A stretch of DNA of 64,000 nucleotides from Macrostomum hystrix (taxonomy: Eukaryota; Animalia; Platyhelminthes), in contig CATNEN010000034.1 of the NCBI GenBank assembly GCA_950097015.1, positions 7,564,001 to 7,628,000 of the forward strand, given 5' to 3'. Below are positions 1 to 64,000 of the stretch, piece by piece; within the stretch, counting starts at the first letter, position 1; the number at the start of each line of letters is the position of its first letter. The notes beneath the pieces were generated by a model. The model was not told where the DNA came from, did not search any database, and saw only the letters and a program-made list of their open reading frames with translations. Made by a program: the position numbers and the translations under genes.

Positions 1-330
1 GCGAAGTGAAGCACTGAACGAAAAGCAAGAAAAGTTTCTCACTTGTTTTTTTCAAGAATTTCCTTCTAAGAAATATTTTTTCTATAGCGGTTTCAAATTT
101 TAGTTGAAAATATGTTCACAATTGTATAAAATATGTATCCGACTTGAAGCAAAGGCATATGCACAGAGATACTCCTGAGGAGTGAACCAGATTAAAATTT
201 TCCTCATTGATTGCAACGCAACCACAACGTCATCTGCATTCCTGAAGGTTAAAATGTAGTTCCTAGGAAAGAAACAGTTTTCTCTGCTCGTCTGCGCTTA
301 ACGTTAAAAATTCCAATTAACCAAAAGCTC

Positions 331-337
331 TATATAA
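331..337 (+). promoter_or_regulatory. TATA box of secreted-protein copy 1
   Basis: TATATAA 78 bp upstream of the ATG at 409. The same box lies at the same position in copies 2 (6204-6210), 3 (19986-19992) and 5 (28865-28871), with a TATAA variant in copy 7 (36727-36731). Confidence 0.7.
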
Positions 338-408
338 GCTTGTGAGAATTTCAAATCAAACTCCAATTTCTCGGTTCGTTTATTGAAACTGCCAGAAATT
401 GAATTGGA

Positions 409-957
409 ATGCCCAATCAAAGCAGTTCTGTCATCCTACTGACGCTGGTCCTGCTGGCACTCTGCCTAGCACTGCCTCTTGCAGCTTCGAAACGCGCAGT
501 CATCAGCCAAAGCTCGCTGGTTACGCTGATCAATGTGGGAACAGGGAACCGCATGGAAGTTCGTCAAGACAATGGTTGGTTATTTTTGGACGCAACCGGT
601 AATGTCGCAACCGGTAAGCCAACCTCATTCCGATTCAAAGACGCCTGGCATGGCTCTAAGAAGATCGTCCTCGAGAATTATGGTTATATTGAAGAGATCT
701 ATGCACAATGCGGCAACGACTATACAATCTACCTTCAAAAAGGAGCCTCTGATCGTGGTCAGATGTGGTTCATTGTGAATCAGAACAACTCTATGAACAT
801 CAAAGATGGCGACATTGTGACCATCAGGAATATGTACTGGAGTCACGTCTACCTTGTTGACTTATGGCCGAAGGGATCATCTCTTAGCAGTATTGCCTGC
901 AAGAAGCATATTAAAGATGATAAAAAAGATAGGTGGAAGGTGACTTTAATTAATTAG
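409..957 (+). CDS. Secreted ~180-aa protein, beta-trefoil/MIR- or ricin-B-like pattern, paralog 1 (intronless)
   Basis: 182-aa ORF. Hydrophobic signal peptide (VILLTLVLLALCLALPLAAS) followed by KR. Three ~45-50-aa pseudo-repeats (LVTLINVGTG..F.F / IVLEN.GY..W.I / GDIVTIRN..W.V) and two conserved Cys. TATA box upstream and AATATA downstream (978-983). Six further paralogs in the window. The fold call is pattern-based. Confidence 0.85.
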   Translation: MPNQSSSVILLTLVLLALCLALPLAASKRAVISQSSLVTLINVGTGNRMEVRQDNGWLFLDATGNVATGKPTSFRFKDAWHGSKKIVLENYGYIEEIYAQCGNDYTIYLQKGASDRGQMWFIVNQNNSMNIKDGDIVTIRNMYWSHVYLVDLWPKGSSLSSIACKKHIKDDKKDRWKVTLIN

Positions 958-1574
958 TGAGACCTGGAACTCTTACAAATATACTGCTCTCGTCAGTTGT
1001 TCGAATCGTGGTACAAAATATCTTTCTTTTAGCTTTTTATTCTATTTTCTTCGCACGACTAAAATTTATAAAAGGCAAGAATCAATTATTAACTGCGAAA
1101 AACGAAGTAAAATTGCAACAATGATATCGGAATCAAAATCAGATTCGAAAATGAAGCGCGCACAATCGATACTACTGCTCAGTGTGAGTTGTTGGTGGTG
1201 TAGAAATTATGCGATGGGAAGTTCACGATTACAATTTTATTGAAATTGAAAAAATCAATTTTAAACACACATTGACATTTTTTACATGTGTCCTTGGACA
1301 TTTCTTCCGTCTCTCTTTGTACATTCACTGAATGTGTCCTTGGACATCCCCTCAGTGTGCTTTTGGATGTTTCCCCAGTGTCATACCACATGGACTTAGC
1401 ATAGGACAAGATCCATTTCGATTTCAATACAAATCTGGTCAAACTACTCGTGAGTTTAGCATTTGTGCAAAGTTGAGCCAATAAACAAATGCATTCTAAC
1501 TTTCAGTCAACCAAGGACTGTAGTTATGAAAGTTCATTGTGAAGGCATGCCGTTTTTAAAGCAAGGAAAGCTGA

Positions 1575-3487
1575 GAGGATTGAATCCCAAACTTGGAGGT
1601 TGAATCCCAAACTGGGAGGTTGAATTCCAAACTGGGAGGGTTGAATCCAAAGCTGGGAGGTTTGAATCCCAAACTGGGAGGATTGGATTCAAAGCTGTGA
1701 GGATTGAATCCCAAACTGGGAGGTTGAATCCCAAACTGGGAGGATTGGATTCAAAGCTGTGAGGATTGAATCCCAAACTGGGAGGTTGAATCCAAAAATG
1801 GGAGGATTGAATCCAAAAATGGGAGGATTGAATCCCAAACTGGGAGGATTGAATCCCTAACTGCGAGGATTGAATCCCAAACTAGGAGGGTTGAATCCCA
1901 AACTAGGAGGGTTGAATCCCTAACTGGGAGGATTGGATTCTAAGCTAGGAGGATTGGATTACAAATGGGGAGGATTGAATCCCAAATTCAGAGGATTGAA
2001 TCCCAAATTGGTAGGATTGAATCCCAAATTGGGGGATTGGATTCCAAGCTGAGAGAATTAAGTCCCAAACTGGGAGGATTGGATTCCAAGCTGAAAGGAT
2101 TAAATTCTGAATTGGGAGGATTGAATTCAAAACTGGGAGGATTGGATTCGAAGCTGAGAGGATTGGATTCCAAACTAGTAGGATTTGGATTCCAAGCTGG
2201 AAGGATCGAATCCTAAATTAGGAGGATTGAATCCCAAATTTGGAGGATTGAATCCCAAATTGGGAGGATTGGATTCCAAACTGGGAGGATTGAATCCCGA
2301 ATTGGGAGGATTGGATTCCAAGCTGGGAGGATTGGATTTCAATATAGGAGGATTGGATTTCAAGCTGGAATTTGGAATTCCAAGGATTGGATTCCAAGCT
2401 GACAGGATTAAATCCCAAACTCGAAGGATTGAATTCCAAACTGGGAGGATTGAATCCAAAAATGGGAGGATTGAATCCCAAACTGGGAGGATTGAATCCC
2501 TAACTGCGAGGATTGAATCCCAAACTAGGAGGGTTGAATCCCAATATGGGAGGATTGAATCACCAAAAACTGGGAGGTTGAATCCCAATATGGGAGGATT
2601 GAATCCCTAACTGGGAGGATTGGATTCCAAGCTGGGAGGATTGGATTCTAAGCTAGGAGGATTAGATTCCAAATTGGGAGGATTGAATCCCAAATTCAGA
2701 GGATTGAATCCCAAATTGGTAGGATTGAATCCAAAATTGGGGGGATTGGATTCCAAGCTGAGAGAATTAAGTCCCAAACTGGGAGGATTGGATTCCAAGC
2801 TGGGAGGATTAAATCCCAAACTGGGAGGATTGGATTCGAATCTGGGAGGATTGGATTCCAAACTGGTAGGATTTGGATTTCAAGCTGGAAGGATCGAATC
2901 CTAAATTAGGAGGATTGAATCCCAAATTTGGAGGATTGAATCCCAATCTGGGAGGATTGGATTCCAAGCTGAGAGAATTAAGTCCCAAACTGGGAGGATC
3001 GGATTCGAAGCTGGGAGGATTAAATCCCAAACTCAAAGGATTGAATTCCAAATTTGGAGGATTGAATCCCAAACTGGGAGGATTGAATCCCAAACTGGGA
3101 GGATTTGACTCCAAGCTGAGAGAATTGAATCCCAAACTCGAAGGATTGAATTCCAAACTGGGAGGATTGAATTCCAAACTGGGAGGATTTGACTCCAAGC
3201 TGAGAGAATTGAATCCCAAACTCGAAGGATTGAATTCCAAACTGGGAGGATTTGACTCCAAGCTGAGAGAATTGAATCCCAAACTGGGAGGATTGAATCC
3301 CAAACTGGGAGGATTTGACTCCAAGCTGAGAGAATTGAATCCCAAACTCGAAGGATTGAATTCCAAACTGGGAGGATTTGACTCCAAGCTGAGAGAATTG
3401 AATCCCAAACTCGAAGGATTGAATTCCAAACTTGGAGGATTGAATTCCAAACTGGGAGGATTGAATTCCAAACTGGGAGGATTGAAT
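1575..3487 (+). repeat. 21-bp minisatellite array (GGATTGAATCCCAAACTGGGA)
   Basis: About 90 variable tandem units; the source of the spurious GGLNPKL/GRIESQ ORFs. Confidence 0.95.
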
Positions 3488-3488
3488 C

Positions 3489-3792
3489 TGATGTTTGAAG
3501 CTGATTAATAATATCTTGCTGCATTGCATAGCTCCCGAGGTAACCTGTGTGGTGACGTGACTCTGCTTGCGACTGGCTAAGGCAGGTGTGTTGCGCACCT
3601 GCCCGGCATGTTGTCTAATTATTTTGAATGTACTGTGTATGTGCGTGCTTTGAATATTTTTCTTTTTTGTGCACGCGTGGAGTCAGTAGCTCCACCCCTA
3701 ATACTGCTATCGATTTGATGAATATAAAAGTCGCTGTTTCATCTCGTTGAGAGTTTGAGATTCGTTCTACAATCTTAAGCAAGGTCTCTACA
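3489..3792 (+). mobile_element. Ty3/Gypsy 5' LTR
   Basis: TG...CA-bounded ~300-bp segment with an AATATAAA signal, directly followed by a primer-binding site TGGCGACGAG (3794-3803) and a gag ORF. Confidence 0.7.
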
Positions 3793-3805
3793 GTGGCGAC
3801 GAGAA

Positions 3806-4330
3806 ATGAGCCTAGTTGGCTCTATTGAACCCTTTGAAGAGGGGACAGAAAAATGGCAGCAATACCAGGAAAGACTGGAGCAGTTTTTCGAGGCCAATGA
3901 CATCAAAGATGAGAAAAAGCGCGCCGTTCTCCTCAGCGTCTGCGGCAAGAAGACTTACCAGCTAATAGCCAGCCTGCTAGCCACTGGTACTCCGGCTGCA
4001 AGCAGCTATGCAGACATCTGCGAAACACTAAAGAATCACTTCGACCCCGAGCCACCCGAGATCGTTCTGCGCTTCCGTTTCTACGCCCGAAGTCGCCGTG
4101 CCGGCGAGTCAATTGCTGACTTCCTCGCCGACCTGCGCAGACTAGCCAGGGACTGCAACTTTGGCAGCAGCCTGGACAGCATGCTCAGGGACAGGTTCGT
4201 GCTGGGCATCGACGACGAAAACATCCAGCGGAGGCTGCTGTCTTAGCGGAAGCTTACACTCGACACCGCCCTGTCTCGAGCCCAGGCCGAAGCTTCAGCA
4301 GCCGAAGGAAACCTGATAGTGAGCAATTCT
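3806..4330 (+). pseudogene. gag: Ty3/Gypsy (Mag-like) gag with premature stop
   Basis: GSIEPF..W..Y.ERLEQFF.AN..KRAVLLS..LRDRFVLGI..IQRRLL motifs. TAG at 4244-4246, after which the same frame continues as gag-like RKLTLDTALSRAQAE. Confidence 0.85.
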
Positions 4331-4331
4331 T

Positions 4332-4480
4332 CAGCAGCAGAGAACTAATTCCCCCTAGCAGCAAAGAACTAATTCCCCCCCCAGCAGCAGAGAACTAATT
4401 CCCCCAGCAGCAGAGAACTAATTCCCCCCAGCAGCAGAGAACTAATTCCCCCCAGCAGCAGAGAACTAATTCCCCCCAGC
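4332..4480. repeat. ~23-25-bp tandem repeat (CAGCAGAGAACTAATTCCCCC)
   Basis: About 6 tandem copies. Confidence 0.85.
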
Positions 4481-4524
4481 ATCAAATAACCAATGTCACC
4501 CAGCAGCATAGAACCATTATTAAC

Positions 4525-4722
4525 CGTTCAACATATTTAAAAACTTTTAAACGCATTAAGAAAATTGTTAAACACATTTAGAAAACTGTTAAAACCACTT
4601 AAAAAATTTTAGACACATTTATAAAACTGTTCAACACATTTAGAAAACTGTTAAACACTTTTAGAAAACTGACAAACACAGTTAGAAAACAGTTAAACAC
4701 AGTTAGAAAACTGGTAAACACA
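4525..4722. repeat. ~20-bp degenerate AT-rich tandem repeat (AAACACATTTAGAAAACTGTT)
   Basis: About 9 degenerate units. Confidence 0.75.
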
Positions 4723-5039
4723 CCGTCCAACCAACTAGTCTAATGATAATGACTGTATTAGACTAGAGGCTGCGACCTCAACCAGCATAAATATTCTTGC
4801 GAATGTGTATTGTGTATGTGTATTCTTGCGAAGGCTACGGTATTGCCTTCCCCTCAGATCGATGGGTTTTAAATACATTATATAAGGCGAAGCGGAGCGC
4901 GGAAAGTGGCTCCCCGCGAGTTTGTTAGATAATCAGCTTTGAGCTCCGTTAAGTCAAAAAATTATAAAACTAACGGTTTTTGAGTTCTTTCTTAATTTGA
5001 TCCCGAGGTAAAACCCGGAAGAAATCGAACCAGTCAGCC

Positions 5040-5288
5040 GAGATACTGCCATTTGGCCACCAGAGAGCGAGCCGGGTGCACATGGACCACTGCGAAGTGC
5101 CAGGGGTGGGTCTGCTGCTGCTGCTGTCGGATGCGTACTCAGGCTGGCCGGAAGCAATTCAGGTTCCTGACAGGTCTGCGGCTTCGGTGCTGCGAGTGCT
5201 GAGGGCGGTGTTCGCCCGGAACGGAGTGCCGCGGACGTTGGTGTCGGACAATGCTCCCGAGTTCAAATCAGAGAGAGTGTTGCAGTGG
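5040..5288 (+). mobile_element. Ty3/Gypsy integrase core fragment
   Basis: HMDH..DAYSGWPEA..VPRTLVSDNAPEF rve motifs; same family as the minus-strand relic at 34090-35110. Confidence 0.85.
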
Positions 5289-5568
5289 AGATTGTAATCG
5301 TGAACTTCCCATCGCATAATTTCTACACCACCAACAACTCACACTGAGCAGTAGTATCGATTGTGCGCGCTTCATTTTCGAATCTGATTTTGATTCCGAT
5401 ATCATTGTTGCAATTTTACTTCGTTTTTCGCAGTTAATAATTGATTCTTGCCTTTTATAAATTTTAGTCCTGCGAAGAAAATAGAATAAAAAGCTAAAAG
5501 AAAGATATTTTGTACCACGATTCGAACAACTGACGAAAGCAGTTTATTTGTAAGAGTTCCAGGTCACA

Positions 5569-6132
5569 CTAATTGATCACAGTGACCTTCCACCTATCTT
5601 TTTTATCATCTTTAATATGATTCTGGCAGGCAATACTGGTAAGATATGATCGTTGCGGCGTTGTGTCAACAATGTAGGCGTGACTCCAGTACATATTCCT
5701 GATGGTCACAATGTCGCCATCTTTGATGTTCATAGAGTTGTTCTGATTCACAATGAACCACATCTGACCACGATCAGCGGCTCCTTTTTGAAGGTAGATT
5801 GTATAGTCGTTGCCGCATTGTGCATAGATCTCTTTCATATAACCATAATTCTCGAGGACGATCTTCTTAGAGCCATGCCAGGCGTCTTCGAATCGGAATG
5901 AGGTTGGCTTACCGGTTGCGACATTACCGGTTCCGACCAAAAAAAACATTCTTTGACATAACCAACAATTGTATTCACCAACGTCCATGCGGTTTCCTGT
6001 TCGCACATTGATCAGCGTAACCAGCGAGCTTTGGCTGATGACTGCGCGTTTCGAAGCTGCAAGAGGCAGTGCTAGGCAGAGTGCCAGCAGGACCAGCGTC
6101 AGTAGGATGTCAGAACTGCTTTGATTGGGCAT
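5569..6132 (-). CDS. Secreted beta-trefoil-like protein, paralog 2
   Basis: 187-aa intact ORF with signal peptide and an extra YNCWLCQR loop; TATA at 6204-6210 and AATAAA at 5543-5548. Confidence 0.85.
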   Translation of the reverse strand: MPNQSSSDILLTLVLLALCLALPLAASKRAVISQSSLVTLINVRTGNRMDVGEYNCWLCQRMFFLVGTGNVATGKPTSFRFEDAWHGSKKIVLENYGYMKEIYAQCGNDYTIYLQKGAADRGQMWFIVNQNNSMNIKDGDIVTIRNMYWSHAYIVDTTPQRSYLTSIACQNHIKDDKKDRWKVTVIN

Positions 6133-6547
6133 TCCAATTCAATTTCTGGCAGTTCCAATAAACGAACCGAGAAATTGGAGTTTGATTTGAATTTCTCACA
6201 AGCTTATATAGAGCTTTTGGTTAATTGGAATTTTTAACGTTAAGCGCAGACGAGCAGAGAAAACTGTTTCTTTCCTAGGAACTACATTTTAACCTTCAGG
6301 AATGCAGATGACGTTGTGGTTGCGTTGCAATCAATGAGGAAAATTTTAATCTGGTTCACTCCTCAGGAGTATCTCTGTGCATATGCCTTTGCTTCAAGTT
6401 GGATACATATTTTCAACTAAAATTTGAAACAGCTATCAGATACAAAAATATTTCTTAGAAGGAAATTAAAAAAAAAAAACAAGTGAGAAACTTTTCTTGC
6501 TTTTCGTTCAGTGCTTCACTTCGCAATCGCTGTGCTTCGAGCGTTAC

Positions 6548-6788
6548 CTGCAAGTGATACTCTCCGTTTGGGATTCAAATACACCCTGTTTGGGATTCGA
6601 ATACTCCCAGCTTGGGATTCAATCCTATCAGCTTGGAATTCAATCCCCTCAGCTTGGAATCCAATCCTCCTTGTTTGAAATTCAAATCCTCCTAGTTTGG
6701 GATTCAAACCTGGCAGTTTGGGATTCAAACCTCCAATTTTGGGATTCAACCTCCCGGTTTGGAATCCAATCCTCCCAGTTTGGGATTT
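6548..6788 (-). repeat. 21-bp minisatellite array (reverse orientation)
   Basis: TCCCAGTTTGGGATTCAATCC-type units. Confidence 0.9.
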
Positions 6789-6978
6789 AGTAGTATGGCG
6801 AATTATGATTCTGCCGCATTAGCACTGGGGAGATAGGCGGTAGTGTAAAGGCATAGGAGTGGGTGAATAAACTGTATAGAGATAGGAATCGGAGGCGGTC
6901 AATGGGATGTTATGACACTGCCGCATTTGCACTGGGGAGATAGGCGCAATGCAAAATGATAGAAAGGAAACGAATGCA
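6789..6978 (+). repeat. Maverick left terminal inverted repeat
   Basis: AGTAGTATGGCGAATTATGATTCTGCCGCATTAGCACTGGGGAGATAGG...; matches the reverse complement of 26210-26715 with only a few mismatches and small indels, but holds one 107-bp unit instead of four. Confidence 0.8.
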
Positions 6979-7561
6979 CTGCAGAGATAAGAGAAATGGC
7001 TGGCCTATCTCTTTGCATTGAGGACGGATTAACACAGCCGAGATAGGAGTAGAGGGCCTGTGTGGGGGTGCGGGGGCATTTTAATTACCATTTAATTTTC
7101 TTGGGCACTCTGCCTCTGACAAACGGAACTCGCTGGCGCTGGCCCATTCAACCTACAAGCAGCTGCACTGAGAGAACGTTAAATGCTACCTTGATGTCTG
7201 TGATGCAGGTCATTGCAAGGTCCTGCCTTGCTGGTCTATCTCTCTCTTTGCATTGGAGAGGGGGTGGGTTAACACTGCAGGGATAGGAAGAGAGGTTCCG
7301 CCTATCACTTGGCACTGCAAATGCTAAATGGTCAAGGCTTACCGAATCATAATTAGATTCGGTTATATAATACGACTCTGCCGCAGTGTGGAAATTGGCG
7401 CAATGTAAAAGATAGAAGGAATTGAATACAATGCAAAGATAGGCCTATCTTTTCGCACTGGGGAGGGTAAACGCTCTGGAGATAGGAAGGAGAGGCCGGC
7501 CTATCTCTTTGCACTGCAGTGAGTGAAGGAGAACTGAAGCCAGGCGTGCCCAGATTTAACG

Positions 7562-7920
7562 TGTATCAATTTGTGAAAAACTAAAGCAAGTGAAGTGAAG
7601 CAACAACTGTAATAACTTAAGACTGAAGTCTGGCCAAGAATTGATTCACAAGAACGTAGCGAGCCAGTTGGGAGTTGCGGCTCCTTATATTATCGCTCTG
7701 TTCTATTTGACCCTAGGGCTTAGGGCACGGCTGGGCCCCGCGGGCCAGCCACCTCAACCAGCACGCAAGCCACGCGTGACACTGGTAAACAACTCAGCTT
7801 TCACTAAGAACCGACAGACATAAACAATCGATGGTAGCAAAGCCATGATACAAAGTGGTGCAGAGTGAACGCATTGAATAACATTGAATAACATTCAAGA
7901 GTCCATTGAATAACATCACA
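7562..7920 (-). mobile_element. Putative Ty3/Gypsy 3' LTR
   Basis: On the minus strand a purine tract AGAGGGGAGA is followed by TGTGATG... at 7920, just after the pol stop; a TATA-like AATATAAGG lies inside. The distal CA end at 7562 is uncertain. Confidence 0.5.
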
Positions 7921-7947
7921 TCTCCCCTCTGAGTCTGTTTTCTCCCA

Positions 7948-9290
7948 TCACAGCTGCAGTCTCTCAGGTGGGCCACGAGCTCTCAGAGGGTACCGCCGGG
8001 GAGTCGTAGCATCCCGACGCGCGTTGCTCTCTGGTCCGTCGGCGGGTTCAGGTGCCGCCTCGCCGATGGTGGCGCCGCTGGCGACAGTATCAGGAGTGGC
8101 GCGCGCACAGCCAGCTCCCAGGGTCGCGTCACTGCCGCCATCAGTCAGCGGCTGGCCGGCATCAGCGATGTCGAGGTCGAAGCCGTCAGCGCGGGCCGCC
8201 ACCAGCTGATCCGCATGCCGCATGTGCTGACCGCGCTGCGAGTCGACGATGTAGTTGCGGCTGCCAGCGCCCTTGATGACGCCCTCCGCCCAGCGCGGCG
8301 GGTCGCCGGCCCTCGCACCAGTGACGGTGCCAGTAGATCCAGGCGGCATCGGAGCCGCCGGCCGATGAGTAGTTGGCTGGGAGCGACGCCGCTGACGCTG
8401 TGCGGCATGTTGCGGTAGCCGAGCAGCAGTCGCTGGAGCTCGGGATCAGAATGACCGCTCTTGAGCAGATGCCGCTTTAGAACTTGGACGAAGCGCTCGG
8501 CTTGGCCATTCGTGGCAGGATGGAAAGGTGCCGAGAACACATGACGAATGCCATTGGCTCGGGTGAATTCGGCGAACTCGGCGGAGGCGAACTGCGGCCC
8601 GTTGTCGGACACCAGCGTGCGCGGAATGCCTTGGTGGGCCAAGATCTCCCGCAGACTCGCGATTGTGGCTGCCGCTGTGGTGCCGCGCATCCGCACGACC
8701 TCCGGCCACTTGCTGTGGGCGTCCACCACCACCAGGTACACATGACCGTCGACAGGCCCGGCGAAGTCGACATGCAGGCGCTCCCACGGCTCCAACGGGA
8801 ACGGCCACGGCTGCACGGGCGCCTTTGGCGGGTCGGGCTGGTTGAGCTGACAGGTCCTGCAGGTCTTTGTTGCAGCCTCCAAATCGCCGTCGATTCCTGG
8901 CCACCAGACGTAGCTGCGAGCTAGGGCGCGCATTGGATGCGCCTGGTGGAGCTCTTGGATCACGTGATCGCGCAGCGCCGCTGGTACTACGACTCTGGCG
9001 CCCCACAACACGCAGCCTTGGTCAACCGACAGCTCCGTCTGCCGCCGGGCGTAGTCGCTCAGCTCGGCGCCGATGGGCGCCCCAGTCTACAGGCAGCGTA
9101 GCACACGGCCCAGCGATGCGTCTGTCCGCGTGTGTCGCGCCACCGTCTGCGCCGTGACGGCCGATCCGGCCCCCTCGTCGAGTAGCAGCGATTCGATGAA
9201 CTATCAGCAGCTGATCCGGCAGTACTCTGGAACTCGAAATGGAAGCGATAACTCTGCGCCCTATGGGTGCGGACGTTTTCCAGGGATCAT
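7948..9290 (-). mobile_element. pol: Ty3/Gypsy pol 3' half (RNase H end, H2C2 zinc finger, rve integrase, C-terminal tail), frameshifted
   Basis: HQAH..ARSYVWWPG..CRTCQ; PWERLHVDFAGP..VVDAHSKWPE..LVSDNGPQF..HPATNGQAERFV. Broken across ORFs 8145-9011 and 7948-8349; 5' part missing. Confidence 0.92.
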
Positions 9291-9329
9291 GACATATCAA
9301 CCTCCTCCAGCAACTTCACCAGCACATGC

Positions 9330-9581
9330 ATCTCAGTTGGCCTCGGCTGGCAAAAGCGTTAGCAAAAGAAGACAGTTGAATGCTAAAGTTTCTAGGAAAA
9401 AGAGAATACAGAAGACACCTCGCCAAAATGGCAAGAAGGGGAAAAATCAAGGAAACGGAAAAATGCAGGTAGAAAGAAACCTAAGAAAGGAGAGAGCAAA
9501 CCAAATAGCAAAACGGTAAGCAAGAGGAAGCGAAAAGTCAGCAAGAAAACGGTGAAGCGCGTGCTGGACTCTTTGTCGTAG
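9330..9581 (+). pseudogene. Basic (Lys/Arg-rich) Maverick core-protein-like ORF, C-terminal remnant
   Basis: K/R-rich reading frames ending KRKRKVSKKTVKRVLDSLS* two bases before the MCP ATG, a position where Mavericks usually carry a basic core protein. Confidence 0.5.
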
Positions 9582-9583
9582 AC

Positions 9584-10854
9584 ATGGCTTATGGATTCAA
9601 CCCAAGGCTCGATTTGTTCAAGGCTCCTGCGCTGCAGACTGCCATTGACAAATCCTCCTATGTCGATATTCACCCCGTGAACTCAACTGCTGCAAATGCA
9701 CCCATCGAATTCGACTGCCACCCATCAGCTGACGAATACACCGATCTATTGAATTCTTTCCTGTACATTCGCTGCCGCCTAGTCCGACTGGATGGGAGAA
9801 TGCTCTGAACGCTGAAGGAGAGCTGACAGAGCGCCGAGACGGTGATGTACACCCTGAAAACTTCGTCTTGTCTACGCTCTTCTCTGATTTCATTGTGAGC
9901 ATTAACCAGCGAGTTGTGTCCGGGGGAGACCAGCTCTATCCCTACCATGCCTATTTCAAAGCTCTCATGAGCTCATCAGACGCCCAGCAGCTGAAGTTCT
10001 ACCCCGCTGGATTCCTGGAGCCTGACTCCACTGCAGTGGCGCACATGGAGATCCACAGGCAGTCCCGCTGGGTGGAGTATGCCGGACCGTTGCTCAGCGA
10101 CATCTTCCAGTGCCCCATGTTCCTGCTGAACAACCTGCACCTGCACATCAAGTTGGTGCCCAGCGACGCTGCATTTGCCATCAGAACCCCGGTCACAAAC
10201 AACACAGCCTACTGCATGGAAATCTCCCACTGCATCCTTCATCTCCGCCGAGTCAAGGTGGCTTCTCACATCAGCCTAGCCCATGAGCAGGGACTGACCA
10301 ACCAGAATGCGCTCTATCCTATGGAGCGAGCCGAAATGCAGAACTGTATTCTGCCCCAGGGAATCCAGTCGAAGAACATTGAAGGCTTTACCCACGGAAA
10401 ACTCCCAAAGTTCATCATGCTGGCTTTCGTGAGCCACCGAGCCTTCAACGGGAATCATCACACCAGCCCCTTCGAGTTCCAGAGCTTCAACCTCAGCCAG
10501 CTAGCTCTAAAGAAAGGTGGGGAAACCATGTGCCACGGTGCATTCACACCCGAAAACAACTCATTTGTGCGAGAGTACTTGCACTACCTGAAAAGCTGCC
10601 AGTCTGCCAGCCCCACCAACTCGGTCCCTTGGATCCCCTATCAGATCTTCTCCAACGACAACACCGTGTTAGCGTTCGACCTCACACCCGAGGGAGCAGC
10701 CCTGTGGTACGGACAGACAGAGGGAAACCTGCGGCTGGAGATTCGGTTCCGACAGGCGCTTGACGAGACCGTGACTCTGATCGTCATGTGCCTGTATGAC
10801 TCTCTGATTGAAGTCACCAAGCATAGGGAAATTTTGCTAGATTTTTCATCATAA
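9584..10854 (+). pseudogene. MCP: Maverick/Polinton major capsid protein (double jelly-roll), single frameshift near 9795-9805
   Basis: LDLF..PALQTAI..YVDIHPV..PIEF..EYTDL..FLYIRC; ..YPYHAY..; YPMER..G.LPK..AFNG..PFEF..; AFDLTP..G.LRLEIRF..LIEV..R. Joins ORFs 9584-9808 and 9868-10854. Confidence 0.9.
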
Positions 10855-10856
10855 TT

Positions 10857-11377
10857 ATGAACACTTTTCAGGTGTTTAAACTTGCCAGAAGCTTTTTGCC
10901 CCCTAAAAAAGTATTTATTGTGTCTCTAAATTTGAATAGTTCTAATAATGCTGAAATAGAATTTCATTTGCGGAGTCACCTGAATGAGAAAACATATAAG
11001 AGCAAATTTATTTTCCTTTTGTTGCGTCACAGCTCCTTGTCAGGCCACTGGGTGGTTTGCGACGTCACTTGCGGGAATTCTGTGGAGCTTTTCAATTCCC
11101 TTGGCTGGGACTCGAAAACTTTAATGATTATTCATGATTTACTGAAAGTAGCCTTGGGTTCCCCGCTTCGTTTGAGCAGCAATGTGGATCGAATTCAAAG
11201 CTGTGACTCTGTCAAATGCGGCCTCTTCTGTCTTGATTTTACTTATCAGAAGTTCAGAAGTTTCAATTCAAACGGTCATTTAAGTGGGTGCTGCGACAGT
11301 TGCATGTACGGGAAAAGAGCCACCTAAATGACAGAATGCTTCGGCAGTTCGAAGGCAGCTTAAGAAAGTTCCGATAG
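10857..11377 (+). CDS. Adenain-like cysteine protease (virion maturation protease); probable C-terminal frameshift
   Basis: GHW (His), FNSLG, IQS..S..CG.FC (Gln/Cys). A shifted frame supplies the C-terminal HLNDRMLRQF to the stop at 11375-11377. Confidence 0.85.
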
Positions 11378-11464
11378 TCGTCTCTCCAGCTTGGATAAAC
11401 CCCACTATGGAAAACTAGTGCGAAGAGAACCTGCTATGATGCCCGCCTGCGGCAGGGAAGCTGC

Positions 11465-12022
11465 ATGATTGTCAGCGGGCCAACCAATGCTGGCAAGACA
11501 ACCTTCATGAAGCAGCTAATTCAGTACAGGGATGTCATGTTTGATGTGAAGCCTGAGAGAGTCCTGTGGTACTATGGGGTTTCGCAGACATTGCACTCTG
11601 AGCTGAGCAGCCTGGGAGTGCACCTGCAGCAGGGATTCCCCAGCAACATTGAGGCGGCTCTAAGACCCAATGACCTGATTGTTTTTGATGATTTGATTGA
11701 AGAGACTTCTAACTCTGCTGCGATGCGAAATGTATTCACCGGAATCGCTCATCACTTACCCTGCTTTCTGGTAATGCTGACCCAGAATGTATTTTTTAAA
11801 GGAAAAGAGTTGCGAACGATGAGTCTGAATGCGATGTACTTTGTCATCATGAAGAACCCCAGAGACCAGCTGCAGATTGCAGCACTGGGCAGGCAGTGCT
11901 TTGCAGAGAAGCCCGGCAGGGGAGCTTACCTGCTTCTGGATTTCCACCCATCCACTCCCGATGAGCTGCGAGTGCGAGCCCGGATCCTGCCCAACCAGCG
12001 CCCCCACCTGGTTTATACCTAA
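11465..12022 (+). CDS. FtsK/A32-like genome packaging ATPase
   Basis: Walker A GPTNAGKT, Walker B LIVFDD, LTQN, RTMSLNA..MKNPRD..QI..LGRQ. The frame extends upstream (YDARLRQGSC). A short deletion after RQCF is likely. Confidence 0.92.
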   Translation: MIVSGPTNAGKTTFMKQLIQYRDVMFDVKPERVLWYYGVSQTLHSELSSLGVHLQQGFPSNIEAALRPNDLIVFDDLIEETSNSAAMRNVFTGIAHHLPCFLVMLTQNVFFKGKELRTMSLNAMYFVIMKNPRDQLQIAALGRQCFAEKPGRGAYLLLDFHPSTPDELRVRARILPNQRPHLVYT

Positions 12023-12061
12023 GAATGGCAAATACGCTGTTTTCCATATCTATACTCAACA

Positions 12062-12424
12062 ATGGACACGCTTTGTTTTCATGAAAGCATCTTTGCAATT
12101 CTTGCATCAGCGAAATATACTGTCAGCTTCAAGCGCTTGCTAATCAAGCACGGTCCGAAAGAAGTGCGAAGATTCCTTGTTGAAGCCTGTTACAACCTGT
12201 ACAGCCTGTTACAATTGGAAAACAACCTGACTTTCTCTCTTATTGAAAAGGCTGAGCTGGCAAAGTCCAAGCAGATTATTCGAAAAATCCCAGCTCAAAG
12301 AAAAGAAGCTGACTTGCTAAATTATAATTTCATAAAAATTCTGCCCACTCTGCTGAAGCTTGTGTATAGAAGAAAGAGGGAAAATGAACAAGTTCTCCGA
12401 GATGGTTCTGATTCCCAAGTCTGA
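12062..12424 (+). CDS. Small Maverick-type hypothetical protein
   Basis: 120 aa, L..A....R..L..FLVEACYNL pattern; tightly packed behind the ATPase. Confidence 0.55.
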   Translation: MDTLCFHESIFAILASAKYTVSFKRLLIKHGPKEVRRFLVEACYNLYSLLQLENNLTFSLIEKAELAKSKQIIRKIPAQRKEADLLNYNFIKILPTLLKLVYRRKRENEQVLRDGSDSQV

Positions 12425-13062
12425 GTATGACATGCTAATGAGTAATGTGAAGCCCAATGAGTCTGCAGGAGACATTGCGGTAAAGCAGGCACAGATTAAA
12501 TGTGATGATATATTGTATGCCGACGATTGCCCAGACAATGTACCTGAACGCTATGAAAAGTTTGTTGTCCAAGCGCAAGCAAGTTGGAAAGGAGAGTGTA
12601 GCAGGAGAGAGTGAAGCGGCAAAGAAACAGAAAGCAGAGATGCTGCCGAGCAGCTGGGATGAAAAGATTGCCCAGTCCGTGCCCCAGAAATTCAAAACCA
12701 GGGTTCGCAGTCTATGGGCCATCCTATCAGCCAATCCGTCTCTGATCTGGGTGGGTGACAATGGGGAGACGGAAATTTCCGGCAAGTTAATCCCCTCATC
12801 GAACATCGTTGACTTGATTCAGCATGCGGTGAGGGATTCTGAAATGCGAAATAAACCAGCCGGGTGGGATGATTTCGTTTGCTTGCTGGGACGAAAGAGT
12901 TGCAATGTCCCAGTTTCAGCTATAGCAAAATCCCTCAGACAGAAAATATCTCTGCCAGCTACCAGTGAAGAGGTTGAAGTTGGAAAAGAACGACATGCAA
13001 CTAAGGGATTTGGGTGCAAGACAGCCTGGCTGAAGCTAGGTGAGCGAAAAAAAAGTATATAA
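12384..13062 (+). pseudogene. Maverick-type conserved hypothetical protein, frameshifted near 12535
   Basis: MNKFSEMVLIPKSEY start; W..NGE..I.G..IP.SNIVDLI..P.GW..F..L..NVP.SAI motif. Confidence 0.65.
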
Positions 13063-13112
13063 GAAAGCAGCGGGCTGATTCTAATGTCCAAGAATTCGAT
13101 TCATGACTGAAA

Positions 13113-13570
13113 ATGTACTACATCGACATCCAAAGCTTTCCATGTGACAGTGATTTCATTGTGAAGGAGATGGCAGTTGTAGAAGTTAGGTCAGGAAGCT
13201 ACCTCGTCACCCACCAAGTGTATGCGTCCCTTTGTTCCTGGGAGAGGAAACTTTCCTCTGGAATGCGAATTCGATACAGACGGCTCACACAGAAGCGGCA
13301 TAGGCTAAAGTGGACCGGTGGAACCCGACCTTACACGGAGTTGGCTGCTGACATCGGGAGAATTTCATGCCAGCCCACCTGGACATGTGGGGAGAATAAA
13401 CACGTGTATTTCTGACCCAGCTGCTGGGGAGGCAGGTGTACAACCTGGAGGATCTGGGATCGCCATCTAGCAAAACATCAGATACCGGCTGCGCCGTGAG
13501 AAACGCGCTTTTGTATTACAGCTGGCTGAAGCCAACATTTTGTAGCTTAATCAACAGCTTAAGAAGCAAG
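13113..13570 (+). pseudogene. Maverick-type DEDD/exonuclease-like ORF, frameshifted near 13410
   Basis: YIDIQSF..FIVKEMAV..LKW..G..PY, continuing in a shifted frame as FLTQLLGRQVYNLEDLGSP..CAVRNA. The true end is uncertain. Confidence 0.55.
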
Positions 13571-13655
13571 CAGTGCCCGTGGCACATGAGAATTTCAAAC
13601 TGCTCCTCCTGCACTAGAAGCACGGGCAACTTCGCAAACAGCCGACGCATTAGAA

Positions 13656-14297
13656 ATGACTACTCAAGCAACAGCCCTGAGAGTGACCAACCTGGTTGGC
13701 GGTGTGGATCTGAGACTGGCCGGTGGCAGGGACGCCCAGCTTCCACTTCGGGAACTCACTCTCAGCATGGCTCACGTCATCTACCGACCCGTCTGGCCCC
13801 GAGTGCTCATCAAGAGGATGCGGAATCCGAGAGTGACACTGCTACTCTACCCCACTGGCCAACTGAGCATCTGTGGCGCCCGGAGCTACTCGGACTCAGT
13901 CAGGGGTGCCCGTCGCTTCGTGGCTATGCTGCATCGCAGAGTGCCGGCTCAACTGCTGCCTCGTCAAACTTTCAGTGTGAGGATTAAGACTATCACTGCG
14001 CATGGAAAACTTGCAATTCAAAATGTGCTAAATCTAACAAGTTTGTCACATCTGCTACCAAATGCTGAATATGAACCCGAATCATTTTCTGCTTTAATTT
14101 TCAAATTACGATTTTGCAAGTGTCTGCTTTTTCACAGTGGTTCGTTTGTTCTCAGTGGTGCCCGCTCTGTGACTGAGCTGCAAACAGATTTCACTCATTT
14201 GCAGACTGCTATCTCTGCTTTTACATACATGAACAACGGTTTTTTCAAAAGTAAAAAAAACGCAGGCGATTTAAAGACTTGGAAAGTTAATTGTTGA
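13656..14297 (+). CDS. TATA-binding-protein-like (TBP core, two repeats), intronless, element-encoded
   Basis: Repeat 1: VTNLVG..YRPVWPRVLIKRMRNPRVTLLLYPTGQLSICGARS. Repeat 2: NAEYEPESFSALIFKL..CLLFHSGSFVLSGARS. Both align to the TBP motifs NIVS..YNPKRFAAVIMR..ALIFSSGKMVCTGAKS and YEPELFPGLIYR..LLIFVSGKVVLTGAK. Confidence 0.88.
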   Translation: MTTQATALRVTNLVGGVDLRLAGGRDAQLPLRELTLSMAHVIYRPVWPRVLIKRMRNPRVTLLLYPTGQLSICGARSYSDSVRGARRFVAMLHRRVPAQLLPRQTFSVRIKTITAHGKLAIQNVLNLTSLSHLLPNAEYEPESFSALIFKLRFCKCLLFHSGSFVLSGARSVTELQTDFTHLQTAISAFTYMNNGFFKSKKNAGDLKTWKVNC

Positions 14298-14859
14298 AAA
14301 AATAATTGAGTTTTCGACTTACTTTTTCGTTTTATTTGATAAAATCTTGAAAGAAATTAACTCCCAAAACTGCCAAATTATAAACAATGAATATAGCATG
14401 CGCATTAGGAAAGCAATTTTAACGTGACAACGGATAATGTTTTAGAGGCAATAAAGTGAAAAAAAACTAAAATATTTCCTTCACCAAAAAAAACTAAAAA
14501 CTAGATAAAGATGCAAAACTTTCACCGGCATTTCACAAAATGACCACAGAAAAATAGCAATGCATTCATTGTTGCTAACACGGGAAACAAATTCTAAAAC
14601 AGACTTTGGCAAACGTTTTAACATAACATAACATAAGAAAAGACAGTGTATGAAAAAAATCGAAATAGGGCGTTGAAGAGAATAAAAGTAGAAAAAACAC
14701 TGCAAAGGCGGAAGCAAAAATAAGTTGAAAAATAAATGAAGAAAAGATTTGCTTTATCTACGATCGAGTACACAAGAAAAAAATCAACAGTGCCATTTAA
14801 TTTCTATCGGCGGATTCTCACAACTCGAGCCTCCTGCGTTTGATGACCGAACGACTGAT

Positions 14860-16620
14860 TCAGAGCATAGTGTCCAAAGGGAAGACTCTGATTACTACTC
14901 AGCCACACTCGCTTGTCTTCCCAGATTGAAAGGCTCCGCTTACTCAGAATTGACGTGAAGACAGTGTGCTTCTTGGAGACAATTGTTGCCATGGCAACCG
15001 TCTGTTCTTTTTTAGAATTGAACGCGTCGACATCGACGCTCTTAATGACAAATAGCGCTCGGAAATTTGTGGAAACACACTTAGTTTCCAATTTTCCATG
15101 CTCCCATGGGCAGTGGCAAGCAGAAGATGCAAATCCTAGCCACCCAAATTTTGGAAAATGACAGGCATAAACCTGCGCCTAAGCTGAGCTCGCATCTTAC
15201 AATTTTGGCATGCTGCACCTTTAAAAAGGCCTGTTAGATGGTCGTGGTCATAGTGTTTGTCAGTATTATTGATGAATAACTGATTGCAGTAGTGGCAAGA
15301 CTTCGCAGCAATAAAATTTACCAAGTCCGTGATTGACGACCTGTCAGCTGGTTGATGGCTATGCATCTGGTTCCAATGAAAAACTTCGCGGGCCAAGTTT
15401 TCGAGAGATTTTAGAAATCTAAAGATGCATTCATTTGGATCCGAATCGCAAAACGATTGTTACATGTCCTTTTTAGGCCTAAGTGCAGGTCCTAGCATGC
15501 CATCACTAGGTACCACAAGGTAAGCTGCGGCACAAGGCTCACGTTTGGCAATTAAATCGGGAGATTCAGTATTTTCGCGTAAAATAGCCTCCAGATCGGC
15601 ATAGACAACGTATGGTGGACTGATCGTGTTTTGAAAGTCTTTGAACTTGATTTCATTCTGTCCTGGAACAGGAAGCGTTTCCTTCACTGACTGCATCAAT
15701 TTTGCATTCAGTCTAGTGTTGTTGAAGTCTATCACTAGAGTAGAAAGAAGTCAAGCATGTTGTGCACCACTTTCTCATGGCAAGACCATTTCGACTGTTC
15801 ATCAGTCTGTCGAAATTGCTAATGGCGCACCAATTTTTCTCTCCGTAGCTGTCTTTGACGAGTAAAAGCAATAGATGGATTCGGTTACCTGCGTCATGCT
15901 TGAGACGACGGATAAGGCTTACGCTGCCTTGCTGCCATGAAAATGCTGAGATACAAATTTGCGGATTTATCACTTCAACACGATCAATATCGGCAACATC
16001 CATAGGCATTGAGACACGACTAAAGTCAAGCTCATGGATCCAATCATCGTAAGAAGAAATCTTACCAGGTGACTTTTTAACTTTTGGATACATGTGGTGC
16101 AGAGCAGCAAGACAAGCATACTTGAAACAGTCGTTGCCTGTGCTTGGTGGATTTATAACTGCGTTTTTGTTTTTCAGACTTGCAGGAAGATTGAATCTTA
16201 CGGCTCTGCCGCGGTGAAATCGAATTGGATTGTACTCGTGCTTAGCTAAGCTAATGTCAATAAAATTAATTGGACGAATTGTCCAGCCACTGCCATTAGT
16301 ATTGAGCATGCTGCAGATTTTCTCAAATTCTTGCTCCTGTCCACTGAGCCAATCATTTAGGTGTTCCACGACATCGCTCTGATCAATAGCTTGCATCTTA
16401 CAGCTTATCCATTTATCTTCTTCAGCTAGCCTCTCTCCATCTTTTATCTCTCCATATGGACATTCGCCTTCAGCTGAATCTTGTAATGATGCCTTGAAGT
16501 TCTAATTTTAGCGCGTCAATTATTAGATGCCGAGCTTGGGCAAAGAATTCAGATGGTAGAGTGTCGGAATGGCTTGGTCTTAGTATTAGGAGTTCTAGTG
16601 TCTGGTCATGGGCTTCTGCA
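14860..16620 (-). pseudogene. polB: Protein-primed family B DNA polymerase (pPolB) of the Maverick, frameshifted and with the catalytic core deleted
   Basis: N-terminal GSGW..YNP..LP..INP..DCFKY region, ExoI YADLE, zinc-binding CHYC..DHDHLTG..GAAC..C, PVIFQNL, joined almost directly to the C-terminal SLS..EDKR..SLPFGHY. Confidence 0.88.
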
Positions 16621-17927
16621 ACTCTGGTGAGACTGACTGCCTGGCCTAAAATGTGTGTTTTTTAAAAAGAATTTATTAGCTCATGTGTATTGGTTAATAC
16701 TAGTCGAATACAATATACTCGTAACTTAGCCTTTGTCTGATAAATATTCTCAACTTCAAAAACCTTCTATAAACAACCATTTGGGTTAATAAGAATAGTT
16801 CGATGGTTTTAGCAACACTAGTTAAATTAATGCAGTAACTCGTATATTTGTTTCTTTGTCGATTTTTTTTCTTAATATTCTTATTTTTCTGGTTATATCG
16901 AAACTGATTAAATTAGGGTGAAATAGAAGCGGCATAAAATGTGTCTCTTTTTAGTGGTTACAGAAATTCGTTCCTTAGGCATGTGACCCACATTCTCCTT
17001 GCTAAATTGCAGTCAACATTTGTGTTTTTGCTTGCTGTTTTATGACTCGACTGTCCAAAATCAACTGCTGTTTGAAAAGTCCAGATCTCAATGTCTGCTG
17101 CTCTGGGGTTTATTTGAGCAATGCTACATGCTATCTCACCTAACTGCTCCACACTGTCTCCTTGCATGGGCTCATCTGGGCCAAAATCGGATTCACTAGC
17201 AACGCTACTGTGCTCAGTGCTGTCGCTAGTTCCGCTGCCGCCGCCGCCGCTGTCATCGCACCTATTGGTACTACCATCGCTTTCAATGCTGTCGGATGCA
17301 TTAGTGACAACATTTTGCTCGCTGCTAGCTCTGCTGATTGCACCTGATTGCTGACCTGAGGAAAAGGACGCATTGAGTTAACTATAACTTAGCGGTTTAA
17401 ATTTACTAAATTATGTCTTTTTTTCTCCAGAAAAGAGAGATAATGATAATCGCATTGCTCACGTCTCTACAGAACTTTATGTTCTGAAATCCTAGTTGTA
17501 TAAACTGAACGAAGCAATCGAATATTAATTTATGGTCCTATAGACATGTCATCAATCAGTAGCAGCTCTACAATAGTTTTGAAATCCTGTTCTATGCACT
17601 TAACATCAAGAATTAGGAAACTTTAGTCAACTCACTGTCATTTTCTTTATTGCTTACATTCACATCACCCACAGACGCAGCAAATTCCAAAGCTTTTCAA
17701 CTCCGCTTGACTACTTCTTATCGCTGGAAAACTGTTTTCACAGATAACTGATAACAGTTAACAGTTAACAGAACACAGATAACAATTTTCACAGTTTTCA
17801 CAAAAAACATTTTCTAACTCATTATACGAAATTAACTCGTACATAACCTATAAAAATTATCAGCTGGTGCGTCCCATCTCCACTAATTTTAAGCACGGAA
17901 AATTTTCTAATTGATGAAAATTCGGAA

Positions 17928-18854
17928 TTACAGTGGCAAAAACATTATTTCATTGCTAAAATATGTTATTTTGTAACCTGATCCGGTGACAGGTGGAAGA
18001 ATGAGCTGCACTTGATTCATTTTCGCTGGAATCTCGTTCGCGGTTGGATTTCCAATTCCACCAGCTGTTGGCATCACTCCATTTGAAGCTTCGGCTGCAT
18101 TAAACTCTCCCAGGGCCTCCATTAGAAAATCAACATCTTGCTGAGGCAGCTGAACATCAGGGGGTGGCAGCTGGACGTCGGCAGAAGGCAGCTGAACATC
18201 AGGGGGTGGCAGCTGGACGTCGGCAGAAGGCAGCTGAACATCAGGGGGTGGCAGCTGGACGTCGGCAGAAGGCAGCTGAACATCAGGGGGTGGCAGCTGG
18301 ACGTCGGCAGAAGGCAGCTGAACATCAGGGGGTGGCAGCTGGACGTTGGCAGAAGGCAGCTGAACATCAGAGGGTGGCAGCTGGACGTTGGCAGAAGGCA
18401 GCTGAACATCAGGGGGTGGCAGCTGGACGTTGGCAGAAGGCAGCTGAACATCAGGGGGTGGCAGCTGGACGTTGGCAGAAGGCAGCAGAACATCAGGGGG
18501 TGGCAGCTGGACGTTGGCAGAAGGCAGCTGAACATCAGGGGGTGGCAGCTGGACGTTGGCAGAAGGCAGCTGAACATCAGGGGGTGGCAGCTGGACGTTG
18601 GCCGTTTGCCGCTGATGATGATCAATATCCTCTTCGTCGCTCCCCTCTTCCTCGTTAAAACTAACGCATGGACTGCACATCCAAAGTTGTTTGCCTCTAA
18701 TTTGCGGCGGTTGACGATCGGCATGCGGCTCAGCGAAGTCATCGTCACTGTTGGTCTCGGCGATGACCGCATTGATAAGCTGGCTGAGGGCTTGCTTTCT
18801 GCCTGCCTCCTCGCTCGCCTGATCTTGGGCTTTTTGCAGCACACTGCGTCGCAA
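17928..18854 (-). CDS. Hypothetical acidic/Pro-rich ORF with 14-aa repeats, inside the Maverick boundaries
   Basis: 308-aa ORF co-directional with polB, with 11 copies of A(N/D)VQLPPPDVQLPS. Start codon is non-ATG and the coding status is uncertain. Confidence 0.3.
   Translation of the reverse strand: MRRSVLQKAQDQASEEAGRKQALSQLINAVIAETNSDDDFAEPHADRQPPQIRGKQLWMCSPCVSFNEEEGSDEEDIDHHQRQTANVQLPPPDVQLPSANVQLPPPDVQLPSANVQLPPPDVLLPSANVQLPPPDVQLPSANVQLPPPDVQLPSANVQLPPSDVQLPSANVQLPPPDVQLPSADVQLPPPDVQLPSADVQLPPPDVQLPSADVQLPPPDVQLPSADVQLPPPDVQLPQQDVDFLMEALGEFNAAEASNGVMPTAGGIGNPTANEIPAKMNQVQLILPPVTGSGYKITYFSNEIMFLPL
18146..18603. repeat. 42-bp tandem repeat (two 21-bp halves), ~11 units
   Basis: GCAGCTGAACATCAGGGGGTGGCAGCTGGACGTTGGCAGAAG units; about 3 units remain in the duplicate at 25221-25343. 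Confidence 0.92.
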
Positions 18855-18996
18855 GTTGCGGACTCCATCGTCACCAGCAGGCAGCAGCTGATGTCCTCGA
18901 TGCCGAAGAGCAGAATTTTTTTCCCGGGCTTAATCAACCCGCATTGCCAGCAAACAGACCATGTACTTTTGTTACATCTTGAGTGGCGGTCCGACT

Positions 18997-19290
18997 GTAG
19001 ATTCAATCCTCCCAGTTTGGGATTCAAATACTCCCAGTTTGGGATTTGAATACTCCTAGTTTTGGATTTGAATACCCCTAGTTTGGGATTTGAATACTCC
19101 CAGTTTGGGATTCAATCCTCCCAGTTTTGGATTCAATCCTCCCAGTTTGGGATTTGAATACTCCTAGTTTTGGATTTGAATACCCCCAGTTTGGGATTTG
19201 AATACTCCCAGTTTGGGATTCAATCCTCCCAGTTTGGGATTCAATCCTCCCATTTTGGGATTTGAATACTCCTAGTTTGGATTTGAAAGA
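18997..19290 (-). repeat. 21/22-bp minisatellite array
   Basis: TCCCAGTTTGGGATT units. Confidence 0.9.
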
Positions 19291-19377
19291 AGAAACAAAA
19301 ATGGCTCGTACTCGTATTTTGTGCCACGATTCGAACAACTGACGAGAGCAGTTTATTTGTAAGAGTTCCAGGTCTCA

Positions 19378-19914
19378 CTAATTGATCACAGTGACCTTCC
19401 ACTTATCTTTAATATAATTCTGGCAGGCAATACTGCTAAAAGATGATCCCTTCGGCCATTTGTCAACAATGTAGGCGTGACTCCAGTACATATTCCTGAT
19501 GGTCACAATGTCACCATCTTTGATGTTCATAGAGTTGTCCTGATTCACAATGAACCACATCTGACCACGATCAGCGGCTCCTTTTTGAAGGTAGATTGCA
19601 TAGCCGTTGCCGCATTGTGCATAGATCTCTTTAATATAACCAGGATTGTCGAGGACGATCTTCTTAGAGCCATGCCAGGCGTCTTCGAATCGGAATGAGG
19701 TTGGCTTACCGGTTGCGACATTACCGGTTGCGACCAATAATAACGCACCTTTGTCTTCACCAACGTCTATGCGGTTCCCTGTTGCCACATTGATCAGCGA
19801 AACCAGCGAGCTTTGGCTGATGACTGCGCGTTTCGAAGCTGCAAGAGGCAGTGCTAGGCAGAGTGCCAGCAGGACCAGCGTCAGTAGGATGACAGAACTG
19901 CTTTGATTGGGCAT
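19378..19914 (-). CDS. Secreted beta-trefoil-like protein, paralog 3
   Basis: 178-aa intact ORF; TATA at 19986-19992 and AATAAA at 19352-19357. Confidence 0.85.
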   Translation of the reverse strand: MPNQSSSVILLTLVLLALCLALPLAASKRAVISQSSLVSLINVATGNRIDVGEDKGALLLVATGNVATGKPTSFRFEDAWHGSKKIVLDNPGYIKEIYAQCGNGYAIYLQKGAADRGQMWFIVNQDNSMNIKDGDIVTIRNMYWSHAYIVDKWPKGSSFSSIACQNYIKDKWKVTVIN

Positions 19915-20334
19915 TCCAATTCAATTTCTGGCAGTTTCAATAAACGAACCGAGAAATTGGAGTTTGATTTGAATTTCTCAGAAGCTTATATAGAGCTTTT
20001 GGTTGATTGGAATTTTTAACGTTAAGCGCAGACGAGCAGAGAAAACTGTTTCTTTCCTAGGAACTACATTTTTACCTTCAGGAATGCAGATGACGTTGTG
20101 GTTGCGTTGCAATCAATAAGGAAAATTTTAATCTGATTCACTCCTCAGGAGTATCTCTGTGCATGTGGCTTTGCTTCAAGTCGGATACACATTTTCAACT
20201 AAAATTTGAAACCGCTATCAGATTAAGAAATATTTCTTAGAAGGAAATTCTTAAAAAAAGTGGAAAAGTTTTCTTGATTTTCGTTCAGTGCTTCACTTCG
20301 CAATTGCTGTGCTTCGAGCGTTGCCTGCAAGTGA

Positions 20335-20870
20335 TACTCCCAGTTTGGGATTTGAATACTCCCAGTTTGGGATTTGAATACTCCCAGTTTAGGATTCAAA
20401 CACTCCCAGTTTGGGATTCGAATACTCCCAGTTTGGGATTCGAATACTCCCAGTTTGGGATTTGAATACTCCCAGTTTGGGATTCAATCCTATCAGCTTG
20501 GAATTCAATCCTACCAGCTTGAAATTTAATCCCCTCAGCTTGGAATCCAATCCTCCTTGATTAAAATTCAAATCCTCCTAGTTTGGGATTCAAACCTGGC
20601 AGTTTGGATTCAATCCTCCAATTTTAGGATTCAACCTCCCAGTTTGGAATCCAATACTCCCAGTTTGGAATCTAATACTCCCAGTTTGGAATCCAATACT
20701 CCCAGTTTGGAGTTCAAATACTCCCAGTTTGGAATTTAATCCTCCCAGTTTGGGATTCAATCCCACCAGTTTGGGATTCTATTTTTCCAGTTTGGGATTT
20801 AATCCTCTCAGCTTGGAATCCAATCCTCCCAGTTTGAAATTCAAATCCTTCTAGATTGGGATTTAAGTCC
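20335..20870 (-). repeat. 21/22-bp minisatellite array
   Basis: Same family as 1575-3487, reverse orientation. Confidence 0.9.
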
Positions 20871-20888
20871 TTCCAGTTCCAGAGCAGA

Positions 20889-21194
20889 GGTTGTAGCCTC
20901 GTGGTAAGTCGGACTCACGACTTGAAGGTCGGGGGTTCGATTCTCGACTCCACTGGAACAATTTGCGTCCCTTGGCAAGACACTTAACTCTGCATTGCTT
21001 CAGTTCACTCAGCTGTTAAATGGGTACCAGCATCAGCTGGGATAATTGAAGGTGGGTGTGTCGTCCCCCCAGTCCGTGGACTGAACAGCTGTACGCAGCC
21101 TTCAGATGCGCCGCGTATTAGCTGCGGCTGTGCTGTCGGCTGCACATCTGACCCGATTGGGGCAGGTGTAATCAATTTTTGTTATTATTATTTT
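20889..21194 (+). mobile_element. tRNA-derived SINE with CORE-like central domain
   Basis: A box TAGCCTCGTGG, B box GGTTCGATTC, central CCTTGGCAAGACACTTAAC...CAGCTGTTAAATGGG resembling the MIR/CORE domain, (TTA)n tail. Second copy at 30174-30477. Confidence 0.75.
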
Positions 21195-21835
21195 AGTTTG
21201 GGATATAACCCTGGCAGATTGGGAATCAATCCTCCCAGTTTGGGACTTGTAAGCTGGAGAACTCAAGTCAAGTCTTGTTCGCTGACAAGCCAACAGTTGA
21301 GGGCCAGAGCCAAAGCTTGCGATCTATTTATTATGCACAGACTTTACGATGAATGCACGTTGATTATTGAAACGATTTGATTGGTTGAGGGCTAAAACAT
21401 GCACTGACACGCAGGTGGATATGCGGTGAGTAAACACTGCTAGAGAGAGACAGCGCACGACAGATAGGGAGAAAGATAACACAAAATGTAAACGAGGACT
21501 GAAGCATAAAAGTGCAACCGCAAAACCAACACACACTGGGAGTATGTCAATATCAGACTGGGTTGATTGAATGCCAAACAGAGCCAATCCCCTGCTGCAA
21601 TCTAATGCTGAACGGCAGTCAATCTCATGCCAAATCTCGACAGCGGAAAATCACGCCACCAGTGCTTCTCCGTGATCACTTGCAGGCAACGCTGGAAGCT
21701 CAGCAACTGTGAAGCGAAGCACAGAGATACTCCTGATGAGTAAATCACGTTAAAGTTTTCCTTATTGATTGCAACGCAACCACAACGTCATCTGCATTCC
21801 TGAAGGTAAAAATGTAGTTCCTAGGATTAAAATGT

Positions 21836-22346
21836 TCTGTCATCCTACTGACGCTGGTCCTGCTGGCACTCTGCCTAGCACTGCCTCTTGCAGCTTCGAA
21901 ACGCGCAGTCATCAGCCAAAGCTCGCTGGTTACGCTGATCAATGTGCGAACTGGGAACCGCATGAATGTTGTTCAAGAGTCACCCCATGGTTTGTTATTT
22001 TTGGACGTCAAAACCGGTAAGCAAGCCTCATTCTGAAGACGCCAGGCATGGCTCTAAGAAGATCCTCCTCGACAATCCTGGTTATATTAAAGACATCTAT
22101 GCACAATGCGGCAATAGCAGCGTCACAGTCTACCTTAGAAAAGGAGACGATGATCGTGGTCAGATGTGGTTCATTGTGAATCAGAAAGACTCTATGAAAA
22201 TCAAAGATGGCGACATTGTGACCATCATGAATATGTACTGGAGTCACGCCTACATTGTTGACACATCGCCGAAACGATCATCTCTTAGCAGTATCGCCTG
22301 CGAGAATAATTATCCAGACAAATATAAGGTCACTGTGATCAATTAG
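21836..22346 (+). pseudogene. Secreted-protein paralog 4 (promoter and start deleted, 5-bp frameshift)
   Basis: Lacks the TATA/ATG segment and lacks GTTCA at ~22035 relative to paralog 6; AATAAA at 22367-22372. Confidence 0.85.
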
Positions 22347-22969
22347 TGAGACCCGGAACTCTTACAAATAAACTGCTCTCGTCAGTTGTTCGAATCGTGG
22401 TACAGACTATCTTTATTTTAGCTGAAATCTCTTTTTATTTTCTTCGCACAACTAAAATATATACAATGAAAGACTCAATTTTAACTGCGAAAAACGAAGT
22501 AAAAATTGCAACAATGATATCGGAATCAAAATCAGATTCGAAAATGAAGCGCGCACAATCGATACTACTGCTCAGTGTGAGTTGTTGGTGGTGTAGAAAT
22601 TATGCGATGGGAAGTTCACGATTACAATTTTATTGAAATTGAAAAAATAAATTTTAAACACACATTGACATTTCGTACATGTGTCCTTGGACATTTCTTC
22701 CATCTCTCCTTCCTTCTACATTCACTGAATGTGTCCTTGGACATCCCGTCAGTGTGCTTTTGTATGTTTCCTCAGTGTCATACCACATGGACTTAGCATA
22801 GGACAAGATCCTTTTCGATTTTAATACAAATCTGGTCAAACTACTCGTGAGTTTAGCATTTGTGCAAAGTTGAGCCAATAAACAAATGAATTCTAACTTT
22901 CAGTCAACCAAGGACTGTAGTTATGAAAGTTCATTGTGAAGGCATGCCGTTTTTAAATGCAAGGAAAGC

Positions 22970-23490
22970 TGAGAGGATTGAATCCCAAACTGGGAGGTTG
23001 AATCCCAAACTGGGAGGTTGAATCCCAAACTGGGAGGTTGAATCCCAAACTGGGAGATTGAATCTCAAACTGGGAGGTTGAATCCCAAACTGGGAGGGTT
23101 GAATCCCAATCTGGGAGGGTTGAATCCCAATATGGGAGGGTTGAATCCCAAAATGGGATGGTTGAATCCCAATATGGGAGGTTGAATCCCAAACTGGGAG
23201 GGTTGGATTCTAAACTGGGAGGATTGGCTTCCAAACTTGGTGGATTGGATTCCAAACTGGGGGGATTGAATCCCAAACTGGTAGGATTTAATACCAAACT
23301 GGTAGGATTGAATCCCAAGCTGGGAGGATGGAATTCTATACTGGGAAGATTTGAATCCCAATCTGGGAGGATTGAATCCCAATCTGGGAGGATTGAATCC
23401 CAATCTGGGAGGATTGAATCCCAATCTGGGAGGATTGAATCCCAATCTGGGAGGATTGAATCCCAAAATGGGAGGATTGAATTCCAAACT
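22970..23490 (+). repeat. 20/21-bp minisatellite array
   Basis: GGAGGTTGAATCCCAAACTG and GGAGGATTGAATCCCAATCTG units. Confidence 0.9.
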
Positions 23491-24059
23491 GATTTCCAGT
23501 TTTATTGATTTCCAATCCCAAAATGGAAATTTGAACTGGGAGGATCTTAGTCTTAGATCTTAATCTAAGTCCGGGTTGATTGAATCCCAAACTTAGTCAA
23601 TTCCCTGCTGCAATCTAAAGCTAAACGTCAGTCAATCTCATGCCAAATGTCGACGAATCGACCTATACTAAACTTCTAATCATTGTTTAATTATTTATTC
23701 AGTTATTCGTACCAACGCTACAGAATAACAATGTCTAAACCAAATTTTATCATGTTTTCACCAAAAGTGCCAATCAATTCAAGGATTTGATTAAACTAGC
23801 ACACCAAGCCCCCAAGGTGGGGCACTACTGTTCAGACAAAAATATAGATTAATCCAGAAGGACAAAACACGCTTTAAAGTTGCTCTCCTTAAACAGAAGA
23901 CAAAAATAAATAGAAAATAATTTCATTTCGCAATTACCTAACACAATCAAGAGTCAAAGCAGCAGGAAGTCGCCAACTCACAAAAGGGCCGTTGCTAAAC
24001 TTAATAAAACACAGGCTTACGAGGATGCAAATCATTAGAATCATTTCGCTCTTCAGTGG

Positions 24060-24438
24060 GTACACCTGGACTCTGCACGGAGATGTTTGCAGAAGCACCA
24101 GGTCCCGGCTGCTGCTGCACCAGTCACGGCCCGGCCGCCTTGGTCCTCAGGTCCAGCCGCCTCGCAGCCAGATGGAGTCGCCCACCTTCTCGGTCATGGT
24201 GAGCGTCATGAGCGTCATGAACGTCATGAGCTGTTCCGGAGAGTCCGAGCGGTTCCCGCTTGGCCTGCTGGTGCGAATAGTCAGGAGCAGCTTCTGCAGA
24301 AATTGGTCGAATGTCACCACCTTGGTTCACGTCTTCAACCCGCCTTTCAGACTTCTCACCAGCCGCTCAGCCTGTGCAATAGACTGCGGATGATAAGGCG
24401 GGGTGTGTACCTCCTGGCACCCGACGCTGCTCAGCCAC
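24060..24438 (-). mobile_element. Ty3/Gypsy integrase C-terminal fragment
   Basis: HTPPYHPQSIAQAERLVRSLK; duplicate of 34090-34469. Confidence 0.8.
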
Positions 24439-24447
24439 GTCAGAATA

Positions 24448-25737
24448 TGATAAATATTCTCAACTTCAAAAACCTTCTATAAACAACCATTTGGGTTAAT
24501 AAGAATAGTTCGATGGTTTTAGCAACACTAGTTAAATTAATGCAGTAACTCGTATATTTGTTTCTTTGTCGATTTTTTTTCTTAATATTCTTATTTTTCT
24601 GGTTATATCAACACTGATTAAATTAGGGTGAAATAGAAGCGGCATAAAATGTGTCTCTTTTTAGTGGTTACAGAAATTCGTTCCTTAGGCATGTGACCCA
24701 CATTCTCCTTGCTAAATTGCAGTCAACATTTGTGTTTTTGCTTGCTGTTTTATGACTCGACTGTCCAAAATCAACTGCTGTTTGAAAAGTCCAGATCTCA
24801 ATGTCTGCTGCTCTGGGGTTTATTTGAGCAATGCTACATGCTATCTCACCTAACTGCTCCACACTGTCTCCTTGCATGGGCTCATCTGGGCCAAAATCGG
24901 ATTCACTAGCAACGCTACTGTGCTCAGTGCTGTCGCTAGTTCCGCTGCCGCCGCCGCCGCTGTCATCGCACCTATTGGTACTACCATCGCTTTCAATGCT
25001 GTCGGATGCATTAGTGACAACATTTTGCTCGCTGCTAGCTCTGCTGATTGCACCTGATTGCTGACCTGAGGAAAAGGACGCATTGAGTTAACTATAACTT
25101 AGCGGTTTAAATTTACTAAATTATGTCTTTTTTTCTCCAGAAAAGAGAGATAATGATAATCGCATTGCTCACGTCTCTACAGAACTTTATGTTCTGAAAT
25201 CCTAGTTGTATAAACTAAACAGAAGGCAGCTGAACATCAGGGGGTGGCAGCTGGACGTTGACAGAAGGCAGCTGAACATCAGGGAGGCAGCTGGACGTCG
25301 GCAGAAGGCAGCTGAACATCAGGGGTGGCAGCTGGACGTTGGCCGTTTGCCGCTGATGATGATCAATATCCTCTTCGTCGCTCCCCTCTTCCTCGTAAAA
25401 AATAACGCATGGACTGCACATCCAAAGTTGTTTGCCTCTAATTTGCGGCGGTTGACGATCGGCATGCGGCTCAGCGAAGTCATCGTCACTGTTGGTCTCG
25501 GCGATGACCGCATTGATAAGCTGGCTGAGGGCTTGCTTTCTGCCTGCCTCCTCGCTCGCCTGATCTTGGGCTTTTTGCAGCACACTGCGTCGCAAGTTGC
25601 GGACTCCATCGTCACCAGCAGGCAGCAGCTGATGTCCTCGATGCCGAAGAGCAGAATTTTTTTCCCGGGCTTAATCAACCCGCATTGCCAGCAAACAGAC
25701 CATGTACTTTTGTTACATCTTGAGTGGCGGTCCGACT
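24448..25737. repeat. Direct duplicate of 16738-18996 with an internal ~1-kb deletion
   Basis: Near-identical at a constant offset of 7710 up to ~25216, then jumps into the 42-bp repeat. Confidence 0.92.
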
Positions 25738-26209
25738 TAAGACTTCCAAGGACACTTTTGTGACAAGTTAAGCAAACTTCACAAACTTTCCTGTTCAGGT
25801 AAAATCCTGTTTATATACTCATCCAATAATGCATCTTCCTCACACTCAATCCAGCAACAAAGCTGTTTATCCTCCTCCTCCCCCCTTCCCCTCCTCCCAA
25901 CCCCAGTCTGTTCAGTGCGGCACAGATGCGTGGACACACATTGCACTTGAAAGCATAGAAAAAATAGCGGTCTCTGTTATGCACTAATAGTCAGTGCGGC
26001 AGAGTTGAGTTATGTTGCTTACAATATCTAGCTCCAGACCCCCCAAACAGTGTTCATTTGGGACAGACTCGGATGTGCACAGCAGCACTGGGACTCTCTC
26101 CACTTCAGGCCAAAGAGATTGGCTGGACCTATGCCGTACACAAAGCTGATAGGCCACCCTTCTTACCGGCCTCTAACCCTCAGCAATGTCTTATCTCCAA
26201 TGTGTGCGT

Positions 26210-26715
26210 TGCATTCGTTTCCTTTCTATCATTTTACATTGCGCCCAGTGCTAATGCGGCAGTGTCATAACATCCCATTGACCGCCTCCGATTCCTATCT
26301 CTATACAGTGAATTCACCCACTCCTATGCTTTTACACTACCGCCTATCTCCCCAGTGCTAATGCGGCAGTGTCATAACATCCCATTGACCGCCTCCGATT
26401 CCTATCTCTATACAGTGAATTCACCCACTCCTATGCTTTTACACTACCGCCTATCTCCCCAGTGCTAATGCGGCAGTGTCATAACATCCCATTGACCGCC
26501 TCCGATTCCTATCTCTATACAGTGAATTCACCCACTCCTATGCTTTTACACTACCGCCTATCTCCCCAGTGCTAATGCGGCAGTGTCATAACATCCCATT
26601 GACCGCCTCCGATTCCTATCTCTATACAGTGAATTCACCCACTCCTATGCTTTTACACTACCGCCTATCTCCCCAGTGCTAATGCGGCAGAATCATAATT
26701 CCCAATGCTACTACT
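26210..26715 (-). repeat. Maverick right terminal inverted repeat with four tandem 107-bp units
   Basis: Reverse complement reads AGTAGTAGCATTGGGAATTATGATTCTGCCGC...; 107-bp units start at 26251, 26358, 26465 and 26572. Confidence 0.8.
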
Positions 26716-26719
26716 TGTA

Positions 26720-28152
26720 GATTTAATCCTCCCAGTTTGGGATTTGAATACTCCCAGTTTGGGATTTGAATACTCCTAGTTTGGGATTCGAATACTCCCA
26801 GTTTGGAATCCAATAATCCCAGTTTGGAATCCAATACTCCCAGTTTGGGATTCGAGTACTCCCAGTTTGGGATTCGAATACTCCCAGTTTGGGATTCGAA
26901 TACTCCCAGTTTGGGATTTGAATACTCCCAGTTTGGGATTTGAATACTCCCAGTTTGGGATTCAAACACTCCCAGTTTGGGATTCGAATACTCCCAGTTT
27001 GGGATTCGAATACTCCCAGTTTGGGATTCGAATACTCCCAGTTTGGGATTCGAATACTCCCAGTTTGGGATTCGAATACTCCCAGTTTGGGATTCGAATA
27101 CTCCCAGTTTGGGATTCGAATACTCCCAGTTTGGGATTCGAATACTCCCAGTTTGGGATTCGAATACTCCCAGTTTGGGATTCGAATACTCCCAGTTTGG
27201 GATTCGAATACTCCCAGTTTGGGATTCGAATACTCCCAGTTTGGGATTCGAATACTCCCAGTTTGGGATTCGAATACTCCCAGTTTGGGATTCGAATACT
27301 CCCAGTTTGGGATTCGAATACTCCCAGTTTGGGATTCGAATACTCCCAGTTTGGGATTCGAATACTCCCAGTTTGGGATTTGAATACTCCCAGTTTGGGA
27401 TTTGAATACTCCCAGTTTGGGATTCAAACACTCCCAGTTTGGGATTCGAATACTCCCAGTTTGGGATTCGAATACTCCCAGTTTGGGATTCGAATACTCC
27501 CAGTTTGGGATTCGAATACTCCCAGTTTGGGATTCGAATACTCCCAGTTTGGGATTCGAATACTCCCAGTTTGGGATTTGAATACTCCCAGTTTGGGATT
27601 CAATCCTATCAGCTTGGAATTCAATCCTACCAGCTTGGGATTCAATCCCCTCAGCTTGGAATCCAATCCTCCTTGTTTAAAATTCAAATCCTCCTAGTTT
27701 GGGATTCAAACCTGGCAGTTTGGGATTCAATCCTCCAATTTTAGGATTCAACCTCCCGGTTTGGAATTCAATCCTCTCAGCTTGGAATCCAATACTCCCA
27801 GTTTGGAATCCAATACTCCCAGTTTGGAATTCAAATACTCCCAGTTTGGAATCCAATACTCCCAGTTTGGAATCCAATACTCCCAGTTTGGAATCCAATA
27901 CTCCCAGTTTGGAATCCAATACTCCCAGTTTGGAATTCAAATACTCCCAGTTTGGAATCCAATACTCCTAGTTTGGAATCCAATACTCCCAGTTTGGAAT
28001 CCAATACTCCCAGTTTGGAATCCAATACCTCCAGTTTGGAATCCAATACTCCCAGGTTGGAGTTCAAATACTCCCGGTTGGGAATGCAATCCTCTCAGCT
28101 TGGAATTCAATCCTCCCATTTTGGGATTTGAATACTCCTAGTTTGGGATTTG
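26720..28152 (-). repeat. 22-bp/21-bp minisatellite array (GTTTGGGATTCGAATACTCCCA)
   Basis: A homogeneous 22-bp block at ~26860-27590, followed by 21-bp variants. Confidence 0.95.
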
Positions 28153-28244
28153 AAAGAAGAAACAAAAATGGCTCGTACTCGTATTTTGTGCCACGATTCG
28201 AACAACTGACGAGAGCAGTTTATTTGTAAGAGTTCCGGGTCTCA

Positions 28245-28793
28245 CTAATTGATCACAGTGACCTTCCACTTATCTCTTTTATCATCTTTATTATGATTCT
28301 TGCAGGCAATACTTCTAAAAGATGATCTGAACCGCCATGTGTCAACAATGTAGGCGTGACTCCAGTACATATTCCTGATGGTCACAATGTCACCATCTTT
28401 GATGTTCATAGAGTTGTTCTGATTCACAATGAACCACATCTGACCACGATCAGCGGCTCCTTTTTGAAGGTAGATTGCATAGCCGTTGCCGCATTGTGCA
28501 TAGATCTCTTTAATATAACCAGGATTGTCGAGGACGATCTTCTTAGAGCCATGCCAGGCGTCTTCGAATCGGAATGAGGTTGGCTTACCGGTTGCGACAT
28601 TACCGTTTGCGACCAATAATAACGCACCTTTGTCTTCACCAACGTCTATGCGGTTCCCTGTTGCCACATTGATCAGCGTAACCAGCGAGCTTTGGCTGAT
28701 GACTGCGCGTTTCGAAGCTGCAAGAGGCAGTGCTAGGCAGAGTGCCAGCAGGACCAGCGTCAGTAGGATGACAGAACTGCTTTGATTGGGCAT
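28245..28793 (-). CDS. Secreted beta-trefoil-like protein, paralog 5
   Basis: 182-aa intact ORF; TATA at 28865-28871; recent duplicate of paralog 3. Confidence 0.85.
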   Translation of the reverse strand: MPNQSSSVILLTLVLLALCLALPLAASKRAVISQSSLVTLINVATGNRIDVGEDKGALLLVANGNVATGKPTSFRFEDAWHGSKKIVLDNPGYIKEIYAQCGNGYAIYLQKGAADRGQMWFIVNQNNSMNIKDGDIVTIRNMYWSHAYIVDTWRFRSSFRSIACKNHNKDDKRDKWKVTVIN

Positions 28794-29214
28794 TCCAATT
28801 CAATTTCTGGCAGTTTCAATAAACGAACCGAGAAATTGGAGTTTGATTTGAATTTCTCAGAAGCTTATATAGAGCTTTTGGTTGATTGGAATTTTTAACG
28901 TTAAGCGCAGACGAGCAGAGAAAACTGTTTCTTTCCTAGGAACTACATTTTTACCTTCAGGAATGCAGATGACGTTGTGGTTGCGTTGCAATCAATAAGG
29001 AAAATTTTAATCTGATTCACTCCTCAGGAGTATCTCTGTGCATGTGGCTTTGCTTCAAGTCGGATACATATTTTCAACTAAAATTTGAAACCGCTATCAG
29101 ATTAAGAAATATTTCTTAGAAGGAAATTCTTAAAAAAAGTGGAAAAGTTTTCTTGATTTTCGTTCAGTGCTTCACTTCGCAATTGCTGTGCTTCGAGCGT
29201 TGCCTGCAAGTGAT

Positions 29215-30150
29215 ACTCCCAGTTTGGGATTCGAATACTCCCAGTTTGGGATTCGAATACTCCCAGTTTGGAATCCAATAATCCCAGTTTGGAATCCAAT
29301 ACTCCCAGTTTGGGATTCGAGTACTCCCAGTTTGGGATTCGAATACTCCCAGTTTGGGATTCGAATACTCCCAGTTTGGGATTTGAATACTCCCAGTTTG
29401 GGATTCAAACACTCCCAGTTTGGGATTCGAATACTCCCAGTTTGGGATTCGAATACTCCCAGTTTGGGATTCGAATACTCCCAGTTTGGAATTCAAATAC
29501 TCCCAGGTTGGAGTTCAAATACCCCCAGTTTGGAATTTAATCCTCCCAGTTTGGGATTCAATCCTTCCAGTTTGGGATTCAATTTTTCCAGTTTGGGATT
29601 CAATCCTTCCAGTTTGGGATTCAACCTCCCGGTGTGGAATGCAATCCTCTCAGCTTGGAATCCAATCCTCCCAGTTTGGAATCCAATACTCCCAGTTTGG
29701 AATTCAAATACTCCCAGTTTGGAATCCAATACTCCCAGTTTGGAATCCAATACTCCCAGTTTGGAATCCAATACTCCCAGTTTGGAATCCAATACCTCCA
29801 GTTTGGAATCCAATACTCCCAGTTTGGAATCCAATACTCCCAGTTTGGAATCCAATACCTCCAGTTTGGAATCCAATACTCCCAGTTTGGAATCCAATAC
29901 TCCCAGTTTGGAATCCAATACTCCCAGTTTGGAATTCAAATACTCCCAGGTTGGAGTTCAAATACTCCCAGTTTGGAATTTAATCCTCCCAGTTTGGGAT
30001 TCAATCCTTCCAGTTTGGGATTCAATTTTTCCAGTTTGGGATTCAATCCTTCCAGTTTGGGATTCAACCTCCCGGTGTGGAATGCAATCCTCTCAGCTTG
30101 GAATCCAATCCTCCCAGTTTGAAATTCAAATCCTTCTAGATTGGGATTTA
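29215..30150 (-). repeat. 21/22-bp minisatellite array
   Basis: Same family; expanded relative to 20335-20870. Confidence 0.9.
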
Positions 30151-30173
30151 AGTCCTTCCAGTTCCAGAGCAGA

Positions 30174-30477
30174 GGTTGTAGCCTCGTGGTAAGTCGGACT
30201 CACGACTTGAAGGTCGGGGGTTCGATTCTCGACTCCACTGGAACAATTTGCGTCCCTTAGCAAGACACTTAACTCTGCATTGCTTCAGTTCACCCAGCTG
30301 TTAAATGGGTACCAGCATCAGCTGGGATAATTGAAGGTGGGTGTGGCGTCCCCCCAGTCCGTGGACTGAACAGCTGTACGCAGCCTTCAGATGCGCCGCG
30401 TATTAGCTGCGGCTGTGCTGTCGGCTGCACATCTGACCCAATTGGGGCAGGTGTAATCAATTATTTTTATTATTATT
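30174..30477 (+). mobile_element. tRNA-derived CORE-like SINE (duplicate of 20889-21194)
   Basis: Near-identical sequence in the same flanking context, so co-duplicated rather than newly inserted. Confidence 0.75.
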
Positions 30478-31254
30478 GTAGTTTGGGATATAACCCTGGC
30501 AGATTGGGAATCAATCCTCCCAGTTTGGGACTTGTAAGCTGAAGAACTCTAGTCAAGTCTTGGTAGCTGACAAACCAACAGTTGAGGGCCAGAGCCAAAG
30601 CTTGCGATCTATTTATTATGCACAGACTTTACGATGAATGCACATTGATTATTGATACGATTTGATTGGTTGAGGGCTAAAACATGCACTGACACGCAGG
30701 TGGATATGCTGTGAGTAAACACTGCTAGAGAGAGACAGAGCACGACAGATAGGGAGAAGGATAACACAGAATGTTAACGAGGACTGAAGCATAAAAGTGC
30801 AACCGCAAAACCAACACACACTGGGAGGATGTCAATATCAGACTGGGTTGATTGAATGCCAAACTGAGCCAATCCCCTGCTGCAATCTAATGCTGAACGG
30901 CAGTCAATCTCATGCCAAATCTCGACAGCGGAAAATCACGCCACCAGTGCTTCTCTGTGATCACTTGCAGGCAACGCTGGAAGCTCAGCAACTGCGAAGC
31001 GAAGCACGGAACGAAAAGCAAAAAATTTTCCCACATGTTTTTTTTCAGTAATTTCCTTCAAAGAAATATTTCTGTATCTGATAGCGGTTTCAAATTTTAG
31101 CTGAAAATATGTATCCAACTTGAAGCAAAGCCACATGCACAGAGATACTCCTGATGAGTAAATCACGTTAAAGTTTTCCTTTTTGATTGCAACGCAACCA
31201 CAACGTCATCTGCATTCCTGAAGGTAAAAATGTAGTTCCTAGGAAAGAAAATGT

Positions 31255-31770
31255 TCTGTCATCCTACTGACGCTGGTCCTGCTGGCACTCTGCCTAGCAC
31301 TGCCTCTTGCAGCTTCGAAACGCGCAGTCATCAGCCAAAGCTCGCTGGTTACGCTGATCAATGTGCGAACAGGCAACCGCATAAATGTTAATCAAGAGTC
31401 ACCCCATGGTTTGTTATTTTTGGACGTCAAAACCGGTAAGCCAGCCTCATTCTGGTTCAAAGACGCCAGGCATGGCTCTAAGAAGATCCTCCTCGACAAT
31501 CCTGGTTATATTAAAGACATCTATGCACAATGCGGCAACAGCAGCGTCACAGTCTACCTTAGAAAAGGAGACGATGATCGTGGTCAGATGTGGTTCATTG
31601 TGAATCAGAAAGACTCTATGAAAATCAAAGATGGCGACATTGTGACCATCATGAATATGTACTGGAGTCACGCCTACATTGTTGACACATCGCCGAAACG
31701 ATCATCTCTTAGCAGTATCGCCTGCGAGAATAATTATCCAGACAAATATAAGGTCACTGTGATCAATTAG
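31255..31770 (+). pseudogene. Secreted-protein paralog 6 (TATA, TSS and start codon deleted; rest of frame open)
   Basis: The frame is open from SVILLTLV to the stop at 31768-31770; the only nearby ATG (31251) is out of frame. Confidence 0.8.
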
Positions 31771-32394
31771 TGAGACCCGGAACTCTTACAAATAAACTGC
31801 TCTCGTCAGTTGTTCGAATCGTGGTACAGACTATCTTTATTTTAGCTGAAATCTCTTTTTATTTTCTTCGCACAACTAAAATTTATAAAAGGCAAGACTC
31901 AATTATGAACTGCGAAAAACGAAGTAGAAATTGCAACAATGATATCGGAATCAAAATCAGATTCGAAAATGAAGCGCGCACAATCGATACTACTGCTCAG
32001 TGTGAGTTGTTGGTGGTGTAGAAATTATGCGATGGGAAGTTCACGATTACAATTTTATTGAAATTGAAAAAATAAATTTTAAACACACATTGACATTTCG
32101 TACATGTGTCCTTGGACATTTCTTCCATCTCTCCTTCCTTCTACATTCACTGAATGTGTCCTTGGACATCCCGTCAGTGTGCTTTTGTATGTTTCCTCAG
32201 TGTCATACCACATGGACTTAGCATAGGACAAGATCCTTTTCGATTTTAATACAAATCTGTTCAAACTACTCGTGAGTTTAGCATTTGTGCAAAGTTGAGC
32301 CAATAAACAAATGAATTCTAACTTTCAGTCAACCAAGGACTGTAGTTATGAAAGTTCATTGTGAAGGCATGCCGTTTTTAAAGCAAGGAAAGCT

Positions 32395-33520
32395 GAGAGG
32401 ATTGAATCCCAAACTGGGAGGTTGAATCCCAAACTGGGAGGTTGAATCCCAAACTGGGAGGTTGAATCCCAAACTGGGAGGTTGAATCCCAATATGGGAG
32501 GGTTGAATCCCAATCTGGGAGGGTTGAATCCCAATATGGGAGGGTTGAATCCCAATATGGGAGGGTTGAATCCCAATATGGGAGGTTGAATCCCAAACTG
32601 GGAGGGTTGGATTCTAAACTGGGAGGATTGGATTCCAAACTTGGTGGATTGGATTCCAAACTGGGGGATTGATTCCCAAACTGGTAGGATTTAATACCAA
32701 ACTGGTAGGATTGAATCCCAAGCTGGGAGGATGGAATTCTATACTGGGAAGATTTGAATCCCAATCTGGGAGGATTGAATCCCAATATGGGAGGGTTGAA
32801 TCCCAATCTGGGAGGGTTGAATCCCAATATGGGAGGGTTGAATCCCAATATGGGAGGGTTGAATCCCAATATGGGAGGTTGAATCCCAAACTGGGAGGGT
32901 TGGATTCTAAACTGGGAGGATTGGATTCCAAACTTGGTGGATTGGATTCCAAACTGGGGGATTGATTCCCAAACTGGTAGGATTTAATACCAAACTGGTA
33001 GGATTGAATCCCAAGCTGGGAGGATGGAATTCTATACTGGGAAGATTTGAATCCCAATCTGGGAGGATTGAATCCCAATCTGGGAGGATTGAATCCCAAT
33101 CTGGGAGGATTGAATCCCAAAATGGGAGGATTGAATCCCAATCTGGGAGGATTGAATTCCAAACTGGTAGGATTTAATACCAAACTGGGAGGATTGAATC
33201 CCAATCTGGGAGGATTGAATCCCAATCTGGGAGGATTGAATCCCAATCTGGGATGATTGAATCCCAATCTGGGAGGATTGAATCCCAATCTGGGAGGATT
33301 GAATCCCAATCTGGGAGGATTGAATCCCAATCTGGGAGGATTGAATCCCAATCTGGGAGGATTGAATCCCAAAATGGGAGGATTGAATCCCAAAATGGGA
33401 GGATTGAATCCCAATCTGGGAGGATTGAATCCCAATCTGGGAGGTTGAATCCCAATCTGGGAGGATTGAATCCCAAAATGGGAGGATTGAATCCCAAAAT
33501 GGGAGGATTGAATTCCAAAC
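32395..33520 (+). repeat. 20/21-bp minisatellite array
   Basis: Expanded counterpart of 22970-23490. Confidence 0.92.
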
Positions 33521-34089
33521 TGATTTCCAGTTTTATTGATTTCAAATCCCAAAATGGAAATTTGAACTGGGAGGATCTTAGTCTTAGATCTTAATCTAAG
33601 TCCGGGTTGATTGAATCCCAAACTTAGTCAATTCCCTGCTGCAATCTAAAGCTAAACGTCAGTCAATCTCATGCCAAATGTCGACGAATCGACCTATACT
33701 AAACTTCTAATCATTGCTTAATTATTTATTCAGTTATTCGTACCAACGCTACAGAATAACAATGTCTAAACCAAATTTTATCATGTTTTCACCAAAAGTG
33801 CCAATCAAATCAAGGATTTGATTAAACTAGCACACCAAGCCCCCAAGGTGGGGCACTACTGTTCAGACAAAAATATAGATTAATCCAGAAGGACAAAACA
33901 CGCTTTAAAGTTGCTCTCCTTAAACAGAAGACAAAAATAAATAGAAAATAATTTCATTTCGCAATTACCTAACACAATCAAGAGTCAAAGCAGCAGGAAG
34001 TCGCCAACTCACAAAAGGGCCGTTGCTAAACTTAATAAAACACAGGCTTACGAGGATGCAAATCATTAGAATCATTTCGCTCTTCAGTG

Positions 34090-35110
34090 GGTACACCTGG
34101 ACTCTGCACGGAGATGTTTGCAGAAGCACCAGGTCCCGGCTGCTGCTGCACCAGTCACGGCCCGGCCGCCTTGGTCCTCAGGTCCAGCCGCCTCGCAGCC
34201 AGATGGAGTCGCCCACCTTCTCGGTCATGGTGAGCGTCATGAGCGTCATGAACGTCATAAGCTGTTCCGGAGAGTCCGAGCGGTTCCCGCTTGGCCTGCT
34301 GGTGCGAATAGTCAGGAGCAGCTTCTGCAGAAATTGGTCGAATGTCACCACCTTGGTTCACGTCTTCAACCCGCCTTTCAGACTTCTCACCAGCCGCTCA
34401 GCCTGTGCAATAGACTGCGGATGATAAGGCGGGGTGTGTACCTCCTGGCACCCGACGCTGCTCAGCCACTGCAACACTCTCTCTGATTTGAACTCGGGAG
34501 CATTGTCCGACACCAACGTCCGCGGCACTCCTGTCAGGAATTGCTTCCGGCCAGCCTGAGTACGCATCCGACAGCAGCAGCAGCAGACCCACACCTGGCA
34601 CTTCGCAGTGGTCCATGTGCACCCGGGACCAAGGTTCGCACTCTGGTGGCCAAATGTCAATCTTTCTCTGAGCAACCGGTCGCCTCTCTGAGCACAGCTG
34701 GCGCCGCTCAAAAAACTGACGCACCTCGCGGTCCAGTCCAGGCCACCAGAACTACCTTGAGACATGCGCCTTGTTTTCTCCGCACTTAGGTGCACCTCGT
34801 AGTGCGCAACCTCCAGGATTGTCCTGCGGAGGATTGTTTGCGGGACCACCCTGGTGCCGTGAATGACCATTCCGTTCTCGACCGACAGCGCTTCTCCACC
34901 TGGCCCCAGCGGCCTGTCCGGATTCTCTGCTGGAACAGCGAGCACTGCACAGTCGCCTGCGCGACTTCTCCAACTTCAGCGGGGGCCGGCCGAGCTCGTC
35001 CCAGATCCTCCGGGAGACCAGCGAGCAGGAGGCGCCGCTGTCCTTCTCCATCTGCACGTCCCGATGGTTGATCCTCACCGTGCAGTACTCGGCTGGCCGT
35101 CCTTCTCCGA
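34090..35110 (-). mobile_element. Ty3/Gypsy pol relic: aspartic protease joined to integrase, RT/RNase H missing
   Basis: VQMEKDSGASCSLVS protease motif; then LSVENG.VI.GTRVV..H, PWSRVHMDH..DAYSGWPE, VSDNAPEF..HPQS..AER. Confidence 0.82.
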
Positions 35111-35565
35111 TGAGAATCTGCACTAGCTCCCTGTGAGAATCTCATGAGAATCTGCACTAGCTCCCTGTGAGAATCTCATGAGAATCTGCACTAGCTCCCT
35201 GTGAGAATCTCATGAGAATCTGCACTAGCTCCCTGTGAGAATCTCATGAGAATCTGCACTAGCTCCCTGTGAGAATCTCATGAGAATCTGCATGAGCTCC
35301 CTGTGACTATCTCATGAGAATCTGCATTAGCACCCTGTGAGAATCTCATTAGAATCTGCATGAGCTCCCTGTGACTATCTCATGAGAATCTGCACTAGCT
35401 CCCTGTGAGAATCTCATGAGAATCTGCATTAGCACCCTGTGAGAATCTCATGAGAATCTGCATGAGCTCCCTGTGACTATCTCATGAGAATCTGCATTAG
35501 CACCCTGTGAGAATCTCATTAGAATCTGCATTAGCACCCTGTGAGAATCCCATGAGAATCTCACA
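35111..35565. repeat. 34-bp tandem repeat (GAGAATCTGCACTAGCTCCCTGTGAGAATCTCAT)
   Basis: About 13 units. Confidence 0.92.
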
Positions 35566-35968
35566 GGAATAGCACGAAAACCTGTGATTCGGTTTGGGAG
35601 AAATCGTGAAGTAGGCAGTGGACAGTTGTTATAGCTTGTAACCCCACGCAGGTGTTTCCCCACGCAGAAAATAGGGTTAGAAGTACATTGGTTTATCGCA
35701 CAAATTCGAATAATATGCTCCACTGTAAGCACTCACAAAATAACAAACAAACAAAAATATTTCTTGGACAATTTTTGTCTTAGAAGAATTTATTTCGTTA
35801 ACTTACATCGTATCGAGACCATTTTTGCAAATGGTAGACTGGGATAGAACAGCAATTGTCCACAACAAAAAAGCAAAAACAGAAAAAAAGCACGAATAAC
35901 AATGTAGTTTAAATTAGCAAGCTAGCGTGCTGGTATGCTTGCGATGTTTAAAATCAATCAGTAAAGAA

Positions 35969-36655
35969 TTACCTGTCCTCATTACCAAAGCCACCACATC
36001 TTATCTGAGGAAAAGCATCACAGATATGAGTGACCCTCCATTTATCTGGATTATTCTCCTCGCAGGAGCTGCGTCGTGGAGATGATCGTATCGGCGATGT
36101 GTCAACAAGGTAGCCATCCACCATGTTCCTGATGGTCACAATGTCGCCATCTTTGATTTCTGAACCACATGAACCAATGAACCACACCTGACGACTAGTA
36201 TATATTCCTTTTTCAAGGCGGACTCCTTCGTCGATCACCCGCTCTCCCGATCTCCCGCGGCCGCCGCATTCTGCATACCGCTGCATACCGTGATTAATGT
36301 CAGTAAACCAATTTGCCAGAATCTTCTTGGGTCTACAGCTTGTTGGAGCATCGGAATGCTTGGTGTCTTCGAATCGGAATACGGCTGTCGTATTGGTTAA
36401 TAGCGAACATCCAAGTCCCAAGCTTGCCGGGTCTTCACCGGGTCCACCGCGTCTGTTGGTCAAAAAAAAACTTGAATGACCAATATAGTCTGACTCTTCA
36501 CCAAGACTCAGGAAGTTCCCAGTTCGCACATTCATCAGCGCAACCCACGAGCTTTCGCTGATGACTGCGCGTTTCGAAGCTGCAAGAGGCAGTGCTAGGC
36601 AGAGTGCCAGCAGGACCAGCGTCAGTAGGATGACAGAACTGCTTTGATTGGGCAT
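35969..36655 (-). CDS. Divergent secreted-protein paralog 7 (228 aa)
   Basis: Signal peptide identical to the other copies; the mature part retains ECG, WFI, IKDGDIVTIRNM, VDTSP and W.VT; seven mature Cys; different 3' end. Confidence 0.8.
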   Translation of the reverse strand: MPNQSSSVILLTLVLLALCLALPLAASKRAVISESSWVALMNVRTGNFLSLGEESDYIGHSSFFLTNRRGGPGEDPASLGLGCSLLTNTTAVFRFEDTKHSDAPTSCRPKKILANWFTDINHGMQRYAECGGRGRSGERVIDEGVRLEKGIYTSRQVWFIGSCGSEIKDGDIVTIRNMVDGYLVDTSPIRSSPRRSSCEENNPDKWRVTHICDAFPQIRCGGFGNEDR

Positions 36656-37320
36656 TCCTGTTTATTATCTGGCAGTTTCAATAAACAAACCGAGAAATTG
36701 GAGTTTGCTTTGAATTTCTCAGTCGCTTATATTTTTGTTGGATTGGGATTTTTAACGTTAAGTGCAGACGAGCAGAGAAAACTGTTTCTTTCCTAGGAAC
36801 TACATTTTTACCTTCAGGAATGTAAATGACGTGTTTGCGTTGCAATCAATAAGGAAAATTTTAATCTGATTCACTCCTCAGGAGTATCTCTGTGCATGTG
36901 GCTTTGCTTCAAGTTGGATACATATTTTCAACTGAAATTTGAAACCGCTATCAGATACAAAAATATTTCTTAGAATGAAATTATTGAAAGAAAACAAGTG
37001 AGAAAGTTTTTTGCCTTTCGTTCAGTGCTTCACTTCGCAATTGCTGAGCTTCGAGCGTTGCCTGCAAGTGATCACAGAGAAGCACTGGTGGCGTGATTGT
37101 CGGCTGTCGAAATTTTAGCTTGAGATCCGTCGAGATTCGGCATGAGATTGACTGCCGTTCAGCATTAGATTGCAGCAGGGGATTGGCTCAGTTTGGGATT
37201 ATATTCTCTAATCCTCACAGTTTGGCATTCAATCAACCCAGTCTGATATTGAAATTCTCCCAGTGTGTGATTAATTCCTCCCAATTCGGGATTCAAATCC
37301 TCCCAGTGCATTGTACAAAA

Positions 37321-37933
37321 CTTACGAGTAGTACAAATGATAAACTTACGAGTTGTACAAATGATAAGCTTACGAGTAGTACAAATGATAAACTTACGAG
37401 TAGTACAAATGATAAGCTTACGAGTAGTACAAATGATAAACTTACGAGTAGTACAAATGATAAACTTACGAGTAGTACAAATGATAAGCTTACGAGTAGT
37501 ACAAATGATAAGCTTACGAGTAGTACAAATGATAAACTTACGAGTAGTACAAATGATAAGCTTACGAGTAGTACAAATAATGAACCTACGAGTAGTACAA
37601 ATGATAAGCTTACGAGTAGTACAAATGATAAACTTACGAGTAGTACAAATGATAAGCTTACGAGGAGTACAAATGATAAACTTACGAGTAGTACAAATGA
37701 TAAGCTTACGAGTTGTACAAATGATAAACTTACGAGTTGTACAAATGATAAACTTACGAGTTGTACAAATGATAAACTTACGAGTTGTACAAATGATAAA
37801 CTTACGAGTTGTACAAATGATAAACTTACGAGTTGTACAAATGATAAACTTACGAGTTGTACAAATGATAAACTTACGAGTTGTACAAATGATAAACTTA
37901 CGAGTTGTACAAATGATAAACTTACGAGTTGTA
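37321..37933. repeat. 24-bp tandem repeat (CTTACGAGTAGTACAAATGATAAA), ~25 units
   Basis: Expanded from a single-copy motif present in the paralog 3' flank (reverse complement of ~1443-1470). Confidence 0.92.
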
Positions 37934-38503
37934 CGAACAGATTTGTTTTAAAATCGAAATGGATCTTGTCCTATGCTAAGTCCATGTGGTATGACACTGA
38001 GGAAACATCCAAAAGCACACTGAGGGGATGTCCAAAGACACATTCAGTGAATGTCCAAAGCGAGACGGAAGAAATGTCCAAGGACACATGCACTAAAATG
38101 TCAATGTGTGTTTAAATTGATTTTATCAATTTCAACAAATTTGTGATCCTGAACTTCCCATCGCATAATTTCTACACCACCAGCAACTCACATTGAGCAG
38201 TAGTATCGATTGTGTGTGCTTCGATCATTTTCGAATCTGATATTGATTCGCAAGTTGCGACATGCAGAGATATATATAAGCAGGCACGAAACACAAAGCT
38301 TAGCGTAATCAGGAAAACTGGTTGAAAAGAATGGCGCAATAAATTGTTGGAACAATTGCAGCATCTCTACTAATTATTTAGGCAATGAACACAGTGATAG
38401 AGGGGCAATGATGATATTAGCAATAAAATAGTGTCTTGTGAAATCTATTAACTTGCTAGTCAGCAATCGATGACTTTCGTGACAGTTCAGTTCAGTGCAG
38501 TTG

Positions 38504-38935
38504 TCACACCATGTTATGCTTCGACGATGAAGATGGTCGCTCCGCCACGCTGATTGCGATCACAGTCGGTAGCTCAGCATCCTCGTGATCGACATCTTCA
38601 ATTGGTTCATCATCGTGCGGCTCGTCATCCTTCTGCTGCTGCTGCTCGTCAGCGAATTTAATGAGATCCTGCTGGGCCACATCCTCCAAGCTGGCAGATC
38701 GTGAGATTGGCGGCCAAGCGTTCTCGTCCTGCACTAGCTCGTCCTTAATCCTCTCATACTCTTTGCGAGCCCGTCGACCGCTCAGGCGGCGGCGAAGGCC
38801 GCGAACGAACAGGCGGAAACCGGTGCCGTCCACCAGCTCTTCCAGGATGTTGCTGAGCAGGAAGTTCATAAGTACAACGCCGAGGACCAGCGCTTTGAAC
38901 TGGGGACTCGGATGATCCGTTGGAATCCTCAGGAG
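38504..38935 (-). CDS. ATP13A: ATP13A last coding exon
   Basis: Final TM segment VVLMNFLLSNILEE, acidic tail and stop. The acceptor at 38936-38938 is inferred; an alternative CAG lies 39 nt downstream. Confidence 0.8.
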   Translation of the reverse strand, partial: LLRIPTDHPSPQFKALVLGVVLMNFLLSNILEELVDGTGFRLFVRGLRRRLSGRRARKEYERIKDELVQDENAWPPISRSASLEDVAQQDLIKFADEQQQQKDDEPHDDEPIEDVDHEDAELPTVIAISVAERPSSSSKHNMV

Positions 38936-41900
38936 CTGGATGAGAATGAGTAAGGTACAGTGAATGCACATTTGGTGCAAAAGGATTTATATATGTCATA
39001 CATCAATTGGTGACACTAGACCCGCAGCCAGCGAGGAGGCAATTCTGCCCATTCCGCTGACTCCTGAGCACACACGCACACAGATAACGTACGCAGGCAC
39101 ACGCTCACACAGGTGTGTACATCTGCCCTGACTTTCTCATCGTCAGGCAGTGTACACTTTCACTGTGCCTTGGAGGTTGGCCCTCAAGGGCGTAAATTGC
39201 ATGGAAAGCCCCCAAGCCTTCTCTCCGCGGCTGCGCCCTAAATGAATGTGGCCTCGCCGTGGAATCAAGCTCAGGGACCTTGGTGCTAGAGGCAAACGCG
39301 TTTACCGCTCTGCCACCGACCCGCAAAATTGATATTGAATATCACTTCTCACCTCAAGAAAGTTCAAAAGCCAGGTGAACGGGTCGATCGCCACGTAAAT
39401 ACTAGCTGCGATGACTATGAGCAGGTTGACTAGGAACAAACCTGAAGTGCGAATGTTGCTTATTAGGATGGCTGTTTAACGCAAGCACTAATAGTAGAAA
39501 GACCATGGGGGAATAACAAATACACACATTTTTGTTCACAGAGCTGTCGTGAATTAGGCAGTGAGTATTTGAAATACCCCCGTGGTCTCTCCCCAGCGTT
39601 TTGTGTGGTCTTCCTACTGAACAACAATCAGCAGAGCAGGCCTAGCAACTCACGGTTAGACGGTATGGTGAGTCGGTAGGGTTGAGATCTTGAGAAGGCC
39701 ACAGCCAGGGTGATGTACTGGAACGAGGACACCAAGAACACGGCGGTATTCTCATAGCTGGCGTAGTTATCGGCCATGATGTCCATGTGGAATGGAAAGA
39801 ACCAATCCTGGGTTTGGACATATAGAAAGGCCAGAGTTTGAAAGGCGATGTTTAGCAGCGACTGTAGACAGATGGAGGCGACCGTGACTGTGGACATGAG
39901 CCTCAGGCTTGGCGCCTCTTTGGCCAGCTCCGGGTAGGCCCTGGTGTAGCCGAAGGTGATGCTTAGGGTCGTGATGATGAATAAGTCGATGAACAGAAAC
40001 TGGCCGTCAGTGAGGTTGGCCCCAATGTAGTACAGGATGAGGCAGGACACGAACTGGGTGATGGAATATCCGGCCATGAACTTGAACGTGCCAAACGAGG
40101 TGACGATGGCGCAACGGCCCTCTCGGATCAATGTCGGCACGCAGGAGATGTTCTGCTGCTTGGAGGTGAACGGTGAAGCAACTGAAGCTTCGGCTTCGCT
40201 AAGCGAGATTCCAGCGTGGGCGGTCTTCAGGGCGCCACAGTCGTTGGCGCCGTCGCCGCACATGCCGACGGTGTAGCCCACCTGCAGGGAAGATGGAGCG
40301 TCGACTTTCAGCTAGTATGTAGCTCATGTACACATGTACTTTACTCATCAAATCTTGTACGTTGAGCAACCAACATTTTACAATAGTTATCCACACCTGT
40401 ACAATAGTCATCCACACCTGTACAATAGTCATCCACACCTGTACATGAGTCATCTACACCTGTACAATAATCATCCACACCTGTACATGAGTCATCCACA
40501 CCTGTACATGAGTCATCTATACCTGTACATGAGTCATCCACACCTGTACAATAGTCATCCACGCCTGTACAATAGTCATCCACACCTGTACATGATTCAT
40601 CCACACCTGTACAATAGTCATCCACACCTGTACATGAGTCATCCACACCTGTACAATAGTCATCCACACCTGTACAATAGTCATCCACGCCTGTACAATA
40701 GTCATCCACACCTGTACATGATTCATCCACACCTGTACATGAGTCATCCACACCTGTACAATAGTCATCCACACCTGTACATGAGTCATCCACACCTGTA
40801 CAATAGTCATCCACGCCTGTACAATAGTCATCCACACCTGTACATGAGTCATCCACACCTGTACATGAGTCATCTATACCTGTACATGAGTCATCCACAC
40901 CTGTACAATAGTCATCCACACCTGTACAATAGTCATCCACACCTGTACATGAGTCATCCACACCTGTACATGATTCATCCACACCTGTACATGAGTCATC
41001 CACACCTGTACAATAGTCATCCACACCTGTACATGAGTCATCCACACCTGTACAATAGTCATCCACGCCTGTACAATAGTCATCCACACCTGTACATGAT
41101 TCATCCACACCTGTACAATAGTCATCCACACCTGTACATGAGTCATCCACACCTGTACAATAGTCATCCACACCTGTACATGAGTCATCCACACCTGTAC
41201 AATAGTCATCCACGCCTGTACAATAGTCATCCACACCTGTACATGATTCATCCACACCTGTACAATAGTCATCCACACCTGTACATGAGTCATCCACACC
41301 TGTACAATAGTCATCCACACCTGTACATGAGTCATCCACACCTGTACAATAGTCATCCACGCCTGTACAATAGTCATCCACACCTGTACATGATTCATCC
41401 ACACCTGTACAATAGTCATCCACACCTGTACAATAGTCATCCACGCCTGTACAATAGTCATCCACACCTGTACAATAGTCATCCACACCTGTACATGAGT
41501 CATCCACACCTGTACAATAGTCATTCACGCTTGTACAATAGTCATCCACACCTGTACATGAGTCATCCACACCTGTACAATAGTCATCCACACCTGTACA
41601 TGAGTCATCCACACCTGTACAAAGGTCATCCACACCTGTACAATAGTCATCCACACCTGTACATGATTCATCCAGACCTGTACATGAGTCATCCACACCT
41701 GTACAATAGTCATTCACGCTTGTACAATAGTCATCCACACCTGTACATGATTCATCCACACCTGTACAATAGTCATCCACACCTGTACATGAGTCATCCA
41801 CACCTGTACAATAGTCATCCACACCTGTACAATAGTCATCCACACCTGTACAATAGTCATCCACACCTGTACATGAGTCATCCACACCTGTACAATAGTC

Positions 41901-44900
41901 ATCCACACCTGTACAATAGTCATCCACACCTGTACAATAGTCATCCACACCTGTACAATAGTCATCCACACCTGTACATGAGTCATCCACACCTGTACAA
42001 TAGTCATCCACACCTGTACAATAGTCATCCACACCTGTACAATAGTCATCCACACCTGTACATGATTCATCCACGCCTGTACATTAGTTTAATTGGCCAT
42101 TGCAACCAACACACCTGCTGCAGAGCCTCAACCAGTTGGGCCTTCTGATCCGGCGAGAACCTGGCAAACACGGTGCCCTTGACAACCAGCTTAGGAATTA
42201 GGTGGGGAAAATGATTGCGCACAATCTCCCATGAACGGCCAGTCATAGCCAGGTGATAATTTCCCTCCTTGACGTCGATCTCCGGGTCGCGAGTGTTTGG
42301 CAGCGAGTAGGCGTGCTCAGGCACCACCTCGTGCACCTTGCGCTGTAGATCTCCGGCATAGTGAAAGTCCAGCTGGGCCTGACAATGAGGGGATAAGGAA
42401 CAATCCTCTTTGAGAATAGCGAAATTTTATTTACTACTTTCTACAAACATTTATGCCATAATCATCAATACCCTACTAACAGTAGCACAGTTAGAATTAG
42501 TATTAAAAACAGGAAAGTAAAAATAGAAAAAACAGCACTTTAAGATATCATATGCTCAGCAAATCAGGTCAAAAGTTGACGTCAAGAGCAGCATAAGCCC
42601 AAGCTAAATGAGCCTGAAGCTCAACTGCTAATTGAGATAACATTTAAGCATTACCATGCAGCACTACCTATCAGCATGGGTCCAGAGTTCAAATGCTGGT
42701 GCTCGGGCAGACAAGGCTATCATAGTATGAGTGACTAAGTCTGCAAATGAGTCACTAACAGATAGTGTGCCGAAAGGCGAGACCTCACTCTCTCTGCTAC
42801 AGCTATTTCGATTAGGACTCAAGGACTAGGAGCCGAGTTTGTTGATGCCACTGACTGTGCATCTTCTGTCTATGGCGCGGGTACTCATTCTGATTTGGTG
42901 GGGATTTTCTTGAGAACTCGGTGGGGATTCGGGGAGGATTTTCTTAGGGGTTTCTAGGAGAAATTGGTGGAGATTCTCACTGAGATTTTAGTGGGGATTC
43001 TCATTGAGATTTAGTGGGGATTCTAACTGGGATTTTAGTGGGGATTCTCACTGGGATTATAGACATTCTAAATGAGAATGTTTTCCTTTAGATATTCTAA
43101 AGCAGATTCTGTGCAAATAGAAGCTTAACTGTTATGGGATTTCAGGGACTAGCGGAGGGCGGCATCGCCTTCCCGCTGTGTCCCTCTATGGGACCGCCCT
43201 GCAGCTAAGTCAAGTAAGTCAAGTTATGGGATTTAGTTAAGCAAGCTAATATTACTATAAACGGTTTCATGTCAGCTTTTAACAAAAATCATCTTGATCC
43301 CAAAAAGTGGGATCCGATTCACACCTGAAAAGGCGGCTGTGCAGGTGTGGCCTGGACCAGGATCACGGCGTCTCTGTCGCCAATCATGTCACAGTCCCTG
43401 GCAACGCTGAGCGCCGTAAGGATATTATCCCCAGTGACCATGACTGGTCGGATGGCGGCATTGAGCAGCTGGTGGATGACGCGGGTGGTCTGCGGCTTGA
43501 GCCGATTCTCCATCACCAGCAGGCCCAGGAATATAAGGTCCCGCTCCACCGACTCGCGGGCCAGCTTTTGCACCTAGAATAGTAAATAGGTAGACAGGTA
43601 GACAAATGCTGGGGATAAACACACACACACAGATGCGGCGAGGCCACATTCATTTAGGGCGCAGCCGCGGAGAGAAGGCTTGCGGGCTTGTCGTGCAACT
43701 TACGCCCTTGAGGGCGAACCTCCAAGGCACAGTGAGAGTGTACACTGCCTGACGATGAGACAGTCAGGTCAGATGTGTGAGCGTATGCCTGCGTACGGTA
43801 TCTGTGTGCGTGTGTGCTCAGGAGTCAGCGGAATGGGCAGAATTGCCTCCTCGCTGGCTGTGGGTCTAGTGTCTGGTTATTATTATTATATCTTGTCATC
43901 ACACCAGTCTGTCAGGAGCAGCCTTGTCATCACACCAGTCTGTCAGGAGCAGCCTTGTCATCACACCAGTCTGTCAGGAGTAGCCTTGTCATCACACCAG
44001 TCTGTCAGGAGCAGCCTTGTCATCACATCAGTCTGTCAGGAGTAGCCTTGTCATCACACCAGTCTGTCAGGAGCAGCCTTGTCATCACACCAGTCTGTCA
44101 GGAGCAGCCTTGTCATCACACTAGTCTGTCAGGAGTAGCCTTGTCATCACACCAGTCTGTCAGGAGTAGCCTTGTCATCACACCAGTCTGTCAGGAGTAG
44201 CCTTGTCATCACACCAGTCTGTCAGGAGCAGCCTTGTCATCACATCAGTCTGTCAGGAGTAGCCTTGTCATCACACCAGTCTGTCAGGAGCAGCCTTGTC
44301 ATCACACCAGTCTGTCAGGAGCAGCCTTGTCATCACACCAGTCTGTCAGGAGTAGCCTTGTCATCACACCAGTCTGTCAGGAGTAGCCTTGTCATCACAC
44401 CAGTCTGTCAGGAGTAGCCTTGTCATCACACCAGTCTGTCAGGAGCAGCCTTGTCATCACACCAGTCTGTCAGGAGCAGCCTTGTCATCACACCAGTCTG
44501 TCAGGAGTAGCCTTGTCATCACACCAGTCTGTCAGGAGCAGCCTTGTCATCACACCAGTCTGTCAGGAGCAGCCTTGTCATCACACCAGTCTGTCAGGAG
44601 CAGCCTTGTCATCACATCAGTCTGTCAGGAGTAGCCTTGTCATCACACCAGTCTGTCAGGGTACCCTCTGAACCTAAGCTCCTAAAATCACCTTGAGATA
44701 GCTGACACGCAGCGGTTTGTAGGCCAGGGCCAGCACCCGGTAGCCCTGCCTGGTGTAGTGCAGCAGCCGCTCGCTGAACCTGTCCGGCAGGGAATCCGGC
44801 CTGCTCAACGCCTGCACCATCTCCGGTGAGCCCTTGACGTAGGCGGCGAAATGATCGGCGCCGAGGCGTCTGGCAACAACCGACATTCTCTGCAGGCTGG

Positions 44901-47900
44901 AGCTGAATGGAAACTGTCGCACAATGCCCAGCTGATAGGGCAGATGATCCGGATCAACATTGTCTATGGAATCGACAGCCGCTTCGGGACCCGGCGGTCG
45001 GACCACCGTGGACACCAGCTGGTCGAATTTTCTGTAGTCGTCCTGTTCCGGCTCTTCTAGAAGCCACCGGGTGCCCTGGAACATCTTCAGATCCAGCGGG
45101 TCGCCTGAGAGTTCGCCGCGGATGCGGGTAAGGGTGTGACAGGCCGCCATGGCCTCCAGGAGAGGCGACGGAGACGTCAGCGTGTGCGGCTCAGCGACTG
45201 GGCTCTGCGGCAGAAGGTTGCGGATGAGAATATTAGATCTCATCTCCTGTTGGCATGAGAATATTAGATCTCATCTCCTATTGGCATGAGAATATTAGAT
45301 CTCATCTCCTATTGGCATGAGAACATTAGATCTCATATCCTATTGGCGTGAGAATACTAGATCTCATCCACTAATGACATGAGAATATTAGATCTCATCC
45401 ACTAATGACATGAGAATATTAGATCTCATCCACTAATGACATGAGAATATTAGATCTCATCCACTAATGACATGAGAATATTAGATCTCATCCACTAATG
45501 ACATGAGAATATTAGATCTCATCCACTAATGACATGAGAATATTAGATCTCATCCACTAATGACATCAGAATATTATATCTCATCTCCTAATGACATGAG
45601 AATATTATATCTCATCTCCTAATGACATGAGAATATTATATCTCATCTCCTAATGACATCAGAATATTATATCTCATCTCCTAATGACATGAGAATATTA
45701 TATCTCATCTCCTAATGACATCAGAATATTATATCTCATCTCCTAATGACATGAGAATATTAGATCTCATCTCCTAATGACATGAGAATATTAGATCTCA
45801 TCTCCTAATGACATGAGAATATTAGATCTCATCTCCTAATGACATGAGAATATTAGATCTCATCTCCTAATGACATGAGTTTTAATATCTCGTGCAGATT
45901 TGATTATTATAAAACGACATGAGAATATGATAATCTATATTGAGATGAGAAGACTATACAAAGAGTATATAAAAGGTAAGAGAAAGATAAGTGAAGAGAA
46001 ACAGGTCATTGTGTGAGCTAGAATTCGCGCACAATACTAAAATACTGACAGAAGCCCCAAATTGCACTCTGTCCAGATGAACTGGTTTGTATGCACCATA
46101 GACCCATGAAACAAGATTGTAAAGATGAAGGCTCAGCTCATGTTCCACAATAGAGAAAGATGGTCACGAGTTGCGTCTTGTCCCAAAAGACAAGCAGTCC
46201 TGAAAGGTCCTACAATATTGGCTTGCCCTAACAGTTGCTGCCTAAAATCTAACTCAAACTCAAACATTTCCGAATGCTTGTCATTACTTCATACTTGTCA
46301 TTTAAAGTATTCTCCTAAAAATGTAATGCAGAGCTTTGTCCGAAAAAATGCCAATGAGGAGCGAAAAAACATTGTTGTGTGTCTCTTTCAGGCACTACAA
46401 AAAAAGAATATTTATGTCACTTTGTCTGCGAGTTTGGTCTGAACAAGTAATAGTTAGGGTAAGTTAGGAGGTAGAGCCAGTTTTAGGGGGTGAGAAAGGG
46501 AGTGAGGCAGTTAGAGGGGTGAGAAAGGGAGTGAGGCAGTTAGAGGGGTGAGAAAGGGAGTGAGGCAGTTAAAGGGGTGAGAAAGGGAGCGAGGCAGTTA
46601 GAGGGGTGAGAAAGGAAGCGAGGCAGTTAAAGGGGTGAGAAAGGAAGCGAGGCAGTTAAAGGGTGAGAAATGGAGTGAGGCATTTAAAGGGGTGAGAAAG
46701 GGAGTGAGGCAGTTAAAGGGGTGAGAAAGGGAGCGAGGCAGTTAAAGGGGTGAGAAAGGGAGCGAGGCAGTTAAAGGGGTGAGAAAGGGAGCGAGGCAGT
46801 TAAAGGGTTGAGAAAGGGAGCGAGGCAGTTAGAGGGGTGAGAAAGGAAGCGAGGCAGTTAAAGGGTTGAGAAAGGGAGCGAGGCAGTTAGAGGGGTGAGA
46901 AAGGAAGCGAGGCAGTTAAAGGGTTGAGAAAGGGAGTGAGGCAGTTAGAGGGGTGAGAAAGGGAGTGAGGCAGTTATAGGGGTGAGAAATGGAGTGAGGC
47001 AGTTAAAGGGGTGAGAAAGGGAGCGAGGCAGTTAGAGGGGTGAGAAAGGAAGCGAGGCAGTTAAAGGGTGAGAAATGGAGTGAGGCATTTAAAGGGGTGA
47101 GAAAGGGAGTGAGGCAGTTAGAGGGGTGAGAAAGGGAGTGAGGCAGTTAAAGGGGTGAGAAAGGGAGCGAGGCATTTAAAGGGGTGAGAAAGGGAGCGAG
47201 GCAGTTAAAGGGGTGAGAAAGGGAGCGAGGCAGTTAAAGGGTTGAGAAAGGGAGCGAGGCAGTTAGAGGGGTGAGAAAGGAAGCGAGGCAGTTAAAGGGT
47301 TGAGAAAGGGAGCGAGGCAGTTAGAGGGGTGAGAAAGGAAGCGAGGCAGTTATAGGGGTGAGAAAGGGAGTGAGGCAGTTAAAGGGTTGAGAAAGGGAGT
47401 GAGGCAGTTAGAGGGGTGAGAAAGGGAGTGAGGCAGTTAAAGGGGTGAGAAAGGGAGCGAGGCAGTTATAGGGGTGAGAAAGGGAGCGAGGTAGTAAGAG
47501 GGGTGAGAAAGGGAGCGAGGCAGTAAGAGGGGTGAGAAAGGGGGAGAGGTAGAGAATAAGGATGGGAAAGGTGCTGAGAAATGGCACTACTATCCTTAAT
47601 AAGGATAAGGATGAGCTGACATACCTGGAACATCCGGTCAGTGACCGGCACGACGCCCCAGAGGTCCAAGCCGTCCTCTGTAAGTGTGCCAGTCTTGTCG
47701 AAGCACACAGCGTTGAGGCCGCCGGAGATGTTGATAGTGTTGGGGGCGATGCAGAAGATGCCAGACTTTCGCAGCCGGGTCTGAGCGAACACGACCCCAA
47801 CGGTCATTGCAGCTGGGAGGGCGGGCGGCACAATGATGGTGACGAGGTCCAGGGCTCTGAGCATGATCTTGCCAACCGGATAGTCGCGATGCAGCATGAG

Positions 47901-50900
47901 CACAACAGTGTAGATAAAGCCGGCCAATGCGAACAGGCTGAGCACAATCAGATAGTGCAGGATATCCTTGTTGAATTTGAACTCAATTGGCTTCGGAAAC
48001 AGAATGGACCGGACCATCTCGCCTTTGGCTGTGGCAAATCCTGTACGCAGCACAACAGCCCGCACCCGACCGCTCTCAACGAACCGAGTCTGGATGACGT
48101 GGGTGCCGCAGAATAGTACATTCTTGTTGTGCTCCCGGGTGCTGATGGGACCGACTTCGGCTGAGGACAAAGCCGTCTTCAGCACTGGGACACTCTCACC
48201 CGTGAGCATGCTCTCATTAACAATGCAGTTGCCGGACACCAGGACAGCGTCACATTGCATCACACAGCCGCCTTTGGGGATCTCAATGACATCTCCTGGA
48301 ACCAGCAGGTCCGAGTTCACCGATACATAGTCTGAAACACAGTGTTGGGGATTCAACTTTGAGTTACATTTGAGCTATTAACTTCCCTACCTGATTATTT
48401 AGTAGTCACCCAAACTCCCTACCTAATTGTTGAGTAGACAGCCACCCTCCCTACCTGATTGTTGAGTAGACAGCCACCCTCCCTACCTGATTGTTGAGTA
48501 GACAGCCACCCTCCCTACCTGATTATTTAGTAGTCACCCACCCTCCCTACCTGATTGTTGAGTAGACAGCCACCGTCCCTACCTGATTGTTGAGTAGACA
48601 GCCACCCTCCCTACCTGATTGTTGAGTAGACAGCCACCCTCCCTACCTGATTGTTGAGTAGACAGCCACCCTCCCTACCTGATTTTTGAGTAGACAGCCA
48701 CCCTCCCTACCTGATTGTTGAGTAGACAGCCACCCTCCCTACCTAATTGTTGAGTAGACAGCCACCCTCCCTACCTAATTGTTGAGTAGACAGCCACCGT
48801 CCCTACCTAATTGTTGAGTAGACAGCCACCGTCCCTACCTAATTGTTGAGTAGACAGCCACCGTCCCTACCTGATTGTTGAGTAGACAGCCACCGTCCCT
48901 ACCTAATTGTTGAGTAGACAGCCACCGTCCCTACCTAATTGTTGAGTAGACAGCCACCGTCCCTACCTAATTGTTGAGTAGACAGCCACCGTCCCTACCT
49001 AATTGTTGAGTAGACAGCCACCGTCCCTACCTGATTGTTGAGTAGACAGCCACCCTCCCTACCTAATTGTTGAGTAGACAGCCACCCTCCCTACCTAATT
49101 GTTGAGTAGACAGCCACCGTCCCTACCTAATTGTTGAGTAGACAGCCACCCTCCCTACCTAATTGTTGAGTAGACAGCCACCGTCCCTACCTAATTGTTG
49201 AGTAGACAGCCACCCTCCCTACCTAATTGTTGAGTAGACAGCCACCGTCCCTACCTAATTGTTGAGTAGACAGCCACCGTCCCTACCTAATTGTTGAGTA
49301 GACAGCCACCGTCCCTACCTGATTGTTGAGTAGACAGCCACCGTCCCTACCTAATTGTTGAGTAGACAGCCACCATCCCTACCTAATTGTTGAGTAGACA
49401 GCCACCCTCCCTACCTAATTGTTGAGTAGACAGCCACCGTCCCTACCTAATTGTTGAGTAGACAGCCACCCTCCCTACCTAATTGTTGAGTAGACAGCCA
49501 CCGTCCCTACCTAATTGTTGAGTAGACAGCCACCGTCCCTACCTAATTGTTGAGTAGACAGCCACCGTCCCTACCTGATTGTTGAGTAGACAGCCACCGT
49601 CCCTACCTAATTGTTGAGTAGACAGCCACCATCCCTACCTAATTGTTGAGTAGACAGCCACCGTCCCTACCTAATTGTTGAGTAGACAGCCACCATCCCT
49701 ACCTAATTGTTGAGTAGACAGCCACCGTCCCTACCTGATTGTTGAGTAGACAGCCACCGTCCCTACCTGATTGTTGAGTAGACAGCCACCGTCCCTACCC
49801 GACTAATAAATTCTGCATGGAGGCTTGCATGTGGTACCACATTCCCACATTTACAGAGCTTTCATCATGCTCGCCCTTGGCTGCATTTGAAAAACAAACT
49901 AGAGAGTCAACTGGGGCACAGGTTTGTAGCCAAATCGGCTACATAAAATTCACGTTCCATTAACCAAAATACTTTGTACCACACCCCACCCAACGAACAA
50001 ATAGCAACGCAGTGCGGGCATATCACAGCAAAAACCAAAGTGCCATGGCTCTTACTGTCAAGACCGCGAGACACGCAGATCTCGTTTGAAGAAACCAGAG
50101 TTTTGCGTAAATTTCTCTCGTTCTACAAAGCGGAGAGTTGGTGTTAAGAGAATTATATTTGTGCGAGAAAATATTACAGTGGTCTCCTGCTGATCAAATG
50201 CTGATAACATAGCAGACAAGTTAGCTTAGTGAAGCAATTATTGGGTAGGATAACTTATCAGATTTCCTAACTAGATGTTGCAGATAACTTTTTTCCAATG
50301 CTTTCCATGCTTTGCTCGTTTTTTCTTCTAAAACTATTTAATAACGTTGCAAATAGGTTAAAAAGCTTAACTTGCCTTAACTTTCACATTTTTGTAAACT
50401 AATTTTCACTGGCCTCGCTGAAGATAAAAGTACGCGAGGGTAGAGAACGTTGAAATAGAAAAATTTACATATAATATTCAAATATATTTGATTAAAAATA
50501 CAGTAGCTGCTGGAATAGAATGGGTGAGATATACAGTAGCTGCTGGAATAGAATGGGTGAGATATACAGTAGCTGCTGGAATAGAATAGATGAGATATAC
50601 AGTAGCTGCTGGAATAGAATAGATGAGATATACAGTAGCTGCTGGAATAGAATTGGTGAGATATACAGTAGCTGCTGGAATAGAATAGATGAGATATACA
50701 GTAGCTGCTGGAATAGAATAGATGAGATATACAGTAGCTGCTGGAATAGAATAGATGAGATATACAGTAGCTGCTGGAATAGAATTGGTGAGATATACAG
50801 TAGCTGCTGGAATAGAATAGATGAGATATACAGTAGCTGCTGGAATAGAATAGATGAGATATACAGTAGCTGCTGGAATAGAATAGATGAGATATACAGT

Positions 50901-53900
50901 AGCTGCTGGAATAGAATGGGTGAGATATACAGTAGCTGCTGGAATAGAATAGGTGAGATATACAGTAGCTGCTGGAATAGAATAGATCAGATATACGGTA
51001 GCTGCTGGAATAGAATAGATGAGATATACAGTAGCTGCTGGAATAGAATGGGTGAGATATACAGTAGCTGCTGGAATAGAATAGATGAGATATACAGTAG
51101 CTGCTGGAATAGAATTGATGAGATATACAGTAGCTGCTGAAATAGAATAGATGAGATATACAGTAGCTGCTGGAATAGAATAGATGAGATAGACAGTAGC
51201 TGCTGGAATAGAATAGATGAGATAGACAGTAGCTGCTGGAATAGAATAGATGAGCTACACCAGTACATACAGACTATTATGAATGAGTCACTTACACTGG
51301 CAGTCTCATACACAGACAGGGACAGGGACAGCAGTGAGATGACCACAATGCACGAAGCGTACATTTCGTAGTCGTCGTTGAACCAAAGTAGAACGCTGAA
51401 CAGTTGAAACAGGTAGAACGGATGGAGGGCCTGTAGGGATGGTGAGTGCAATGCTTTGAGGAATTATCAGAAAGCTGGTTCCTATTACTGTTGCAGCTAA
51501 GAATGAATTAACAAAACTATCACACTATCAGTAAAATAAACAAGAATGGGGGCGAGAAGATGCGGTTAGGATATATATAGGATATAGATCAGAGCTGTAT
51601 AAAGGTGAAGAGGGTAGAGTGGAGATGGTAGAGTGGAGATGGTAGAGTGGAGATGGTAGAGTGGAGAGGGTAGAGTGGAGATGGTAGAGTGGAGATGGTA
51701 GAGTGGAGATGGTAGAGTGGAGAGGGTAGAGTGGAGAGGGTAGAGTGGAGATGGTAGAGTGGAGATGGTAGAGTGGAGAGGGTAGAGTGGAGAGGGTAGA
51801 GTGGAGATGGTAGAGTGGAGATGGTAGAGTGGAGAGGGTAGAGTGGAGAGGGTAGAGTGGAGATGGTAGAGTGGAGATGGTATTGTGGAGATGGTAGAGT
51901 GGAGATGGTAGAGTGGAGAGGGTAGAGTGGAGATGGTAGAGTGGAGAGGGTAGAGTGGAGAGGGTAGAGTGGAGAGGGTAGAGTGGAGAGGGTAGAGTGG
52001 AGATGGTAGAGTGGAGAGGGTAGAGTGGAGAGGGTAGAGTGGAGAGTGCAGTGTACATAGAAGCTAGAGAAGAAGAGATAAAAGGATGAAAAAGGGCGAG
52101 AAACAAAAACTATAATTGACAAAGGCGAAATAAATACTTTTTCAATTCAATCACTGTTGACAGACCTTGAGCACGAACAGTTTAAAAATCGGTGTCAGTG
52201 GTATGTTGACGCGATTCTCGCCGAAGCGCACCCGATGCCTCGAAGCTTCGACTTCGCTCAGGCCAGAGGTGTGGTGAAAGAATGAGCACGGTGTGTTCAC
52301 AAACACCCTGTGGGGGAGGGTGGGTTTAAGACATAAACACTACGATTTAAGAGACATAGCTTGCGGTGAACAGTCCTGAGGACCTGGGAGTGGCTCATTA
52401 ACCTGAGGATCTGGGAGAGTGGCTCATCAACCTGAGGATCTGGGAGTGGCTCATCAACCTTAGGATCTGGGAGAGTGGCTCATCAACCTTAGGATCTTGG
52501 AGAGTGGCTGATTAGCCTGAGGATCTGGGACAGTGCCTGATTAGCCTGAGGATCTGGGACAGTGCCTGATTAGCCTGAGGATCTGGGACAGTGCCTGATT
52601 AGCCTGAAGATCTGGGAGAGTAGCTTATTAGCCTGAGGATCTGGGACAGTGCCTGATTAGCCGGAGGATCTGGGACAGTGCCTGATTAGCCTGAGGATCT
52701 GGGACAGTGCCTGATTAGCCTGAGGATCTGGGACAGTGCCTAATTAGCCGGAGGATCTGGGACAGTGCCTGATTAGCCTGAGGATCTGGGAGAGTGGCTG
52801 ATTAGCCTGAGGATCTGGGACAGTGCCTAATTAGCCGGAGGATCTGGGACAGTGCCTGATTAGCCTGAGGATCTGGGAGAGTGGCTGATTAGCCTGAGGA
52901 TCTGGGACAGTGCCTAATTAGCCTGAGGATCTGGGACAGTGCCTGATTAGTCTGAGGATCTGGGAGAGTGATCCCAGATCGAAGCTTCTTTTCCGAAAGA
53001 CTTACTCAAGTTTTTCAAACTGTTGCAGCTCAGAGTTCCAAACGTATTTGAGTTTCTTGTGAAAGAAATAGCGCAACAACGAGTCCTCCTGTGTGCAAAT
53101 CAAGAGACAAGGCCAAAATGGTGAATTCTAACTTGATTAAACCGAATCATAGACATATAGTATATAGGGACTGAAAACTCACGCTGAAAGGATCCAACAG
53201 CGGAGTTGCACTGCTGGCCTCGTCAGTAGCGTGCTCATCTGGCAGGCACTGATTGAGGCTGGCCCGGCCGCGACGGATTAGGCGAACCCTGCGGGATTAG
53301 TGGCAAAGATTTCATTTATCAAATAGTGGCTTTTTACGATTCTCGTCACCTTTTATACCATTGATGTTTTATGTCTACAATTCTCACGGATTTGCCTACA
53401 ATTCTCACGGATTTGCCTACAATTCTCACAGATTTGCCTACAATTCTCATGGATTTGCCTACAATTCTCACGGATTTACCTAAAATTCTCATGGATGTGT
53501 CTACAATTTTCATGGATGTGTCTACAATTCTCATGGATGTATCTACAATTCTCATGGATGTGTCTACAATTCTCATGGATGTATCTACAATTCTCACATG
53601 AGTCTATGACTCTCAGGAGTTTGTCTACAATTGTCATAAATTTGTCTGTTTAAATTGTTTTTTGCAAAGCAAAGTTAAATAATTAATTATTAATAGCCAT
53701 TATCTCATTCAAACTCAAAGTCCAACGCAACTCAACTCAACAGTACCCCTGGTTACTAGCTCTGATAAACGTGGGAATGAAGCATATGGGAAAATACAGA
53801 ATTTAACTTGCTGTTTGTGATATCAATTAGTGTAATAACTGCTTCTATGATTATCTACGACAATTAAGTTCTGGTTCCCAAGCTTAAAGCAACTGTTCTG

Positions 53901-54978
53901 CTGGCAAATTTATCGCTTGAGCCACATTGAAGAGCATTCTGTCAGATCGGGCAAAAATAAATTGAATTTTAGCGAACCGGTTAAAACCAGTTGCATATCT
54001 ATTGACAACGGGAAAATGATACGAGAGTGCATATCAGCTGCCTTGGAAATAATGAAAAAAATTGCAGAAAAAAAACGTTTTTCACAAAATAAACATTTTT
54101 GTACAATTGTTTAAAAATGTTCTTGATAATGAAAATTGAATGTAAAAAACAGAAGGCCTTTTTGCCCTCAAGTACTAATTAAATAAGGAGGCAATATGTG
54201 CTACTGCATAAGTCGGCTGCAAGAAAAATCACAAACTTACCTAGCGCCACTCTTTGTCATCACTTGCACATCGTGCACATACACCTGGCGATATTGGTCC
54301 TGCAAGTTTTAGGAAATTTTAGGAAAGAAACCCCCCCATTATCCTCTTGCTTTCAGTGTTTCTTGATTAAAATTTAAACACAGGTATTTAACACAAAGTG
54401 CATACCTTAACAACGACCTTCTCAGCCAGGTCGAGGCTGCATCTATTGTGGGTGCAGCGCACATGCCTCTCTGGCATCCAATGGAATAGCAGGCGAAGCA
54501 GGAACCCAGTGAGCAAATAACCTAGGTATACCAGGCCTGTCTTTACAGTGCTGCGGCAATAGCCTACAATTCTCTGAAAATTTAAAGTAACAATTTGTCA
54601 TTTAATAAAACCAAACCAAAGTGAATTTAAGTGCAATATTAGGAATAAAACCAGGTATCAATCAATTTTACAATCCACATTATTCTTTTTTAATGTGTAA
54701 TTTTTTAAACATATTTAATAATAAATTCTATAAATTTATCAATATTTTCATTTGGTATGAAAGTAAAATTTCCAGATTCGTTGACTTTTTTGGTAATTTA
54801 ATTATAAAAATTAATAATTTTACTAAAACATATCATCCATAGCTAACAATAAACAAAGCTTGTGCCAATTACTTACAGACTCATCATCTTGTCCCTGGTT
54901 GAGAATCTCAGCCAGTTCAATGTCCTCTGTGTCATGGAGGGTGCTGCCGGCGCCATTCTCCACTTTCTTTAGTGTCAT
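38504..54978 (-). CDS. ATP13A: P5B-type ATPase (ATP13A2/ATP13A3-like putative polyamine transporter), 15 coding exons, ~1247 aa
   Basis: Manual splice reconstruction with GT-AG sites and consistent phases: 54978-54877, 54573-54406, 54299-54241, 53288-53183, 53088-53006, 52307-52166, 51430-51296, 50122-50056, 48331-47625, 45204-44692, 43573-43325, 42378-42115, 40281-39654, 39441-39353, 38935-38504 (3744 nt). Motifs: PFYLFQ, LVPGD, TGES, PPALP (P5B), DKTGTLT, KGSPE, MVTGDN, FARFSPDQK, MCGDGANDCGALK. Confidence 0.95.
39012..39323 (-). mobile_element. tRNA-derived SINE, family 2 (intronic)
   Basis: A box TGGCAGAGCGG and a degenerate B box; the body is shared with 43636-43890. Confidence 0.7.
39654..40281 (-). 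CDS. ATP13A: ATP13A exon (P-domain GDGAND, TM5-8)
   Basis: VGYTVGMCGDGANDCGALK..ASPFTSK..REGRCA..FLFIDL..ENT.VF.VS.FQY. Confidence 0.95.
40375..42082. repeat. Intronic 21-bp minisatellite (TACAATAGTCATCCACACCTG), ~80 units
   Basis: Source of the spurious 604-aa and 577-aa ORFs. Confidence 0.95.
42115..42378 (-). CDS. ATP13A: ATP13A exon (FARFSPDQK)
   Basis: YHLAMTGRSW..GTVFARFSPDQKAQLVEALQ. Confidence 0.92.
43325..43573 (-). CDS. ATP13A: ATP13A exon (MVTGDN)
   Basis: VERDLIFLGLLVMENRLKP..VMVTGDNILTA. Confidence 0.92.
43636..43890 (+). mobile_element. 5'-truncated SINE, family 2, with (TTA)n tail
   Basis: Closely matches the reverse complement of 39012-39260. Confidence 0.72.
43892..44660. 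repeat. Intronic 31-bp minisatellite (CTTGTCATCACACCAGTCTGTCAGGAGCAGC)
   Basis: About 25 units. Confidence 0.95.
44692..45204 (-). CDS. ATP13A: ATP13A exon (N-domain)
   Basis: AMAACHTL..GDPLDLKMF..QFPFSSSLQRMSV..KGSPE..GYRVLALA. Confidence 0.95.
45225..45880. repeat. Intronic 31-bp minisatellite (GAGAATATTAGATCTCATCTCCTAATGACAT)
   Basis: About 21 units. Confidence 0.95.
46487..47550. repeat. Intronic 29-bp purine-rich minisatellite (GGGGTGAGAAAGGGAGTGAGGCAGTTAGA)
   Basis: About 36 units. Confidence 0.95.
47625..48331 (-). CDS. ATP13A: ATP13A exon (actuator TGES, TM3-4 PPALP, DKTGT phosphorylation site)
   Basis: LLVPGDVI..NESMLTGESVPV..IVPPALPAAM..CFDKTGTLTEDGLD. Confidence 0.96.
48380..49800. 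repeat. Intronic 32-bp minisatellite (CCCTACCTGATTGTTGAGTAGACAGCCACCGT)
   Basis: About 44 units. Confidence 0.95.
50500..51255. repeat. Intronic 33-bp minisatellite (ACAGTAGCTGCTGGAATAGAATAGATGAGATAT)
   Basis: About 23 units. Confidence 0.95.
51296..51430 (-). CDS. ATP13A: ATP13A exon (TM1-2, PFYLFQ)
   Basis: ALHPFYLFQLFSVLLWFNDDYEMYASCI. Confidence 0.92.
51605..52047. repeat. Intronic 14-bp purine-rich repeat (GGTAGAGTGGAGA(T/G))
   Basis: About 31 units. Confidence 0.95.
52375..52972. repeat. Intronic 29-bp minisatellite (GCCTGAGGATCTGGGACAGTGCCTGATTA)
   Basis: About 20 units. Confidence 0.93.
53375..53600. repeat. Intronic 21-bp minisatellite (TCTACAATTCTCATGGATGTG)
   Basis: About 11 units. 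Confidence 0.9.
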
Positions 54979-55014
54979 ATCGGCAGCATAACAGGTTGCT
55001 CAAGGCACAATTAC
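54877..55014 (-). CDS. ATP13A: ATP13A first coding exon (ATG at 54978; the acceptor at 55015-55017 implies an upstream 5'UTR exon or trans-splicing)
   Basis: MTLKKVENG..ILNQGQDDES, matching the LN.GQEDEM N-terminal motif of ATP13A3-type proteins; GTAAGT donor. Confidence 0.8.
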
Positions 55015-57489
55015 CTGCAATTTAAATTTAATTTAATAAATATGAATTTATGCATATAATACTTATAGAGTGAACACAACATATTTTCTAGTTAAATTTA
55101 ATGATTAAAAACACGGCTCGCATAATGTATCTCTAAAGGAAAAATATAGTATATAAAACTCAATTGAAGTTGCTGGTTGAAAACTTTGCAAACTCAGCCG
55201 TGTTTCTTTCTTATAACTAGAACAGCTATGTATGCTAGTTGTAAGCTATCTATATATTAATACAATAATTATATTGCTGTGATTACAGTTTGATTAAGAA
55301 TTATGTGAATCAAAATAAACTCACAGCGAAGAATGTTGACGAATAATATTTAACATAAAAATCATGGTGTAGGCAGAAAATAGTCACGCGCAAAAAAGTA
55401 AATTATTGAGAAAGTCAAAAATTGCTTATCAGCTTGTCCGAAAAAGTTTTTTATTTGTAAACATATTTTAAAAGTAACTGGTGAAACTGTTTTCTTGCTT
55501 TAAAAAAAGTTATATTGAATTAATTTTAAAATAAATTTATAACTAACACCGCGCCTTAAACATACCAACGGTGTTTTACTTCTTTAAACACGGGGCAAAA
55601 CTGGGAGAATTATGTGTTCCACGTTAAACATCTCAAAAACTGCACCGGTACCTTTATCAAAGTAAAAACTAAGTAAAATAAAGGATATAAATAAATTAGC
55701 AAAGAACTTACACAGTCCTTTAAATTTCCTATAAATACTATAATTTTGTATGCATTTTATAAATCAATAAAAACATTTATAAGTAATTCCTTTAAATCAT
55801 GCAATCTACAATCGCTTAAGAATTGCTTTGGGGGATAGAAGTTTCGAACGCTTTGTCTTGCCGACGGAATTTTCTAGTCTAATTCATTTAAATCGCATTA
55901 AATATTTTTCTTTATACCATTAATCCTAAATTTACTTTTATTTTATTTTTTAATCGTGTAGCTGCGCGTTCCATTTATCCAACAAATAATCAAGCGAAAT
56001 AACCTATCACTTTGCATGGTAGCTCTTTGTAATAATAAAGTTCTGATTTCAGCTGCTTAGAAGCAGAGTACTGCAGAACACATTCCAGAAGTCCCATGCA
56101 GGTAGCATATAACACAGGTGCATAAAAAGAAACAGCAACTCAAGTCCTAAACATATTCCGATAAGCTCCAGGCACCGGACCTGAAATACTTCGAAAAAAA
56201 TATTGCTGCAGCATGAACTAATATCTGCATATTTGTTCAGATAGCAGAATCGTGTAAAGCACGCTTTTGGTGCTTCGGATGTATTTCCTAGTAATGAGCT
56301 ATAGCAAGCATTGTGTGTTATAATTTCAGACAAAATGTTATAATTTTGAGCTCTAAGGATTAGGCGTTCTTAACGAAGCAGGTGTAAAAATATCGCCGAT
56401 TACTACTTGACAGTATAAGCATTTGGATCTACTTCTATTTCGGAGGTCAACAAATCTCAAAACATCTCTTTGGCTGTGTGGTATTTGAAGGCCAAAAGTT
56501 CTGTGTGGTGTGCATTTTTAGTACAGCAGAAGTTGTCATGTTGCTTTTATAGACATATTAAACGACTAGAGCAAAAATGTTTCTCCTACAAAAAGCCTCA
56601 TGTATATGCTTTTCTGAAAATTTAAAACACAATACGAGCAATGTTGAGCAGCCTGCAATTATTTTGTTGCTATATCGCATTTACACATAAGATTTGAAAA
56701 AGCAAACACCAGTACAATGCAAATATTTTTTCTTCATACTGTTCAGGCGACAAACTTCAAACCCACCTTGTGCCCCATCTCATCTTGCCGTCATCTTTTT
56801 GTTAGACCTTGTCGACATGGATCATAGCCTCCCTCCAACAGCCAGCTAGACACACTTCACTGCTTTGATACCGCTTCTTAATGCGATGCAATTAATACGT
56901 ATCCTGTCTGAGAATGCGGGGCTTGGGGCGATGAGACGCTTGGGAAACTTTGTAATTCCCCTTTCTTGACTTGCCCAACCCCTGCATGGTCTGGAGTGAA
57001 TTGCTCCTAAATAAAAAGTGAAAAGCTTCATGCAGGGAGAACAGAACTGACAAGCGATGGATTGATAGACGCCTGGTGTGAGATTCAGGCCAACACAGTT
57101 CGCAGAGATCGCTTGGCTGGTGGCCTATGGCTCCTCAGTCAAGCTGCTGATCCCCATCCCAATATCCCCGTCCCAGATCCCAAAGTATAAGGGACAATAA
57201 AACGGGTCTCACTCCAGTGGGCCCACAACCCACCAGGAAAGTCAGTTCCGATTTTCATACACAGAAATTTCTTATAGGTATGTTGTCAATATTATCTGTC
57301 GATTGCATGAGAATAACTGTGAGAAGACTCACAGGCGGCAAGGCATGCCCGACCAAGCGAGTCAAAATCTATACCCATTGTGCCATTGTGCATGGAAGAT
57401 TCCTGCTGCTTGACAACTTGCCTGTCTTAGACCCAGCGACAATAACTGCTCGGTACCATGCAGAAGAGATGCAACATAAAATTTTCCAC

Positions 57490-60400
57490 TCTCCCTCGTT
57501 TCCCATCAACCTCATGTCCCACTCTCCTCATGTCCCACTCTCCTCATGTCCCACTCTCCTCATGTCCCACTCTCCTCATTTCCCACTCTCCTCATTTACC
57601 ACTCTCCTTATTTCCCACTCTCCTCATTTCCCACTCTCCTCATTTCCCACTCTCCTCATTTCCCACTCTCCTCATTTCCCACTCTCCTCATTTCCCACTC
57701 TCCTCATTTCCCACTCTCCTCATATCCCACTCTCCTCATTTCCCACTCTCCTCATTTCCCACTCTCCTCATTTCCCACTCTCCTCATATCCCACTCTCCC
57801 TCGTTTCCCATCAACCTCATGTCCCACTCTCCTCATGTCCCACTCTCCTCATGTCCCACTCTCCTCATGTCCCACTCTCCTCATGTCCCACTCTCCTCAT
57901 TTCCCACTCTCCTCATTTACCACTCTCCTCATTTCCCACTCTCCTCATTTCCCACTCTCCTCATTTCCCACTCTCCTCATTTCCCACTCTCCTCATTTCC
58001 CACTCTCCTCATTTCCCACTCTCCTCATTTCCCACTCTCCTCATTTCCCACTCTCCTCATTTCCCACTCTCCTCATTTCCCACTCTCCTCATTTCCCACT
58101 CTCCTCATATCCCACTCTCCTCATTTCCCACTCTCCTCATTTCCCACTCTCCTCATTTCCCACTCTCATTTCCCACTCTCCTCATTTCCCACTCTCCTCA
58201 TGTCTCACTCTCCTCATGTCCCACTCTCCTCATTTCCCATTCTCCTCATTTCCCACTCTCCTCATTTACCACTCTCCTCATTTCCCACTCTCCTCATTTC
58301 CGACTCTCCTCATTTCCCACTCTCCTCATTTCCCATTCTCCTCATTTCCGACTCTCCTCATTTCCCACTCTCCTCATTTCCCACTCTCCTCATTTCCCAC
58401 TCTCCTCATTTCCCACTCTCCTCATTTCCCATTCTCCTCATTTCCGACTCTCCTCATTTCCCACTCTCCTCATTTCCCACTCTCCTCATTTCCGACTCTC
58501 CTCATTTCCCACTCTCCTCATTTACCACTCTCCTCATTTACCACTCTCCTCATTTCCCACTCTCCTCATTTCCCACTCTCCTCATTTCCCACTCTCCTCA
58601 TTTCCCACTCTCCTCATTTCCCACTCTCCTCATTTCCCACTCTCCTCATTTCCCATTCTCCTTATGTCCCACTCTCCTCATGTCCCACTCTCCTCATATC
58701 CCACTCTCCTCATGTCCCACTCTCCTCATGTCCCACTCTCCTCATTTCCCACTCTCCTCATGTCCCACTCTCCTCATGTCCCACTCTCCTCATTTCCCAC
58801 TCTCCTCATGTCCCACTCTCCTCATGTCCCACTCTCCTCATTTCCCACTCTCCTCATTTCTCACTCTCCTCATTTCCCACTCTCCTCATTTCTCACTCTC
58901 CTCATGTCCCACTCTCCTCATTTCCCACTCTCCTCATTTCCCACTCTCCTCATTTCCCACTCTCCTCATTTCCCATTCTCCTCATTTCCCACTCTCCTCA
59001 TTTACCACTCTCCTCATTTCCCACTCTCCTCATTTCCGACTCTCCTCATTTCCCACTCTCCTCATTTCCCATTCTCCTCATTTCCGACTCTCCTCATTTC
59101 CCACTCTCCTCATTTCCCACTCTCCTCATTTCCCACTCTCCTCATTTCCCACTCTCCTCATTTCCCATTCTCCTCATTTCCGACTCTCCTCATTTCCCAC
59201 TCTCCTCATTTCCCACTCTCCTCATTTCCGACTCTCCTCATTTCCCACTCTCCTCATTTACCACTCTCCTCATTTACCACTCTCCTCATTTCCCACTCTC
59301 CTCATTTCCCACTCTCCTCATTTCCCACTCTCCTCATTTCCCACTCTCCTCATTTCCCACTCTCCTCATTTCCCACTCTCCTCATTTCCCATTCTCCTTA
59401 TGTCCCACTCTCCTCATGTCCCACTCTCCTCATATCCCACTCTCCTCATGTCCCACTCTCCTCATGTCCCACTCTCCTCATTTCCCACTCTCCTCATGTC
59501 CCACTCTCCTCATGTCCCACTCTCCTCATTTCCCACTCTCCTCATGTCCCACTCTCCTCATGTCCCACTCTCCTCATTTCCCACTCTCCTCATTTCTCAC
59601 TCTCCTCATTTCCCACTCTCCTCATTTCTCACTCTCCTCATGTCCCACTCTCCTCATGTCCCACTCTCCTCATTTCCCATTCTCCTTATGTCCCACTCTC
59701 CTCATGTCCCACTCTCCTCATATCCCACTCTCCTCATTTCTCACTCTCCTCATTTCCCACTCTCCTCATTTCCCACTCTCCTCATTTCCCACTCTCCTCA
59801 TGTCCCACTCTCCTCATTTCCCACTGTCCTCATGTCCCACTCTCCTCATTCACCACTCTCCTCATGTCCCACTCTCCTCATTTCCCACTCTCCTCATGTC
59901 CCACTCTCCTCATGTCCCACTCTCCTCATTTCCCACTCTCCTCATTTCTCACTCTCCTCATGTCCCACTCTCCTCATTTCTCACTCTCCTCATTTCCCAC
60001 TCTCCTCATTTCCCACTCTCCTCATTTCCCACTCTCCTCATTTCCCACTCTCCTCATTTCCCACTCTCCTCATATCCCACTCTCCTCATTTCCCACTCTC
60101 CTCATTTCCCACTCTCCTCATTTCCCACTCTCATTTCCCACTCTCCTCATTTCCCACTCTCCTCATGTCTCACTCTCCTCATGTCCCACTCTCCTCATTT
60201 CCCATTCTCCTCATTTCCCACTCTCCTCATTTACCACTCTCCTCATTTCCCACTCTCCTCATTTCCGACTCTCCTCATTTCCCACTCTCCTCATTTCCCA
60301 TTCTCCTCATTTCCCACTCTCCTCATGTCCCACTCTCCTCATGTCCCACTCTCCTCATTTCCCACTCTCCTCATGTCCCACTCTCCTCATGTCCCACTCT

Positions 60401-61235
60401 CCTCATTTCCCACTCTCCTCATTTCTCACTCTCCTCATTTCCCACTCTCCTCATTTCTCACTCTCCTCATGTCCCACTCTCCTCATGTCCCACTCTCCTC
60501 ATTTCCCATTCTCCTTATGTCCCACTCTCCTCATGTCCCACTCTCCTCATTTCCCACTCTCCTCATATCCCACTCTCCTCATATCCCACTCTCCTCATTT
60601 CTCACTCTCCTCATTTCCCACTCTCCTCATTTCCCACTCTCCTCATTTCCCACTCTCCTCATGTCCCACTCTCCTCATTTCCCACTGTCCTCATGTCCCA
60701 CTCTCCTCATTCACCACTCTCCTCATGTCCCACTCTCCTCATTTCCCACTCTCCTCATGTCCCACTCTCCTCATGTCCCACTCTCCTCATTTCCCACTCT
60801 CCTCATTTCTCACTCTCCTCATTTCCCATTCTCCTTATGTCCCACTCTCCTCATGTCCCACTCTCCTCATATCCCACTCTCCTCATTTCTCACTCTCCTC
60901 ATTTCCCACTCTCCTCATTTCCCACTCTCCTCATTTCCCACTCTCCTCATGTCCCACTCTCCTCATTTCCCACTGTCCTCATGTCCCACTCTCCTCATTC
61001 ACCACTCTCCTCATGTCCCACTCTCCTCATTTCCCACTCTCCTCATGTCCCACTCTCCTCATGTCCCACTCTCCTCATTTCCCACTCTCCTCATTTCTCA
61101 CTCTCCTCATGTCCCACTCTCCTCATTTCTCACTCTCCTCATTTCCCACTCTCCTCATGTCCCACTCTCCTCATGTCCCACTCTCATCATGTCCCACCCT
61201 ACTCATGTCCCACCCTACTTATTTCCTACTCTCCT
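57490..61235. repeat. 16-bp polypyrimidine-rich satellite (TTCCCACTCTCCTCAT), ~230 units
   Basis: Three stop-free frames with a 16-aa period (3 x 16 nt); non-coding. Confidence 0.97.
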
Positions 61236-62529
61236 CATGTCCCACTCTAATCCCTACTCTTCTTTCCCCTCGAGCTTTTATCTCTCTTAGTTCAAGCTAC
61301 CTTATGTTTTCTCCCATCTTTTTTTAAGTCATTATTTTTCTATCTTAGCATTTTTCTGTTTAATTAGGTTTCTTGCTCACCTTATTTAAGCCTCATTGTG
61401 TTCTAACGCAGCCAACTGACTTTTTAAGGCCTCTCCTAAGAAGTTGTGATTTAGTATGTTTAGACTCCTATCCGAGAATGATACTCAAGACCAACTGGTT
61501 TGTTCTGACTTATATGCAATGCGGGTGCGCGACAGGAGACCGTGTGAGAAATCCCCAAATTAACTCGAGTCACTGCCAGGGCTATGTCCATTATAAAAAC
61601 AGAATCTAAAAGAATGTAACCATGGGAGACTCAATCAGGGCAAAAATAATGCAGCTTCTTTAAAGCACACAAATTCAACAGTTCTGATCAGTTTAAAAAA
61701 ACTCAATTTTCACAGCTCATTTGCTTCTTCTAACGCCCAGGGGGGCTTCAGTAATTTTCGTGTTCTGTCTCCAAGGCCCTGAAAAACAATTCTCTCTTTA
61801 GAAATAAATTCGGAAATAAATTTCTTTCTTGTTTCCGCAGGACTGAGTTGTCGTAAATTATGAGCAGAGCCGTTTTCGCATTGACTAAACCACAAAGCTG
61901 CCTCATATTTGTCTCCAGTGAAGTTTATCTATTATCCACCTGACACTTAGCCGCCTGCTGCAATCATGAATAGAATTAATGGGATAAAAAAGTAAGAAGG
62001 GAAGGGGGTTGGGAATTAGAGGAATTAATCAAGCAGGGCTTACCTGAGCGTGAGAACCCATTGCTCAGAATAAAGCGAATATATTTACAATTTGTCACAC
62101 TGGTGCTCTTGAAGCATAACTAACTCTAAGAAATGTGTGTTACCAGCTCCGAAAGGGTGAAGGAAGAGCAATTTTAAGCAGTTGCCACCCCGCTGGCAAC
62201 TATCTTGCAGTCCGGATTCCTTCGCAGCCTCCTGCAGTTAAGGGTGATGAATGACTTCAATTGACTGGCGATATTTTTATCCTGAATCAGCCATGCATGG
62301 CTGAGCACAATTAGGGCGCGCGATTCGCTTCGTGCCTACTGTTAGTAAGTAGGCGGCCTAGTACTGCAAGGCCTGCTAGGTCACGCTTTTATGCTTGATC
62401 AGAGATTGACGAATATTAATAGGCTTCAAGAAGTTTAACATCCCTTTTGTCTGTCGATTTCTTGTCTGCAATTCTCTTTTTCCCCAATTCCATCCTGTTT
62501 CCCAGCCGAAAAGACTGAATCCATGCAGA

Positions 62530-62675
62530 GAGGATATTGAGGGGAGGATATTGAGGGGAGGATGAGACAGGGGAGGATGAGACAGGGGAGGATGAGACAG
62601 GGGAGGATGAGACAGGGGAGGATGAGACAGGGGAGGATGAGACAGAGGAGGATGAGACAGGGGAGGATGAGACAT
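62530..62675. repeat. 15-bp tandem repeat (GATGAGACAGGGGAG)
   Basis: About 9 units. Confidence 0.9.
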
Positions 62676-64000
62676 GGCTGTACTTTATCGCTGGCCATGC
62701 ATAAAATTTGGTTTTTCATAATTATTGTAAATGCGCCGTTTCTTCTGAGTTTCAGTTTCCTTTCGGTGCTAAATGTCACTCACAATTACTCCAAGATGAG
62801 CAATATGGTATTTTATGGAAAGTATGTATCTACTTGGCCAATTATCTATTTGATAATTAGCGTCTATACTCTCCATTTCACCAAGATAAGTCATTTCGAG
62901 ATAATTGCATTACAGCAACTACACACAGGCATTGTCGCAATAGATACTGCTTGAAGTGAATTGTTTTCTGTGCCTGCATCTCTACGGGTTGGGGTGGGTG
63001 GCGTTTTTCGCACATCTTGTAGTATTTATGAATTTTTTTTCTACTGAAACACAATGGAAGCAGATAATTGTTGATGAATATAACACGGATGCCTCCTCAA
63101 TTGGCGCATTGCTGCAGATTAGAAGTCTTGGTGATAAAAAGGTGTCATAAATTTATTGCAGTTCGAGTTGTCAAGTGCACGGAGTATATTGAGCACTTTG
63201 CCAAGTGACAAGTGCAGTTTAACAAATCCATATTGGCCTGTGTTTTGCTAATTCCTTTCAATTTGACAGAGGATTTTCAAGTTTCTCAAAATGAGCATCT
63301 GAGAAGAGCACCTTTTTAATTTTATGAAAACGAAGCGAGCATGCCGAATTTCGCGAGTTGAGCACACCTTGAGCACAGAATCGAGCACACACTTGAGCAT
63401 GGCATCTCATTTTAAAATGAGCAGAAACTTCTGATTACGCTGATAGATTGGATAAGCGGGAGCAGGAATTCGTATTAAGGAGGTGTTGTGCAAACACTTC
63501 ACCTCTACACGCTCTGAGATGCCTCGACCAACGCGCAGTGGACACGGGCGGGGGCAGTGTTCTCACAGACTCAAAATGAGCACAAACAATTCAAACTTTA
63601 AGGGAGAGATATTGAGATTTGGTTGTGAGTTCTCGCTCAACATCACAAGTGAAGAAGAGCGCAGTTCTCAGATTTTCACACATTTCAGATATTAAGCCAT
63701 GAGTCCCTCTCTCTAAATATACTGATCCATTTTTTAGTTCTTGCATATCTGAGATTTCAGGGACAAACACACAAAGTTTTAAAGGCTTGTGTGTAGAATC
63801 CATGCATTTAGGAAAAAGCGACTTAGGAGAGAACACATTTGATTCACAGGGTGTGTAAGTTGGCAGCTTCTCTTCGAGACCCTGACTGCTCAAAGTGTGA
63901 TGCGAGAGTTCGCGTTATATGCATTGCACATGCATGTATACTAAAAGGCATGTATGTGTAAAGGCAAATATTTGTTCAGTCCGGACATGCCTACAGTGTG

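What the first reader, a model, noticed from the sequence alone, without database searches (positions are those of the whole stretch)
6789..26715. AGTAGT terminal inverted repeats bracket ~19.9 kb that now contains two host secreted-protein genes
Seen in sequence: 6789 begins AGTAGTA...GAATTATGATTCTGCCGCATTAGCACTGG, and the reverse complement of 26715 begins AGTAGTAG...GAATTATGATTCTGCCGCATTAGCACTGG, with ~190 bp of close match. Established: Maverick/Polinton termini start with AG/AGT repeats. Between these ends lie the viral genes plus paralog 3 (intact), paralog 4, a SINE and minisatellites. The junctions suggest how this happened: the unit [element right end + host flank] duplicated in tandem and the inner TIR was deleted (CCGACT|GTAG at 18996 vs CTACT|TGTAG at 26715). 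Inference: this is a snapshot of cargo capture. An autonomous Maverick acting in trans could mobilise a diversifying secreted effector gene, comparable to the cargo-carrying Mavericks reported in nematodes.
Basis: partly seen in the sequence, partly recalled or inferred. Interest (0 to 1): 0.8.

Follow-up and report, generated by a model that had tools for sequence, protein, structure and literature searches.

The report
Decayed Maverick with duplicated right end
A decayed virus-like Maverick transposon sits in a cluster of fast-evolving secreted-protein genes, and a local tandem duplication, with no sign of gene capture by transposition, left two of those genes between its outermost inverted ends.

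Summary
The window holds inverted terminal repeats at 6789 and 26715, both starting AGTAGT (159 bp at 95.6%, plus an exact 40-mer). They bracket 19.9 kb.

The left 12.2 kb (6789-18996) is a degraded Maverick/Polinton-like element. It has a retroviral-type integrase, a capsid-like gene with one frameshift, weak protease-like and ATPase-like ORFs, an intact TBP-like gene, and only a remnant of the protein-primed polymerase.

The segment 16738-24438 (right part of the element plus 5.4 kb of flank) is repeated head to tail as 24448-34469. The junction is non-homologous and carries 6-9 nt of filler. The proximal copy ends without a terminal repeat.

The flank belongs to a seven-copy family of about 180-aa secreted proteins, possibly beta-trefoil lectin-like, with pairwise dN/dS of 1.5-2.9.

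The inference of "cargo capture" has no support beyond geometry:
- there is only one locus;
- the element is dead;
- the genes lie outside the original element boundary, unlike nematode Maverick cargo.

Best reading: this is a by-product of segmental duplication in an unstable, minisatellite-rich paralogue cluster, probably in a Macrostomum-like flatworm.

Related loci in other animal assemblies were not fetched, because the operators barred it.

The parts
6566..6787 (.). Left flank: 21-bp minisatellite, same family and + strand orientation as the right flank array
   Evidence: TRF; sequence
6789..6990 (+). Left terminal inverted repeat, starts (AGT)2; about 1.35 copies of a 107-bp unit plus an inner tail
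8145..9011 (-). Integrase ORF (288 aa): H2C2 zinc-binding domain plus rve core. It lies in a block of GC 0.64-0.68, against about 0.45-0.5 elsewhere in the element
   Evidence: Pfam rve 1.4e-16 and Integrase_H2C2 1.1e-10; PDB best hit PFV integrase 4.8e-21; GC profile
9584..10854 (+). Capsid-like gene. It matches 421-427-aa proteins over their full length and is broken by one frameshift, with no stops. A capsid fold is inferred from position only
   Evidence: the fold could not be verified
10857..11327 (+). Protease-like ORF (156 aa), with a weak adenovirus-endoprotease match
   Evidence: Pfam Peptidase_C5 E=0.04, below the curated cut-off; His and Cys motifs read in the translation
11465..12022 (+). 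Walker-A ATPase ORF (185 aa), candidate packaging ATPase
   Evidence: Pfam AAA_14 0.0026 and RNA_helicase 0.0076, both below cut-off; Walker A motif
12062..13415 (+). Three ORFs of unknown function (120, 186 and 100 aa). The last one is also next to the TBP-like gene in a Macrostomum lignano protein model
13656..14297 (+). Intact TBP-like gene (213 aa, two TBP repeats)
   Evidence: Pfam TBP 5e-24; PDB archaeal TBP 1mp9 1.5e-20; 79% identity to M. lignano P0008 in a single HSP with no stops
14804..16396 (-). Probable remnant of the protein-primed DNA polymerase gene. Only an N-terminal region with an ExoI-like motif and an Endonuclease VII-like insert remains, split into several ORF pieces. The polymerase half is absent
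   Evidence: no tool named it a polymerase
16738..18996 (+). Non-coding right part of the element, proximal copy. It includes a 42-bp minisatellite (18144-18602) and ends on the flank without a terminal repeat
18997..24438 (+). Flank, copy 1: minisatellites, paralogue 3 and paralogue 4, and the end of a foreign integrase-like fragment
19378..19914 (-). Paralogue 3: intact ORF for a 178-aa secreted protein
21834..22346 (+). Paralogue 4: 5'-truncated and interrupted copy
24439..24447 (.). Tandem-duplication junction: 6-9 nt of filler between flank and element, with no homology between the joined sequences
24448..26715 (+). Distal partial copy of the element's right part, ending in the right terminal repeat
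26200..26715 (-). Right terminal inverted repeat, with the 107-bp unit repeated 4.3 times; the reverse complement starts AGTAGTAG
26716..34469 (+). Flank, copy 2: 22-bp minisatellite (26725-28154), paralogue 5 (28245-28793, -, intact), paralogue 6 (31253-31770, +, truncated), further minisatellites

Best explanation
A Maverick/Polinton-like element integrated into a 21-bp minisatellite between two members of a tandem family of secreted-protein genes, and then decayed. Later, a 7.7-kb segment running from inside the element's non-coding right part to a point 5.4 kb into the flank was duplicated head to tail. The join was non-homologous end joining or template switching, and it left a short filler. 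In the same event or afterwards, each copy lost about 1 kb that the other keeps. The proximal copy lost its terminal segment with the inverted repeat. The distal copy lost internal non-coding sequence and part of a 42-bp array.

The outermost inverted repeats therefore now enclose 19.9 kb, including one intact and one truncated paralogue. This is a by-product of local structural instability. Nothing shows that the composite has moved or can move.

Shown: the repeats, the duplication blocks, the junctions and the gene content. Inferred: the order of events, the repair mechanism and the identity of the weakly matching ORFs.
For: Terminal repeats.

Tandem duplication: collinear blocks at 97.3-99.7%. 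The junction joins unrelated sequences with 6-9 nt of filler, and part of the filler is an inverted copy of the next bases.

Shared insertion: both copies have the same flank-side bases directly after the element, followed by the same minisatellite. They therefore descend from one insertion.

Reciprocal ~1-kb differences between the copies.

Element identity: (AGT)2 end motif and arm lengths within the published range (PMC8097293); integrase; capsid-like gene with 56-76% relatives in other assemblies; weak protease and ATPase matches.

Decay: no polymerase motifs A, B or C anywhere in 6789-19000; one frameshift in the capsid-like gene; arms 4.4% apart.

Unstable locus: seven paralogues in both orientations, each next to the same minisatellite, with array lengths differing 2-5 fold between the duplicate copies.
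Against: The proximal copy's missing segment ends within 1 nt of the element terminus. Pure chance would rarely give that, so an end-specific process may be involved.

Divergence between the duplicate copies is uneven, from 0.3-0.5% in four blocks to 1.4-2.7% in two. Gene conversion must also be invoked, and the dating is therefore soft.

The target-site duplication is not clean. The 5-6 matching bases are offset by 3-4 nt on the right side.

The capsid, protease, ATPase and polymerase assignments rest on weak matches, motifs and position.
Confidence: 0.72

Rival explanations
1. The composite 6789-26715 is a functional non-autonomous Maverick that has captured secreted-protein genes, and proteins of an intact relative elsewhere in the genome could act on its two ends.
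For: Both outer ends keep the (AGT)2/(ACT)2 motif and about 200 bp of 95.6% inverted repeat. The composite length of 19.9 kb lies within the 12.7-24.6 kb range reported for intact vertebrate Mavericks. Relatives of its genes exist at 56-79% identity in other assemblies, so the lineage is or was multi-copy. The inner end was removed to within 1 nt of the terminus, which could reflect end-specific cleavage.
Against: Only one locus is known. The genes lie beyond the original right boundary and not in an accessory slot as in nematodes. The element itself is decayed. The first 15-20 nt of the two ends differ in length and sequence. No trans-acting system for Mavericks is documented in the papers read. 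The whole arrangement is explained by one tandem duplication plus deletions.
Confidence: 0.1
2. Assembly artefact. Two haplotypes or homeologous copies of one region (right end plus flank) were stacked in tandem by the assembler, so the enclosed arrangement does not exist on any chromosome.
For: The region is dense with minisatellites and paralogues. The copies differ mostly in array length, by one ~1-kb indel each, and by 0.3-2.7% substitutions, as alleles of a heterozygous or polyploid genome might. The closest protein relatives come from Macrostomum lignano, whose genome I recall from my own knowledge as repeat-rich and hard to assemble.
Against: The junction joins two sequences with no similarity and carries filler, whereas false duplications normally join at shared repeats. 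The window holds no N.
Confidence: 0.12
3. Two independent insertions: a full element at 6789-18996 and a separate 5'-truncated element at 24448-26715.
For: Two stretches of element sequence are separated by host DNA.
Against: The second stretch is 99.5-99.7% identical to the first. It is followed by the same flank-side bases and by 5-8 kb of collinear flank. Independent insertions would not share flanks.
Confidence: 0.02

Closest known systems
Vertebrate Mavericks (Barreat and Katzourakis 2021, PMC8097293)
   Same: 5'-(AGT)2//(ACT)2-3' end motif; terminal repeats within the 46-1,447 bp range; retroviral-type integrase near one end and a polymerase remnant towards the other; most copies mutationally degraded.
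   Different: The gene strands do not follow the two-module, centre-facing layout. No minor capsid, PW, PZ or PM gene was recognised. The polymerase half of pPolB is missing. A TBP-like gene is present. The host is probably a flatworm. A perfect 6-bp target-site duplication is not seen.
Cargo-carrying Mavericks of nematodes (Widen et al., 10.1101/2022.07.12.499685)
   Same: Non-viral, host-type genes lie between Maverick terminal repeats.
   Different: There, cargo sits in a 2-5 kb GC-rich region between the left repeat and the integrase of largely complete elements, recurs in many species, and comes with a fusogen. Here the genes lie between a repeat-less right end and a duplicated right end. 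The locus is single, the element is decayed and no fusogen-like ORF was seen.
Tandem segmental duplication by end joining or template switching
   Same: Head-to-tail copies, a non-homologous junction with a short and partly templated filler, and high identity between copies.
   Different: One breakpoint falls inside a virus-like element, so the duplication created a second element end. Each copy carries an extra ~1-kb loss.
Composite transposons (two element ends enclosing host genes)
   Same: Geometry: inverted ends of the same element family flank unrelated genes.
   Different: The second end was made by local duplication, not by a second insertion. There is no evidence that the ends act together.

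Membership tests
Maverick/Polinton | [quoted passage not shown] | tested here: not met
   Only an N-terminal remnant with an ExoI-like motif and an Endonuclease VII-like insert is present. No Pol A, B or C motif occurs in any frame of 6789-19000. No Pfam or PDB polymerase hit was found. This fits a decayed member but is not shown.
Maverick/Polinton | Retrovirus-like (rve) integrase | tested here: met
   Pfam rve 1.4e-16 and Integrase_H2C2 1.1e-10; PFV integrase 4.8e-21. Caveat: the gene lies in a GC-rich block, and this fold is shared with LTR retrotransposons. No RT or RNase H lies beside it.
Maverick/Polinton | Terminal inverted repeats with the (AGT)2//(ACT)2 or (AG)3//(CT)3 end motif | tested here: met
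   motif definition from PMC8097293
Maverick/Polinton | 6-bp target-site duplication | tested here: inconclusive
   The bases directly flanking the two ends do not match. A 5-6 nt match that keeps the phase of the 21-bp minisatellite appears if 3-4 extra nt are allowed at the right end. In a periodic array such a match is weak evidence.
Maverick/Polinton | Double jelly-roll major capsid protein and penton protein | tested here: inconclusive
   The 427-aa-type gene at 9584-10854 sits where a capsid gene is expected, next to the protease-like ORF. AlphaFold2 gave pLDDT 33.5, and Pfam, PDB and PHROGs gave nothing. No penton candidate was found.
Maverick/Polinton | Adenain-like cysteine protease and FtsK/A32-like packaging ATPase | tested here: inconclusive
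   Peptidase_C5 E=0.04; AAA_14 0.0026 and a Walker A motif. All are below the curated cut-offs.
Cargo-carrying Maverick (nematode type) | Cargo inside an otherwise complete element, in the accessory region next to a terminal repeat | tested here: not met
   The region between the left repeat and the integrase (about 7000-7950) holds no such gene. The paralogues lie beyond the original right boundary.
Cargo-carrying Maverick (nematode type) | The same cargo-bearing element at several loci or in several species | not testable with these tools
   The source genome is not in the searchable collections (no self-hit). Fetching related animal loci was barred.
Tandem segmental duplication | Adjacent direct copies with a single novel junction | tested here: met
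Ricin-B-type beta-trefoil lectins (for the secreted paralogues) | Sequence or fold match to a beta-trefoil domain | tested here: inconclusive
   No Pfam hit and no word-search relative. A profile search of 1.84 billion proteins gave 2 hits. The better one (E=7.9e-8) falls in the beta-trefoil repeat region of a bacterial multi-RicinB protein. AlphaFold2 gave pLDDT 35.5.

The most novel reading that the evidence does not exclude
The inner right end was not lost at random. It was removed by end-specific cleavage at the terminus (the breakpoint is within 1 nt of the terminal ACT repeat), meaning that a Maverick integrase recognised this copy after the duplication. The resulting unit, bounded by terminal repeats and holding two fast-evolving secreted lectin-like genes, would then be a natural intermediate in how Mavericks acquire host genes. 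The lineage also carries its own TBP-like transcription factor, which I did not find reported for Mavericks or Polintons in the papers searched.
Probability: 0.1. Interest if true: 0.75.

Novelty: new member of a known kind. Interest (0 to 1): 0.4.

Why it matters
How Mavericks pick up host genes is not known. The nematode examples show the end state, not the route.

This locus shows one concrete and cheap route to the required geometry: a tandem duplication with one breakpoint inside the element creates a second end beyond host genes. It also shows why geometry alone is not evidence, because everything here is explained without any movement.

Two side results may be worth more than the headline claim:
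- A conserved TBP-like gene occurs in a flatworm Maverick lineage.
- An orphan secreted-protein family changes almost only at non-synonymous sites.

Tried and rejected
Structure prediction. AlphaFold2 on the secreted paralogue (7-sequence alignment) gave pLDDT 35.5, and on the 427-aa capsid-like relative (6 sequences) pLDDT 33.5. Both are too poor for a fold search, so none was run.

Family and structure-sequence scans. Pfam, PDB and PHROGs scans of the capsid-like, protease-like, ATPase and polymerase-remnant ORFs gave nothing above threshold. The PDB hits of the protease-like ORF to circumsporozoite protein are low-complexity noise.

Polymerase motifs. A regular-expression scan of all six frames found none.

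SINE. There is no tRNA gene and no Rfam family. An ~80-bp repeat occurs at three independent places (21560, 23573 and 37124) but could not be typed.

Secreted protein. The word search found no relative, not even the protein itself.

Two-insertion model. Rejected because the two copies share their flank.

Nested LTR retrotransposon as the source of the integrase. Considered because of the GC-rich block. It was not adopted, because no RT, RNase H or LTR lies beside the gene, but it is not excluded.

Gene conversion from paralogues in the window as the cause of the P3/P5 differences. Nine of 14 variable sites carry a variant unique to one copy. However, the differences cluster in one 100-bp stretch, so a donor outside the window remains possible.


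Full report
OBSERVATION

Minisatellites swamp the raw dot-plot, so I masked all tandem arrays found by TRF before the self-BLAST.
- 6788-6946 matches the reverse complement of 26713-26555 at 95.6% over 159 bp.
- A 40-mer is identical at 6800-6839 (+) and 26662-26701 (-), with none expected by chance.
- The right arm carries a 107-bp unit repeated 4.3 times (26244-26698).
- The left arm has about 1.35 units and the same inner tail.
- The arms are therefore about 200 bp and about 515 bp.
- Both start with AGTAGT. This is the 5'-(AGT)2//(ACT)2-3' end motif given as the commonest one in vertebrate Mavericks, whose terminal repeats span 46-1,447 bp (PMC8097293).

THE DUPLICATION

The masked self-BLAST shows 16738-17506 = 24448-25216 (99.7%) and 18603-18996 = 25344-25737 (99.5%). 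It then shows 19288-20333 = 28155-29212, 20879-21722 = 30164-31007, 21719-22968 = 31137-32392 and 23492-24438 = 33523-34469, at 97.3-99.6%.

The segment 16738-24438 (7.7 kb) is therefore repeated head to tail as 24448-34469 (10.0 kb). The length difference comes mostly from minisatellite arrays that differ 2-5 fold.

At the junction, flank sequence stops at 24438 and element sequence resumes at 24448. In between lie 6-9 nt that belong to neither, partly an inverted copy of the bases that follow. The two joined sequences share no homology. This is the signature of end joining or template switching, not of unequal crossing-over.

In both copies the element is followed by the same few flank-side bases and then by the same minisatellite. 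Both copies therefore descend from one insertion.

The proximal copy runs into the flank without a terminal repeat. The distal copy keeps it. Conversely, the distal copy lacks about 635 bp of unique non-coding sequence and most of a 42-bp array that the proximal copy has.

THE ELEMENT (6789-18996, 12.2 kb)

1. Integrase ORF, 8145-9011 (-). It has H2C2 and rve domains (Pfam 1.4e-16 and 1.1e-10; PFV integrase 4.8e-21). It lies in a GC-rich block.

2. Capsid-like gene, 9584-10854 (+).
- It matches 421-427-aa proteins from other assemblies over their whole length at 56-76% identity.
- It is broken by one frameshift, with no stops. Counts only were kept from the comparison.
- Its capsid nature is inferred from size and from its position beside the protease-like ORF.
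- AlphaFold2 failed (pLDDT 33.5), and Pfam, PDB and PHROGs were silent.

3. Protease-like ORF, 10857-11327 (Peptidase_C5 E=0.04).

4. Walker-A ATPase ORF, 11465-12022 (weak AAA matches).

5. Three ORFs of unknown function, 12062-13415.

6. Intact TBP-like ORF, 13656-14297 (see "Noticed in passing").

7. Probable polymerase remnant, outer bounds 14804-16396 (-).
- It consists of an N-terminal region, an ExoI-like motif and an Endonuclease VII-like insert (Pfam 5.9e-6; PHROG endonuclease VII 3.4e-5).
- It is split into several ORF pieces, with at least two interruptions. Their kind cannot be typed without an intact relative.
- It lacks the whole polymerase half: no Pol A, B or C motif occurs in any frame.

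No penton, PW, PZ or PM gene was recognised.

THE FLANK

The flank is a family of seven copies of a single-exon gene for a secreted protein of about 180 aa:
- 409-957 (+)
- 5569-6132 (-)
- 19378-19914 (-)
- 21834-22346 (+), truncated
- 28245-28793 (-)
- 31253-31770 (+), truncated
- 35969-36655 (-), divergent

Each copy lies next to the same 21/22-bp minisatellite. The element sits inside one such array, and the arrays on its two sides have the same orientation.

The protein has no Pfam hit and no word-search relative. A profile search of 1.84 billion representatives gave two hits. The better one (E=7.9e-8) lies in the beta-trefoil repeat region of a bacterial multi-RicinB protein. "Beta-trefoil lectin-like" is thus a weak lead; "effector" is unsupported.

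Pairwise dN/dS among the four intact close copies is 1.5-2.9, and the signal peptide is invariant.

The flank also holds a fragment of another integrase-bearing element (34358-34945). A P5B (ATP13A2-like) ATPase gene with minisatellite-filled introns lies on the minus strand at 39.6-48.4 kb.

Nothing in the window looks human. The best named relatives of the element's TBP-like gene are Macrostomum lignano proteins at 69-79% identity, so the host is probably a macrostomid flatworm. This is an inference.

INTERPRETATION

The arrangement needs one insertion, one tandem duplication and two ~1-kb losses.

The terminal repeats differ by 4.4%. The duplicate copies differ by 0.3-0.5% in four blocks and by 1.4-2.7% in two. 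The duplication therefore looks younger than the insertion, but the uneven divergence implies gene conversion and makes dating soft.

Nothing indicates that the 19.9-kb composite has moved.
- The locus is single.
- The element is decayed.
- The first 15-20 nt of its ends differ.
- The host genes lie outside the original boundary. In nematodes, cargo lies in the accessory region between a repeat and the integrase of largely complete, recurrent elements.

I therefore rate "cargo capture" as unsupported rather than refuted.

UNEXPLAINED

The proximal copy's loss ends within 1 nt of the element terminus. A random 1-kb deletion would rarely do so. Short microhomology is present at both sides. End-specific cleavage followed by one-sided loss is a possible but untested reading.

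The 3-4 nt between the right terminus and the candidate target-site duplication are neither repeat nor minisatellite.

NOTICED IN PASSING

The TBP-like ORF is a complete two-repeat TBP (Pfam 5e-24).
- It is closer to an archaeal TBP (1mp9, 1.5e-20) than to eukaryotic ones (about 1e-11 to 1e-12).
- It has 69-79% relatives in M. lignano and in other assemblies.
- One M. lignano protein model also covers the neighbouring ORF 13113-13415, so the pair is conserved as neighbours.
- Two literature checks (a library search for Polinton plus TATA-binding protein; a term search for TATA within PMC8097293) found no report of such a gene in these elements.

STEPS LEFT OUT, AND A SLIP

- I did not fetch DNA of related loci from other animal assemblies, whether by look-up of P0001, P0008 or P0012, by pattern search with the terminal repeat, or by the search for related loci.
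Broken genes were searched as separate ORFs, and comparisons across the frameshift returned counts and outer bounds only.
- No spliced model was needed.
- Slip: while counting interruptions in the polymerase remnant, I began to work out the reading frames of its ORF pieces from their listed coordinates. I stopped, printed nothing, and give counts only.

Noticed in passing
window 13656-14297 (+), with neighbour ORF 13113-13415: There is an intact two-repeat TBP-like gene inside the Maverick-like element. It is closer to an archaeal than to eukaryotic TBPs and has 69-79% relatives in Macrostomum lignano. One M. lignano protein model also covers the neighbouring ORF, so the pair is conserved. I found no report of TBP-like genes in Mavericks or Polintons in the papers searched.
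   Followed up: partly
window 19288-20336 versus 28155-29212 (paralogues 3 and 5): The duplicated units differ by 13 substitutions, all non-synonymous, plus a 12-nt indel in 537 bp of coding sequence, against 2 substitutions in 509 bp of non-coding sequence (Fisher p=0.007). The differences cluster in one 100-bp stretch at the C-terminal end. Nine of 14 variable sites carry a variant unique to one copy. This points to positive selection or to a conversion tract from an unseen paralogue.
   Followed up: partly
window 18990-19000 versus 26710-26720: The proximal element copy ends within 1 nt of where the intact terminus would abut the flank. Such precision is unexpected for a random deletion.
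   Followed up: partly
window 7700-9300: The integrase gene lies in a block of GC 0.56-0.68, while the rest of the element is at about 0.40-0.55. The cause is unknown. Possibilities are a different origin, biased conversion, or a nested fragment.
   Followed up: partly
window 20879-21722 versus 30164-31007: This non-coding duplicate block differs by 2.7%, spread evenly, while neighbouring blocks differ by 0.3-0.5%. Divergence between the two copies is therefore heterogeneous.
   Followed up: partly
window 15136-15396 (-): There is an Endonuclease VII-like (His-Me finger) segment inside the presumed polymerase remnant.
   Followed up: no
window 39600-48400 (-): A host P5B-type (ATP13A2-like) ATPase gene has introns filled by long minisatellites with 21-32 bp units. 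The whole right half of the window is unusually rich in such arrays, including a 16-bp unit repeated 236 times at 57481-61248.
   Followed up: no
window 3806-4246 (+) and 34358-34945 (-): There is a retrotransposon Gag-like ORF and a separate integrase-core fragment from other mobile elements in the flanks.
   Followed up: no

Follow-up and report, generated by a model that had tools for sequence, protein, structure and literature searches.

Viral TBPs and animal Mavericks

Homologues of the TATA-binding protein (TBP) are documented in large dsDNA viruses, where they mostly come with a TFIIB of the virus's own and where the glutamates that contact TFIIB are variable (Ravarani 2020, PMC7221094, in the part used here). 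The TBP described in this work resembles them in its two lobes and its changed N-lobe. Its closest working analogy is ORF24 of KSHV, the vTBP of beta/gamma-herpesviruses, which, with a more polar DNA face, recognises the non-canonical, TATA-like late sequence TATTWAA and works with host Pol II. In the sections of the source considered here (PMC12529657), ORF24 is a multi-domain protein of 752 aa belonging to a six-protein complex; it keeps four intercalating Phe, all of which are required, has no TFIIB glutamates and contacts Pol II itself.

In animal Mavericks/Polintons, a packed intronless capsid module converges on the polymerase gene, most genomic copies are decayed and the genes are under purifying selection (Barreat and Katzourakis 2021, PMC8097293, in the part used here). 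In the literature that we searched, we found no account of how these elements, which have no RNA polymerase of their own, time the expression of their capsid genes. The word TATA is absent from the main text of Barreat and Katzourakis, and both TBP and TATA are absent from the main texts of PMC11161782, PMC10748475 and bioRxiv 10.64898/2026.06.19.733378. An earlier note on this locus had taken a Maverick-borne TBP to be new. The novelty is lower than assumed, as TBP is labelled in the map of a MELD virus with an adintovirus-like PolB in Starrett et al. 2021 (PMC8502044, Fig. 5 legend). Like our element, the MELD case is a mid-size virus of the polinton type that carries a TBP-like gene; in the portion of the paper used here, TBP is a legend label with no residue, selection or promoter analysis and no flatworm is included. 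TBP does not appear in the supplements of PMC8502044 and PMC10120064, and figures or GenBank annotations might name more TBP-bearing elements. Across our literature search, TBP was found with adintovirus only in two versions of Starrett et al.

A TBP-fold gene in a truncated Maverick-type element

The window analysed here is a stretch of 64,000 nucleotides of the flatworm Macrostomum hystrix. It contains on its + strand, at 13656..14297, a 213-aa frame that runs from ATG to stop without interruption in the ORF listing of the window. Pfam TBP (PF00352) matched this ORF over two stretches with an E-value of 5e-24 (84.4 bits versus a cut-off of 22.9), and a PDB sequence search retrieved 35 TBP sequences at E 2e-10 or better. 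An AlphaFold2 model built from a 130-sequence alignment reached a mean pLDDT of 93 and predicts a saddle-shaped structure of two lobes, whose core spans approximately residues 6-190. The predicted structure superposes on human TBP with a Z of 19.2 and an rmsd of 2.0 Å over 176 residues and, more generally, on human, plant, yeast and archaeal TBPs with Z of 16-19 and rmsd of about 2 Å over 173-180 residues (Z 18-19 for the cellular structures 1ytb, 1cdw and 1mp9, which have the same saddle fold). The best non-TBP row in this comparison had a Z of 8.7, and giant-virus TBPs matched the model more weakly (best TM around 0.6-0.7, 8-21% identity). These results bear out the earlier description of an intact, intronless ORF made of the two TBP repeats with no N-terminal extension, as well as the claim that it is far more divergent than cellular TBPs: its identity to those is about 25-30% (about 25% in structural superpositions). 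It thus differs from cellular TBP in sequence, in the missing extension and in its intronless state within a viral gene block. The last ~20 residues extend beyond the ends of all four full-length relatives, have a GC content of 0.33 and are poorly modelled; since this tail is unshared and AT-rich, it may be a read-through into non-coding DNA.

The copy in the window is a dead, truncated fragment of a Maverick/adintovirus-type element, in which the TBP gene closes a tightly packed + strand gene run. This run starts with a basic, K/R-rich ORF (9196..9519, +), possibly a core protein, whose 5' side abuts a retrotransposon piece. It is followed by the major capsid protein gene (9584..10854, +), which has one frame break near 9800 and to which 427-aa relatives are 75-82% identical in tblastn. 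One of the capsid relatives, P0009 (76% identical), falls in the ESM Atlas into a DJR-like cluster (score 0.98), 65% of whose members carry PF21738; we infer from this that the product would be a double-jelly-roll major capsid protein. This label stands as one line of evidence, since no Pfam capsid match was obtained for the window gene and the structure model of its frame (5 sequences) had a pLDDT of 31. The next ORF (10857..11327, +) is called protease-like from its sequence and position; its His and Cys motifs resemble those of adenain-type proteases, and searches of Pfam, PDB and PHROG gave no informative match. Circumsporozoite matches of the same ORF were dismissed, as they depend on a single short Cys/Trp motif. 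The packaging-ATPase-like gene (11407..12022, +) is broken near its start; it has a Walker A motif and weak P-loop matches below the cut-off.

Three smaller frames separate the ATPase-like gene from the TBP gene. The first is a small ORF of the capsid module (12062..12424, +) with no family match. The second (12384..13062, +) is broken and has no Pfam family; we take it to resemble pz, a conserved accessory gene of Mavericks. The third, directly upstream of the TBP gene (13113..13618, +), is likewise broken and without a Pfam family, and its N-terminal motif resembles that of DEDD exonucleases. Frameshifts in the capsid gene and in several neighbours had been noted before, and both the break near 9800 and the broken state of the ORF that precedes TBP agree with this.

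On the - strand, the TBP gene faces a polymerase remnant (14804..16501), which we take from its motifs to be a protein-primed DNA polymerase B. N-terminal, exonuclease-side and C-terminal-like pieces are present together with an endonuclease VII insert (Pfam Endonuclease_7, E 8e-6). No PDB match was found for the remnant, and a scan of the whole 64-kb window for the catalytic polymerase motifs A, B and C found none of them. Nuclease inserts have been reported in Polinton pPolB (PMC10748475, in the part used here). The TBP gene therefore does lie at the end of a co-directional run and does converge on pPolB, as the earlier note had it, with the restriction that this pPolB is only a remnant with several stops and frame changes. 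AATAAA signals in convergent orientation (14331..14455; minus strand 14336, plus strand 14450) lie between the two.

The left bound of the element is a piece of an LTR-retrotransposon-type integrase (8145..9191, -), and the contigs of related copies diverge from the window at 9191. The corresponding ORF (8145-9086, GC 0.66) carries an H2C2 zinc domain and rve; it was considered as the Maverick integrase and rejected on this domain composition. With the left arm cut at 9191 by the retrotransposon piece, no retrovirus-like integrase or minor capsid protein could be assigned. Unlike the Mavericks/Polintons described in the part of PMC8097293 used here, the window copy is thus without a left arm, an integrase and a polymerase palm. 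No second copy of the gene block is present in the window, and none of the 25 longest inverted pairs (out of 1,679) flanks the block, one end of the element being missing.

Other features of the window are listed here for completeness. To the right of the polymerase remnant, 16738-17514 and 18476-18996 are duplicated at 24448-25225 and 25220-25737 with 98-99.5% identity, approximately 960 bp between the two parts being missing in the repeat; the duplicated stretch may include the right arm of the element, although no terminal repeat could be assigned in it. LTR-retrotransposon pieces are scattered at 3779-4246, 5001-5297, 8145-9191 and 34358-34870 and are gag-like (Retrotrans_gag, E 1e-4) or integrase (rve). 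Between satellite arrays of 21-22 bp there are at least six near-identical intronless genes of ~180 aa with a hydrophobic N-terminus, in both orientations (409-957, +; 5569-6132, -; 19378-19914, -; ~21820-22346, +; 28245-28793, -; from ~31250, +). They have no Pfam family and in the PDB match only lysenin, and that weakly (residues 198-270, E 0.012); they might possibly carry a lectin-like domain. Short, weak matches to P-type cation ATPase domains (39628-40263 and 44674-45243, -) are probably exons of a host gene with minisatellite-filled introns. Finally, the long "ORFs" at 40379-42088 (604 aa) and 57481-61248 (1,234-1,336 aa in three frames) were rejected as genes, as they consist of 21- and 16-bp tandem repeats.

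Linkage, phylogeny and selection among copies

Among 1.84 billion representatives, six proteins matched the TBP at E below 1e-30. One of them, the repeat protein P0016, is a spurious match and was excluded from the alignments. The closest named relatives are five gene models of Macrostomum lignano (P0002, P0006, P0013, P0014 and P0163), which are 69-91% identical. P0013 contains, in the order of the window, pieces that match the capsid, the ATPase (59% identical to the ATPase-like gene), ORF 12384 (48% identical) and TBP. P0006 fuses a homologue of ORF 13113 to TBP, its N-terminal half being 50-57% identical to the window ORF. The linkage of TBP to Maverick-type genes, which had been proposed as a check, is hence seen in two other gene models. 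P0002 and the TBP part of P0013 share the first 107 residues of P0002 and may be the same locus, and P0014 and P0163 show no element context. More distant, unnamed TBP relatives are approximately 70% (Logan) and 50% (JGI) identical, and capsid relatives occur in parallel identity steps of 75-80% and 56%.

Searches of viral contigs for the capsid, for the TBP clade and for two short, distantly related TBPs yielded no loci of these relatives, and metagenome contigs searched with capsid and TBP alignments yielded nothing. The sole locus from one further contig scan (L001, 1-20519 of an IMG/VR contig) encodes a TBP beside a PolB that is split by an endonuclease VII gene. It was rejected as a Maverick on its ribonucleotide reductase, heliorhodopsin and large-virus-type PolB neighbours; it is a large DNA virus, and its TBP falls outside the element clade in the tree.

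The tree was computed with a mixture model from 49 rows and 176 columns; at least 81 hits and the host TBP were left out, and the group labels come from motifs. Six clade rows form one group (99/95), to which two ENA metagenome proteins with the same YPTG and IKTIT changes attach (99/88). The clade lies outside the archaeal-like rows (99/96) and outside the canonical eukaryote-like group (92/98), among short, long-branched TBPs from unnamed contigs. Among the short TBPs from unnamed contigs are P0080, P0122, P0147, P0089 and P0033 (170-193 aa, two on contigs of 13 and 19 kb), in which Thr replaces the second Asn as in the element clade; they may be the TBPs of other mid-size viruses.

These data bear on the possibility that the TBP gene is a retrocopy of a host TBP or TRF2 that inserted here by accident and plays no part in the element. 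A free tree separates the clade from the TRF2-like row, and forcing them together is not rejected for this single row (p-AU 0.06); host TBP paralogues are outside the comparison set, which leaves the retrocopy some room. Against it, the same neighbours accompany TBP in other copies, the gene is under purifying selection (see below), identity to cellular TBPs is low and the sister rows are metagenomic proteins. Besides, all seven clade members have Tyr65 at what we infer to be the N-lobe L5.1 column, where Trp is a feature of TBPL1 (PMC7221094, in the part used here). Linkage largely refutes a retrocopy, to which we ascribe a very low probability, and the phylogenetic check that had been proposed points the same way: within a comparison set from which host paralogues were left out, the clade groups with short metagenomic TBPs, not with canonical eukaryote-like rows. 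Taken together, the observations support a genuine, divergent, element-borne TBP gene.

Selection was examined by aligning to the TBP gene the contigs from four DNA runs with a likeness filter of 80%. These runs are not independent, since they come from one study that possibly includes the window's own sample, and their depth does not equal copy number. Among the 40 best-supported of 116 differing places, 39 are inside the TBP ORF. Synonymous changes account for 29 of these 39, versus 26% expected (binomial p 5e-10; crude pN/pS 0.12), a test that gives a direction and not a rate, because the likeness filter and the choice of rows introduce bias and sites are not independent. An overlapping frame used as a control gave 5 synonymous changes out of 25. 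The TBP is thus under purifying selection among copies, which bears on the question of dN/dS raised by the earlier note. Contigs of related copies align across the coding core, and the similarity drops off at either end of it.

The open frame in a decayed block raised the alternative that the TBP of the window copy is retained for a host function. The frame is open despite at least four breaks in the 4.1 kb upstream. Nevertheless, with about one break per kb, simple arithmetic leaves a 0.6-kb frame open more than half the time, and domestication is not needed to account for it. Moreover, not all TBP copies are intact: one contig has frame-breaking deletions in TBP and P0006 shifts frame inside the TBP region. 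The TBP of the window copy also has its unshared AT-rich tail. As the selection signal is between copies, it reflects the past replication of the element. We consequently regard host co-option, one of the two possibilities that had been put forward, as very improbable; the other one fits the break rate, and the open frame in the window copy is probably due to chance.

DNA-facing residues and the TAAGAA box

Column counts were made on an alignment (A4) of 7 clade members and 123 outside TBPs. The element TBP has P48, Y65, F144 and F159 at the four intercalating positions, and so does not display the four Phe of canonical TBP. Pro48 is present in 7/7 clade members in a column where 105 of the 123 outside TBPs hold Phe. 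The four intercalating residues had previously been read as aromatic throughout. This stands for three of them (Y65, F144 and F159) and fails for the first: Trp47 is one column before the intercalating Phe column, in a column dominated by R, K or Q among the outside rows. In the central Asn pair, N12 is kept and the second residue is T112 in 7/7 members, versus N in 115/123 outside rows. The glutamates E140 and E142 of the C-stirrup are present in all seven, and two acidic glutamates at this place are TFIIB contacts (PMC7221094). Compared with cellular TBP, the first Asn, both C-lobe Phe and the C-stirrup EPE are therefore kept, whereas the first Phe is Pro, the second Phe is Tyr, the second Asn is Thr and P191 is Ser.

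For a broader view of the DNA face, 16 yeast DNA-contact positions were taken from Table 1 of PMC12529657 and mapped via canonical rows, yeast TBP itself being absent from the alignment. Seven of them are identical to yeast (N69, V71, L114, F190, L205, F207 and V213 in yeast numbering) and nine are changed, including F99 to P, F116 to Y, V122 to S, T124 to C, N159 to T, V161 to T and P191 to S. In ORF24, too, polar residues take the place of V122 and V161 (PMC12529657). Pro at the P191 position favours T as the first TATA base according to the sections of the same source used here, and Ser at this position accordingly fits boxes that start with C. Most of the changes are invariant within the seven-member clade, down to about 50% identity. 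The altered N-lobe is also the better conserved one, with 0.78-0.88 identity in five close relatives versus 0.62-0.68 for the C-lobe, and 0.53 versus 0.49 in the distant relative P0015.

With one intercalating Phe and one Asn lost, the protein might bend DNA weakly or not at all, and an alternative is that it acts as a decoy, binding host TFIIB or regulators of TBP (NC2, Mot1) and dampening host transcription or defence, with a host factor reading the box described below. Its invariant TFIIB-contact glutamates alongside a reduced set of DNA-intercalating residues would suit such an activity, as would helix 2, which is basic at most positions. However, the DNA face is not decaying, given that the changed residues are invariant in 7 relatives down to ~50% identity and that the N-lobe is the more conserved lobe; a common TAAGAA box also needs a reader. 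We therefore hold a decoy to be unlikely.

Within 9192-14300, the + strand contains the hexamer TAAGAA five times and the - strand lacks it, versus ~1.4 occurrences expected, and five occurrences were reached in 3-4 of 300 simulations. All five sites are 42-102 nt before the start of a gene, i.e. those of the capsid, the ATPase, ORF 12062, ORF 13113 and TBP. The first (9482..9487, +) is 102 nt upstream of the capsid start, taken as the first ATG after the box. The second (11361..11366, +) is 46 nt upstream of the first ATG before the ATPase motifs and may overlap the stop of the protease-like ORF. The third (12020..12025, +) overlaps the ATPase stop codon and lies 42 nt upstream of ORF 12062. 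In the fourth (13056..13065, +), 53 nt upstream of ORF 13113, TAAGAA is inside a TATAWAWR match and overlaps the stop of the upstream gene. The fifth (13560..13565, +) precedes the TBP start by 96 nt and shares an 11-nt match with the ATPase box. When the sites are aligned with a TATA box on TAA, four of them carry C where that box has its first T, two bases ahead of the hexamer. The fourth site is the only canonical TATAWAWR match in the block, which is not significant by itself (17% of simulations).

The placement before 5 of 8 starts was equalled by 1 of 2,000 random start sets, and a permutation that keeps all 48 TAA fixed gave 2 of 20,000, with the same result for a wider zone of 20-150 nt; these values refer to a 42-102 nt zone that was chosen after the sites had been seen and to a box known from one element copy. 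Two of the five sites certainly, and three possibly, overlap an upstream TAA stop. Three of the eight starts have no TAAGAA box, and the spacing from box to ATG varies 2.4-fold. Two more TAAGAA are found on the - strand at 16874 and 16883, in AT-rich DNA upstream of the polymerase remnant. No paper on such a protein-box pair was found in our literature search.

From the sequence features above, we consider it somewhat probable that the element TBP would be a promoter-selectivity factor that binds the TAAGAA box and recruits host TFIIB and Pol II. First expression would be driven by host TBP at the box before the pair formed by ORF 13113 and TBP, as this box is the only canonical TATA match of the block. 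The viral TBP would then read the boxes that depart from the canonical TATA, in front of the capsid gene, the ATPase gene, the accessory genes and its own gene, the last of these providing positive feedback. Its changed DNA face (P191 to Ser, V122 to Ser, N159/V161 to Thr and F99 to Pro) would make T less necessary as the first base and admit a G inside the box. The kept C-lobe glutamates would dock host TFIIB and, if they do, neither a viral TFIIB nor a viral polymerase would be needed. A box before TBP itself fits less cleanly with an early/late switch.

In this respect, the element TBP departs from the known viral systems. The TBPs of large viruses are usually paired with a viral TFIIB and their TFIIB-contact glutamates vary (C.L3.2 is ~40% conserved) in the part of PMC7221094 used here, whereas the element TBP keeps both glutamates invariant and no TFIIB family match was found in the element ORFs scanned, in a copy that is incomplete and whose full-length counterparts might encode one. 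In contrast to ORF24, the glutamates are kept and one Phe is lost; the multi-domain architecture of ORF24 (PMC12529657, in the sections used here) is also replaced by a bare core of ~190 aa.

The same box could be used differently by a repressor or timing factor that blocks host TBP at element promoters and so silences the integrated element, or could be an initiator-type motif to which the element TBP has no relation. A box before TBP itself would suit negative feedback, and the spread of distances to the ATG (42 to 102 nt) would fit as well. Conversely, the TFIIB-contact glutamates kept in 7/7 clade members would be superfluous for a pure repressor, and we judge this pair of explanations to be rather unlikely. 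Returning to promoter selectivity in its fullest form, a TBP reduced to its core, with its specificity shifted to a box other than TATA (TAAGAA, often with C first), and serving a mid-size integrating virus as a one-protein transcription switch through host TFIIB and Pol II appears to us a tentative proposal, with chances a little short of even.

If true, no smaller viral pre-initiation system would be known, and the TBP and its promoters would form a natural pair of altered specificity. Such a TBP, which would read changed DNA sites through host TFIIB, would be useful for the study of TATA recognition and for orthogonal promoters, and the cognate pair of TBP and box can be tested directly with a single small protein and five short DNA sites. 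For the elements themselves, it would support the existence of a real viral late programme in Mavericks.
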